Shown here: one piece after another, positions 1 through 36,994 of the stretch
How the letters are laid out: each line of letters begins with the position of its first letter
How positions within the stretch are numbered: the stretch's first letter is position 1
DNA from: an uncultured virus (IMG/VR IMGVR_UViG_3300016471_000568)
Taxonomy: Duplodnaviria > Heunggongvirae > Uroviricota > Caudoviricetes
DNA: 36,994 nt
IMG/VR virus record: IMGVR_UViG_3300016471_000568
Strand: one strand, 5' to 3'
Position numbers and translations under genes: made by a program
Notes under the pieces: model-generated
Seen by the model: the letters and a program-made list of their open reading frames with translations, nothing else
The model's database searches: none
Told to the model about the DNA's origin: nothing

Positions 1-37
1 GATGATGAACCAACTGTATGAAAAAGGTATGAGTAGA

Positions 38-454
38 ATGAAAACAGGAATATTGATGTCTGTAGCAACAACGGTATCATTTCTTTGCACGTATTTATTT
101 AATTTAACAATGGCCAATGCAGAACAATATTTAGCAATAGTAGCAACCGTAGCATTGGATGGCATATTTGGCATCATAGCCGGAACACGTCGCGAAGGAT
201 TTAAAACATTTAAAGCAATCAAAGTACTTGTTACTGCATTTGTTTGGATCATATTTCTGACGGCATTGCTTGTTATAGAACGAGGATTTCCAGGAACATC
301 TTGGCTGAGTGAAACCATTATTTTGCCATTCATATTCTTTCAAATTGTTAGTGCATTGAAAAATGCATCGATGGCCGGATTCATCGAAGCAAAATTATTA
401 GTAGAAATTTTAGATAAAATTGACCTACATAAAGGTTTAAGAAAAAAGGATTAA
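38..454 (+). CDS. Putative phage holin
   Basis: Several hydrophobic segments, 'LDGIFGII' and a basic C-terminus; directly upstream of an amidase. Start taken at ATG 38 (ORF is open from 2). Confidence 0.7.
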   Translation: MKTGILMSVATTVSFLCTYLFNLTMANAEQYLAIVATVALDGIFGIIAGTRREGFKTFKAIKVLVTAFVWIIFLTALLVIERGFPGTSWLSETIILPFIFFQIVSALKNASMAGFIEAKLLVEILDKIDLHKGLRKKD

Positions 455-457
455 GTT

Positions 458-1135
458 ATGAGTTTGGACGTATCAAAAATCAAACAAGTTCCGTTACCAG
501 AATCACAATATGTTAAAGAAGTAACAGAAAAACGACAAATTGTATTGCATCATACCGCAGGAAATTCATCAGGTCCTGGAACAATTAAAATGTGGGCCAA
601 TGATGACCGGGGACGCATTGCAACTTGTGTTGTTATTTCTGGAAAAGGTCAATCAAAAGATACATATGATGGAGAAATTTGTCAAGCATTTTCATCAAAG
701 TATTGGGCACATCATTTGGGAATAAAATCGGATGTATTCAAATCAAAAGGATTGCCACAAAAACCACTTACTAAACATGCAATTGGTATTGAAATTTGCA
801 GTTGGGGGCCATTAGAAAAACGTGGTGATAAATTTTATAACTATGTAGACCGAGAAGTTGCAGCAGATCAAGTAACAAAATTAGAAACTCCGTATAAAGG
901 ACATACGTATTATCATCGATATACTGATGCACAGATTGAATCAGTAAAAAATCTTTTATTGTATTGGCGAGATTTATATGGTATCGATTTAACATATCGT
1001 GACGAAGATATGTGGAATCTATCAACTCGTGCTTTAAAAGGAGAAAACGGAGTATATACACATAATTCATATCGTAAAGATAAATCAGATATACATCCTT
1101 GTCCTCGCATGATTGCAATGTTAAAATCATTGTAA
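458..1135 (+). CDS. Endolysin, N-acetylmuramoyl-L-alanine amidase (Amidase_2-like)
   Basis: IVLHHTAG, AHHLG, AIGIEI, YTDAQIES and THNSYRKDKSDIHP motifs of Zn amidases. Confidence 0.9.
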   Translation: MSLDVSKIKQVPLPESQYVKEVTEKRQIVLHHTAGNSSGPGTIKMWANDDRGRIATCVVISGKGQSKDTYDGEICQAFSSKYWAHHLGIKSDVFKSKGLPQKPLTKHAIGIEICSWGPLEKRGDKFYNYVDREVAADQVTKLETPYKGHTYYHRYTDAQIESVKNLLLYWRDLYGIDLTYRDEDMWNLSTRALKGENGVYTHNSYRKDKSDIHPCPRMIAMLKSL

Positions 1136-1482
1136 TGAATTATAAACATATTGTAATATCATTTTTAATATTTTTTATTGGGCAATCTATTGTTTGGATA
1201 CAAACAAATGGTCCTTTATTATGGAATTGGGCTAAAACATACAAATTTGCGTTGATGTTATTAGGTGTTCCGATAACATGGGCATTCATGGAAGCAACTC
1301 GTTATGCAGTTTCCGGGTATGGCGGTCAATTTTGGCCCGGTAGATTCACTTCATTTGTTTCGGGAATAATTGTATTTACTATTATGACATACGTATTCAA
1401 AGGAGAAATAATTACGGCGAAAACTGCTATATCTTTGATATTAGCATTTTTATTATTAGTAATTCAATTATTTTGGAAATAA
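1135..1482 (+). CDS. Small 4-TM membrane protein
   Basis: ATG overlaps the amidase stop (TAATG); four hydrophobic stretches. Confidence 0.75.
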   Translation: MNYKHIVISFLIFFIGQSIVWIQTNGPLLWNWAKTYKFALMLLGVPITWAFMEATRYAVSGYGGQFWPGRFTSFVSGIIVFTIMTYVFKGEIITAKTAISLILAFLLLVIQLFWK

Positions 1483-1512
1483 ATATATTTATATTAAACT
1501 AGAAGGAAATAC

Positions 1513-3363
1513 ATGAAAAATGTTTCTAAAAAAAGAATTTTAATTGAAAAACTATTACGTGAAGATTTATTAACTAAAAGTAATGTATTAGATACAAAAT
1601 GGCAACCAAAACAAAGTTGGTCCGGAGAATTAGCAAAAGTTGAAGACAAACTTATTGAAATAGGAGCTTTACCATTTCCTGGATCAATGATGGATCCAGA
1701 CAAATCTCCAGCTCATTATGAACTAATTATACAAACTCCAGATGGTGTTCGAGATAGGCTTATGTTTTATCATAGTGGAACCGTATATTCTGGAAATGAA
1801 TCAAAAAATTTAAACGTAAAAATTAATAGTTCCGATGAAATAGAATTATTAGATTCTGCAAATTCCGATAAAGTAGCTGGAACAATAACAAGTTCTAACA
1901 ATAAATTTTTAGAAAATGGAATAAACAAATCGGTTGCAACATTTAATATAGAAACAGTTGAGGCAGATTCGGGGAATGATGTAATAGATACTATACAAAC
2001 GATATTGGATTTTGCCGGATTCATTCCAGTAATTGGAGATTTTATTGATATTTTAAATGCTATAATATATTTTGCTCGAGGAAAATATTTGGATGGATTC
2101 TTATCATGCATTGCTATTATTCCTATAATAGGTAGCGTAGCTGCTTTGGCTTTGAAAACAGCATTCAAACCATTTAAGTGGGTTGCTCGGGCAATTGGTG
2201 ATGTATGGGCTGGTACTAAATCAGCTGACGAAATTTGGTTATTACTTAAAAACAGTGAAAAAATTTCACCGGAACAATTAAAATTAATTTCCGAAGGCTT
2301 AGTAAAATTTGGAGATGACGTTGCTGGATTTCGAGGATTTTTATCTAGAAGCGGAATACCTGGTTTAAATTCTAAACAAGCTGGTGAAACTTTAGAACAA
2401 TTTGAAAATTTTTGCAAAGCAAATGGTAGATCAATTGATGATGTATTATCTGCTGCAAAAAAGACCGGAGTTGCAGTTGATGCAGGTAAAATGGCATTTA
2501 AAACTACATCAAACATTGAAAAAGGAATGTTTCGCGGATTACGTAAAAGAATAGAAAAATTCAATATATTTCCAAAGAAAAAAATAGAAGCATTATCTAA
2601 AGCTTTAGATGCTAGATTTATTCGAAGATTAAAAAATGATCCTAAACGTTTAGCATCAATATTGTCAACTACACCTAATGCAAAAGCGGCTGAACGATTA
2701 AAACAAGACATAATGACAACAATAACCACAAGAATGAGTCCGGCCGATGCTAATAGAATGTATCAAAATCTCGGAAGCGTAGGCACTGATTCAGAAGCAT
2801 ATATTAAAATGTTTGATTATATTAAAAATCAACCAAATTTAACTGGATTATATGATGAAATTGGCAGTACAATTGGAAATTTTGCAATGAAAAATGATAA
2901 TATATTATATAACATGTATCGTAGTAGCGCCACATCAAATTTACCTACATTATTTAGTAAAGAAATGTATAAATTTCAACCGGCAGATTTTAATTTTAAC
3001 AAAAATGTAGATGTTATATGGAATGAAATTCAAGATATGGGCGAAGATGCAAAAATTGAATTGGGTGTGAGTGAACGAGATGATGTTAATGGATTGTTTT
3101 ATCCATTACTTAAAGCTACATTGGATGCAACCAAAAACACCCAAATCGGCGAACCAATTGACAAGATACGAAACAAGGCAGGCGGTGTTGTAAAAAAAGT
3201 AGTACAAATACCTATAATAGGAGGAATTGCTCGACAAACATTGGGCAATGAAAAACCATATGTTCCAAAAGATTATAAAGTAGTTGATTCAGATGATCCT
3301 CGTTTACAAAATCAAGAAGAAGAAGAAACAATACAAAAGCAAAACTTTAAACGGCGGTTTTAA
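1513..3363 (+). CDS. 616-aa protein with a pre-toxin-TG (PT-TG)-like segment
   Basis: LDFAGFIPVIGDFIDILNAIIYFARGKYLDGFLSCIAIIPIIG matches the PT-TG pattern; the rest is not recognised. Confidence 0.7.
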   Translation: MKNVSKKRILIEKLLREDLLTKSNVLDTKWQPKQSWSGELAKVEDKLIEIGALPFPGSMMDPDKSPAHYELIIQTPDGVRDRLMFYHSGTVYSGNESKNLNVKINSSDEIELLDSANSDKVAGTITSSNNKFLENGINKSVATFNIETVEADSGNDVIDTIQTILDFAGFIPVIGDFIDILNAIIYFARGKYLDGFLSCIAIIPIIGSVAALALKTAFKPFKWVARAIGDVWAGTKSADEIWLLLKNSEKISPEQLKLISEGLVKFGDDVAGFRGFLSRSGIPGLNSKQAGETLEQFENFCKANGRSIDDVLSAAKKTGVAVDAGKMAFKTTSNIEKGMFRGLRKRIEKFNIFPKKKIEALSKALDARFIRRLKNDPKRLASILSTTPNAKAAERLKQDIMTTITTRMSPADANRMYQNLGSVGTDSEAYIKMFDYIKNQPNLTGLYDEIGSTIGNFAMKNDNILYNMYRSSATSNLPTLFSKEMYKFQPADFNFNKNVDVIWNEIQDMGEDAKIELGVSERDDVNGLFYPLLKATLDATKNTQIGEPIDKIRNKAGGVVKKVVQIPIIGGIARQTLGNEKPYVPKDYKVVDSDDPRLQNQEEEETIQKQNFKRRF

Positions 3364-4404
3364 ATGAAACTTTTAGAATATGAAACGCAGCATCAACTCA
3401 ACACAAAACTTTGGACTGCAGATCATTGTTTGTCTAAGAAGCTTCGCAATGGGTTTTTGAAAATTGCTACAAAGTTTCATGATTTTTTAGAAATTGATGC
3501 ACCTATTTTAGATGTTATTTTGATTGGAAGCAATGCAAATTACAATTGGACGGAACATAGTGACATAGATTTGCATGTTGTAATAAACTATTTGAATGTT
3601 GGCAGCAATTTATATTTAGTTGAAAAGTACCTACAAGCCAAAAAAAGCGTTTGGAATTCAAAATATCCGTTAACATTTAAAGGCATGAACATTGAATTGT
3701 ATGCACAAGACGTAAATGAAAATTTGCATGCTTCGGTTGGCGTATTTTCTGTAATGAAAAATAAATGGATACGCAAACCTTCAGCAGATATTGTTTCAAT
3801 TGATGATGATTTGATTCAACAAAAAGCTGCACCATACGAATATGAAATAAATAAAATATCAGAATCTGATCCAAATGCTGAAATGAAAATTGGTCGCATA
3901 CTTGTTAAGTTACGCAAATTACGACAATCGGGATTAGATACTGCGGGAGAATATTCCGTAGAAAATTTAGCATTTAAGTATTTGCGAAACAAAGGATTGC
4001 TTGATAGATTAAAAGAAATGTTGCAACGTTTGAATATGGGTAACATGATAATAGACGATTCAGTTGTGGAGTCATTAGCACGACACGTAACCAAACAAAA
4101 AATACTATCCGAAACAGATTGGGATAATATCATACAACAAACAAATGGTGTTAAAGATCCAATGGGGCAATGGAGTCACCCAGGTCGATGCACCATGATT
4201 CCAAGCCGCCGGATAACAATGCGCAATGTGCCATTCAAAGTATTAGGGATTGATGATACGGGACATATGCAATTGATGCACCCAGAACAAGAATATACAT
4301 ATCCAGGAAAACGAGTATTTGAAATTCCACATACAGCTCAATGGCAAACGGTTATGATGCAATTATTAAACAAAATAAAAAATGGGAGCAAATATGCAAA
4401 GTAA
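3364..4404 (+). CDS. Pol-beta superfamily nucleotidyltransferase with an extra C-terminal domain
   Basis: GSNANYNWTEHSDIDLH (GS..DxD), IELY and GEYSVENLAFK. Confidence 0.8.
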   Translation: MKLLEYETQHQLNTKLWTADHCLSKKLRNGFLKIATKFHDFLEIDAPILDVILIGSNANYNWTEHSDIDLHVVINYLNVGSNLYLVEKYLQAKKSVWNSKYPLTFKGMNIELYAQDVNENLHASVGVFSVMKNKWIRKPSADIVSIDDDLIQQKAAPYEYEINKISESDPNAEMKIGRILVKLRKLRQSGLDTAGEYSVENLAFKYLRNKGLLDRLKEMLQRLNMGNMIIDDSVVESLARHVTKQKILSETDWDNIIQQTNGVKDPMGQWSHPGRCTMIPSRRITMRNVPFKVLGIDDTGHMQLMHPEQEYTYPGKRVFEIPHTAQWQTVMMQLLNKIKNGSKYAK

Positions 4405-4591
4405 AGGATTAGGCGATGACATTAAACGCATTACTAGTGCAACTGGTTTAGATAAATTAGCAAAGCGCATTGCACAACTTTTAGATGAAGATTGTGGCTG
4501 TGATGAACGCCAAGAATGGCTCAATGAAAAAACAAAAAATTGGTCAAGATATAAAAAACAAAACAAGGACGTAAATGCCAACAATAAGTAG
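4394..4591 (+). CDS. Small phage protein (SKGLGD...CGC.ERQE.LN type)
   Basis: Motif pattern recalled from Bacteroidota phages; overlaps both neighbours. Confidence 0.7.
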   Translation: MQSKGLGDDIKRITSATGLDKLAKRIAQLLDEDCGCDERQEWLNEKTKNWSRYKKQNKDVNANNK

Positions 4592-5585
4592 AACCGGAAT
4601 TACCGGAGGAGGAACAATTCAACCATCACATGTAACAAATATTATTGATGCATTGGATGGGACTAGCACAACAACAACGGTGGTTGCATCAGGATCATTT
4701 AGTGGGTCATTGACGGGCGGCCCCGTTACTGTATCAACCATATCAACTACGGGTGCTGCTAATATAGGCGGTGCGGTTACAACAACTGGCATCAACATCG
4801 ATAACGGCACTAATTATGGAATTGCTTTAACTGTAGATAATATGCAATTCAATTCGGCGAATGAAGATTTTAATACCGTGATACGACACTATGGCGGTGT
4901 TATTTCTTCTAGCTTCAACCAAAATGGTATTTCTACCACAAGTCGCATTGTTGCAACATCATTTACTGGTTCATTGCAAGGCACTGCATCATTTGCGTCT
5001 CAAGCATTATCTAGTTCATTTGCAACCACAGCATCATATGCTCTCAATGCTGGTGGTGGTACTGGAACGGGATTTCCTTTTACGGGATCGGCACAAATAA
5101 CCGGATCGATGGGTATTACGGGTTCATTAAATGTAACGGGTGGAGTAACTGCTTCATTATTTGGTACATCGTCTCGAGCAATAACGGCATCATTTGCTGA
5201 TTTATCTAGACAAGTATTAGTACAACGTACTGCAGTTGAAGCTGATTATTTCATGGTAATAGTAGATTCCGGTAATGCAACGCCTACTGCAGAAAATTTG
5301 AATACAGTAACAAATATACGCGTTAATCCAGGTACTGATACTATATCTGCAGTAAATGTTTCTGGATCATTTAATGTGACCGGATCCATGGGTGCTACGA
5401 AATTTACTACGGTAGATTTTGGCATCATTGGAGATGCATCCGGTACCGGACAATTTGTAATTCCTGGAGCACAAACTAGTGGTACACCAAAAGCAGGAAG
5501 TATGTATTGGAATGATTCTACAGGTACGTTATACATTTATAGTTTTGCTAATTCTAACTGGTATAACGTTCAATTGAATCCATAA
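4575..5585 (+). CDS. Tail fibre-like structural protein
   Basis: Gly/Ser/Thr-rich with repeated SGSF, TGS and TASFA/TASYA units. Confidence 0.6.
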   Translation: MPTISRTGITGGGTIQPSHVTNIIDALDGTSTTTTVVASGSFSGSLTGGPVTVSTISTTGAANIGGAVTTTGINIDNGTNYGIALTVDNMQFNSANEDFNTVIRHYGGVISSSFNQNGISTTSRIVATSFTGSLQGTASFASQALSSSFATTASYALNAGGGTGTGFPFTGSAQITGSMGITGSLNVTGGVTASLFGTSSRAITASFADLSRQVLVQRTAVEADYFMVIVDSGNATPTAENLNTVTNIRVNPGTDTISAVNVSGSFNVTGSMGATKFTTVDFGIIGDASGTGQFVIPGAQTSGTPKAGSMYWNDSTGTLYIYSFANSNWYNVQLNP

Positions 5586-5614
5586 TAACATATATTTATA
5601 TAAAAAAGGAAACA

Positions 5615-5785
5615 ATGAAACGATTAACAAAAGAACAATTACTTGGTATTCTTCGTCACACCTTAACATTTGTAGGTGGTATACTAGTAACTAAAGGATT
5701 AATGGATGAAGCAACTGCTACGGAAATCGTTGGCGGTATCGTGACTTTAACCGGAACTATTTGGTCTGTTTTAGCAAAGGCTTAA
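5615..5785 (+). CDS. Small 2-TM holin-like protein (56 aa)
   Basis: Not in the ORF track. MKRLTKEQLLGILRHTLTFVGGILVTKG...IWSVLAKA; AAGGA and TATTTATA upstream. Confidence 0.7.
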   Translation: MKRLTKEQLLGILRHTLTFVGGILVTKGLMDEATATEIVGGIVTLTGTIWSVLAKA

Positions 5786-5786
5786 C

Positions 5787-6257
5787 ATGAAACGACTGAA
5801 CGAATGTGGTTGCGGATGCGGCGGCACCACCGGCGGTTGCCAAGACCAAGAAAGTAACAATTACATGTTCTTTCAAAACTTAAAAACTATTCATCACGCA
5901 GTTAGTGAACTATTGCAAATGGATCCGATGCAAGTTGATAAGTTATTAAGTGATGGCCATGGCTGGGCAGTTGATCACATAACAACGTCTGCAGATGATG
6001 TAGAAGAAGTATATCATTTTATTACTAGCAATCTTGGACATGATGATCATGATGCATATAATTCTCAGAAACCACAATTCGTTCCGGTTGGATTTAAAAA
6101 TCAACTCAAACAAGCAATGCACGAAACAATACGCAAAGTTGAAGATGGTTGGGCAGTATATCCTAAAAAAGGCGGAAAGCGTTTAGGCACACATCGAACA
6201 CGTAAGGCAGCACTTAAACAATTGGCTGCAATTGAAATAGCAAAACGCAGAAAATAA
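5787..6257 (+). CDS. Hypothetical protein
   Basis: ORF; Cys-rich N-terminus and a basic C-terminal module (KRLGTHRTRKAALKQLAAIE). Confidence 0.75.
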   Translation: MKRLNECGCGCGGTTGGCQDQESNNYMFFQNLKTIHHAVSELLQMDPMQVDKLLSDGHGWAVDHITTSADDVEEVYHFITSNLGHDDHDAYNSQKPQFVPVGFKNQLKQAMHETIRKVEDGWAVYPKKGGKRLGTHRTRKAALKQLAAIEIAKRRK

Positions 6258-6659
6258 ATGTTTTCAGAAATAGTTACAAGTATCAATGATTTTGGTAAAA
6301 CAAAATTAGCACCATCTAAAGTTTGCGATGGCGTAGGCATTTTTGCAATCGTAGAAATTCCTAAGAATTTTATTTTATTTCAAGATGTATTTGCAGATAC
6401 AATACATATTCCATTTACCGAAATACGCGATGATGCTGTGAAAAAACATCTTGCATCCGTATGTATTTCTGATTCGGTTGGAATTTATCTTTCTAGAACA
6501 TACAATAATATTAATATGTCTTATTATGTTAATCATTCAGAAACACCAAACGTATATTATGATTTGGAATTGGATGAATTTATAACATTGCGAGATATAC
6601 TCCCTGGCGAAGAATTAACATGTTTATATACTAAACAAGAAATAGATTGGCTTACTTAA
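6258..6659 (+). CDS. SET-domain protein (putative lysine methyltransferase)
   Basis: SKVCDGVGIFA, YVNHSETPNV and RDILPGEELTCLY are the canonical SET motifs. Confidence 0.9.
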   Translation: MFSEIVTSINDFGKTKLAPSKVCDGVGIFAIVEIPKNFILFQDVFADTIHIPFTEIRDDAVKKHLASVCISDSVGIYLSRTYNNINMSYYVNHSETPNVYYDLELDEFITLRDILPGEELTCLYTKQEIDWLT

Positions 6660-7285
6660 ACGCAAACATTCCGACAATTACATGTTTCATACGAAATGAA
6701 TTCATGTTCAATCACGAACAAGGTAAAGGTGAATTTACCGCAGCCGATGTGCACGCAGTTGCATCTATACAAAAACGAACTCCACTATTCGAAGCATTCC
6801 TAGAAAATGGCGTCAATTGGACTAGAAGACCAATACACGCATTTTGTTGGAAAAAGGACGCAGAAACTCTTCCATTAACGGAACATGTATATTGGGATTG
6901 TTTTTCATCATATATTGATGTACAAGTAAGAGAACGAATGGCAGGACTTCGTGCAGACCTAATTTCTATCACCGGAGTTAAACGGCAAGGAGTGTATATG
7001 TTTACATTGGATTGGTCTCATGAAAATCGTAACATGTTAGATACAAATTTTTCAGAAACACCCGAACATAAATGCGGACATGTATTCAAAATGGATAATG
7101 GTAATTATTTTATCTATCCTAATAACAGAATCATATGGATGGATAATGCGTGGACATTTAAACGCATTGATAAAAATCCTGGATATAAAATTGATATGAC
7201 AGTATACAGTGTTGAAGGAAAAGGAGGATTTGAAACAGATTATTCTTATATGACTGAATTTAAACAAGATAAAACAAATAAGTAA
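6647..7285 (+). CDS. Conserved-looking phage hypothetical protein
   Basis: 212-aa ORF with TTG start; MAYLNANIP..EHKCGH..YPNNRI pattern. Confidence 0.75.
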   Translation: MAYLNANIPTITCFIRNEFMFNHEQGKGEFTAADVHAVASIQKRTPLFEAFLENGVNWTRRPIHAFCWKKDAETLPLTEHVYWDCFSSYIDVQVRERMAGLRADLISITGVKRQGVYMFTLDWSHENRNMLDTNFSETPEHKCGHVFKMDNGNYFIYPNNRIIWMDNAWTFKRIDKNPGYKIDMTVYSVEGKGGFETDYSYMTEFKQDKTNK

Positions 7286-7296
7286 TATTTATTAAT

Positions 7297-7635
7297 ATGA
7301 AACTACGTAATTTACTTTTTGAAGCAAAAGAAGAAAAAAAAGAAACTTTTGAAACATTTGCTGATACGCGAGAAGCTGGTGCAGAAAAGATTGCCGATAC
7401 GGCTCACAAGAAAGGCGGATTGGCTTTACTTACATGGCATCATTTCAAAGTTAAATTACCATATTACAAACGAGCAGCTGCTGGTCGATTTGATTTAGAT
7501 AAAGCAAAACAAGAATTTGATGCTACATATAAACGCATATCCACTTCAATGACACAAATTGAATTTCAACGAGAGGTTGGTCGGTTAGAAGTTTTAGGTG
7601 AATTGATTATTCGAGAAGAACAAGGAAAGCGATGA
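7297..7635 (+). CDS. Hypothetical protein
   Basis: ORF with MKLRNLLFE leader and upstream ATATTTAT. Confidence 0.75.
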   Translation: MKLRNLLFEAKEEKKETFETFADTREAGAEKIADTAHKKGGLALLTWHHFKVKLPYYKRAAAGRFDLDKAKQEFDATYKRISTSMTQIEFQREVGRLEVLGELIIREEQGKR

Positions 7636-8024
7636 TACGATTAGTTGATTTGTTATCAGAAGATCTTCGCCGTTGGGTGAAAGAAAAATGGACAGATCAA
7701 CATGGACGCCCTTGTGGTAGTTCTAAAACCAAAGGCGTAAAGAAATGTCGTCCTTCTCGACGAGTATCAAATGATACTCCTAAAACATGGAGTTCATTTG
7801 ATAAAAAAGAAAAGAAGTCATTGGTTGCACAAAAGCGCCGAGTTGGTATGGGTAAACGTACTCCTAAGGCAGAAGGTGCACTTGAAGAAAAAAAGAAAGC
7901 AAAACGGGATGCATGTTACTACAAAGTAAAAGCACGATACGATGTTTGGCCATCTGCATACGGATCATTGGCGCTTGCGGCATGCAGAAAGAAAGGTGCA
8001 AAGAATTGGGGGAATAAATCATGA
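7632..8024 (+). CDS. Basic Cys-containing phage protein (two small modules)
   Basis: LRRWVKEKWTD..CRP..TPKT and DACYYKVKARYDVWPSAY modules; ATGA overlaps on both sides. Confidence 0.75.
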   Translation: MIRLVDLLSEDLRRWVKEKWTDQHGRPCGSSKTKGVKKCRPSRRVSNDTPKTWSSFDKKEKKSLVAQKRRVGMGKRTPKAEGALEEKKKAKRDACYYKVKARYDVWPSAYGSLALAACRKKGAKNWGNKS

Positions 8025-8923
8025 TATCATTAAAAATGTTGCTTGAGCAAGTTAAAGACAATTGGGGACGTCCGGAAACATCGATGTGGTACGGATTTAA
8101 TCCAGATACAAAACAATATGAAGCAGGACCTAATAAAGGTAAAACTGCACAACAAGTTAAAGACAATTGGGGACGTCCAATCACATCCATGTGGTACGGA
8201 TTTAATCCAGATACAAAACGATATGAAGCAGGACCTAATAAAGGTAAAACTGCACAACAAGTTAGAAAACAAATGACAGCAAAAGCAGAAGCTTTGGCCT
8301 ATCAACCAAAAACGAGTAAAGCCACACCATGGCCAATCCAAGTAAATTATTATGAACCACTGGATAAAAAATTTCCCACAGGTCATATTGAATGTAGGTC
8401 TCTGAGAGAACCTCAATATCAGATGAATGCAAATCCAATACAAATGGATTACGTTGATATTATACTTGGTGGAAAAGAAACTAAAAACTTTTGGAATATG
8501 CCAATGACAGGTAAAAAAATTCCTGACAAACCAAGTGATGCACAAACAATTTATATTTATTTGACAGATCAAGAGTATGATAAATTCAAAAAAACAACAC
8601 CGGCTTTAAATTTAAAACTTGGGTACAAGGCAGATAAATTGGCACAATCAGTTAAAAGTCCTGATCAAGCAATACAAAATTACAATGTTTTGACACAAAA
8701 TTGTGCCGATGGCGTTGCATTGGCGTTGGGTGCTAAAGTTGAAAAATGGACTAGTACTGAAAAAGTTATAGTTGGAAGGTTAGCCTTACTCAGTCCAATT
8801 TTATCACTTGTAGGCGCAGCAGGTGCAATCGTAAATGAAATTTTTGACATAACATTACCCGTTGATGTATTCATGAAATTAAAAAAGGTTTATAAAGGTA
8901 GAATAACATATGCTATTAAGTAA
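8021..8923 (+). CDS. Repeat-containing protein with a putative permuted papain-like domain
   Basis: Two 35-aa N-terminal repeats; GHI...YNVLTQNCAD with His before Cys. Confidence 0.6.
   Translation: MISLKMLLEQVKDNWGRPETSMWYGFNPDTKQYEAGPNKGKTAQQVKDNWGRPITSMWYGFNPDTKRYEAGPNKGKTAQQVRKQMTAKAEALAYQPKTSKATPWPIQVNYYEPLDKKFPTGHIECRSLREPQYQMNANPIQMDYVDIILGGKETKNFWNMPMTGKKIPDKPSDAQTIYIYLTDQEYDKFKKTTPALNLKLGYKADKLAQSVKSPDQAIQNYNVLTQNCADGVALALGAKVEKWTSTEKVIVGRLALLSPILSLVGAAGAIVNEIFDITLPVDVFMKLKKVYKGRITYAIK
8048..8264 (+). repeat. 105-bp in-frame tandem repeat (2 copies plus a 7-bp partial copy)
   Basis: CAAGTTAAAGACAATTGGGGACGTCC at 8048 and 8153; copies nearly identical. Confidence 0.95.
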
Positions 8924-8946
8924 TATAAAACAACTAATTAAACTAT

Positions 8947-8991
8947 GCAGCTTGTAGAAAAAAAAGTGCAAAAAATTGGGGTAAGAAATAA
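8947..8991 (+). pseudogene. Orphan copy of the 3' end of gene 7632-8024
   Basis: Translates AACRKKSAKNWGKK* versus AACRKKGAKNWGNKS* at 7977-8024. Confidence 0.8.
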
Positions 8992-9039
8992 TATACATTG
9001 TATATTTTGAATTTTATATATTTTTAATTATATTAAGTT

Positions 9040-9240
9040 ATGAATCAGAATTTCATAGAACAATTGTTTATCGATTCCATTAACATCATGGCAACTGGTG
9101 AATGGGAATGGCCCGATACGTGGGACAAACAACGACGTTTGCGATTTTTAAATGAATCATTACATTATGCTACAGAACGAGAATTATATGAACAATGTGC
9201 AATTATCCGCGATGTCAAAGAAGCAGTCAACGAAATCTAA
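9040..9240 (+). CDS. Small protein with a UVR-like motif
   Basis: LHYATERELYEQCAIIRD resembles the UVR (UvrB/C) E.YE.AA.IRD motif. Confidence 0.6.
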   Translation: MNQNFIEQLFIDSINIMATGEWEWPDTWDKQRRLRFLNESLHYATERELYEQCAIIRDVKEAVNEI

Positions 9241-9487
9241 ACGAGGCAAGTATCAAGTTACGTTGCACAATGACAATCACAATACGTTTGATCACGTTGT
9301 TTATTGTTTGGTTGACGCGTGCGGACACAATGAAATGCAAGCTCATCAGTGTGCGTTGATTGTGCACAATGCCGGGCGATGTGTTGTATTTATTGATTGT
9401 TATGAAGATTGTGAATTAGTTCATGAATATTTTTTGAAGAACAAATTAAAATCAACGTTGGAAAAACATGTTAAGAAAAATTCATAA
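9212..9487 (+). CDS. clpS: ATP-dependent Clp protease adaptor ClpS-like protein
   Basis: VTLHNDNHNTFDHVVYCL..CGH...QAHQCALIVHNAGRCVV, a Bacteroidota-type ClpS pattern. Confidence 0.85.
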   Translation: MSKKQSTKSKRGKYQVTLHNDNHNTFDHVVYCLVDACGHNEMQAHQCALIVHNAGRCVVFIDCYEDCELVHEYFLKNKLKSTLEKHVKKNS

Positions 9488-9668
9488 TGCCATACTTCGT
9501 TTTCGCATTGCAATACTTCATGCTACGTATCATCGCAACATGAAACGCATGGAACTAGCACGTAAAAAATTAGATGTTGTAGCATTTAAAACATATGCAT
9601 ACCGTGCAGAAGATGCATGGCGTAAACTAGTTATATTATCTGAAAAAACAAAACAATCAAATGGGTAA
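9468..9668 (+). CDS. Hypothetical protein
   Basis: ORF in a tightly packed run. Confidence 0.6.
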   Translation: MLRKIHNAILRFRIAILHATYHRNMKRMELARKKLDVVAFKTYAYRAEDAWRKLVILSEKTKQSNG

Positions 9669-10047
9669 AAAATCAGCACACACCGGAATGTCTCCAAAAG
9701 ATCGATCAGCAATGATCATGGATAAATTTATTTCTAAAAACATGAAACGAGAGGCACAGCAGCCGTTTCAAACAGGTATACGAAAAGATCCAAACGTTCC
9801 AATACATATGTGGCCATTGCAGGACCAAATTACGTATTGGGAAAATCGTACGGATGCAGATCGATTTGTAGATAAATATCCAATATATTCATTTTGGATT
9901 ACGGAGGTAAGAAAATTGTCTAAAGTTCATCCTACGTTCTTTGATGCAAAAATCAGTAAATTGCAAGATTTAGTTACGGAAATGTATAATACCAAAACGT
10001 TTCCACGAGATGCAGTTAACATTCTGCAGAAGCATGGAGTATATTGA
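9661..10047 (+). CDS. Hypothetical protein
   Basis: ORF in a tightly packed run. Confidence 0.7.
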   Translation: MGKKSAHTGMSPKDRSAMIMDKFISKNMKREAQQPFQTGIRKDPNVPIHMWPLQDQITYWENRTDADRFVDKYPIYSFWITEVRKLSKVHPTFFDAKISKLQDLVTEMYNTKTFPRDAVNILQKHGVY

Positions 10048-10601
10048 TGCAAGAAAAGCAATACAAATACGTTTACGGCATTGGCAAAACTGCGTTGGAT
10101 ATTCCGGAAAGCGAAATACGCTATGCAATGGAAAATACGAAATCCAATGCTGAAGCAGCTCGCTTTCTCAAAATATCATTCACTACTTATAAAAAGTATG
10201 CTCGAATGTATGAGGACCGAGACACCGGAAAAACTTTGTATGAACTTCACAAAAATCAATTTGGAGTTGGAATACCAAAAGATGTTTGCAAAGCCAATAA
10301 AGGTATCTATTCAATTGACAATATATTAACGGGTAAGCATCCTAATTATCCTACTTGGAAGCTACGCAATCGATTGTTAGCATTAGCAATATTTCCAGAA
10401 CAATGCAACAGCTGCGGTTATGCAGAACGCAGAATAACCGATGATACAGTTCCTTTACTTTTAGACCATATCGATGGCGATGACTCAAATCATTGCATTG
10501 AAAATCTTCAAATGCTTTGCATAAATTGTTACTATCAACAAACAGGTAATCCTTTTAATCAAGACAAAGAACGTTATTGGAATTACAATCTGCTTGAATA
10601 A
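10047..10601 (+). CDS. HTH plus HNH-fold protein
   Basis: SNAEAARFLKISFTTYKKY (HTH-like); CNSC...LDHIDGDDSNHCIENLQMLCINC (HNH/Zn). Start could be TTG 10044. Confidence 0.8.
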   Translation: MQEKQYKYVYGIGKTALDIPESEIRYAMENTKSNAEAARFLKISFTTYKKYARMYEDRDTGKTLYELHKNQFGVGIPKDVCKANKGIYSIDNILTGKHPNYPTWKLRNRLLALAIFPEQCNSCGYAERRITDDTVPLLLDHIDGDDSNHCIENLQMLCINCYYQQTGNPFNQDKERYWNYNLLE

Positions 10602-10612
10602 TATTTATTATT

Positions 10613-11362
10613 ATGATATCCATGAAGCGTTTATTTTTAGAAGGTCGTTATGATTCTTTAGTTACAAAGTTATCAAATACACTTTTAGCAATAATCAAAG
10701 ACAGTTACACGGCAACGCAAACAGAATCAGGAGAGTTTGGTGGAAAGAAAATATATTATACCAAATCTGAAACGGTACCTTCTATCGAAGATGATACACA
10801 ACAGCCGGCTGTGTATTTTGAAGAAGTTGAAAATGCAACCATACCGGTAGAATTTTACTTGCAATTAAAAATACAATGGATTGAAGGATTAAATGATTTG
10901 CGATATGGAGGCGATGCATACAATGATTCAAAGCGAGACTCGGCCGAGCCACCGCTGATTGAAGTTAGATTGGAAATTGATCCTGCAGAATATCCGAGAG
11001 TGTTGAGTGAAATTGCAATGAACTTGCGAGACACATTGCGTCATGAAATTGAACATGTAACGCAAAGTGGGTGGAATACAATTGATGGCAAATATATACC
11101 GTCAGATCAAAGTCTTCGCAATCGCATTGAAGCTGGTAAATTGCCTGCGGCACGTTATTTTACGTTGCCTAAAGAAATTCCAGCAATGCTTCAGGGATTG
11201 TATTTTAAGGCAAAAAAAAGCAAACAACCATTCAAAACAACAGTTGATGAATATTTATCTATGTGGGTAAATAATGGTACCATGTCTGCACAAGACAAAG
11301 AAAACATTTTAAACACTTGGCGAACATATCTTCCTAAATTAGGAATACGACAGGAAATGTAA
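10613..11362 (+). CDS. Putative zincin-like metalloprotein
   Basis: LRHEIEHVTQ (HExxH) with downstream YF.LPKEIPA. Confidence 0.65.
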   Translation: MISMKRLFLEGRYDSLVTKLSNTLLAIIKDSYTATQTESGEFGGKKIYYTKSETVPSIEDDTQQPAVYFEEVENATIPVEFYLQLKIQWIEGLNDLRYGGDAYNDSKRDSAEPPLIEVRLEIDPAEYPRVLSEIAMNLRDTLRHEIEHVTQSGWNTIDGKYIPSDQSLRNRIEAGKLPAARYFTLPKEIPAMLQGLYFKAKKSKQPFKTTVDEYLSMWVNNGTMSAQDKENILNTWRTYLPKLGIRQEM

Positions 11363-13200
11363 TGATTAAATTGAAACAACTTTTAGAGACGCAACTAATC
11401 AAAGAAGCATTACCTTTAGATATGGCCCGTAACTTTGTTAGCATCAAGCGAAATCCAGAAATTACACAACGATTAGATTCCGTATTAGATGCAATTAAAC
11501 AACGTCCAGATGCAAAATCATCGCGTAGAGGTGATAGAATTGCGGTAAAGTTTGAAAGCAAAGAAACAGTGTTTAACCCGGGCCAAGACAGTTTATCTCA
11601 TCAATTCACAAATTTTTATCCAGTTTTAAAACAATATGTAGTAGATGCTAATGCATTTTCTCAACGAGAAAATTTTGATACGTTCGAACTGCCAACTGTA
11701 GATCAAATCATATACGGCCAAGTAAAGGATGCATATGGTCGCACCACCAAAATGTCCAAATTTATTGCGGCTCTAGTTACACAAACAGATGTAAAGGGGT
11801 TTATTCCTAAATTAGAACGCCATGTTGAAACTGATGCAAAAGGAAAAAGAATGCTTGTTGGTACCGGCGGCAGCCGACCATGGGATGATGTTTTGGCACA
11901 AATAAAACAAGAAGCTAAAAAGAAAATAGATAACATCTTAAAACTTTATGATACAATTCCAGAAATACAGCGAGCTCGAGAAAACAAAGTAAAAACATAT
12001 TACATTGTGTTTTCCAAACATGCATATGATGTTGCCGGAATGAGTACGAATCGTGGTTGGACTAGTTGCATGAATTTATATTCGGGCATCAATAAACACT
12101 ACATACAATATGATGTTGAAAATGGTACCATGGTTGCATATTTAGTTGCAAATGATGATTTAAACATAACACGTCCCATTGCTCGAGTTGCAATTAAACC
12201 GTTTGTCAATACCGATGATGCAACCGATGTATTTTATGAACCAGAAGAACGTGTATATGGTAGTCCACCGCATACATTTTTAGAAGCTGTTAACAACATT
12301 GTAAATGCAGCACAACCCGGAAAAACGGGACGATTCAAAATGGTTGATACATTGTATTGTGATTCGAAACGATATCTTACTAAATATGGTACAGACAACA
12401 TTGAACAATTGGTTGCTAACATAATAAAACGCAAACAAATAGCCACTACAACGGATGAAGTATATTACATACTAGATAATTATGCAACGTATTACTCTTA
12501 TGGCAGCACATTGAATTTTTTAGATGCAGATAAATTGTATGTTGATGCTCCTGCATTCGATGTTGATTTTGGACTACCCATCTCAAATAACAATCCTACA
12601 TATTGTCCCATACAATTTAAAGAAATTAATGCATTGCGAATTACCAATTTAACTAGTTTTGAAAATTTTCCAGAATCATGTCATACTTTGGTATTGCGAA
12701 ATCCAAAAGTTAAGAATTTTCAAGGATGCCCAACTTCATTTGATACAATAAATCTTCTTGGTGGTGATTTTACTGATTTTTCAGGCTTACCTGGTGTCAG
12801 GCAGCTTGTTTTAAAACGAGGTACAGAGTCAAATGCAACTATTCGATCATTTCGGGGGTTGCCAGCAAGCATTGTTGAAATTCAATGTTTCGATAGCAGT
12901 GTAGATGTTGAAATGGATTTACAAGACTTGATACAACAAATAAAACCGTTGAATCTACAAAAATTAAGTTTGCCACAATTAGTCCTCAACATTCAAAATA
13001 CTTCTAAACTTAAAACTTCATTTGATGCAGCTGTTGCAAAAACTTTATCAACACTAGAAAATCCAACATCACAAACCATGGAAGTAGTAGCATATTTCAT
13101 GACATTGCAGCAAATACTTAATGATTTGCCATCATTGCGAGAAATTTGTAACATACATCGAGATGACATACAAAACAGAATCGATGCTTTGTTGCGATAA
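11362..13200 (+). CDS. 612-aa protein with C-terminal LRR-like repeats
   Basis: MSTNRGWTSCM core; repeats LTSFENFP, VKNFQGCP, FTDFSGLP and IRSFRGLP. Confidence 0.7.
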   Translation: MIKLKQLLETQLIKEALPLDMARNFVSIKRNPEITQRLDSVLDAIKQRPDAKSSRRGDRIAVKFESKETVFNPGQDSLSHQFTNFYPVLKQYVVDANAFSQRENFDTFELPTVDQIIYGQVKDAYGRTTKMSKFIAALVTQTDVKGFIPKLERHVETDAKGKRMLVGTGGSRPWDDVLAQIKQEAKKKIDNILKLYDTIPEIQRARENKVKTYYIVFSKHAYDVAGMSTNRGWTSCMNLYSGINKHYIQYDVENGTMVAYLVANDDLNITRPIARVAIKPFVNTDDATDVFYEPEERVYGSPPHTFLEAVNNIVNAAQPGKTGRFKMVDTLYCDSKRYLTKYGTDNIEQLVANIIKRKQIATTTDEVYYILDNYATYYSYGSTLNFLDADKLYVDAPAFDVDFGLPISNNNPTYCPIQFKEINALRITNLTSFENFPESCHTLVLRNPKVKNFQGCPTSFDTINLLGGDFTDFSGLPGVRQLVLKRGTESNATIRSFRGLPASIVEIQCFDSSVDVEMDLQDLIQQIKPLNLQKLSLPQLVLNIQNTSKLKTSFDAAVAKTLSTLENPTSQTMEVVAYFMTLQQILNDLPSLREICNIHRDDIQNRIDALLR

Positions 13201-13224
13201 CATATTTATAAGTGAGGAAACAAA

Positions 13225-13587
13225 ATGACACTTTATGAAAATCAAATACTGGTAGCAGAAGCATATTGTTCCGAATGCTTGATTGAAACAATCATGACAG
13301 CAGATGATGCACCGGAATACGTAACCATCAAGCAACCTGGAATGAATGAAGCTGAATATCATGGACGCAAAGTACAATTGGGCAAACCAATGCGCGGTGA
13401 TGTAAAGAAATTTAAAGTTTACGTTAAAAATGCCAAAGGCAACGTTGTAAAGGTTAACTTCGGCGACCCTAACATGAGAATACGTAAAAGCAATCCTGCA
13501 CGTAGGCGTTCATTTAGAGCAAGGCATCGTTGTCATACTGCCAAAGACAGGACCTCAGCAAGATATTGGTCTTGTAGAAAATGGTAA
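13225..13587 (+). CDS. Basic phage protein (KVNFGDP..RRRSFRARH.C..ARYWSC type)
   Basis: Motif pattern recalled from large phages; upstream ATATTTATA. Confidence 0.8.
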   Translation: MTLYENQILVAEAYCSECLIETIMTADDAPEYVTIKQPGMNEAEYHGRKVQLGKPMRGDVKKFKVYVKNAKGNVVKVNFGDPNMRIRKSNPARRRSFRARHRCHTAKDRTSARYWSCRKW

Positions 13588-13623
13588 TTTGGAATTACAA
13601 ACACAATTTCATATATTAGCATC

Positions 13624-13737
13624 ATGGAAAAGATTGAAGTAACAATGCAGGAAATTTGGCAAGCAACGCGTCCAATTGTTCAACGCAGCAAAAAATCTTA
13701 CACTCGCAAGAAAAAACATAAAAAACAAGAAGAATAG
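13624..13737 (+). CDS. 37-aa basic peptide with ArfA-like C-terminus
   Basis: MEKIEVTMQEIWQATRPIVQRSKKSYTRKKKHKKQEE; promoter-like motif at 13588-13620. Confidence 0.55.
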   Translation: MEKIEVTMQEIWQATRPIVQRSKKSYTRKKKHKKQEE

Positions 13738-13738
13738 G

Positions 13739-13770
13739 TTGGATGTTGACTCTTTATTTCATATTATATA
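13739..13770 (+). promoter_or_regulatory. TTGGA-N13-TTTCATATTATATA promoter-like motif
   Basis: Recurs intergenically at 14993, 19379 and 30035, with variants at 13589, 24287, 25094 and 27737; TTG-to-TA spacing as in Bacteroidota -33/-7 promoters. Confidence 0.7.
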
Positions 13771-13786
13771 GAAAAATAAAGAGCAT

Positions 13787-14938
13787 ATGAAAAACAAAGT
13801 AATTGGAGTACCAGCCATAGTAAATGGCAAACAAGTTATTGTAGATTCAAGTGGCAATGATGTTAGTTCATTGTTTCGCTCAATCATGATTAAACATGCA
13901 CACGATAACAATGAAGCGTTAGTGTTTGATGAAGAAACGGGTCGATCTAAACGCATAAGTATATCAGACGTAGAATTAGAATTTGCACCAAGTAACCTAG
14001 AACCAGAAATGCCACAAACACCAACAGAAGCCGATCCGGTAATGCATCTAATCCAAAATGCACATAAAATTAAACCCGCAACGTTAGAAATGTCTGACAT
14101 CAAATGGAAGTATTTGGTACGGTCAGCAGTGCGTGGTAAAAACATCATGATGGTTGGTCCTGCAGGTTGTGGTAAGACACAAGCCGCAAAAGATCTTCCA
14201 GTAGCAACCAATCGTCCATTCTTTTATTTTAATTTGGGTGCAACTCAAGATCCACGCGCAACGCTTATTGGTAATACACATTTCAAAGATGGTCAGACAT
14301 CATTTGATGAATCTGCGTTTGTCAAGGCAATTCAAACAGAGAATGCCGTTGTATTGCTAGATGAGTTGTCCAGAGCTCACCCTGAAGCATGGAACATCTT
14401 AATGACAGTATTGGATGAGGGTCAAAGGTATCTGCGATTAGATGAAGATATCAATTCTCCTACCATCCGTGTTGCAGCAGGCGTATCATTTATTGCAACA
14501 GCAAACATTGGTACCGAATATACATCTACAAGAGTATTGGACCGAGCATTGATGGATCGATTTGAAATTATTGAGGTTGATATTCTTTCTTTGTCCCAAG
14601 AAGAAGATTTATTGACCAAACGATTCCCGACAGTATCCAAGGCATTGATTCATTCAGTAGCTGATATTGCAGATGCAACCCGCAAAGAATGGAGGTCAGA
14701 AGAAGGTAAATTGACTACCATGATATCCACTCGTATGACGGTGCGCGTATGTGAATTGTTGGCAGATGGGTTTTCTTTGTCAGAGGCAGCCGAAGTTGCA
14801 ATTCTTCCATTCTTTGATGCATCAGGTGGTACGGATTCTGAAAGAACCTTTGTTAAGCAAATCATTCAGAAACATATGGCAACTGAAATGAAAGACATTT
14901 TCAATACAGGAAATGATATAAAAGACTCGGTATTTTAA
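13787..14938 (+). CDS. MoxR/CbbQ-NorQ-like AAA+ ATPase
   Basis: Walker A GPAGCGKT, Walker B VLLDELSRA, ATANIG and LDRALMDRF. Confidence 0.9.
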   Translation: MKNKVIGVPAIVNGKQVIVDSSGNDVSSLFRSIMIKHAHDNNEALVFDEETGRSKRISISDVELEFAPSNLEPEMPQTPTEADPVMHLIQNAHKIKPATLEMSDIKWKYLVRSAVRGKNIMMVGPAGCGKTQAAKDLPVATNRPFFYFNLGATQDPRATLIGNTHFKDGQTSFDESAFVKAIQTENAVVLLDELSRAHPEAWNILMTVLDEGQRYLRLDEDINSPTIRVAAGVSFIATANIGTEYTSTRVLDRALMDRFEIIEVDILSLSQEEDLLTKRFPTVSKALIHSVADIADATRKEWRSEEGKLTTMISTRMTVRVCELLADGFSLSEAAEVAILPFFDASGGTDSERTFVKQIIQKHMATEMKDIFNTGNDIKDSVF

Positions 14939-14956
14939 TTTTTCATAGCTCGAAAG

Positions 14957-14982
14957 AGGCGGCAGAAATGTCGCCTTTTTTT
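14957..14982 (+). terminator. Rho-independent terminator
   Basis: AGGCGGCA-GAAA-TGTCGCCT followed by a T tract. Confidence 0.85.
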
Positions 14983-15038
14983 ACATTAATGGTTGGAAAC
15001 TGAATATTAATTTCATATTATATATAAAAATAAAGAGC

Positions 15039-17087
15039 ATGAGTATATTAGGCAAATTTGATGGCAGAAGATATTTTTCCAATTCAGCATCTAGCTTTTG
15101 GTTGAATGAAAATTTTGATACAAACTTTAAACGTAGTGATGGCATTGATTATACCAAATTGGCTGCAACGCAACGTGCTATTGCTAATTTTGTTAACATT
15201 GTTACTGGTAAAACAATTCCCGTAATATTTCAGTCTACGGATTCTAGTTATACCGACGGCCAAAGCGTTGTTATTGGTACCAAGCTTGATGATAAGAATT
15301 TTGATTCAGCAGTTGGATTGGCATTGCATGAAGGTTCGCATATTGCATTGACTGATTTTGATATGTTTAAAGGTGGTACATTGTCCAACAGCAAAATGGC
15401 AAAAATTATTCAACTCAATGGATATGACCCCGAGATGACCATGACTCACAAAGATTTTGCAATCATCAAAGATTTATTGAATTGGATTGAAGATCGCCGC
15501 ATTGACTTTCATATTTATACAACCGCACCTGGTTACCGTATGTATTATGAAGCCATGTATGACAAATATTTCAATGATAAAATTATTGATAAAGCTCTGC
15601 GTGAAAATGAAAAGACTGATGAGTCTTGGGATGATTACATGTTTCATGTTATCAATTTAACTAATCCTAATCGCGAGTTACGAGCTCTAAAAGCATTGCA
15701 AGATATTTGGGATGTAATTGATTTGCGAAACATTCAACGACTTAAATCAACCGAAGATGCATTGTTAGTTGCGTGCAAAGTATATAAACTTATCAAAGAT
15801 GCTGTTGCAGAAACAGAAAAAGAACAACAAGAAACTCAACAAAACGAATCGGATGATGAAACTCAACAAGGCGATTCATCTACGAGTGGCAGCGGCGATG
15901 CTGATGACGATGATACGTCCAACGTAACCGATATCGAGTCTGCCACAGGCAACACTGCAACTTCTGCTTCTTCACTTTCTTCGTCAGAACAACAAAAATT
16001 AGATACGGCAATTGAACGACAACGAGATTTTCTTCGCGGAAGCAACAAAAAGACAGGCAGATTAACTAAAACACAAGCAAGCATTGTTAATGCAGTTCGC
16101 GAATCGGGTACAGAGGTTCGTCAAGTTGCAACAAATGAATCAGGGACAGCCGATATTGTTGATGCAATTGTTATTAAAAAATTGACTCCAAGCATCATTG
16201 CATCAATGCCGCAAATATTTGAAACGTGGGCTGACGAATTCATATCAGGTACTCGCAAGCTTGATGACAAGTCTCATAAAGCTAATACAATATTGCATAA
16301 TGATGCTGCAGTTATGCGAGGCATTGTGCTTGGTAAAATGTTAGGTAGAAAATTGCAACTTAGAAATGCAGACCAAACTTTGAAAACCACTCGTTTGCAA
16401 GCAGGTAAGATTGACCGAAGATTGGTTGCACAATTAGGATTTGATAATGCAAATGTATTTCATCGCATTGTTACGGACCGATATAAAAATTATTTTATTC
16501 ATATTTCAATTGATGCATCGGGATCAATGCAAGGTGAAAAATTTCTTAATTCAATTACATCGGCCGTAGCAGTAGCACAGGCCGCGGCAATGACGACAGG
16601 AATTCGTGTACAAATTTCGCTTCGAGGAACTAATTCTAGCATTAGCAATAAAGAAAGAGCGGTAACCTTATATGCATATGATTCGGCGCATGACAAACTA
16701 AGCAAGATTCGAAACTATTTCAAATATCTATCTACATTTGGATGTACTCCGGAAGGCATTGCATTTAAGAGTATTGAACAAGATATCAAACGAGATGCTA
16801 AAGGTGATGAATGTATCTTTGTTAATTATTCAGATGGTTATCCAACCAATGTATCGGGTTGTGCATATCAATACGATGGCGTAGGATTTACAAGACGCGT
16901 AATTAATGGATTCCGCGAATTGGGTATTAACATTGTTAGTTATTTTATTACAGGTAGTTATAGCGGCGAGAGTGATTCGAATACATTCCGTATGATGTAT
17001 GGCGTTGATTCAAAATTTATTGATCCTCGTAACATGAATGATGTGGCTCGAACTTTGAATTCAAAATTCTTGGAAATGGCACGATAA
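15039..17087 (+). CDS. Metallopeptidase-like plus vWA domain protein (CobT/NorD-like MoxR partner)
   Basis: LALHEGSH, NWIEDRRID, acidic linker, MIDAS DASGS, TPEG and SDG. Confidence 0.85.
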   Translation: MSILGKFDGRRYFSNSASSFWLNENFDTNFKRSDGIDYTKLAATQRAIANFVNIVTGKTIPVIFQSTDSSYTDGQSVVIGTKLDDKNFDSAVGLALHEGSHIALTDFDMFKGGTLSNSKMAKIIQLNGYDPEMTMTHKDFAIIKDLLNWIEDRRIDFHIYTTAPGYRMYYEAMYDKYFNDKIIDKALRENEKTDESWDDYMFHVINLTNPNRELRALKALQDIWDVIDLRNIQRLKSTEDALLVACKVYKLIKDAVAETEKEQQETQQNESDDETQQGDSSTSGSGDADDDDTSNVTDIESATGNTATSASSLSSSEQQKLDTAIERQRDFLRGSNKKTGRLTKTQASIVNAVRESGTEVRQVATNESGTADIVDAIVIKKLTPSIIASMPQIFETWADEFISGTRKLDDKSHKANTILHNDAAVMRGIVLGKMLGRKLQLRNADQTLKTTRLQAGKIDRRLVAQLGFDNANVFHRIVTDRYKNYFIHISIDASGSMQGEKFLNSITSAVAVAQAAAMTTGIRVQISLRGTNSSISNKERAVTLYAYDSAHDKLSKIRNYFKYLSTFGCTPEGIAFKSIEQDIKRDAKGDECIFVNYSDGYPTNVSGCAYQYDGVGFTRRVINGFRELGINIVSYFITGSYSGESDSNTFRMMYGVDSKFIDPRNMNDVARTLNSKFLEMAR

Positions 17088-17103
17088 ATCAATATAATAA
17101 CAT

Positions 17104-17343
17104 ATGAATTTATTAAAATCATTATATCGACATGGCGATGCAATGTACATTGTGATACAAAAAAAATCAATATCTCGGTTTGCAAAAAAAATAGGCGATG
17201 AACCTGATATGGACTATGTTAAATTGTACATGGAATGGATACAAGCAGACCACGTATTGCGATCGGATACGCATTTTTTATTTTGCGAAACCGTGCAAGA
17301 AACCGAATATGAAATGATTGATGAAACAAATAATATAAAATAA
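17104..17343 (+). CDS. Hypothetical protein
   Basis: ORF filling the gap between the vWA gene and thyA. Confidence 0.7.
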   Translation: MNLLKSLYRHGDAMYIVIQKKSISRFAKKIGDEPDMDYVKLYMEWIQADHVLRSDTHFLFCETVQETEYEMIDETNNIK

Positions 17344-17344
17344 T

Positions 17345-18472
17345 ATGGAACGAGATTACTTAAGACTGCTGCATGATGTTTTGCATAACGGCCAACCAAA
17401 GGATACTAGAAACGGAAAGACACGTTCAGTATTCGGAAGACAAATACGTCACAAGATGTCCGAGGGGTTTCCTTTACTCACAACCAAGAAGATGCCATTC
17501 CGCGTAATAGCAACCGAACTAATGTGGTTTCTTCGAGGTGATACAAACATCGAGTTCCTTGTTGATAATGATTGTCATATCTGGACTGGAGACGCTTACA
17601 AAAATTATTCAGAGAAGGTTGAATCCTGGGAACCTCATTTGAATAAGGAAATGTTTATCGATAGAATAAAAACGGATGTTATATTTGCTAAGAAGTGGGG
17701 TGAACTAGGCCCGATCTATGGTAAGCAATGGAGAAAGTGGCATACAGGTTGGGATGTAGTTGAAGATAAGAGTAAAGAGGCAGGCGTAAGAAGGATTGAG
17801 TACGGAATAGACCAAATCGCAAACCTAATCAATGACCTTAAAACAAATCCTGACTCAAGACGATTGATGGTTAATGCTTGGAATGTTGGAGAATTGGATT
17901 CAATGGTGCTTCCACCTTGTCATTATGGATTTCAAGTTTATACAAGAGAGTTGAGTTTGGAAGAGAAATGGGAACAATATGCTAAATCAGGTTTAAATAT
18001 AGAAATAAATGGAACACCATTAGAGTTAAAACATATGGGAACTCCATTCTATCCTAAGTCATTACCACAACGAGCAATCTCTTTAATGTGGAATCAACGT
18101 TCAGTAGACACATTTTTAGGTTTACCATTCAACATTGCTTCTTACGGCTTGTTATTAGAAATTATTGCAAAGGCAGTGAATATGGTTCCTGATGAATTGA
18201 TTGGTAACTTAGGTGATGTACATTTATATGAAAATCATATAGAACAGGCTCGTGAACAATTACGAAGAGAATTAATGCCATTACCAAAATTAAACATCAA
18301 TACAGAATGGTGGCCAACAGAAAGTGGTGAATGTGGTGAAGGTCCTTTAGATGCTGTAGCAGTGTTTAATGGGTTTACCAATGACAGCTTTTGTAAGTGT
18401 TTGTTGGAAGAAGATTTGCAATTGTATGACTACGATCCACACCCAACAATTAAAGCACCTTTATCAAATTAG
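17345..18472 (+). CDS. thyA: Thymidylate synthase
   Basis: GFPLLTTKK, LGPIYGKQWR, PDSRR, LPPCH, QRSVDTFLGLPFNIASY and DVHLYENH. Confidence 0.97.
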   Translation: MERDYLRLLHDVLHNGQPKDTRNGKTRSVFGRQIRHKMSEGFPLLTTKKMPFRVIATELMWFLRGDTNIEFLVDNDCHIWTGDAYKNYSEKVESWEPHLNKEMFIDRIKTDVIFAKKWGELGPIYGKQWRKWHTGWDVVEDKSKEAGVRRIEYGIDQIANLINDLKTNPDSRRLMVNAWNVGELDSMVLPPCHYGFQVYTRELSLEEKWEQYAKSGLNIEINGTPLELKHMGTPFYPKSLPQRAISLMWNQRSVDTFLGLPFNIASYGLLLEIIAKAVNMVPDELIGNLGDVHLYENHIEQAREQLRRELMPLPKLNINTEWWPTESGECGEGPLDAVAVFNGFTNDSFCKCLLEEDLQLYDYDPHPTIKAPLSN

Positions 18473-18474
18473 TT

Positions 18475-18723
18475 ATGAAAAAATATCTTATTATAGGACT
18501 TGCTGCATTCGTTTTAGAAACAGCATCTACCATGTATATTGCAACAGTAGCAGATCGTAGCCTTGCAATGATATTTTGGGCATTCATTGGACCGTTTTTA
18601 GGATTACCATTTGTGGGATACATGGTTGATTCTCAAACATGGCCAGATCGATTCAAAATGGCATTTGCTTCTAGTATAGGATATGTATTGGGTGCAATAA
18701 CAGTTTATGCAGGAAACATATGA
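18475..18723 (+). CDS. Small membrane protein
   Basis: Three hydrophobic segments. Confidence 0.7.
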   Translation: MKKYLIIGLAAFVLETASTMYIATVADRSLAMIFWAFIGPFLGLPFVGYMVDSQTWPDRFKMAFASSIGYVLGAITVYAGNI

Positions 18724-19055
18724 CAACAGATGATATCAAAATAGTACATCTCAAAAGCAATGCACAACGACTTGAAACGTGGATTGCAATGATTAACGGT
18801 GAGATTGTAGGACATATTTACATGGAGCGAGAAGATGACAGCAAAATCAAATTCCTTGATGCTTGGGTACATGAAGAACATCGACGCAAAGGAATATACA
18901 GAACATTATGGGAAACACGTTGGAACTATGCTCAAGCTCGCTACAAAGGATACAAAGTTTATGCTTGGTGTAAACCTGCATCGTTGCCATTGTTGTTGGA
19001 AAAGGGCTTTGATGCCGGAGAAACATGCACATACGTAGAAAAAATTATAGAATGA
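18720..19055 (+). CDS. GNAT-family acetyltransferase
   Basis: GEIVG, WVHEEHRRKGIYRTL (acetyl-CoA motif A) and LLEKGF. Confidence 0.85.
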   Translation: MTTDDIKIVHLKSNAQRLETWIAMINGEIVGHIYMEREDDSKIKFLDAWVHEEHRRKGIYRTLWETRWNYAQARYKGYKVYAWCKPASLPLLLEKGFDAGETCTYVEKIIE

Positions 19056-19372
19056 AACCCACAAAAAAACCACCTCGTTTTAAGAGAATTTACAAAGAAT
19101 ACAAAACAGCCACCAAGCAAGAAATTTGGGAAGGTGTCCGAGACAATTTTATCTTTGGCTTCCTGGGAGCAATACTAGTAGTGTTCATTGCAACTAAAAC
19201 CGATGTTGCAGTGTTGATTGGATATTTAACTTATTATTCATTCATGGGTCGCATTGTGAATCGACCTAAATATGTTACGGAATTGGGCAGATTGATTGTA
19301 TTTCCAGTCCCAGCAGCATTAGGAGCATTTACTGGATACAAACTCAGTTATTTTTTATTGCAATTTATTTGA
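19052..19372 (+). CDS. Membrane protein
   Basis: ATGA overlap with the GNAT gene; basic N-terminus then hydrophobic segments. Confidence 0.7.
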   Translation: MKPTKKPPRFKRIYKEYKTATKQEIWEGVRDNFIFGFLGAILVVFIATKTDVAVLIGYLTYYSFMGRIVNRPKYVTELGRLIVFPVPAALGAFTGYKLSYFLLQFI

Positions 19373-19420
19373 TTTTGGTTGGATATGTAATTGCAATTTC
19401 ATATTATATAGAAAAAGATT

Positions 19421-19591
19421 ATGGAAATTGTTTGCATTGATTTAAGACGAAACAAGTATGAATTGCGTAATGCATATGGTGAAGTTGTAACCACAGGTAC
19501 GCAAGATGAATGTTTAATAGCATTATGCGATTTAACTTATTATGAAGAACAAATGGCGTATCAACAACATTTGCGTTTAGGAGAATTTTAA
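19421..19591 (+). CDS. Hypothetical protein (56 aa)
   Basis: MEIVCIDLRRNKYELRNAYG...; directly after the promoter motif at 19379. Confidence 0.6.
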   Translation: MEIVCIDLRRNKYELRNAYGEVVTTGTQDECLIALCDLTYYEEQMAYQQHLRLGEF

Positions 19592-19597
19592 TGTTAT

Positions 19598-19669
19598 GGT
19601 CGGTTCATCTAGGGGTTAGGATACAAGATTTTCATTCTTGTCACACGGGTTCGAATCCCGTACCGACTA
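19598..19669 (+). tRNA. tRNA-Glu(UUC), CCA not encoded
   Basis: Acceptor GGTCGGT/ACCGACT, anticodon arm CAAGA-TTTTCAT-TCTTG, T arm ACGGG-TTCGAAT-CCCGT. Confidence 0.95.
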
Positions 19670-19751
19670 CGAACATGAGTAACCACCAACCCACTGGTAT
19701 TAGGCAGTTCTCAAGATGGAATGCAACAGAACATAGGACCTGCTCGAGTTC

Positions 19752-19777
19752 ACCCTGGTTTCGTGCCAGGGTTTTTT
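19752..19777 (+). terminator. Rho-independent terminator
   Basis: ACCCTGG...CCAGGGT followed by a T tract. Confidence 0.8.
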
Positions 19778-19806
19778 ACTGTACATATTTATATTAAAGG
19801 CTAGTT

Positions 19807-22245
19807 ATGAAACACGTTTACACTATTATCATGCTGTTGATTGGCATCATTGCTTATACTCAATATTGCCCAGCATTGGGACCAGACCAAATTCTTCCAT
19901 GCGGTGTTACTACCGCAACACTAACAGCAGACCTATCTCAATGTGCTCCGGGTAGTGGACCATATGGAACATCTGCTTACACAGTAACACAAATTCCTTA
20001 CGTACCGCAAGCCAACACGGGCGCATTGGTTGCATTGGGAGATGATGTTCAATCGGGTACATTTAACATTGGATTTACATTTTGTTTTTATGGATCAATA
20101 TACAATCAATTTCGAATCGGATCGAATGGTTGGATATCACTAGGTGCAGGCGTACAACCCGCAACATTTACATCACTAGCAATACCATCGGTTAATGCAG
20201 CTGTGCCAAAAAATTGCATCATGGCGCCATGGCAGGATTGGCATCCTGGAATCGGTGGTCAGGTGCGATACCAGGTTCAAGGTGTTGCTCCATGTAGGCG
20301 GTTGGTTGTAAGTTGGATTGGTGTACCAATGTACTCTTGTGTTAACTTGCAAGGTACATTTCATATTGTTATTTACGAAGCAACAAATGTAATTGAAACA
20401 TATATTGCTAATAAACCAAATTGTCCGCAATGGGCTGGTGGTACCGCTGTACACGGCATACATAATTTAACGGGCACTCAAGCAGTAACGGTTGCAGGTA
20501 GAAATTCACAACAATGGACTGCCGTTAATGATGCACGCAGATGGACTCCTGCAGGACCTCCGATCCCGCCATCACTTGTTTGGTATCAAGTAGGAAATCC
20601 AGTACCTATAGCTCAAGGAGTCAATCAAATAACCGTAACACCTCCTGCCGGCGGAGCATATTATACTTGTCATTTAGAATATGGTGCCTGCAATGCGGGT
20701 TGGTCTACGTGCAATGCAGGAGTTGGTTTAGGGCCAGACACCGTACAAGTTGTTCCAGGACCTCCAGTATTGAATCCACCTAACGTTGCAATCACTGATC
20801 CATTGTGCAACGCTTCATGTGACGGTACTGTAGTTGTTACACCGACCAACGGTACAGCTCCATACACATACAACTGGACTACGGGGCAAAACACAAACAC
20901 ACTATCAAACCTATGTGCCGGCACGTATAATGTGTTGATAACAGATGTCAACGGATGTACAGTAAATGCTTCGGCTACGCTAAACGATCCACCACTGCTG
21001 CAAGATCCGTTGATGACGTTTACTAATCCAGTGTGCGTTGGTGATTGTAACGGGACGGCAACGGCAACACCAACGGATGGAGTAGCTCCATACACGTATG
21101 CATGGAGTAATGCACAAATTACTCAAACAGCTACAATGCTATGTCAAGGTACGTATGCTGTAGTGGTGACTGATGCCAACGGCTGTACTGCTTCTAACAG
21201 TGTTACATTAACCGATCCGCCACCAGTTGTCACCGGTCCTATCACAGCATTTGATACTGTTTGTCTAGGCGAAACAGCGGCCATATATTTAGTGCCACCA
21301 CAGCCAGGTTACACATATACATGGACTTCATTGGGCAATATCACATCAGGTCAAGGTACAAATACCATTACGATTGATTGGAGTGCATTAAACGCAGGAT
21401 TAGTAAGCGGTGCTGTTCAAGTTGTTGCCACAAACCAAGTCGGATGCGTTAGTGCGCCGGTTAGTTTCGATGTATACGTATTAAATATCATACCAACTAT
21501 AGATGCTGTTGGTCCATTCTGTGTGTATGACGCAGATGTGACACTTACAGCTAATCCTGTAGGTGGAACATTTTCTGGATTAGGTGTGACGGGCAACCAA
21601 TTTGACCCAACTCAGGCAGTGGGCACAAATAATATATCATACACATATACGCAGAGTGGATGCGCGTTTACTTCATTTAGCACAATAACAGTGTATCCGC
21701 AACCCGTAATAACAAGCATTACTCCTGATGACGAGTTTATACAAATTTGCGAGGGAGATTCAGTTGCATCAACATACACTGCACAAGTGAATCTTGCTGG
21801 TACAACCGAGTGGACATTGCTAGGTAATACAACGCAATCCCCAACGCTTACTGCATCGTGGAGCTCGGCTGGAATTTATATTATACAAGCAACGCATACT
21901 GTGGATGGCTGTGTATCGCAGCCTGCAACAACAACAGTTACCGTATCTCGTTGTCCGCAATTACTATACTATGTACCAAATACATTTACACCCGATGGCA
22001 ATGAACACAATCAAACATGGCAACCTGTGTTTACTTCAGGCTTTGATCCTACAGAATTTCATTGCACGATATTCAATCGATGGGGTGAGATTATTTGGGA
22101 ATCGTATTGGCCTTATGTAGGTTGGGATGGAACGTATAATGCATTACCATGTGCAGACGGTGTATATACATACAAAATTTGGTTTGGTGATAAAAATACT
22201 GATGCAAAATATACCGTATCTGGCCACATTACATTGCTTCGTTGA
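19807..22245 (+). CDS. T9SS type-B CTD (gliding-motility-associated C-terminal domain) protein with SprB-like repeats
   Basis: Signal peptide; repeats P.C...CDG....GTAPYTY.W..G......LCAGTY.V..TD.NGC; C-terminal VPNTFTPDGNEHN..IFNRWGE..WDGTY..DGVY.Y. Confidence 0.9.
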   Translation: MKHVYTIIMLLIGIIAYTQYCPALGPDQILPCGVTTATLTADLSQCAPGSGPYGTSAYTVTQIPYVPQANTGALVALGDDVQSGTFNIGFTFCFYGSIYNQFRIGSNGWISLGAGVQPATFTSLAIPSVNAAVPKNCIMAPWQDWHPGIGGQVRYQVQGVAPCRRLVVSWIGVPMYSCVNLQGTFHIVIYEATNVIETYIANKPNCPQWAGGTAVHGIHNLTGTQAVTVAGRNSQQWTAVNDARRWTPAGPPIPPSLVWYQVGNPVPIAQGVNQITVTPPAGGAYYTCHLEYGACNAGWSTCNAGVGLGPDTVQVVPGPPVLNPPNVAITDPLCNASCDGTVVVTPTNGTAPYTYNWTTGQNTNTLSNLCAGTYNVLITDVNGCTVNASATLNDPPLLQDPLMTFTNPVCVGDCNGTATATPTDGVAPYTYAWSNAQITQTATMLCQGTYAVVVTDANGCTASNSVTLTDPPPVVTGPITAFDTVCLGETAAIYLVPPQPGYTYTWTSLGNITSGQGTNTITIDWSALNAGLVSGAVQVVATNQVGCVSAPVSFDVYVLNIIPTIDAVGPFCVYDADVTLTANPVGGTFSGLGVTGNQFDPTQAVGTNNISYTYTQSGCAFTSFSTITVYPQPVITSITPDDEFIQICEGDSVASTYTAQVNLAGTTEWTLLGNTTQSPTLTASWSSAGIYIIQATHTVDGCVSQPATTTVTVSRCPQLLYYVPNTFTPDGNEHNQTWQPVFTSGFDPTEFHCTIFNRWGEIIWESYWPYVGWDGTYNALPCADGVYTYKIWFGDKNTDAKYTVSGHITLLR

Positions 22246-22335
22246 TATTTATTATTAACTCGACCGGCCCATGGTAGATGGGGGTTTCTAAAAAGATTCT
22301 TCAAGTGAGTATCGTTTAATTTTAAAGGATACCAT

Positions 22336-24285
22336 ATGAAGAATTTTTTACTATCTGTTTTTATTTTTATTTCAAGTTTCGTTCTTTCACAATCCTGCAC
22401 ACACACGTTGCATATGACCGACACATGGGGTGATGGTTGGAATGGTAATCGTGCTTCAGTATCAGTCAATGGAATTACGGTTGTTTCCAACGTTACCTTA
22501 GGTGGTGGTTATGGACCCGCAACCGTAACATTCACAGCAGCTGCTGGGGCTACAATTCGTGTTTGGCGTTCCATTACTGGCTCCTATTCATACGAATGTC
22601 AGATTCGAGTAACTAGTAGTACGGGTGCTACAGTAATTGCATTACAAACACTACAAACCGGTGGATCATCATTTGGTGGTTCTATTGGTACAGCACAATG
22701 CAGTGGTGGTGGTGGAGGTGGCGGAGGTACACTAATTCCCTATAACGGTTCCAATAGTGTTGCTTGTGGAACAAACACAACGCTTTATGATCATGGAGGT
22801 CAGTTTGGAAGCTACTCTAACTATGCCAATGGATTCACAGTTTTGAATAATGCCGGTGGTGCCGTAATCTCAGTCAGTGGATCTACCTCAGGTGAGTCTT
22901 GTTGTGACTGGGTGCGAATCTACTCCGGAAGCGGAACGGGTGGTACAATACTTGGCACCTGGCAAATGGGTTCATTTGTTTCTTATACATCAGCACCGGG
23001 ACAAACTGTTACTGTGCAGTTTTATTCAGATGTTTCAATTACGGGTTCAGGTATTGCTTTGAATGTAACATACACGGGCAGTTGCGTACCTCCTCCACCT
23101 CCAACTAATCCTACATCAGTATCAGCCAGCTTTATGTCAGTGTGTAGTGGTTTCTCAACAACACTCACTGCAAACGGAGCAATAGGTACTGTGTACTGGT
23201 ATGCAGGTGGTTGTGGTTCTACTTACATTGGCACAGGAAATTCCATCTCTGTTGCTCCGACATCAACAACTACATACTATGCAAGAAACTATAACAACAA
23301 TCAATTCAGTGCAGGATGTGCAGCTGCAACAATCACCGTTAATCCGATGCCCTCTGTTAGTATTGCTCCGAGCATTAACCCAATATGCGCAGGATCATCT
23401 ACTCAACTTGTTAGCACGGTGACCGGATTGCCTGCAGGAGCTCCTATTACATACACATGGTCACCTAATGTTAATCTAACAAATACATCAGCACCTAGTC
23501 CGTGGGCATCACCCAATGCCACACAAAGCTATACACTCACCATTTCATCAAATGGATGCAATGCATCAACTAACACCAGTGTTACTGTCAATCCTAGTGT
23601 CCCAGCAGTAAGCAGTGTGACAGGAAACAACAATATCATTGCAGGTACCTCTGAGACATACTCGATTACACCGATAGCAGGAGTTACTTATGCTTGGTCA
23701 TACACACAAACAATGTCTGCTCCGTTGTGGACGAATATACCAAATTCCAATTCGCCAACCATAACATTCACATGGCCACAAACAACCACTAATGGTGCTG
23801 TGCGAGTTACAGTTTCAAATGCTGCCGGATGCAATACACAAACACAGCAATTTCTAATCATAACAATGGGCGCACTACCAATTGAATTGTTGTACTTTTC
23901 TGGTAAAAAAGTAGCTGCAGATAATTTAATATATTGGGCAACTGCTACTGAACACAATACAACTCACTTTGTAGTGGAAAAAAGCGAGAATGGAGTAACA
24001 TGGTTTGAACTAGCAACAGTTGCAGCCGCAGGCAATTCAACTCAAGAACTTCATTATGATGTTACAGATGCCGCAGTTAAACCTACGTACAATTATTACA
24101 GACTGACTCAGTATGACGTCGACGGAGCATATGAAGTGTTTGATCCTATAGTAATCAACAATAAATCAAGTATTCGAATAGTATCTCGGCGCACTAATTT
24201 GTTAGGACAGGATATTGATGAATTGGCAACGGGCATTGTTATCGAAATATATGAAAATGGTGAAGTCGTAAAAACAATCAAATAA
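22336..24285 (+). CDS. Secreted Bacteroidota-type surface protein with CUB-like and Ig-like domains and a short type-A-like CTD
   Basis: Signal peptide; DTWGDGWNG; LYDHGG..ESCCDWVRIY..FYSD.S..GSG; LPIELLYF..WATATEHN..YYRLTQYDVDG; terminal NLLGQ..G......ENG...K. Confidence 0.8.
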   Translation: MKNFLLSVFIFISSFVLSQSCTHTLHMTDTWGDGWNGNRASVSVNGITVVSNVTLGGGYGPATVTFTAAAGATIRVWRSITGSYSYECQIRVTSSTGATVIALQTLQTGGSSFGGSIGTAQCSGGGGGGGGTLIPYNGSNSVACGTNTTLYDHGGQFGSYSNYANGFTVLNNAGGAVISVSGSTSGESCCDWVRIYSGSGTGGTILGTWQMGSFVSYTSAPGQTVTVQFYSDVSITGSGIALNVTYTGSCVPPPPPTNPTSVSASFMSVCSGFSTTLTANGAIGTVYWYAGGCGSTYIGTGNSISVAPTSTTTYYARNYNNNQFSAGCAAATITVNPMPSVSIAPSINPICAGSSTQLVSTVTGLPAGAPITYTWSPNVNLTNTSAPSPWASPNATQSYTLTISSNGCNASTNTSVTVNPSVPAVSSVTGNNNIIAGTSETYSITPIAGVTYAWSYTQTMSAPLWTNIPNSNSPTITFTWPQTTTNGAVRVTVSNAAGCNTQTQQFLIITMGALPIELLYFSGKKVAADNLIYWATATEHNTTHFVVEKSENGVTWFELATVAAAGNSTQELHYDVTDAAVKPTYNYYRLTQYDVDGAYEVFDPIVINNKSSIRIVSRRTNLLGQDIDELATGIVIEIYENGEVVKTIK

Positions 24286-24357
24286 TTTGGATGTTAAATT
24301 TATTTTCTATATATTTATTTATATAAGTTGTAAATTTGTTATATGTAGGATATTGTT

Positions 24358-24570
24358 ATGAAAATAGAAATACTTGCAAGGTATGCTGAATCAGGAAGTT
24401 ACTACAAACTTCAATCAATTGATTTTGATAAACTTTCAGACATCATGATGTTTCCGCGTGAAGTATTTGCTTATGTTGACAATGTGCGCGTTGCATTTCC
24501 AAGAGAGGAATATGATGCAGCAGTACAAGAATATGTTAATCATAAAAACGTAACAGGCAATCCAATATGA
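24358..24570 (+). CDS. Hypothetical protein
   Basis: ORF with promoter-like motifs upstream. Confidence 0.65.
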   Translation: MKIEILARYAESGSYYKLQSIDFDKLSDIMMFPREVFAYVDNVRVAFPREEYDAAVQEYVNHKNVTGNPI

Positions 24571-24665
24571 AACATTTAATGATACTGCTTGTTGTGATGT
24601 GTTGCACGCTTGCCGCATGTCGCTCATCGAAAGCTTCTTGCGATGCATATTCGCAGGTACGATAA
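24567..24665 (+). CDS. 32-aa mini-lipoprotein
   Basis: MKHLMILLVVMCCTLAA-CRSSKASCDAYSQVR: lipobox LAAC, ATGA coupling to the upstream gene. Confidence 0.65.
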   Translation: MKHLMILLVVMCCTLAACRSSKASCDAYSQVR

Positions 24666-24706
24666 CCAACCCAACACGGGAGTTCTTTGACATACGGAGG
24701 AAACTT

Positions 24707-25072
24707 ATGGAAACACTAAATTTCATTTTTGGAGTACTAATAACGGTTTTGGTGGCGATTGCTGCTATTGCTGTATATAGTACTGTGAAGGTATTAAAAT
24801 TACAAAAACAATCAGAAACAACAGATCGTTACAACAACGACCAATTTTCTAATTTATACAGAAACGTTGGTCATGAATATGAAGAATTGCGAAGACAATT
24901 ACACAATGAAATTCGCAATGTTAACGAAGCAATGGAACGAAATGACCAAGCAATGTGGCGCCGTACGGATGAATTAAATTCATACGTAGATCGTCGATTT
25001 GACAAGCTGATAGACACATACATGTTGGTTAAAGAAACCGAACAGGAATCAAAAAAAATAATTAAAGGATAA
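24707..25072 (+). CDS. N-terminal TM plus coiled-coil protein
   Basis: GGAGG upstream of ATG 24707; TM segment then heptad-like region. Confidence 0.8.
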   Translation: METLNFIFGVLITVLVAIAAIAVYSTVKVLKLQKQSETTDRYNNDQFSNLYRNVGHEYEELRRQLHNEIRNVNEAMERNDQAMWRRTDELNSYVDRRFDKLIDTYMLVKETEQESKKIIKG

Positions 25073-25136
25073 ACAAAGTTTCTTTCGTGTTGGTTGGATT
25101 ATTGTATACATTTTTCTATATTATAGAAAAAGAGTC

Positions 25137-25457
25137 ATGAAGCGTAAAAGAAATTTTCAAACCAAATTGTATCTTGCTTTACGTCAACTAGGAATGCTTT
25201 GCAAGAAGCCACGACAAGAACCTAGAAAATTAAGACTTTCAATGACAGTTCATGCTGATGGTAGCATAACAAAGTATGATGGTCCAATTGATGCAGTTCC
25301 TGCTAACACGCATTCATTGCAATCACAAATAGGTGCATTCTTAGCAGATAAAAAAGTATCAAAATCAGGTTGTAAATTTGATGTTTCTTCACAAACTTGT
25401 GTTTGCGGACATTCACTTAATGATTTTTTAACAAAAACATGTAACAATAAAAAATAA
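25137..25457 (+). CDS. Hypothetical protein
   Basis: ORF after the promoter motif at 25094; four C-terminal Cys. Confidence 0.65.
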   Translation: MKRKRNFQTKLYLALRQLGMLCKKPRQEPRKLRLSMTVHADGSITKYDGPIDAVPANTHSLQSQIGAFLADKKVSKSGCKFDVSSQTCVCGHSLNDFLTKTCNNKK

Positions 25458-25462
25458 GAGAT

Positions 25463-25627
25463 ATGACATTAGCATTTTTTGGAATTCCGTTAGCAGTAGC
25501 TTGCGTAATTAGATTGATAAAAGGATTAAAGGAACCACAATCAGATTTGTTAATAGAATCAATGTTGTTTGTAGGAACGGCAGGATATTCTTGTGCAATT
25601 TGGTTGTTAATTAACATAATATCATAA
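25463..25627 (+). CDS. Small membrane protein (54 aa)
   Basis: AATAAGAGAT leader; fills the gap exactly. Confidence 0.6.
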   Translation: MTLAFFGIPLAVACVIRLIKGLKEPQSDLLIESMLFVGTAGYSCAIWLLINIIS

Positions 25628-25628
25628 C

Positions 25629-25886
25629 ATGAATACAGACAATTTAACACCGGAACAGCAAGAACAGTATGCAGCATTCTTGCAAGAATTTATGAAAAAC
25701 GTAGATCCAACAGATTATTTACCGCCATCAAAACGCGAAATTGCCAAGATGGACATGGATACATTGAAACAAGAATACGAAATGGTACAAAACAAAACAT
25801 CGCAACGCAGCAGTACGCAGCGTGCATTGATTACACAACGATATGAATACGAACAAACAAAACAACAACAAAATGAACAAAATTGA
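25629..25886 (+). CDS. Hypothetical protein
   Basis: ORF in a packed run. Confidence 0.65.
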   Translation: MNTDNLTPEQQEQYAAFLQEFMKNVDPTDYLPPSKREIAKMDMDTLKQEYEMVQNKTSQRSSTQRALITQRYEYEQTKQQQNEQN

Positions 25887-26100
25887 ATTTTATTTAGCAG
25901 CCATAGGCATCGTACTTGGTATCGCAATTGGTTGTGTAATATCAACGTATGTTATTAAAAAACACGATGAATGCCAATATCTTGAACAAGAAAATCAGCT
26001 GCTTCGAAACATGTTAATTGAACAACAAGATCCATATCGTCCCGATACACTAACACAGCCAAATCAAATAGACAGTTGCGATCTTTGTTGCGATTTTTAA
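25873..26100 (+). CDS. Hypothetical protein with N-terminal TM segment
   Basis: MNKIEFYLAAIGIVLGIAIG... Confidence 0.6.
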   Translation: MNKIEFYLAAIGIVLGIAIGCVISTYVIKKHDECQYLEQENQLLRNMLIEQQDPYRPDTLTQPNQIDSCDLCCDF

Positions 26101-26117
26101 GTTAAAAAATAAAACAT

Positions 26118-26321
26118 ATGATACGAAAATTTTTTAGACTTGTTTTTTATTACGGTGTTGCAATTATATTCTGCCTAATAGGTACAATTTCTATTAACAT
26201 GTATTTGACTGAAGAAGTTTCATTGATGTCAGTGTTTGGTATTATAGGCGGATTGATATTGATCCAACCGGCAATAACCGGTTATGCAAAAAAGATTAAA
26301 GATTTCTTTGAAATTGAATAA
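26118..26321 (+). CDS. Small 2-TM protein
   Basis: Hydrophobic ORF. Confidence 0.6.
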   Translation: MIRKFFRLVFYYGVAIIFCLIGTISINMYLTEEVSLMSVFGIIGGLILIQPAITGYAKKIKDFFEIE

Positions 26322-26341
26322 CGTGTTCATATATTATCATT

Positions 26342-26990
26342 ATGAAAATTACCTTTATATCCGATACGCATACGCGACATCATGAAATTGAAGCAGATCT
26401 TCCTGGCGGAGATTTACTTATACATGCAGGCGATTTCATGAATTCTGGACATCACAAAGAAGATGCTCAACATTTCTTTGAGTGGCTCAATGGTATCAAT
26501 GGATACGATAAAAAAATATTTATTGCTGGCAATCATGATCGAATCATGGAAACAAATTCACCATGGGCCAAAACAGAATTAGCTAAATTTTCAACAATTG
26601 ATTATTTGCAAGATGAAAGTTATGCGTTATACGATATAGACGGGGACCAAAGCATTAAAATTTATGGTTCACCATGGCAACCTGAATTTTTTAATTGGGC
26701 GTTTAATTTGCCTCGCAACGGCAAAGAAATNNNNNNNNNNNNNNNNNNNNNNNNNNNNNNNNNNNNNNNNNNNNNNNNNNNNNNNNNNNNNNNNNNNNNN
26801 NNNNNNNNNNNNNNNNNNNNNNNNNNNNNNNNNNNNNNNNNNNNNNNNNNNNNNNNNNNNNNNNNNNNNNNNNNNNNNNNNNNNNNNNNNNNNNNNNNNN
26901 NNNNNNNNNNNNNNNNNNNNNNNNNNNNNNNNNNNNNNNNNNNNNNNNGAATGGAACCCAACAACAAATGAAATAACATGGGTCAAATAA
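26342..26990 (+). CDS. Calcineurin-like metallophosphoesterase (spans the assembly gap)
   Basis: ISDTH, HAGDF, AGNHD and YGSPWQPEFFNWAF; probable C-terminus EWNPTTNEITWVK after the gap, in another frame because the gap length is only an estimate. Confidence 0.85.
26731..26948. other. Assembly gap (run of N)
   Basis: Seen directly. Confidence 1.
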
Positions 26991-27111
26991 CACCATATAC
27001 TCCATATATATTAGCTGCAGTATGCTTGATAATTGGACTATGTTTTTTTAAACGTTGCGATGATTAAATTTGGTTTGTAACGTTTTTTTCACTATTTTAA
27101 TAAAAAAGTAT

Positions 27112-27423
27112 ATGGCAAAGAGATTAACAAGACAACAAAAAGAAGAAAAGGCAGTAGTTGATCTAATTAACGAAATGTTTTGCATTGCTGGGCATGCGGT
27201 AACATACGATGACGTTAAAGATCGCAAAGATAACTGGTTCAATGATTGGACAATGACAATGGATCAAAGCGATGAATGGATACAGTGGGGTAAAAAATAT
27301 CTCATGAAAACATTTAGATATCCAGCTAAGTATGCTGAACGCGAAATGCAGTGGATCCATTTAATGTGGGGACTTAAATTTTCAGATTATGATAAATTGT
27401 ATGCAACCGAAAAAACAACTTAA
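27112..27423 (+). CDS. Hypothetical protein
   Basis: MAKRLTRQQKEE...; A-rich leader. Confidence 0.7.
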   Translation: MAKRLTRQQKEEKAVVDLINEMFCIAGHAVTYDDVKDRKDNWFNDWTMTMDQSDEWIQWGKKYLMKTFRYPAKYAEREMQWIHLMWGLKFSDYDKLYATEKTT

Positions 27424-27434
27424 TAATTAAAAAA

Positions 27435-27734
27435 ATGAAATTCACTGACTTAAAATTTAAACCATCCCAACATGGAGGGTTTGGTTCACACACGGAAATT
27501 AACGGACATGTTCTTTCCGTTCAATGCGGAGAACGAAGTTATTGTAGACCCCGAGAAGATCTCGAATCGCTAGAAGACTATGACACCTTTGAAGTTGCTA
27601 TCTGGGAAGCAGCTGGTAATCGAGTGTGGTGCACTCAAAGATTTGCTGATACTGACGATGATGTACTCGGTTGGGCATCTCGTGAAGAAATTGAAAAAAT
27701 AATAGAAAACATACTTAATTATTCAGCTGTATAA
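27435..27734 (+). CDS. Hypothetical protein
   Basis: ORF; FEVAIW..DDVLGW pattern. Confidence 0.7.
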   Translation: MKFTDLKFKPSQHGGFGSHTEINGHVLSVQCGERSYCRPREDLESLEDYDTFEVAIWEAAGNRVWCTQRFADTDDDVLGWASREEIEKIIENILNYSAV

Positions 27735-27778
27735 TTTGGATAATTGAAATCAATTTCATATCTTAAAGAAAAAGAGTT

Positions 27779-28138
27779 ATGAAAGTTAGAATCAACAACA
27801 TCGAGTGCCGTTTCAGTCAAGGGCGTTATGAAATAGTTAAATGGTCTCCAAATGGATATTACAATAAACAAGAAGAATACTTGGCCGATGGATGGGAATT
27901 AGACGGTGGTTTCTTTCGCCGAAATAACGTTAGCATACAAGCATCAATATTTGATTTACCGGAACATTGTCATACCGTAGCAACAATGCATTATGATGCA
28001 AGTGAAGGATGTTGTGATATGAAGACAGTAGGTCCGCGTTTGTTAGACTTAGATCTAAATGACCGTAAAGATTTCTTTACGGTTTATGAATTATCAGAAG
28101 AAAGAATACGAGAAGAAAATAAAACAATTGATGAATAA
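27779..28138 (+). CDS. Hypothetical protein
   Basis: ORF after the promoter motif at 27737. Confidence 0.7.
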   Translation: MKVRINNIECRFSQGRYEIVKWSPNGYYNKQEEYLADGWELDGGFFRRNNVSIQASIFDLPEHCHTVATMHYDASEGCCDMKTVGPRLLDLDLNDRKDFFTVYELSEERIREENKTIDE

Positions 28139-28598
28139 ATTTAGTTATCTTAAAGCATTTTGTTCTCCATTCAAACGACCAAAATTGAAATGGTACTTTG
28201 GTAAGATTGCTATTGGAACTCCTTATTTTTTTCCACGAAGAACCATTAAGGATCCAGATAAACCAGGATATCTAAAATTTGTTCCTAAAAAGATTGGATT
28301 TGATTTTGTTGGATTGGGATGGAAAACCAAATGGACTTCAACTGATTATCGTTTTGAATGGGCTCCTGTTTGGTCATTTGTTTTCTTTGGAAAGCAGATA
28401 GCAGTTTCGTTTATTGCTCCGGAACAAGATCATTACTGGGAAGCTTGGTTATATTATATGCACAACACAACGGGTACTCGAAAACAAAGAATTGCCAAAT
28501 GCAGATCGGAGTTTCCATTGAAGTATATCCGATATAATGAGGATGATGAACGGTCAATAGATTACTATGATTTGATATTAAAACGCAAATACAAATAA
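28131..28598 (+). CDS. Hypothetical protein (aromatic and basic)
   Basis: ORF overlapping the upstream stop. Confidence 0.7.
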   Translation: MNKFSYLKAFCSPFKRPKLKWYFGKIAIGTPYFFPRRTIKDPDKPGYLKFVPKKIGFDFVGLGWKTKWTSTDYRFEWAPVWSFVFFGKQIAVSFIAPEQDHYWEAWLYYMHNTTGTRKQRIAKCRSEFPLKYIRYNEDDERSIDYYDLILKRKYK

Positions 28599-28625
28599 CA
28601 ACGAAACATTTAAACAACAAAAACA

Positions 28626-28916
28626 ATGACAGAAAAAGAATTGCAACTATTAGGCTTTGAAAAACAAGAAGATGCCGGAATTGAAGTATCCGATGATGAA
28701 GGCGGGCAGTGGGTAGAAAATGAATTCCATTATTATACATACGACATAGCAATGGGACTTAGTTTAATTTCAAATTCAAACGATGAAGTAGGAGAAGATG
28801 GAGAATGGTTTGTAGAATTTTTTGATACAGAACCTTCAATAAGATTCACGGAGTTTGCAGAAGTACAAGCACTAATCAATTTGCTACAAAGCAGAATTGC
28901 AAAAGACAAACAATGA
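28626..28916 (+). CDS. Hypothetical acidic protein
   Basis: MTEKELQLLGFEK... ORF. Confidence 0.7.
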   Translation: MTEKELQLLGFEKQEDAGIEVSDDEGGQWVENEFHYYTYDIAMGLSLISNSNDEVGEDGEWFVEFFDTEPSIRFTEFAEVQALINLLQSRIAKDKQ

Positions 28917-29161
28917 AACAAACAGCAGTAGAGTGGTTAGAAGATAAAATACAATCTGATATGACATTTATGGAGATACTTGGATTAATTAATCAAGCCA
29001 AAGAAATGGAGAAAGAGCAGTTTAATAAAGTTGCACAAAACAATGCAGATTTAAGTGAAGCATTGCAAGAGTTTCTACAAAAATATCCTGGCGTAACAAG
29101 TGGAGATTTACAAACATTTGTTTTGGGTTGGACTGCTGCTAAACTAAAGAATACACCGTAA
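28913..29161 (+). CDS. Hypothetical protein (MKQTAVEWL..QAKEMEKEQ type)
   Basis: N-terminal pattern recalled from Bacteroidota phages; ATGA overlap. Confidence 0.7.
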   Translation: MKQTAVEWLEDKIQSDMTFMEILGLINQAKEMEKEQFNKVAQNNADLSEALQEFLQKYPGVTSGDLQTFVLGWTAAKLKNTP

Positions 29162-29380
29162 GCATTGTTAAACTACGTAGTGTCCGTAGCAATGCAATGT
29201 TTACGGATACTGAAGAAGCAAGCATAGTATGCATATACGACGAAAGCATACGCATATATAAGAGATACGAGTATAAGTACATACGCATAAGCATATATAT
29301 ATAGTCCCCCCATTCCCTAGGTGACGTTACTTGGATGTGTAAATGAATATCAGAGTCTAGTATGGCTGCATCCCCCCGCG

Positions 29381-29980
29381 TATTTTTAGATGAATCACGT
29401 AATAGTTCTAGACGCATTGGGAGAATGAATGTGTGTTTTAGTGTCTAGTAGCATCCAGATAGATAGATTAGATATCTCCCTGCCGGTCCTACTTGTTTTC
29501 GCGGGGCATAGCATCTTTATTCCGGGTCAATGGATATCTAGACACCAAAAAGGCTGCAATGTTCTTAAACGAACTGTAAGAGCCGGGATACGGGGACACC
29601 TATTTTTAGATGAAGTGGCACCATCACCCCGAGTTATTTTTAGTCCGAGTGGCGTCTATTTTTAGATCGGGATGCCCTTATCTCCCCAGCGTATTTTTAG
29701 TCCGAGTGGAGTCTATTTTTAGATCATGATGCGCTCTATATATACAAGATCGAATACCAGCGTATTTTTAGTCCAATAACGTATTTTTAGAATGCATAAT
29801 GCGTGTCGTTACGTATAGTGATCTGAACAGTTTATTTTTAGAGCAATATCCGCTCCCTCCCAGCTATTTTTAGATCAACGTGCACGTATTTTTAGAGCAA
29901 AGGCCGGCGTATTTTTAGTCCGAGTGGTTTGATTTTTAGTCCGGGGGCTGCCTATTTTTAGACCAAAACCAGGTTTTAGA
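29381..29980 (+). repeat. Non-coding array of TATTTTTAG direct repeats
   Basis: Exact copies at 29381, 29601, 29635, 29657, 29692, 29714, 29763, 29782, 29833, 29865, 29887, 29910 and 29953; variants near 29931 and 29972. Confidence 0.9.
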
Positions 29981-30083
29981 CCCGGTTTCATTTGGTTTGC
30001 TAGCTATACAGCGTAAACTTTTTTTAACATGTGGTTGGATCTTTGCCGTTGATTTCATATTATATAAGTGTAAATAAGATGAT

Positions 30084-30167
30084 ATGATAACATTGATTAT
30101 AACGCTTGTGACGATGGCGGTGGCATTTGCCATTATGTATGCGGCGGATCGTAATTACGATGAATAG
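30084..30167 (+). CDS. 27-aa hydrophobic peptide
   Basis: MITLIITLVTMAVAFAIMYAADRNYDE, downstream of the promoter motif at 30035. Confidence 0.5.
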   Translation: MITLIITLVTMAVAFAIMYAADRNYDE

Positions 30168-30363
30168 ATTGGCGACGGGGTCCGGGATGCAAGTGCTCGT
30201 AACAGACACTCCCGGCGGATCGCAGTGATAGGATCATGATGTGATGATGTGAATAACATTGTAATGAGTTGATCCTATCCGGCATTGGGTATCATGACCG
30301 ACGGGTTTCTCTCTCTTATTCCCAGGCGTGTACCACGGGCGGCAGCAATGTCGCCCTTTTTTT
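30168..30363 (+). ncRNA. Putative structured RNA or long 3' UTR
   Basis: CCGGGA/TCCCGG stem, 10-bp GATAGGATCA/TGATCCTATC stem, CT-rich tract, then a terminator. Confidence 0.5.
30337..30363 (+). terminator. Rho-independent terminator
   Basis: GGGCGGCA-GCAA-TGTCGCCC plus T7; nearly identical to the terminator at 14957. Confidence 0.85.
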
Positions 30364-30467
30364 GTGTAATAATTTAATATTAATCTAAATTTAATCATTT
30401 CTTAATCTAAAATGCTTGGATCGCATTATTATTTTACTTATCTTTATATAAATTAAAAAGAGAGAAT

Positions 30468-30623
30468 ATGACAAATGTAGAGAAAAAAAGATTAGCAAAA
30501 ATTAGAAAAGAGTTTGCAGAATTAAAAGGTGCTGGATGCATTCCGGTTTTAATGCCATATGAGGAATATTTAGCAACATTTCCGGATCCGATAAAAACAA
30601 AAAAAGTTGCTAAAAAAGGGTAA
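30468..30623 (+). CDS. Hypothetical protein (51 aa)
   Basis: Follows a repeated promoter and AAGAGAG leader. Confidence 0.6.
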   Translation: MTNVEKKRLAKIRKEFAELKGAGCIPVLMPYEEYLATFPDPIKTKKVAKKG

Positions 30624-30673
30624 CCCTTTTGAAAAATTTGGTTATAATATAAAATAAATTAAAAAGAGAGAAT

Positions 30674-31078
30674 ATGACAAAAACAGCAAATTTAGCAGAT
30701 CAATTAAATGCACAAGCCAACGGCTTAATTATCGATTCGCAAGGCCAGAACGATGCATGTTATAACTTTTACGATTGGTTCTGCAAGGATTCCAGTTTAC
30801 GTAACAAGTCCTGGAAATTGATGAAGCAGGTAAAGACATTCTTAAAGCATAATCCGCAAATTGATTTATTGGAGCATTATGTATTTTTTAAGAACAATTG
30901 TCCGATGCGAGGTCCATTGTATGATGATTTTAGAATATGCAATATTGAGACGGGCAATGTAGTGTTTACAGTTATTCCCAAGTGTGGGCATAGTGGGTTA
31001 GCTGAAATTTGGGGACGTGAAAATGACTTTAAAGGTCCTATTAAGACAGCCAAAACTTTTAGCAAACTTTTTTCCTAA
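30674..31078 (+). CDS. Hypothetical phage protein
   Basis: YDWFCKDSSL..YVFFKNNCP...LYDDFRI pattern; AAGAGAG leader. Confidence 0.75.
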   Translation: MTKTANLADQLNAQANGLIIDSQGQNDACYNFYDWFCKDSSLRNKSWKLMKQVKTFLKHNPQIDLLEHYVFFKNNCPMRGPLYDDFRICNIETGNVVFTVIPKCGHSGLAEIWGRENDFKGPIKTAKTFSKLFS

Positions 31079-31138
31079 AATGCTTGGATCGCATTGATAT
31101 TTTTATTAAATTTATAGTATAATTAAAAAGAGAGAAAT

Positions 31139-31360
31139 ATGACAGTAGAAAAATTTGAAATGTTAGTTGAGAGTATTGGAATTAATAATAATACATTCAG
31201 TGGCCCAACCGGAGAACGCGATGGAGAGTGTTGTTTGTATTTGTATGAAATGGATGATTTAAAGAATTTAGCAAAACGATTTGATTTTAGATTTAAAATT
31301 ACGGAAGAGTTTATAGATGGCAATGGCGATGATTGTATAGTTGTAGAATTAGCAGTTTAA
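31139..31360 (+). CDS. Hypothetical acidic protein
   Basis: Follows a repeated promoter. Confidence 0.65.
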   Translation: MTVEKFEMLVESIGINNNTFSGPTGERDGECCLYLYEMDDLKNLAKRFDFRFKITEEFIDGNGDDCIVVELAV

Positions 31361-31442
31361 AAAAGTTGGAAAAAAGTTTGCGGATCCTTAGGTTCGCATT
31401 CTTTTTTTCCTTATCTTTAAGTATAATTAAAAAGAGAGATAA

Positions 31443-31607
31443 ATGGAAAAAATTAACATCAGCGACTTTATTGCCTGGATGGAGGAAAATGCAAATCATC
31501 CGATGCATGAATTGGCAATTAAAACCTTTAAAAAGATAAGACGCAATAAAGGTGAAATTAAAATTGAATGGAAGCATTTTGCAAAAGTTAACGGATTTGT
31601 AGTATAA
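31443..31607 (+). CDS. Hypothetical protein (54 aa)
   Basis: MEKINISDFIAWMEEN...; follows a repeated promoter. Confidence 0.6.
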   Translation: MEKINISDFIAWMEENANHPMHELAIKTFKKIRRNKGEIKIEWKHFAKVNGFVV

Positions 31608-31626
31608 ATTAAAAAATAAGAGAGTT

Positions 31627-31872
31627 ATGAAATTAGTTAGAAAAACAAGAGAGGCAGTAATTACCGAAACGTTTGAAATTGAATTAACAGCCGGCAATCG
31701 AGTATTTGTAAAAGATTATCTGGATGAAAGTGGTAAAGTAATTGACACAGAGTTCAGAGATGAAGATGGCAGAGACTTAAGTGACGATCCAGTCCTGTTT
31801 GAAGCAATAATTGAATTCTTAGAAGAATTAGAGCATGGATTTGATATTGTAGATCATGATGTACATGAATAA
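31627..31872 (+). CDS. Hypothetical acidic protein
   Basis: AATAAGAGAG leader. Confidence 0.65.
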   Translation: MKLVRKTREAVITETFEIELTAGNRVFVKDYLDESGKVIDTEFRDEDGRDLSDDPVLFEAIIEFLEELEHGFDIVDHDVHE

Positions 31873-31966
31873 AATTGTGAATAACTTTTCTGAAAAAAAG
31901 TTTCAGAAAAATTAGGATCGCATTGATTTTTTCCTTATCTTTAAGTATAATTAAAAACAAAGAGAT

Positions 31967-32152
31967 ATGGCAGTAGGCAAAAAGAATTCAGGATTTTTCA
32001 AGCAAGACGCAGTAGCAGCCCGCATGTTGGCAGATGCAAAACGTCCACAACAATTAAATGCAGCAGTAGTGCAAGCAATGAAACAAGCAGAGCGCAACCG
32101 CTTGTACCGAGAAGCTCAATTAGCAAAACAAAAGCCCCGTTTTATTAGATAA
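31967..32152 (+). CDS. Hypothetical basic protein
   Basis: Follows a repeated promoter. Confidence 0.65.
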   Translation: MAVGKKNSGFFKQDAVAARMLADAKRPQQLNAAVVQAMKQAERNRLYREAQLAKQKPRFIR

Positions 32153-32228
32153 AAGGTTAATCTAAATTTAATCTAAAAAGGGTAACCCTTTGCAGTTTTT
32201 TCGGTTTAATATAAAAAGAGAATAAGTT

Positions 32229-32966
32229 ATGAAAAGAAGAATTGTAGTTAGTAATGGTGCAATAGTAGGTGCCGAATCCACAAAGCGTTACGTTGCAGAA
32301 ATTAAAAAGGCTCGTCCCATTAGCAAAGAAGATGAAGCGGTTCTGATACAAAAGGCACAACAAGGTGATGTTGCAAGTCGCAATGTGATGATAGAAAGCA
32401 ATCTGCGGTTTGCGGTGCAAGTGGCTCGACAATATCAAGGCATGGGCTTAGAAATGGAGGACCTTATAGCATTTGCAAACGTCGGGTTGTTTGAGGCTGT
32501 GGATCGTTTTGACACCAGCAAGAATGTTAAATTCATTACGTTTGCGGTTTGGTATATCCGTGCCGAGTTGCAGAAGGCGCTCAATGATTTGTCCCGCACA
32601 GTTAGGATTCCATCACACCGAGTGTCTACCGAGGAGTACTCCACAAAGAGCATATCCACTCCGGTAGGTGAAGATGAGAACAAGGAAACATATGCGGATC
32701 GATACTTGCAAGCCGATGAGGTACGTAGCTCCAGGGACCTAGCAGATATGCGCTTTGACATTGATAGAGTGTTAGCCCAATTGAAGCCCAAGCAAGAAGA
32801 GGCATTGCGACGCAATTATGGCATTGGCTTTGAGTATGCACAGTGCATGGAGCAGATTGGCGAAGAGATGGGAGTTACAAATGAGCGTGCACGGCAATTG
32901 GTTCGTCAGGCCGAGGAGGCATTGTGCAAGCTACCAGGTGTTAAATTGCTTGAGCAATACCTTTAA
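32229..32966 (+). CDS. RNA polymerase sigma-70 family factor
   Basis: SNLRFAVQVARQYQ..DLIAFANVGLFEAVDRFD..KFITFAVWYIR (region 2); EQIGEEMGVTNERARQL (region 4 HTH). Confidence 0.92.
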   Translation: MKRRIVVSNGAIVGAESTKRYVAEIKKARPISKEDEAVLIQKAQQGDVASRNVMIESNLRFAVQVARQYQGMGLEMEDLIAFANVGLFEAVDRFDTSKNVKFITFAVWYIRAELQKALNDLSRTVRIPSHRVSTEEYSTKSISTPVGEDENKETYADRYLQADEVRSSRDLADMRFDIDRVLAQLKPKQEEALRRNYGIGFEYAQCMEQIGEEMGVTNERARQLVRQAEEALCKLPGVKLLEQYL

Positions 32967-33040
32967 AGGTTAATCTAAATTTAATCTGAAAAAGGGTAAC
33001 CCTTTGTGCAAAAAACGGTTTAATATAAAAAAGAGAGAAT

Positions 33041-33139
33041 ATGTCAAAAGTTGTGAAATTTGTTTTAGAGTTTATCATTGCAATGGGTATTGCATTATCA
33101 GCGGCATTCATCATTAAATTTGCTGCAGAAACTTTTTAA
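33041..33139 (+). CDS. 32-aa hydrophobic peptide
   Basis: AAGAGAG leader after a GGGTAACCC unit. Confidence 0.5.
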   Translation: MSKVVKFVLEFIIAMGIALSAAFIIKFAAETF

Positions 33140-33212
33140 AAAAAAAGTTTGCGAAATGCTTGGATCGCATTGATATTTTCTTTATCTTTAAGTATAATTA
33201 AAATTAATCATT

Positions 33213-33353
33213 ATGTATTACGGAAATTGTCAAACTATTAAAGAATATTTTTTCAGTGTAGTCTTAGGAATTATCTGCATTGCAATATCTTTAAGATTGT
33301 TAAGCTTAGCTTACAAGACCTATCAAATCGATCAAAGGAACAAGAAAGCGTAA
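33213..33353 (+). CDS. 46-aa TM peptide
   Basis: Follows a repeated promoter. Confidence 0.5.
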   Translation: MYYGNCQTIKEYFFSVVLGIICIAISLRLLSLAYKTYQIDQRNKKA

Positions 33354-33448
33354 TTCAATTGTGAATAACTTTACGTAAAAAAGTTGCAAAAAGATTAGGA
33401 TCGCATTGATATTTTCCTTATCTTTAAGTATAATAAAAAATAAGAGAT

Positions 33449-33700
33449 ATGAAAAAGTTCCCAGTTTACATCGCCCACAACCAATTCGGTTGGTCTAATC
33501 CATCTGCAATTAGTACTAGCGCTAATGAAGTTGTCTTTGATATGAATAAGATATCCGATGAACTTAAGGCAAAGGTATTTGGCCAAATTGGTATTGTAGA
33601 ATTAACCCGGGCCGAGATGATTGAGATATCAGATGCTCGAATCACTGTACGTAGAGTAGGTGCTAAAATGATGGCTAACTTAGGAATTAACAATAATTAA
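33449..33700 (+). CDS. Hypothetical protein
   Basis: Follows a repeated promoter. Confidence 0.65.
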   Translation: MKKFPVYIAHNQFGWSNPSAISTSANEVVFDMNKISDELKAKVFGQIGIVELTRAEMIEISDARITVRRVGAKMMANLGINNN

Positions 33701-33714
33701 AAAATAAGAGATAT

Positions 33715-33987
33715 ATGAACAAAATGCAAGAACAGTTAGCCGAGGACTTAATCCGGAACGTAGCAGCAGCATCTGATTCTGCCAGGGCCTTAATGCTTTT
33801 AACGGGTGATCCGGATTTTCAATTATTGGCAGCAATGCTTGAAATGATGGTGGTGGCCAAAGCCAAAGGTGACATAGAAGACTTTGCTCGTGCATGCACC
33901 GATGTTGCAGCTCAAAAGAATGCTGCCACAGCCGGGGGAAGTGCAATCGATTCAATCATTGTTAACTTTAACGGAATAGCCAATTAA
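33715..33987 (+). CDS. Hypothetical protein
   Basis: AATAAGAGAT leader. Confidence 0.65.
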   Translation: MNKMQEQLAEDLIRNVAAASDSARALMLLTGDPDFQLLAAMLEMMVVAKAKGDIEDFARACTDVAAQKNAATAGGSAIDSIIVNFNGIAN

Positions 33988-34085
33988 TCTAAGGTTAATC
34001 TAAATTTAATCATTTCTTAATCTAAAATGGTTGGATCGCATTGAAAAAGTCCTTATATTTATAGTATAATTAAAAAGAGAGAAAA

Positions 34086-34241
34086 ATGAAAAGAACAAAA
34101 AAAATCAGCGCAGAAAAAGTAGAAAGTGGAATTGTTAATGCATTCGGATTTGCATTGTTAGGAATCGTTGTATATGCAATTGCATTTATTGTTTACAAAT
34201 TGGCAACGGGCACGGCTGGTGTCGTAAGCATTGGAGTATGA
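34086..34241 (+). CDS. 51-aa TM peptide
   Basis: Follows a repeated promoter. Confidence 0.55.
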   Translation: MKRTKKISAEKVESGIVNAFGFALLGIVVYAIAFIVYKLATGTAGVVSIGV

Positions 34242-34317
34242 TAGGGGACATAATATATGCGAGCTTGTTGCTCAACCTGGTGCTAATCATGAAATTAATC
34301 AGTAAATCTAAAAAACA

Positions 34318-34467
34318 ATGACAATGACAAAAGAAGAAGTAAAAGAGCAGATCCAAATCGACCTATGCACTTACCTGGAATGTATTGGTTTTCAGGACAA
34401 TGGAGAATATGCTGAAATCTGCCAGATAGTGATAGACAACTTTAAGAAGCTTGACGAAGAAGGTTAA
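34318..34467 (+). CDS. Hypothetical protein (49 aa)
   Basis: MTMTKEEVKEQIQIDLCTYL..CQIVIDNFKKL; A-rich leader. Confidence 0.55.
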   Translation: MTMTKEEVKEQIQIDLCTYLECIGFQDNGEYAEICQIVIDNFKKLDEEG

Positions 34468-34578
34468 TCTAAATTTAATCATTTCTTAATCTAAAAGATT
34501 TGGATCGCATTGATATTTTCCTTATCTTTATGTATAGGAAATAAGGGAATAGTCCCACATAATTAAAAAAAAGAGAGT

Positions 34579-34965
34579 ATGAAAAAAGCAGAATTAGTAG
34601 CACAATTGGAGGTAGCAAAGGCGCTAACCTCAGTAGTATCAATCGACAGTGTAATTGCACTTATCCAGGAGTTGGAGGCGGAGCAAGTAGCCAAAACGGA
34701 ATCGCGTATAACCGCCAAATTGTTTACCCAGGTTGTAGACGTTATTGAATCGTCACTTAACAATATGCGCCATTCGGAGGCTGTCGATTTAAGCTCCGCG
34801 GAATTTGAATTGGATTGGAATAATTGCATTAACTTAACGGATGTATCCCTCGACACGGATTACATATACAATGAGATACGCGAGCAATTGGAAACTGCAA
34901 TTGACATTGTAGATGAGGAAGAAGCCAACGAGGCACAAATTGAAGCAGAGCAAACCGAGTCGTAA
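34579..34965 (+). CDS. Hypothetical acidic protein
   Basis: AAGAGAG leader; AEFELDWNN pattern. Confidence 0.7.
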   Translation: MKKAELVAQLEVAKALTSVVSIDSVIALIQELEAEQVAKTESRITAKLFTQVVDVIESSLNNMRHSEAVDLSSAEFELDWNNCINLTDVSLDTDYIYNEIREQLETAIDIVDEEEANEAQIEAEQTES

Positions 34966-35031
34966 TAAGATATATCTCTCAGTCCCCGGGCCAGCAGCGA
35001 TGTTGGCCCTTGTGGACGTAAAAAAGAGAGC

Positions 35032-35217
35032 ATGAAAAAATTAGCACGTTACAAAAACAATCTTCGCATAGACGGAGACCGAGTTATTTCTTACACCACC
35101 CACGTAGCAACCATTGATGGACCCTTTCTTCGGGTACATGGCAGGTGGAGCAAAACAACCACCAAGCATTGCAATTATGTAGCAACAGAATTGAAGCTTA
35201 AGCAAATAATGTCTTAA
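35032..35217 (+). CDS. Hypothetical phage protein (ISY.T.VA..WS.TT.KH type)
   Basis: Recognisable small-phage-protein pattern; AAGAGAG leader. Confidence 0.7.
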   Translation: MKKLARYKNNLRIDGDRVISYTTHVATIDGPFLRVHGRWSKTTTKHCNYVATELKLKQIMS

Positions 35218-35300
35218 TCTAAATTTAATCATTTCTTAATCTAAAATGCTAGGATCGCATTGAAAAATTCCTTATCTTTAAGTATAATTAAAAAGAGAGC

Positions 35301-35456
35301 ATGAAAAAAGAATTGAAAGAATTAGAAGCAAAGCTTAAGGCATTAAGAGAAGCCATGGAACGCTATGATGTATTCCAGCAAGATGATGAAATAGGCCTGG
35401 CATTAGCTGAGGTAGAAGCAGAATTAGCTAATTCAGACTCCGATAAAAAAGTTTAA
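35301..35456 (+). CDS. 51-aa coiled-coil peptide
   Basis: Follows a repeated promoter. Confidence 0.55.
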   Translation: MKKELKELEAKLKALREAMERYDVFQQDDEIGLALAEVEAELANSDSDKKV

Positions 35457-35529
35457 AAAAAGTTACCAAAAAGGTTGGATCGCATTGATTTTTTCCTTAT
35501 CTTTAAGTATAAATTAAAAAGAGAGATAT

Positions 35530-36480
35530 ATGATGAGTAATGTTTTTGAACCCGTTAGAATTAAAGGCAAGCTATTTGCTAAGAACACAACCACAGGCGT
35601 CATAGCGCCTAAAGACACCATCCGACACATCCAGCTGCTAAATGCTGAGAAGAACCGGGAAGTATTGATAGTATCCGCAACGGGCCGCGTTACCCGAGTA
35701 CCGGCAGTAGACGTAGGAGTTGCATTGACACCACAGCCAGCCGCCAAGTTATCCTTTATGCAAGCAAAGCAAACACAGGATCCGGAGGAGATGTTTAAGA
35801 ACATTGAACGACTCACCAAAATGGTAGGGCGTGGCATACAGCCGTCACTTGTTGTTACGGGAGGCGCAGGCACCGGCAAGACGCATTTGGTTAAAGAGAC
35901 ATTGACGTCCATGGGCCTCAAAGAATCCACAGACTTTGTGCACTTCAAGGGTCGTGCTACCGCTGCCGGCTTGTATATCACATTGTATGAGAATAGCTCC
36001 AAAGTCATTGTGTTGGATGATTGCGATAGCGTGTTTAAGGATGATGATGCAGTGAATATCCTCAAAGCGGCTTTGGATAGCTATGACACCCGCAAGATAT
36101 CTTATATCAGCACCAAGAGCCTCAAAGACGAATTTGGCAATGAGGTCCCGCGCCATTTTGAATTTACAGGTCGCATCATCTTTATCTCTAACATTGATCA
36201 ATCACGTTTGGATGAAGCAATTCGTTCACGTAGCTTTGTAAGTGATGTTGCCCTGACAACGGACCAAATGTTTACCCGCATGGGTCAATTGATGACGTCC
36301 ATGGAGCGAAGCATCCCGATGACGGCTAAGGAGCAGGCATTGCAGTTGATGCAGGAATTGGATGCAGAGTATGACGGCGTAGAGATCAACCTGCGCAGCT
36401 TTATCAAAGCAGCACGCATATGTGCAATGGGCTTTGAAAATCCCAAAATGATGATAGCAGAACAAATCATCCCGGCATAA
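35530..36480 (+). CDS. P-loop (AAA-like) ATPase
   Basis: Walker A GGAGTGKT, Walker B VIVLDDCD, NILKAALDS, IIFISN and AIRSRS. Confidence 0.85.
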   Translation: MMSNVFEPVRIKGKLFAKNTTTGVIAPKDTIRHIQLLNAEKNREVLIVSATGRVTRVPAVDVGVALTPQPAAKLSFMQAKQTQDPEEMFKNIERLTKMVGRGIQPSLVVTGGAGTGKTHLVKETLTSMGLKESTDFVHFKGRATAAGLYITLYENSSKVIVLDDCDSVFKDDDAVNILKAALDSYDTRKISYISTKSLKDEFGNEVPRHFEFTGRIIFISNIDQSRLDEAIRSRSFVSDVALTTDQMFTRMGQLMTSMERSIPMTAKEQALQLMQELDAEYDGVEINLRSFIKAARICAMGFENPKMMIAEQIIPA

Positions 36481-36615
36481 GATATATCTCTCGGCGGATC
36501 CGGCACTAGAAATGGTGTCGGATTTCTGCTGAAAAAAAGTTTAAAAAAAGTTACCAAAAGATTAGGATCCTATCGATTTATTCCTTATCTTTATATAAAT
36601 TAAAAAGAGAGAGAT

Positions 36616-36741
36616 ATGACAAAGAGACAAAACCAAGAGAGAATGTTGCATTTTGTATGCGGAGTAGATTTGGCAACGTTAGCAGCAATGACGGATGCGC
36701 AAGTTGAAGCATTGTACCGAGAGCACATAAGCAAAATGTAA
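36616..36741 (+). CDS. Hypothetical protein (41 aa)
   Basis: Follows a repeated promoter variant. Confidence 0.5.
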   Translation: MTKRQNQERMLHFVCGVDLATLAAMTDAQVEALYREHISKM

Positions 36742-36789
36742 ACGGCACCATCCAGCAAGTAACCAAGTAATAACGTAAAAAGAGAGAAT

Positions 36790-36984
36790 ATGACAAAAGT
36801 AAAAGAGTTCGTAACGGCAGAGTTAAAAGGATTAGAGAAAGGCTTCATCAGAACGCCAGAGTCAAGAGAGGCATTAGAAGCATTCGCAAAAGCAAATCAA
36901 GGTAGCATGGACATCCTGCTAATGCAAATGGCAATCCAATTCGGAGCTAAGCTGGCATTAGAAAATGTACAAGTAATAACGTAA
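36790..36984 (+). CDS. Hypothetical protein
   Basis: AAGAGAG leader; flanked by a 25-bp direct repeat. Confidence 0.65.
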   Translation: MTKVKEFVTAELKGLEKGFIRTPESREALEAFAKANQGSMDILLMQMAIQFGAKLALENVQVIT

Positions 36985-36994
36985 AAAGAGAGAA

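Follow-up and report, generated by a model that had tools for sequence, protein, structure and literature searches.

Two AAA-type ATPase genes of an environmental phage carry, directly behind their stop codons, a short pyrimidine-rich complement of their own translation start. The pairing of the two message ends is conserved in related contigs, shows compensatory covariation, is specific to RNA of the gene strand and dominates the predicted folds of the full-length messages. These elements probably mask start sites at the RNA level, in a manner gated by translation. The window, the whole stretch of 36,994 nt that was analysed, comes from a freshwater phage of Bacteroidota-type bacteria, the host being presumed to be a Bacteroidota bacterium; promoters, 5′ ends and 3′ ends were assigned from motifs (Table 1). 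The initial annotation had singled out four sequences, here called elements (a) to (d), as anti-start elements of a candidate recurring self-silencing system. All four lie exactly where it had placed them, each is conserved among related contigs, and the complementarity was confirmed at 13 bp with one bulge for (a) and 11 bp for (b).

Table 1. Features of the four elements and their surroundings (positions in the window).
Feature	Position	Strand	Details
MoxR-unit middle-type promoter-like element	13739..13770	+	TTGGAT, ~11 nt, then ATTTCATATTATATA; putative promoter
MoxR translation start region, 5′ partner of helix (a)	13781..13794	+	GAGC(A)TATGAAAAA
MoxR/AAA_5-type ATPase gene, 383 aa	13787..14938	+	Pfam AAA_5 E 1.4e-21, bpMoxR, CbbQ_C
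Anti-start element (a), TTTTTCATAGCTC	14939..14951	+	0 nt past TAA stop of 13787-14938
Intrinsic terminator of MoxR unit	14952..14982	+	13-bp stem including A-tract/U-tract, GAAA loop, U run; −18 kcal/mol
Middle-type promoter-like element of unit (d)	30035..30066	+	invariant columns in 5-genome alignment A2
Small ORF, 27 aa, hydrophobic membrane-type peptide	30085..30168	+	
Element (d)	30303..30323	+	GGG/CCC short stem, 15-nt loop UUUCUCUCUCUUAUU (30306-30320)
Intrinsic terminator of unit (d)	30337..30363	+	8-bp stem, GCAA loop, U7
Early cassette region	30440..36994	+	~19 small genes, each leader A-rich/AAGAGAG(A)(U)AUG, most behind repeated promoter cassette
128-aa gene ending at element (c)	34579..34965	+	
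Element (c), TAAGATATATCTCTC	34966..34980	+	second in-frame TAA and anti-leader, directly past stop
Conserved hairpin of (c)	34982..35017	+	outer GUCC/GGAC, inner GGGCCAGCA-GCGA-UGUUGGCCC; −22.7 kcal/mol
Start region of next gene (35032-35217, 61 aa)	35024..35034	+	GAGAG pairs with CUCUC of (c) in MFE
ATPase start region, 5′ partner of helix (b)	35521..35532	+	GAGAGATATATG
AAA-type ATPase gene, 316 aa	35530..36480	+	Pfam AAA E 7.7e-5
Element (b), stop codon and anti-start GATATATCTCTC	36478..36492	+	
Conserved G-U-rich hairpin of (b)	36491..36532	+	18 bp, 2-nt bulge, GAAA loop; −27 kcal/mol

In helix (a), TTTTTCATAGCTC pairs with GAGC(A)TATGAAAAA as 4 + 9 bp around a single bulged A. The promoter-like element upstream has counterparts before 15039, 19421 and 30085 and is shared by relatives. 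Its end and the ATG are 16 nt apart, which makes the MoxR leader very short. The MoxR gene is present in all 80 related loci, with the motif directly past the stop in most: 66 of 79 loci have it within 60 nt of the stop and 62 within 0-8 nt, while it was not found in 13. Four loci carry it at 14-36 nt, which weakens the view that closeness to the stop is essential. When the 80 sequences (74 distinct) were aligned in a fixed register, the 12-bp helix was paired in 91.8% of cells, as against 30-52% with the partner slid by 1-3 columns, and at least 10 of the 12 pairs were retained in 62 sequences. Covariation, which had been proposed as a check, bore the pairing out: both sides had changed at 5 of 12 pairs (19 cells), and the covariation score of 0.144 (versus 0.106 ± 0.007) was reached in none of 500 shuffles. 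Compensatory haplotypes (GGUUAUG/CAUAACC, CAGUU/AGCUG and GAUAUGAAAGA/UCUUUCAUAUC) occur in separate clades, and at −2 a U-G pair, tolerated only as RNA on the gene strand, is frequent. The motif stays in relatives in which unrelated hairpins replace the terminator behind it, and the start/anti-start match is kept in the L078 clade, where the promoter core differs. Judged from sequence, element (a) follows the start region rather than the promoter. Duplexes within a locus were also stronger than those across loci (−13.59 versus −12.02; 0/5000 permutations as good, although our shuffle and permutation controls ignore contig relatedness and make p-values over-optimistic), and pairs of starts and 3′ elements across the two gene families reached just −6 to −7 kcal/mol.

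Helix (b) joins GATATATCTCTC at 36481-36492 to GAGAGATATAT at 35521-35531. The gene itself gave weak, below-cut-off matches to AAA_16 and nSTAND6 beside its AAA match. The element (b) motif was present in 25 and absent in 4 of the 29 related loci, with a consensus, CATATCTCTC, that is the complement of the early leader plus ATG. Its best partner is its own start (percentile 0.17, p 4e-4): across 17 distinct loci the own start scored −13.24, against −10.46 for the remaining early starts of each locus (Wilcoxon p 3e-5), and out of 15 loci it beat the start of the next gene in 12 and tied with it in 2. Own-locus duplexes again exceeded cross-locus ones (−11.78 versus −10.42), with 0/5000 permutations as good. 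The early leaders resemble one another so closely that in several loci (b) pairs equally well or better with a different start of that locus; the match at +4/+5 is not kept in L005, L019 and L021/22/27.

Full-length messages, folded with assumed ends, contained the start:post-stop helix in the MFE structure of 7/8 MoxR and 9/9 ATPase messages, with 9-14 expected pairs in the ensemble. In contrast, 8/10 other window genes had no start:post-stop pairs, and 0/8 ordinary control genes were closed. The proposal that finished messages occlude their own start thus suits (a) and (b), where the complements are conserved, show compensatory changes and dominate the folds unlike in controls. Behind each element lies a hairpin that contains G-U pairs and is capped by a GNRA loop (GAAA, 14952-14981; GCAA, 30337-30356; GCGA, 34982-35017; GAAA, 36491-36532), and folding was far better than in shuffles at 14930-14990 (z −4.06), 34960-35045 (z −3.52) and 36475-36545 (z −5.66); around the 30337-30356 terminator it was not (z −0.78). 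A hairpin with a U run, as in intrinsic terminators, is found at 14952-14982 and 30337-30363. The hairpins of (b) and (c) have none, being followed by an A run, GAAAAAAAG, and by UAAAAAAGAGAG and then the next gene, respectively. Compensatory changes were seen at 4/11 consensus pairs of hairpin (b), whose G-U pairs are conserved, and at 4/9 of hairpin (c), where one G-U pair is invariant. The GNRA loops, which had been read as part of the system, are present after all four elements but are not required, as the exchanged terminators of MoxR relatives and one clade with GAAG demonstrate; these are ordinary stable hairpins or terminators. The single RNA dataset with words in common with the window consists of contigs only, one of which (36415-36748) spans hairpin (b); if this contig represents RNA, it argues that (b) is not the complete 3′ end.

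As a general property of genes, the recurring system fell away. Across the 59 window genes, the mean duplex energy between own 3′ end and own leader was −5.85, versus −6.03 in shuffled pairs (permutation p 0.74), and the longest complementary run averaged 5.14 versus 5.12 (p 0.47). Runs of at least 9 occurred only in the two ATPase genes, a count that 21% of permutations equalled because early leaders are alike. The same own-pair test in a complete 159.6-kb relative (G002, 192 genes) gave p 0.055; here MoxR was the strongest of the 192 own pairs, ranking first in both directions, and the ATPase gene was fourth. The effect is limited to a handful of genes, with no genome-wide system. Despite this null result, the individual elements are non-random, and the relatives show that they are real and selected. 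On the gene strand of the 37 kb, CTCTC has just 5 copies, 4 of them within three of the flagged intergenic sites, and TCTCTC occurs 4 times on the + strand versus 13 on the − strand. An Rfam search of the whole window against 4227 models, with E up to 1, returned only tRNA-Glu and one chance miRNA match.

Element (c) lies between two cistrons. TAAGATATATCTCTC is present twice in the window (34966, 36478); if up to 2 mismatches are allowed, 0.04 copies are expected, and 0/100 shuffles yielded 2. Element (c) is conserved as (A/T)CATATCTCTC in 20/29 related loci. It had been partly matched to the leader of its own gene, 34579, but no sequence preference was found (own start −9.8 and next start −11.1, versus −11.05 for other early starts), and a local fold onto the next start explains it better. 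In the local MFE structures of 13/13 distinct loci, the motif pairs with that start over 5-10 bp, AUG included, around the GNRA hairpin; in the window, this region has an MFE of −25.5 kcal/mol (z −3.52). The 61-aa gene downstream (35032-35217) has no promoter cassette of its own. Anti-leader, stable GNRA hairpin and next start would form one local structure, and translation of the 61-aa gene would occur mostly when ribosomes completing the upstream gene open the helix, as translational coupling. In the RNA phage MS2, start-site occlusion and long-distance pairing give such coupling. A start locked in a helix that upstream-translating ribosomes must open is exactly the layout of (c), whose downstream start is sequestered with the upstream cistron end in all 13 predicted folds. 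Unlike those of MS2, the elements here are non-coding and belong to a DNA phage, and in (a) and (b) the occluded start would be opened by a ribosome terminating on that very cistron. We know of no description of self-coupling of this kind.

Element (d) had been taken for a further post-stop element; instead the sequence (TTTCTCTCTCTTATT, 30306-30320) forms a hairpin loop that does not vary among relatives and lies 138 nt past the small ORF, with an own-leader match of just ~7 nt. The UUUCUCUCUCUUAUU loop is the complement of AAUAAGAGAGAGAAA-type early leaders and does not vary while its stem covaries (GGAUCCCGGG, GGGGUCCUGGG, GGGACUCGGG and AGCACCCGGG). Its 13-mer occurs in 10/30 related records, on the gene strand every time, and the reversed control occurs in none. 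ORFs of like length and character were recognised by eye in G002, G003 and G005, and in L226-L229 the stem-loop doubles as the terminator. The P1 c4 RNA is a seed-in-loop regulatory RNA aimed at start regions, and (d) has the corresponding parts: a conserved unpaired loop complementary to starts, a covarying stem, and a promoter and terminator of its own. It differs in that the RNA also bears a small ORF, that in some relatives the terminator loop itself serves as the seed and that (d) is known from the DNA sequence. Element (d) looks like a trans-acting anti-leader: its 15-nt CU loop, carried 3′-terminally by a small-ORF RNA with a promoter of its own, would most likely act on the shared early leaders, with the early cassette genes as candidate targets of CU-rich elements.

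Extended to all four elements, trans action would make them seeds of stable 3′-end-derived small RNAs that act on AAGAGAG-AUG leaders, for instance to end early translation at the onset of middle transcription, with own-message folding secondary. We consider this tenable but not probable overall. About 19 early starts in the window bear the target motif, (c) and (d) fit the consensus leader rather than any single gene, a very stable hairpin lies immediately 3′ of each element, and the (b) motif stays near the consensus CATATCTCTC even where its own leader deviates (L007-10, L020). The seed-like features of (d), an invariant 15-nt loop 138 nt from any stop with a covarying stem, a conserved promoter and a terminator, point the same way. 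However, (a) is without a plausible trans target, since MoxR 3′ elements pair with early leaders at ~−7 and with their own start at −13.6; (b) favours its own start above the other early starts of the locus; and a trans role leaves the tight placement at the stop codon unexplained. Repression of AAGAGAG-leader genes in trans, as first suggested, fits (d); (a) and (b) prefer their own starts. The two modes are not exclusive, and for (d) alone the small-RNA reading is the more likely one.

For (a) and (b), masking of the own start remains the preferred reading. The elements would act as pyrimidine-rich RNA stretches that pair with the purine-rich initiation region, leader plus AUG. Because Bacteroidota ribosomes work without Shine-Dalgarno pairing, an open leader free of structure should decide initiation and a helix should shut the start. 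With the complement directly behind the stop of a one-gene message and a leader of ~12-16 nt, the completed transcript could close end to end. Ribosomes could load during transcription, and loading would be curtailed as soon as the 3′ end exists, so that self-occlusion may serve to confine translation to a co-transcriptional pulse; the 10-13 bp duplexes must, however, close a ~1-kb loop in competition with ribosomes. Three reports offer precedents: pairing of the icaR 3′ UTR with the Shine-Dalgarno sequence blocks initiation (PMC3868564), anti-RBS 8-mers repress expression from hundreds of nt downstream and genes are depleted of them (PMC12697547), and mRNA structure tunes initiation in Flavobacterium johnsoniae (PMC6847099). 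More doubtfully, the stop-adjacent anti-starts might make translation both self-sustaining and self-limiting and form, with (c) and (d), a small RNA-only toolkit with which phages of Shine-Dalgarno-blind Bacteroidota would time and dose early and middle proteins. The complement would lie within the stretch covered and unwound by the terminating ribosome, and a ribosome finishing the MoxR or ATPase frame would briefly reopen the start of the same message, held adjacent by the helix. Re-loading in cis would thereby be favoured, as in a bacterial 'closed loop', and a lapse in traffic would let the ends shut for good.

The phage elements appear to be a new variant of the 5′-3′ pairing of icaR or hok. 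In hok mRNA of plasmid R1 (fbi/tac), the full-length message is kept translationally inert by pairing of its 3′ end with its 5′ end, a form that arises only after transcription is complete. End-to-end pairing recurs in the MFE structures of 7/8 MoxR and 9/9 ATPase messages with assumed ends. Here, however, the helix lies on the start codon itself, where that of hok involves an upstream activator element, and (a) and (b) encode AAA ATPases, not a toxin, and have no known antisense partner RNA or 3′ trimming; a small hydrophobic ORF (27 aa) is found only in unit (d), where the own-leader match is weak (~7 nt). The likeness to icaR of Staphylococcus aureus (PMC3868564) is that the message carries, past its coding region, a short pyrimidine-rich motif which pairs with its own ribosome landing site, and that inhibition of translation is the proposed outcome; in (a) and (b), such a motif is conserved and specific to its own gene. 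The partner here is a leader devoid of a Shine-Dalgarno sequence together with the AUG itself. The icaR motif lies within a UTR longer than 100 nt, whereas the phage motif lies 0-8 nt past the stop (62/79 MoxR loci) in a 3′ UTR of ~45-60 nt. Also, the icaR duplex is an RNase III substrate, and the phage case is known from sequence and predicted folds. It is found in a dsDNA phage of a Bacteroidota-type host, recurs on two genes or more and is retained across ~100 contigs.

The same helices might instead control message decay, by protecting the 5′ end and start region from nucleases or by creating a double-strand cleavage site. Two reports supply models for this: in hbs of B. subtilis, a 14-bp helix, similar in length to ours, joins the two UTRs of a short one-gene message and modulates RNase Y cleavage in the leader (PMC5737220), and icaR pairing yields an RNase III substrate (PMC3868564). 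Decay control shares the structural evidence with start masking (covariation of helix (a), full-length folds), and the helix begins a few nt from the putative 5′ end. We nevertheless regard it as unlikely. The phage helices always cover the AUG and the first coding bases, as expected for masking and unneeded for end protection, whereas the hbs helix leaves the start codon uncovered. A length of 10-13 bp is also short for RNase III.

In T4-type phages, early genes are shuffled by promoter-stem-loop cassettes. That the complements are DNA-level inverted repeats, produced by or serving recombination of gene cassettes between promoter/leader repeats and devoid of RNA function, is highly improbable: metagenome contigs do join across repeated cassettes (35505 to 36531, lacking the ATPase gene; 35294 to 35455; 34480 to 36777) and (b) and (c) share an identical 15-mer, but the MoxR unit, present in all 80 related loci with its motif mostly directly past the stop, lies outside the cassette region, its pairing accepts U-G but not the mirror A-C and covaries by compensation rather than by copy identity, the hairpins retain G-U pairs that are stable on the gene strand only, and the motifs are strongly conserved while flanking bases drift.

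A message that folds shut over its start codon has rarely been documented in DNA phages as a means of limiting or coupling protein synthesis. To our knowledge, only a few bacterial messages, icaR, hbs and hok (one gene each), have a 5′ end controlled by their own 3′ end, and we know of none with comparable comparative support; here, end-to-end pairing of two phage genes has been kept by compensatory mutations over ~100 environmental relatives. The likely host ribosomes ignore Shine-Dalgarno sequences, and leader accessibility should be the main control of initiation there. A start complement placed right past the stop codon gives a searchable rule for other genomes, a testable link would connect termination with initiation on a single message, and (d) provides a candidate phage small RNA directed at a shared early leader. 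If confirmed, the elements would serve as compact building blocks for setting expression levels in Bacteroidota, where such tools are few.

A further parallel concerns the long-range anti-SD-like sequences of B. subtilis (Gill et al. 2025 preprint, PMC12697547), where pyrimidine-rich RBS complements act from hundreds of nt downstream and are depleted in genes; similarly, the gene strand of the window has little CTCTC beyond the conserved sites. What is described there is avoidance of accidental anti-RBS sequences, whereas in the phage specific copies show positive conservation, each at a defined position.

All four flagged sequences and the four hairpins were present at exactly the positions reported in the initial annotation, and the observation itself was confirmed and extended. 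That annotation had read post-stop complementarity to a gene's own start as a candidate, recurring mRNA self-silencing system. As a general property of genes this was not borne out: duplexes of post-stop sequence and own leader averaged -5.85 across 59 genes of the window, compared with -6.03 for shuffled pairs (p 0.74), and the longest complementary run was 5.14 versus 5.12 (p 0.47), so that a genome-wide system was rejected. The only outliers were the two ATPase genes, whose longest runs measured 9 and 11 and whose energies were -14.1 and -15.3. The 192 genes of G002, a complete 159.6-kb relative (G-numbers denote related IMG/VR records, L-numbers related loci or contigs), showed a marginal shift (own -4.75, shuffled -4.53, p 0.055); its strongest own pair was that of MoxR (1/192 in both directions), the AAA ATPase ranked fourth, and other top pairs (20578-21114, 78076-78597) resembled chance or start/stop overlaps. 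Because the shuffled-pair tests were negative overall, the effect is limited to a few specific places rather than extending to genes at large. Base composition at these places is unusual: CTCTC occurs five times on the gene strand in 37 kb, four times at the three flagged intergenic sites, and its complement 29 times. The expectation for the exact 15-mer common to elements (b) and (c) was 0.04.

Coordinates of the elements, neighbouring genes and other features of the window
Feature	Coordinates	Strand	Remarks
MoxR-type gene	13787-14938		
Element (a), post-stop anti-start motif	14939-14951		after the MoxR-type gene
Intrinsic terminator	14952-14982		after (a)
tRNA-Glu, anticodon TTC	19598-19670		ARAGORN and Rfam; terminator-like hairpin at 19752-19772
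Two large proteins	19807-24285	+	SprB, PKD and Ig-like repeats; CHU_C type IX secretion signal on the first
Small ORF of unit (d)	30085-30168		27 aa
Element (d), loop	30306-30320		in small-ORF unit
Intrinsic terminator	30337-30363		unit (d)
Sigma-70-family factor	32229-32966		regions 2 and 4; among small, putatively early cassette genes
Gene upstream of (c)	34579-34965		
Element (c)	34966-34980		same 15-mer as in (b)
Conserved structured hairpin without U run	34982-35017		(c)
Gene downstream of (c)	35032-35217		61 aa
AAA-ATPase gene	35530-36480		
Element (b), stop codon plus anti-start motif	36478-36492		at the end of the ATPase gene
Conserved structured hairpin without U run	36491-36532		(b)

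For element (a), the best 80 of 248 related MoxR stretches were used (69-98% protein identity). Among the 79 usable loci of this set, TT(T/C)CATA(G/A/T)C lay within 60 nt past the stop in 66, at 1-8 nt in 62 and at 14-36 nt in 4, and was missing in 13. The terminator behind the motif was variable, with at least four unrelated hairpin types among relatives. In a reference-guided alignment of whole MoxR messages (A1; 80 sequences, of which 74 are distinct), pairing was scored at 12 fixed positions that join start region and post-stop motif in a helix. This helix was paired in 91.8% of 846 cells, and in 30-52% after the 3' partner was slid by 1-3 columns; the window and its four closest relatives scored lower in the fixed register because their helix contains a one-base bulge. 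Covariation among relatives, which the initial annotation had named as a check, was indeed found as compensatory changes in the helix: two-sided changes fell at five pairs, in 19 cells compared with 6.1 +/- 2.2 in shuffles, and the covariation score was 0.144 versus 0.106 +/- 0.007, with 0/500 shuffles as high, a significance that is overstated because the shuffle control ignores relatedness. In the haplotype table, the compensating haplotypes fell in different clades. GGUUAUG pairs with CAUAACC in the L078 group, with one further C-G in L087/88, CAGUU pairs with AGCUG in L104/105, and GAUAUGAAAGA pairs with UCUUUCAUAUC in L107. At position -2, U-A, C-G and U-G pairs were all seen, the last being acceptable only as RNA of this strand. 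A promoter-like role for TTTTTCATAGCTC, which has TTTCATA in common with the middle promoter, was set aside, as the motif of the L078 clade tracks the start region and not the promoter.

At least 12 MoxR relatives (L036, L046, L048, L049, L053, L062, L064, L066, L076, L077, L093, L098) carry a longer conserved module just past the MoxR stop instead of the terminator, ACAGTTACGGC(A/T)AAAATCACC...CGTTAATCAGCG(T/G)GATCTGT, closed by a GAGAC/GTCTC-type stem. It may represent a distinct structured RNA.

Element (b) showed a similar arrangement. A variant of CATATCTCTC, the exact complement of GAGAGAUAUG, which is the commonest early leader together with the start codon, begins 2-8 nt past the ATPase stop in 25 of 29 related loci (60-91% identity). 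In the hairpin 3' of this motif, 4/11 stem pairs covary, G-U pairs are kept and the loop is GNRA in nearly all loci; YCUGCUGUAAAAAAA comes next in relatives. Because early leaders resemble one another, we tested whether (b) prefers its own start. Across 17 distinct loci, the own start had a mean percentile of 0.17 when the early-type starts of each locus were ranked (0 = best; Wilcoxon p 4e-4), with an energy of -13.24 versus -10.46 for other early starts (p 3e-5), and it outpaired the start of the next gene in 12 of 15 loci, with 2 ties. The second codon is also mirrored 5' of CAT, as AUGUU/AACAU in 4/4 loci, AUGAU/AUCAU in several and AUGC/GCAU in L026, with L005, L019 and L021/22/27 as exceptions. 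Moreover, in a clade whose leader is two bases longer (GAUAUAUG), the motif is also two bases longer. One clade (L007-L010, L029) has early leaders AAAUUGAGAG in place of AAAAAGAGAG, which extend the match to the constant CUCUCAAU flank of the motif to 13 nt, for example at a start that precedes that of the ATPase by 1364 nt; this one-sided change raises pairing.

Pairing at (a) and (b) was specific to the locus. MoxR duplexes averaged -13.59 within and -12.02 across loci, and ATPase duplexes -11.78 and -10.42, with 0/5000 permutations as good in either case; MoxR tails fitted ATPase starts poorly, as did the reverse combination (-6 to -7). When whole messages of ~1.0-1.2 kb with assumed ends were folded, the predicted minimum-energy structure contained the helix between start and post-stop motif in 7/8 MoxR and 9/9 ATPase messages, with 9-14 expected ensemble pairs; in the eighth MoxR message, L107, the motif lies beyond the scoring window. 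Control folds of ten other window genes gave 0 helix pairs in eight, 3 in one and 4 in the gene before (c). The proposed interpretation was thus partly supported, in that own-start pairing is conserved at (a) and (b) and is not a general property of genes.

Two studies (PMC6847099, PMC7797042) describe Bacteroidia ribosomes as initiating without Shine-Dalgarno pairing, with mRNA structure tuning initiation. From such initiation it follows that a 10-13-bp helix across the leader and AUG should lock the start, and start masking is the most likely mode of action. At (a) and (b), this lock would form only once transcription has passed through the 15 nt that precede the terminator or hairpin; ribosomes would load during transcription and the completed message would tend to close, which corresponds to the translational pulse originally suggested. 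The usual position of the motif, 0-8 nt past the stop, would fall under a terminating ribosome and be unwound by it, so that the start would reopen for as long as translation continues and could close when it lapses. Two other readings rely on the same structures as start masking: action of 3' fragments in trans, which is likely for (d), and control of message decay by the helices, as in hbs or icaR, which we consider improbable.

Among known systems, icaR, hbs and hok are closest to the own-start helices of (a) and (b). With icaR and hok they have in common a 3' motif that forms a helix, here predicted, with the gene's own landing site. The long UTR of icaR and the toxin of hok are absent from (a) and (b), which are not known to have a hok-like antisense RNA; RNase III cleavage is a feature of icaR, whereas (a) and (b) are predicted duplexes. 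We therefore liken (a) and (b) to icaR/hok in their apparent way of working and do not class them as members. A literature search for such elements in phages, including icaR/hok analogues, returned no phage case, with subscription journals thinly covered. Shine-Dalgarno mimicry was set aside, the leader being without GGAGG and too near the AUG, as were minus-strand mini-genes read from the mirrored leader, which span merely 3-6 codons.

Element (c) is kept in 20/29 related loci in a constant order: stop, (A/U)CAUAUCUCUC, a few bases, an outer GUCC/GGAC helix and an inner GGGYCRGCA-GNRA-UGUYGGCCC hairpin, directly followed by the next gene's A-rich leader and AUG. That next gene lacks its own promoter cassette. 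Four of the nine inner pairs are compensatory and one G-U is invariant. By eye, 40 of 46 gene-strand TCTCTC/CCTCTC sites in 180 kb of loci fell within (b)- or (c)-type elements. The motif of (c) preferred neither the nearest upstream start (-9.8) nor the next start (-11.1) to other early starts (-11.05); in one clade, the ORF just upstream, whose start is uncertain, has a non-matching leader (-3.5). The next start lies 56-75 nt from (c), and in 13/13 distinct loci the local minimum-energy fold pairs the motif with it over 5-10 bp including the AUG, the GNRA hairpin forming the inner arm (window: -25.5 kcal/mol, z -3.52). As modelled, this layout is one of translational coupling by start-site occlusion, for which textbook MS2-type coupling is the closest known system; by the same logic as at (a) and (b), the 61-aa gene would be ordinarily coupled to its upstream neighbour.

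In element (d), the 15 nt form a loop whose stem varies in sequence among relatives yet stays paired. In five related records, the (d) regions are ~50% identical overall with CGGGTTTCTCTCTCTTATT(C/T)CC unchanged, and the upstream promoter-like element is also kept. The 13-mer core was found in 10 of 30 related records, many of them fragments, once each and twice in G005, always on the gene strand; the reversed control was absent. L226-L229 have a 10-11-bp stem followed by a U run, so that the terminator itself displays the loop. In the clade of the window, the loop sits on a 3-bp stem upstream of a distinct terminator with a GCAA loop. The unit opens with the 27-aa small hydrophobic ORF, also present in G002, G003 and G005. 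The loop matches its own unit's leader over ~7 nt at most and complements both family leader variants, AAUAAGAGA and AAGAGAGAGA. Most likely, (d) is a displayed anti-leader acting in trans. A viral-contig scan with the (d) 15-mer was dropped because the pattern is of low complexity: of the 80 loci fetched, L151 and L184 alone were family members, the other 78 being unrelated.

Behind the 27-aa ORF, a block GGGGTCCGGGAT...CCCGGCGGATCG, kept in G002 and G004, lies inside the long 3' region ending in the anti-leader loop; the 30085-30300 region resembles a small structured RNA with a membrane peptide encoded in it. Just upstream of the (d) promoter-like element, at 29600-29960, a 9-10-nt word, (C)GTATTTTTAG(T/A)CC-like, is densely repeated, with at least 14 copies irregularly spaced by 20-45 nt, and TTATTTTTAGAT repeats lie at the same place in G004. 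The array may bind a protein or be an origin-like region.

GNRA hairpins had been reported at each element; such loops are frequent and not universal among relatives. A GGCA-GNRA-UGUC top with a G-U pair recurs at (a), at (d) and, in many relatives, at (c). The two hairpins without a U run might stabilise the 3' end, serve as a processing site or form the lock's inner arm. No Rfam family matched the elements or hairpins. A lambda nut-like boxA/boxB reading (CU tract plus GNRA hairpin), a mere likeness, was set aside as two hairpins are plain terminators, and hairpin-stimulated stop-codon readthrough was set aside given the tandem TAA TAA at (c) and a frame at (b) that ends after 38 codons.

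A promoter-like element, TTGGAT plus spacer plus ATTTCATATTATATA, lies upstream of 13787, 15039, 19421 and 30085; a second type, a longer repeated cassette with a TATAAT-like end, precedes small genes at 30.4-37 kb, nearly all of which have an A-rich/AAGAGAG(A)(U)AUG leader. We infer that the former are middle and the latter early elements; the sigma-70-family factor may direct the TTGGAT...ATTTCATATTATATA promoters. At 34400-36900, contigs of other freshwater metagenomes span the repeated promoter cassettes, with joins at 35505->36531 (ATPase gene missing), 35294->35455 and 34480->36777. Because contigs join across cassettes, strains differ in which single gene cassettes they carry. T4-type phages shuffle promoter-stem-loop cassettes, which these strain-variable cassettes resemble. 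That the complements are merely DNA repeats used in cassette recombination would fit such shuffling among metagenome contigs but misfits their G-U-tolerant, compensatory and strand-specific conservation, and is highly implausible.

All long reading frames of the window are on the + strand; the proteins include an amidase, a thymidylate synthase, the MoxR/AAA_5 ATPase, the second AAA ATPase and the sigma-70-family factor. The short ORFs 19421-19591 and 19591-19797 overlap the tRNA-Glu in part, and the latter is probably not a gene. Because the two large proteins with SprB/PKD/Ig repeats and a CHU_C signal look like host surface proteins, they hint at Bacteroidota as the host group; their region has a G+C of 0.42-0.45, versus ~0.35 in the rest of the window. 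Known phages were similar by DNA only in the thymidylate-synthase region (Flavobacterium phages), and the DNA search returned no similar cultured-phage DNA for the early region. With cultured relatives matching at this level and the top MoxR protein match, a Microcystis phage, at 55% identity, no laboratory phage of this group was found. One metatranscriptome held 6% of sampled window words, as contigs only, which carry no information on ends, strand or level and in which uncovered window parts have no meaning. Related IMG/VR records are ~160 kb with direct terminal repeats, and 10 studies of freshwater and lake metagenomes contained window DNA.

Follow-up and report, generated by a model that had tools for sequence, protein, structure and literature searches.

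Does the short unit at the head of an early-gene array in an uncultured phage encode an RNA that silences the array in trans, or do its features serve some other end? The unit lies in the 36,994-nt stretch of DNA analysed here (the window), which comes from an uncultured freshwater phage of Bacteroidota. The sequence-only reading of this stretch had described a promoter, an ORF for a hydrophobic peptide and a structured RNA whose loop could pair with the leaders of most downstream genes, acting either as a dual-function RNA that shuts off the early array or as a type I toxin-like mRNA. We find a promoter-like box, a 27-codon ORF, a folded GC-rich RNA, a hairpin and a terminator, so that the self-contained unit of that description stands (Table 1). 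As judged from sequence comparison, a conserved RNA gene on the + strand is real. Our preferred reading, to which we give a probability of about 0.5, is that this gene specifies a dual-function, trans-acting anti-leader RNA of ~290 nt, built like RNAIII, that would pair with and repress the early class.

Table 1. Features of the putative RNA gene and its presumed targets, in window coordinates.
Feature	Position	Strand	Remarks
Promoter-like unit GGTTGGA-N13-TTTCATATTATATA (M class)	30033..30066	+	alternative reading: TTGGAT, 17 nt, TATTAT
TTGGAT	30035-30040	+	17-nt spacer, then TATTAT at 30058-30063
27-aa hydrophobic peptide ORF	30084-30167	+	encodes MITLIITLVTMAVAFAIMYAADRNYDE
Conserved core: CGACGGGGU, then hairpin, then CGGAUCG	30173..30222	+	alignment A3, 18 distinct sequences
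Core hairpin CCGGG / (A)GUG-C-UC(loop)GA-CAC(U) / CCCGG	30182-30215	+	
Second hairpin GAUAGGAUCA...UGAUCCUAUC	30227..30279	+	perfect 10-nt inverted repeat (I9)
Irregular long stem with GGG / CCC end and 15-nt loop UUUCUCUCUCUUAUU	30288..30334 (loop 30306-30320)	+	GGG at 30303-30305, loop TTTCTCTCTCTTATT, CCC at 30321-30323
Intrinsic terminator GGGCGGC-AGCAAU-GUCGCCC + U7	30337..30363	+	stem 30337-30356 with 8 pairs, 6 of them G-C, then T7; kept in short forms with a UUCG loop
Presumed targets: early array of small genes	30416..36994	+	mostly a host-like promoter unit plus leader AAAAAGAGAGAnnAUG or AAAAAAUAAGAGAnAUG

As in genes for base-pairing sRNAs, a predicted promoter and an intrinsic terminator enclose a short unit. 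The exact M-class 14-mer has four copies in the window, all on the + strand (13757, 15011, 19397 and 30053). The composite M-class pattern is likewise confined to the forward strand, with 4 matches in the window, 3 in a complete relative and none in reverse in either. Of the 21 relatives examined, 19 have an M-class unit, TTTCATAT(T/A)ATAT or a variant with 1-3 bases different, ahead of the RNA gene. At the 3' end, the U run of the long-form and double-hairpin relatives directly follows the CU-loop hairpin itself. A complete promoter unit of its own, 57 nt past the terminator, serves the next gene downstream, and the stems described below vary around an invariant loop, the opposite of the behaviour expected of an expression platform; a riboswitch or leader attenuator of the downstream genes was therefore rejected. 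Two transcription blocks flank the unit, which carries one or two terminators; immediately before it lies a non-coding zone containing 13 TATTTTTAG repeats. GGATC-containing sequences are repeated in the unit and recur in the early promoters.

The evidence for structure comes from comparison with relatives and not from energy, since the fold energy of the whole transcript is ordinary (z = -0.44). Across alignment A3, 98% of the cells of the core hairpin pair and 2 of its 11 pairs show compensatory changes (9 cells). Its covariation score was reached by 0 of 500 shuffles, and pairing falls to 23-54% when the partner is slid by 1-3 columns. Most of the core is conserved as plain sequence, with 8 of the 11 pairs invariant. 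Both sides of the second hairpin stem change among relatives (GGCGGGAUCG/CGAUCCCGUC, GGUAGGAUCA/UGAUCCUACC), and an internal AACCACA...AACAC module that most relatives carry in this hairpin has been lost from the window copy.

The third element is the CU-rich hairpin, whose GGG, 15-nt loop and CCC are arranged as the sequence-only reading had drawn them. All 24 distinct hairpins, built on 16 different stems, share the loop core CUCUCUU unchanged, and the native contiguous stems average 8.6 bp, compared to 4.2 bp when flanks are cross-combined. Ten of the 16 stem types have one G-U pair or more (an A-C mismatch on the other strand), and 9 of the 16 collapse to 4 bp or fewer if Watson-Crick pairs only are allowed; this dependence on G-U pairing points to an RNA on the + strand and not to a DNA palindrome. 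Stems were measured sequence by sequence, and a single consensus structure for the CU hairpins was abandoned after the MAFFT alignment (A2) proved out of register. Sequestration of the loop had been named in advance as grounds for giving up the proposal, and the modelled window transcript instead leaves the loop core exposed, with a predicted probability of being unpaired of 0.95. Over 17 transcripts this predicted value is 0.52-1.0 for the core, compared to 0.39-0.46 for the whole transcript. By predicted accessibility and complementarity, the loop thus has what an sRNA needs in a conserved, accessible seed that matches conserved target sites.

Several relatives carry more than one such element. 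Two CU-loop hairpins are present in 7 of them, and a second anti-leader element, CAU(A/G)UCUCUC, is the antisense of GAGAGAUAUG (leader plus start codon) and occurs in six of the seven long- and third-form relatives examined (L002, L007, L009, L073, L127 and L128; absent from L124). Long forms add CAUAUCUCUC, by which the antisense match extends into the start codon. A pyrimidine-motif triplex is in principle conceivable, with UUCUCUCU of the loop lying parallel to AAGAGAGA in promoter-proximal DNA, and was judged unlikely because the long-form element prolongs a Watson-Crick antisense match into the start codon.

The sequence that the loop would address is concentrated in the array next to it. 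AAGAGAGA has 12 matches in the window against 0.76 expected, a count reached by 0 of 100 shuffles. Eleven copies are on the + strand, all at 30458-36993, in the early array just downstream of the RNA gene, and the sole - strand copy (30310-30317) is the loop. CTCTCTT occurs once on the + strand, in the loop, against 19 occurrences of AAGAGAG. The starts singled out beforehand, at 30468, 30674, 31139, 31627 and 36616, are each an ATG with AAGAGAGA or AATAAGAGAG ahead of it. The loop is in register with either leader variant, AAUAAGAGA or AAGAGAGA, and its reverse complement AAUAAGAGAGAGAAA covers both boxes. The leaders are A/G-rich and unstructured. As for reading the box as Shine-Dalgarno (SD) mimicry, we take AAGAGAGA not to be complementary to the CCUCC anti-SD core.

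Predicted pairing agrees with the proposed complementarity between loop and leaders at most early starts of the window and, for leaders of the array next to the RNA gene, in every one of the 22 versions compared (the window and 21 of 23 relatives). Within the window the loop averages -9.4 kcal/mol against the 19 early starts and -3.1 kcal/mol against those of 31 other genes (Mann-Whitney p = 2e-6). The predicted duplex is at or below -6.6 kcal/mol at 17 of the 19 early starts and covers about -12 to -3 from the start codon; two early starts (33213 and 34318) are without the box. Composition-matched shuffled loops averaged -6.1 kcal/mol, and 24 of 1000 did as well as the real loop. In the 21 relatives, which are not independent of each other, duplex energies are -6.7 to -10.9 kcal/mol downstream versus -1.3 to -5.9 kcal/mol upstream, and between 0 and 15 of 200 shuffles equalled the real loop. 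A complete relative of 159,586 bp repeats the layout: the RNA gene is followed directly by all 11 same-strand copies of AAGAGAGA (11,866-18,589), and the box complement is found on the coding strand in the loop only. Wherever downstream sequence is present, the RNA gene stands directly before such an array. Because loop and leader are both nearly invariant in the family, they do not allow a covariation test between them. The one hint of joint change lies in the clade with CUCUUAUCU loops (L127 and L128), where alone some leaders, a minority, read AGAUAAGAG. Loci with a related 134-aa early protein and other boxes (L117, L122, L125, L131, L145 and others) showed no RNA complementary to their own box within ~8 kb, a null that is uninformative because the array heads may lie outside these loci.

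The RNA gene and its presumed targets differ in promoter class. The early promoter unit, T(T/A)GGATC...TAnnTTTA, gives 11 forward and 0 reverse matches as a composite pattern, 10 of them within 30416..36994, and the early genes have TTG-N20-TAnnTTTA, differing from the rare M-class promoter of the RNA gene. The early promoters come close to the Bacteroidetes sigma-A consensus, given as TAnnTTTG at -7 in PMC7366714. The early array itself includes a phage sigma-factor gene (32229-32966; Pfam regions 2 and 4). With 3-4 units, the M class is a small regulon and not a general middle or late class. Argued from the promoter classes alone, the RNA would appear with a delay. A faint hint of transcription comes from two lake RNA libraries, made in separate studies, whose contigs span the RNA domain of a relative (X16, 211 nt; X19, 224 nt); since the libraries also cover neighbouring early genes, and X19 the non-coding repeat zone as well, DNA carry-over is possible, and assembled contigs cannot show transcript ends, strand or level. 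The word depth of the RNA-domain contig in X16 is 11.4 compared to 3.4-3.8 for contigs of neighbouring genes, although contig depth cannot rank genes and stretches that lack cover carry no meaning.

The family comprises at least 24 distinct RNA versions, the window and 23 relatives, from uncultured phage and lake-metagenome contigs; this is a lower bound, as the gap of N{4,6} in the metagenome pattern scan missed forms with a 3-nt spacer. A loose core pattern run on viral contigs returned 85 loci, of which 16 were true members and the other 69, GC-rich chance matches, were dropped. Two pattern scans of bacterial and archaeal genomes, the first with too narrow a gap, gave 0 matches to the core. 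Searched against cultured phages at E up to 10, the unit gave chance 19-24-mers and no other DNA match, and tblastn with the neighbouring 134-aa early protein found distant proteins in unrelated phages only. The nearest virus record (G001) did not match 29000-31200 and is uninformative, being a 34%-complete fragment. At gathering thresholds Rfam reported a tRNA at 19598-19669 and nothing else in the whole window, in line with a tRNA/tmRNA search that found tRNA-Glu at 19598 only. Searched at E up to 10, region 29100-30500 yielded chance-level miRNA or rRNA fragments, and the long-form relative L009 gave best E values of 0.056-6.7, all far below gathering. The RNA thus matches no Rfam family, be it C4, RNAIII, the FopS-type Bacteroides sRNAs or riboswitches. 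Scanned window ORFs included no lysogeny genes. A printed description of such a phage RNA was not found in the literature searched, which included the accessible part of the review PMC12197685.

From these features we infer that the RNA is made, with the timing given above, that it pairs in vivo and represses, and that its peptide is translated. Transcription would start from the M-class promoter, with a 5' end ~5-8 nt after TATTATATA. The 5' part would encode a 27-aa membrane peptide, and in the 3' part the core hairpin, the second hairpin and the long stem would hold the 15-nt loop open ahead of the terminator. Almost all genes of the neighbouring early array have the purine box, 2-4 nt ahead of their start codons, and the loop would pair with it in trans. 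The ribosome landing site would thereby be covered, so that translation, and perhaps mRNA stability, would fall across the entire early class together. SD sequences go unused by the ribosomes of Bacteroidia (PMC6847099 and PMC7797042), and the private leader box could serve as an address in a host phylum of this kind. In Bacteroides, the sRNAs FopS and GibS are described as repressing translation through pairing to translation initiation regions (PMC11697453). More tentatively, and with the odds somewhat against it, the family as a whole may be a 'class address and eraser', in which phages of Bacteroidota tag every early mRNA with a private purine box beside the start codon and one modular RNA silences the class at a phase switch. 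Such an RNA would display 1-3 anti-box copies, as CU loops (one of them maybe the terminator loop) and the long-form anti-start-codon element; the promoter class might be read by the phage's own sigma factor, and many members would deliver a small membrane peptide too.

The same loops might instead be made for a protein. If the RNA were a sponge or scaffold, its CU loops and the core CGACGGGGUCCGGGA...CCCGGCGGAUCG would bind a host or phage protein, for example ribosomal protein S1 or an RRM-type RNA-binding protein such as RbpB, and the leader complementarity would be a by-product of pyrimidine-rich loops and purine-rich leaders, which we consider improbable though the best of the rivals. Such a role would suit the conservation of the core as sequence, with most pairs invariant, and composition alone gives shuffled loops the average energy stated above against the early leaders, any CU-rich loop pairing fairly well with AG-rich sequence. 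Protein sponges typically present multi-copy loops on hairpins, as some members of this family do. Binding of sRNAs by RbpB in Bacteroides is described in PMC11697453. Against a protein-binding role, the loop fits both leader variants in register and better than 97.6% of composition-matched loops, CAUAUCUCUC of the long forms carries the antisense match into the start codon, and the box complement occurs nowhere else on the coding strand of the 159.6-kb genome; no candidate protein was identified.

Pairing could also help the early mRNAs, by masking a nuclease site, prolonging their life or sorting them. The pairing evidence is the same for this reading as for repression and does not fix the direction, and the early array opens with the RNA gene, which has the same orientation. 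We rate a positive or protective effect slightly lower still, as the duplex covers -12 to -3 and in long forms the AUG too, and the leaders, being A/G-rich and unstructured, need no opening. Pairing of this kind blocks initiation in RNAIII (PMC2837412) and FopS (PMC11697453).

The peptide raises the question of whether the RNA serves the ORF on its own transcript, as a cis-acting or type I toxin-like module whose 3' RNA controls the translation or stability of the peptide mRNA and whose product is a membrane toxin, holin-like protein or exclusion factor. The ORF itself is as first described, with an N-terminal transmembrane-like stretch of ~20 aa and then a polar tail, and is thus the small hydrophobic peptide ORF that a type I system requires. 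ORFs of 26-29 aa with this layout occur in 13 short-form versions, the window included, with the stop 7-17 nt before the RNA core, and three more relatives have two such ORFs, so that 16 of the 24 versions keep a small hydrophobic ORF. Substitutions are mostly hydrophobic for hydrophobic, and differences by codon position sum to 20/14/29, lowest at the second. Pfam and PHROGs gave no significant match for the peptide (best E = 0.0042, below the cut-off). An AAUAAGA in the ORF leader is complementary to the 3' part of the loop, and models of L033 and L107 pair the ORF leader with the first CU loop (summed pair probability 0.8-0.96).

We rate a toxin-like module as unlikely, and this half of the sequence-only proposal found little support. 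Intramolecular pairing is at or below 0.35 in 10 of 12 versions, and the loop meets its own peptide start at -2.1 to -11.0 kcal/mol, weakly or inconsistently, and in part through bases that the transcript may not include, as they may precede its start. Four long-form relatives have the RNA domain without any peptide ORF, and elsewhere it follows larger, unrelated ORFs (64 aa in L106, 72 aa in L127). The ORF also diverges fast while the RNA part stays nearly identical, as between the window and L110, where 19 of 84 nt of the ORF differ. No antisense or antitoxin partner was identified; nearby promoter-like matches on the - strand are weak (9/12).

Terminator loops are not normally conserved, and a DNA-level or transcription-stop role, as an insulator or terminator block or as part of an origin or packaging site, is very improbable: the repeat zone, the flanking transcription blocks, the terminators and the recurring GGATC would fit it, but the stems contain G-U pairs in most types and vary around a loop that is better conserved than any other part, and the unit has a dedicated conserved promoter.

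An RNA that pairs with and represses the early class would have counterparts in several known systems. S. aureus RNAIII likewise joins a small peptide (delta-hemolysin) and trans action in one transcript. Its hairpin 14 is reportedly also its terminator, and in the phage family the loop-bearing hairpin can double as the terminator hairpin. RNAIII has conserved pyrimidine-rich hairpin loops that halt translation by attaching to several mRNAs at their ribosome-binding sites (PMC2837412). The two have no sequence or Rfam relation, and RNAIII is 514 nt long, compared to 250-370 nt for the phage RNA. Whereas the RNAIII loops are C-rich (UCCC) and aimed at the SD, the phage loop is (CU)n and would be aimed at a phage-private purine box in a non-SD host; the RNA is phage-encoded and its targets would be the phage's own early genes. 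The c4 antisense RNA of P1 and P7 is also phage-encoded and trans-acting and blocks translation by complementary loops around a ribosome-binding site (PMC12197685). It differs in serving a single operon (antirepressor, immunity) of temperate phages, whereas here one loop matches ~17 early leaders of a large phage.

Closest in host phylum are FopS and GibS of B. thetaiotaomicron, which share multi-target pairing at initiation regions and repression without an SD (PMC11697453). FopS is chromosomal and ~65-70 nt long, with a single-stranded 5' seed and then a terminator. By comparison, the phage RNA is phage-borne and 250-370 nt long, has its seed in a hairpin loop and in many versions has an upstream peptide ORF. 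Early mRNAs of T4 are shut off by the endoribonuclease RegB and the repressor protein RegA, and the logic is the same, in that a phage factor recognises a short motif in many early initiation regions and silences the class; there the recogniser is a protein, and here it would be an RNA loop.

Known phage-encoded base-pairing RNAs, to our knowledge, mostly control one gene or act on host mRNAs. If the preferred reading is true, a single RNA directed against the leader of a whole early class would do by base pairing what T4 does with proteins when it shuts off its early genes. It would also reveal how translational control finds its targets in Bacteroidota, in which the SD, the usual target of sRNAs, goes unused. 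The family would also make a compact test system, with a 15-nt loop, an 8-nt box, ~20 natural targets and variants that have 1-3 anti-leader modules with or without the peptide, and the promoter classes and leader boxes together form a practical key for annotating the early regions of uncultured freshwater phages.

The RNA gene, a plus-strand unit at about 30033-30363, carries the elements collected in the table, and the promoter, 27-aa hydrophobic peptide, GGG/CCC hairpin and terminator that the sequence-only reading had placed here were all recovered. The window transcript folds with an ordinary energy (z = -0.44), so the evidence for RNA structure is comparative. The exact 21-mer hairpin matched eight viral contigs. 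Patterns built on the core, the conserved hairpin-bearing stretch at 30173-30222, hit true members at 6/6 loci in one search, at 11/11 in a metagenome search and at 16 of 85 loci in viral contigs; the other 69 were dropped as GC-rich chance matches. Three further family members came from a search that used the neighbouring early protein (134 aa) as query. After duplicate removal there were at least 24 distinct versions, a lower bound because the metagenome pattern was too narrow. Pattern scans found no match to the core in 185,579 species-representative bacterial and archaeal genomes, the RNA gene had no match in 50,697 phage records, and covariance models gave no Rfam match for the window, the region or a long-form relative (one without the peptide ORF). 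Judged by sequence comparison, this is a conserved gene.

Elements of the RNA gene and further copies of its promoter-like unit (M class) in the window
Feature	Position	Strand	Found by
Promoter-like box, TTGGAT (30035-30040), 17 nt, TATTAT (30058-30063)	30035-30063	+	sequence inspection
Small peptide ORF, encoding MITLIITLVTMAVAFAIMYAADRNYDE	30084-30167	+	ORF listing
GC-rich stretch	between ORF and CU-loop hairpin	+	sequence inspection
CU-loop hairpin, GGG (30303-30305), loop TTTCTCTCTCTTATT, CCC (30321-30323)	30303-30323	+	sequence inspection
Intrinsic terminator, then T7	30337-30356	+	terminator search
M-class unit GGTTGGA-N13-TTTCATATTATATA, before AAA_5/MoxR-like ATPase gene (13787)	13737-13770	+	pattern search
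M-class unit, before 682-aa gene (15039)	14991-15024	+	pattern search
M-class unit, before region upstream of tRNA-Glu (19598)	19377-19410	+	pattern search

In every version with downstream sequence, the RNA gene heads an array of small genes. These arrays have two kinds of leader, AAAAAGAGAGAnnAUG and AAAAAAUAAGAGAnAUG, and reverse-complementing the loop gives AAUAAGAGAGAGAAA, which includes both. Within the window AAGAGAGA occurs 12 times against 0.76 expected; its 11 plus-strand copies all fall within 30458-36993, and the single minus-strand copy is the loop. Among plus-strand 7-mers, CTCTCTT appears once, in the loop, versus 19 occurrences of AAGAGAG. The complete relative, a 159,586-bp genome with all genes on one strand, has 11 same-strand copies of AAGAGAGA, all at 11,866-18,589, directly after its RNA gene (~11.2-11.5 kb), and the sole complement on the gene strand is again the loop. 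Complementarity to most downstream leaders, as proposed earlier, was borne out by duplex predictions: 17 of 19 early starts in the window reached -6.6 kcal/mol or better, with duplexes spanning about -12 to -3, and the predicted mean was -9.4 kcal/mol for these 19 starts versus -3.1 for 31 other starts (p = 2e-6). Composition-matched shuffled loops equalled the real loop in 24 of 1000 cases. Across 21 relatives, which are not independent of one another, predicted duplexes ranged from -6.7 to -10.9 downstream versus -1.3 to -5.9 upstream, and 0-15 of 200 shuffles were as good as the real loop. Sequestration of the loop is not what folds of 17 full transcripts predict, since the loop core had a probability of being unpaired of 0.52-1.0 versus 0.39-0.46 overall. 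A further element, CAU(A/G)UCUCUC, is antisense to GAGAGAUAUG, that is, to leader plus start codon, and lies directly before the core or hairpins in six of the seven long- and third-form relatives examined (L124 lacks it). Loop and leader are both nearly invariant across the family; some AGAUAAGAG leaders occur in one clade only, whose loop is CUCUUAUCU, a co-change that is suggestive at most.

We favour a dual-function RNA that would act in trans against these leaders, to which we assign a probability of about one half. An RNA that instead binds a protein as a sponge is unlikely, as the loop matches both leader variants in register and an anti-start-codon element is present. Loop-leader pairing with a positive effect is quite unlikely. 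For the proposed trans-acting anti-leader RNA, the closest system in its working is S. aureus RNAIII, which codes for a peptide and uses pyrimidine-rich hairpin loops to bind the ribosome-binding sites of several mRNAs (PMC2837412); the phage RNA has a predicted peptide ORF and a pyrimidine-rich hairpin loop. It also resembles the c4 RNA of P1 and P7, described in a review (PMC12197685). In Bacteroidota, pairing of FopS/GibS to initiation regions represses translation (PMC11697453), and ribosomes ignore SD sequences (PMC6847099, PMC7797042). Membership in the RNAIII, c4 or FopS/GibS families was ruled out because no covariance model matched. Literature searches, together with the same review, yielded no published account of a phage RNA directed against a leader that early genes have in common.

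In 13 versions, including the window, a single ORF of 26-29 codons specifies some 20 hydrophobic residues followed by a polar tail, with its stop 7-17 nt upstream of the core, and three more relatives have two such ORFs. Window and L110, a relative locus, differ at 19 of 84 nt in this ORF, whereas their RNA domains are almost identical. Although the ORF evolves quickly, its length and character are kept, changes are fewest at second codon positions, and the peptide fitted no family in Pfam or PHROGs. Four long forms have a 5' structured domain of 200-250 nt in place of the ORF. Of the two interpretations first offered, the dual-function RNA is preferred and the type I toxin-like mRNA has lost ground: cis or toxin-like control of the peptide is distinctly improbable, because the RNA occurs without the ORF and pairing with the peptide's own start region is weak and inconsistent.

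The 3' end of all versions consists of one or two hairpins with a CU loop of 12-16 nt, whose invariant core CUCUCUU is displayed on 16 different stem sequences. Contiguous native stems averaged 8.6 bp, versus 4.2 bp when 5' and 3' flanks were mixed between versions. G-U pairing, with one pair or more, contributes to ten of the 16 stem types, and nine of the 16 fall to 4 bp or fewer when only Watson-Crick pairs are allowed. Because native stems pair, many of them through G-U, the comparison argues for plus-strand RNA over a DNA palindrome; a DNA-level or terminator-only role is highly improbable given these G-U pairs and the invariant loop. In long and double-hairpin forms the CU-loop hairpin stands directly before a U run and therefore doubles as the terminator. 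Upstream lies the sequence-conserved core (CGACGGGGU, a hairpin, CGGAUCG). Across 18 distinct sequences, 98% of cells in the core hairpin pair, two pairs show compensatory changes, and the covariation score was reached by 0 of 500 shuffles. The second hairpin has a covarying stem and, in most relatives, an internal AACCACA...AACAC module that the window copy has lost.

At 34500-34578 the leader of one early gene is extended by a hairpin (GGGAATAGTCCC) that separates promoter and AAGAGAG box, and L120, L127 and L128 have similar long leaders in which AAUAAGAGAUAUAAACCAC precedes a second box. The second-hairpin module of the RNA likewise contains AACCAC in the same sense. Six loci encoding a related 134-aa early protein (L117, L122, L125, L131, L132 and L145) have quite different shared early leader boxes, such as CATAACCAATTAAC, GTAATTAAAAC, AAATAAAGGTT and AAAGGAGA; an early-leader "address" thus seems to be particular to each phage lineage.

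Early genes carry a promoter unit of T(T/A)GGATC, N, TAnnTTTA and then ~15-20 nt to AUG, a pattern that the window matches 11 times in the forward and never in the reverse orientation. Taken together with a TTG 20 nt upstream, these predicted promoters are close to the Bacteroidetes sigma-A consensus of TAnnTTTG at -7 and TTTG near -33 (PMC7366714). The promoter unit of the RNA gene differs, and its exact 14-mer occurs four times in the window. The complete relative has three M-class copies, always on the coding strand; the two protein genes of the set recur there, but the tRNA unit does not. From this distinct, rare unit, the RNA gene is predicted to belong to a small four-unit regulon apart from the early class. 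Within the early array lies a gene for a phage sigma factor, whose product could read the RNA gene promoter, in which case the RNA would appear after the early proteins.

Several other DNA elements surround the gene. Of the 14 TATTTTTAG copies in the window, where 1.0 is expected, 13 fall in the non-coding zone at 29381-29961, each on the plus strand and irregularly spaced at ~19-220 nt, mostly 19-57; the same zone lies directly upstream of the RNA gene in relatives and may serve as a protein-binding DNA array, function in replication origin or packaging, or give rise to a repeat-rich transcript. Directly before the RNA gene promoter, a conserved box at 29995-30025 (GTTTGC-TAGCTATACA-GCGTAAAC, then T7; CTAGCTATACAG(C/A)G kept in most relatives) resembles an intrinsic terminator with one G-U pair and would close any transcript crossing the repeat zone. 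Exactly 11 copies of TTAATCTAAA, all on the plus strand, lie in 30380-35245, mostly as pairs with a spacing of 11 or 22 nt, shortly before early promoters or AAAGGGTAACCCTTT hairpins. Read in reverse complement, TTAATCTAAA roughly matches the TTTTAGAT repeat found in the upstream zone, and the two sets may be recognised, in opposite orientations, by a single protein. A third upstream unit, the AAAGGGTAACCCTTT hairpin followed by (C)GGTT(T/A)TAATATAAAA, occurs at 30608-30655, 32177-32215 and 32990-33030 before genes 30674, 32229 (sigma factor) and 33041, and may combine a terminator with a distinct promoter. Within the RNA gene, CGGCGGATCG is repeated at 30142-30151 and 30213-30222; GGATCG also starts every early promoter unit (TTGGATCGCATTGA), and the similarity of GGATCGCAGTGATA in the window RNA to GGATCGCATTGATA in promoters could be due to common descent, to a site for DNA binding or to chance.

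The RNA domain of a relative is covered by contigs of two lake RNA libraries (two studies); one 211-nt contig extends from the 3' end of the small ORF into the RNA. These contigs lack ends and strand information, and both libraries contain neighbouring genes as well, one of them also the non-coding repeat zone, giving only a weak hint of transcription.

All long ORFs of the window are on the plus strand, and its genes include lysis proteins, thymidylate synthase, tRNA-Glu and a sigma-70-family protein, together with proteins carrying SprB repeats and CHU_C type IX secretion signals. Its sole nucleotide match to cultured phages is 149 nt of thyA, 91% identical to Flavobacterium phages of 160 kb, and the sequencing runs containing its DNA are freshwater or lake metagenomes. 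Gene content, thyA match and runs therefore identify the window as part of an uncultured phage of ~160 kb whose host is a freshwater member of the Bacteroidota. The SprB repeats lie in two large proteins (19807-22245 and 22336-24285) with PKD-like and Ig-like domains and a CHU_C type IX sorting domain, features typical of Bacteroidota surface proteins, odd in a phage and useful as a host marker; one of the two has a Hoc-like PHROG match.
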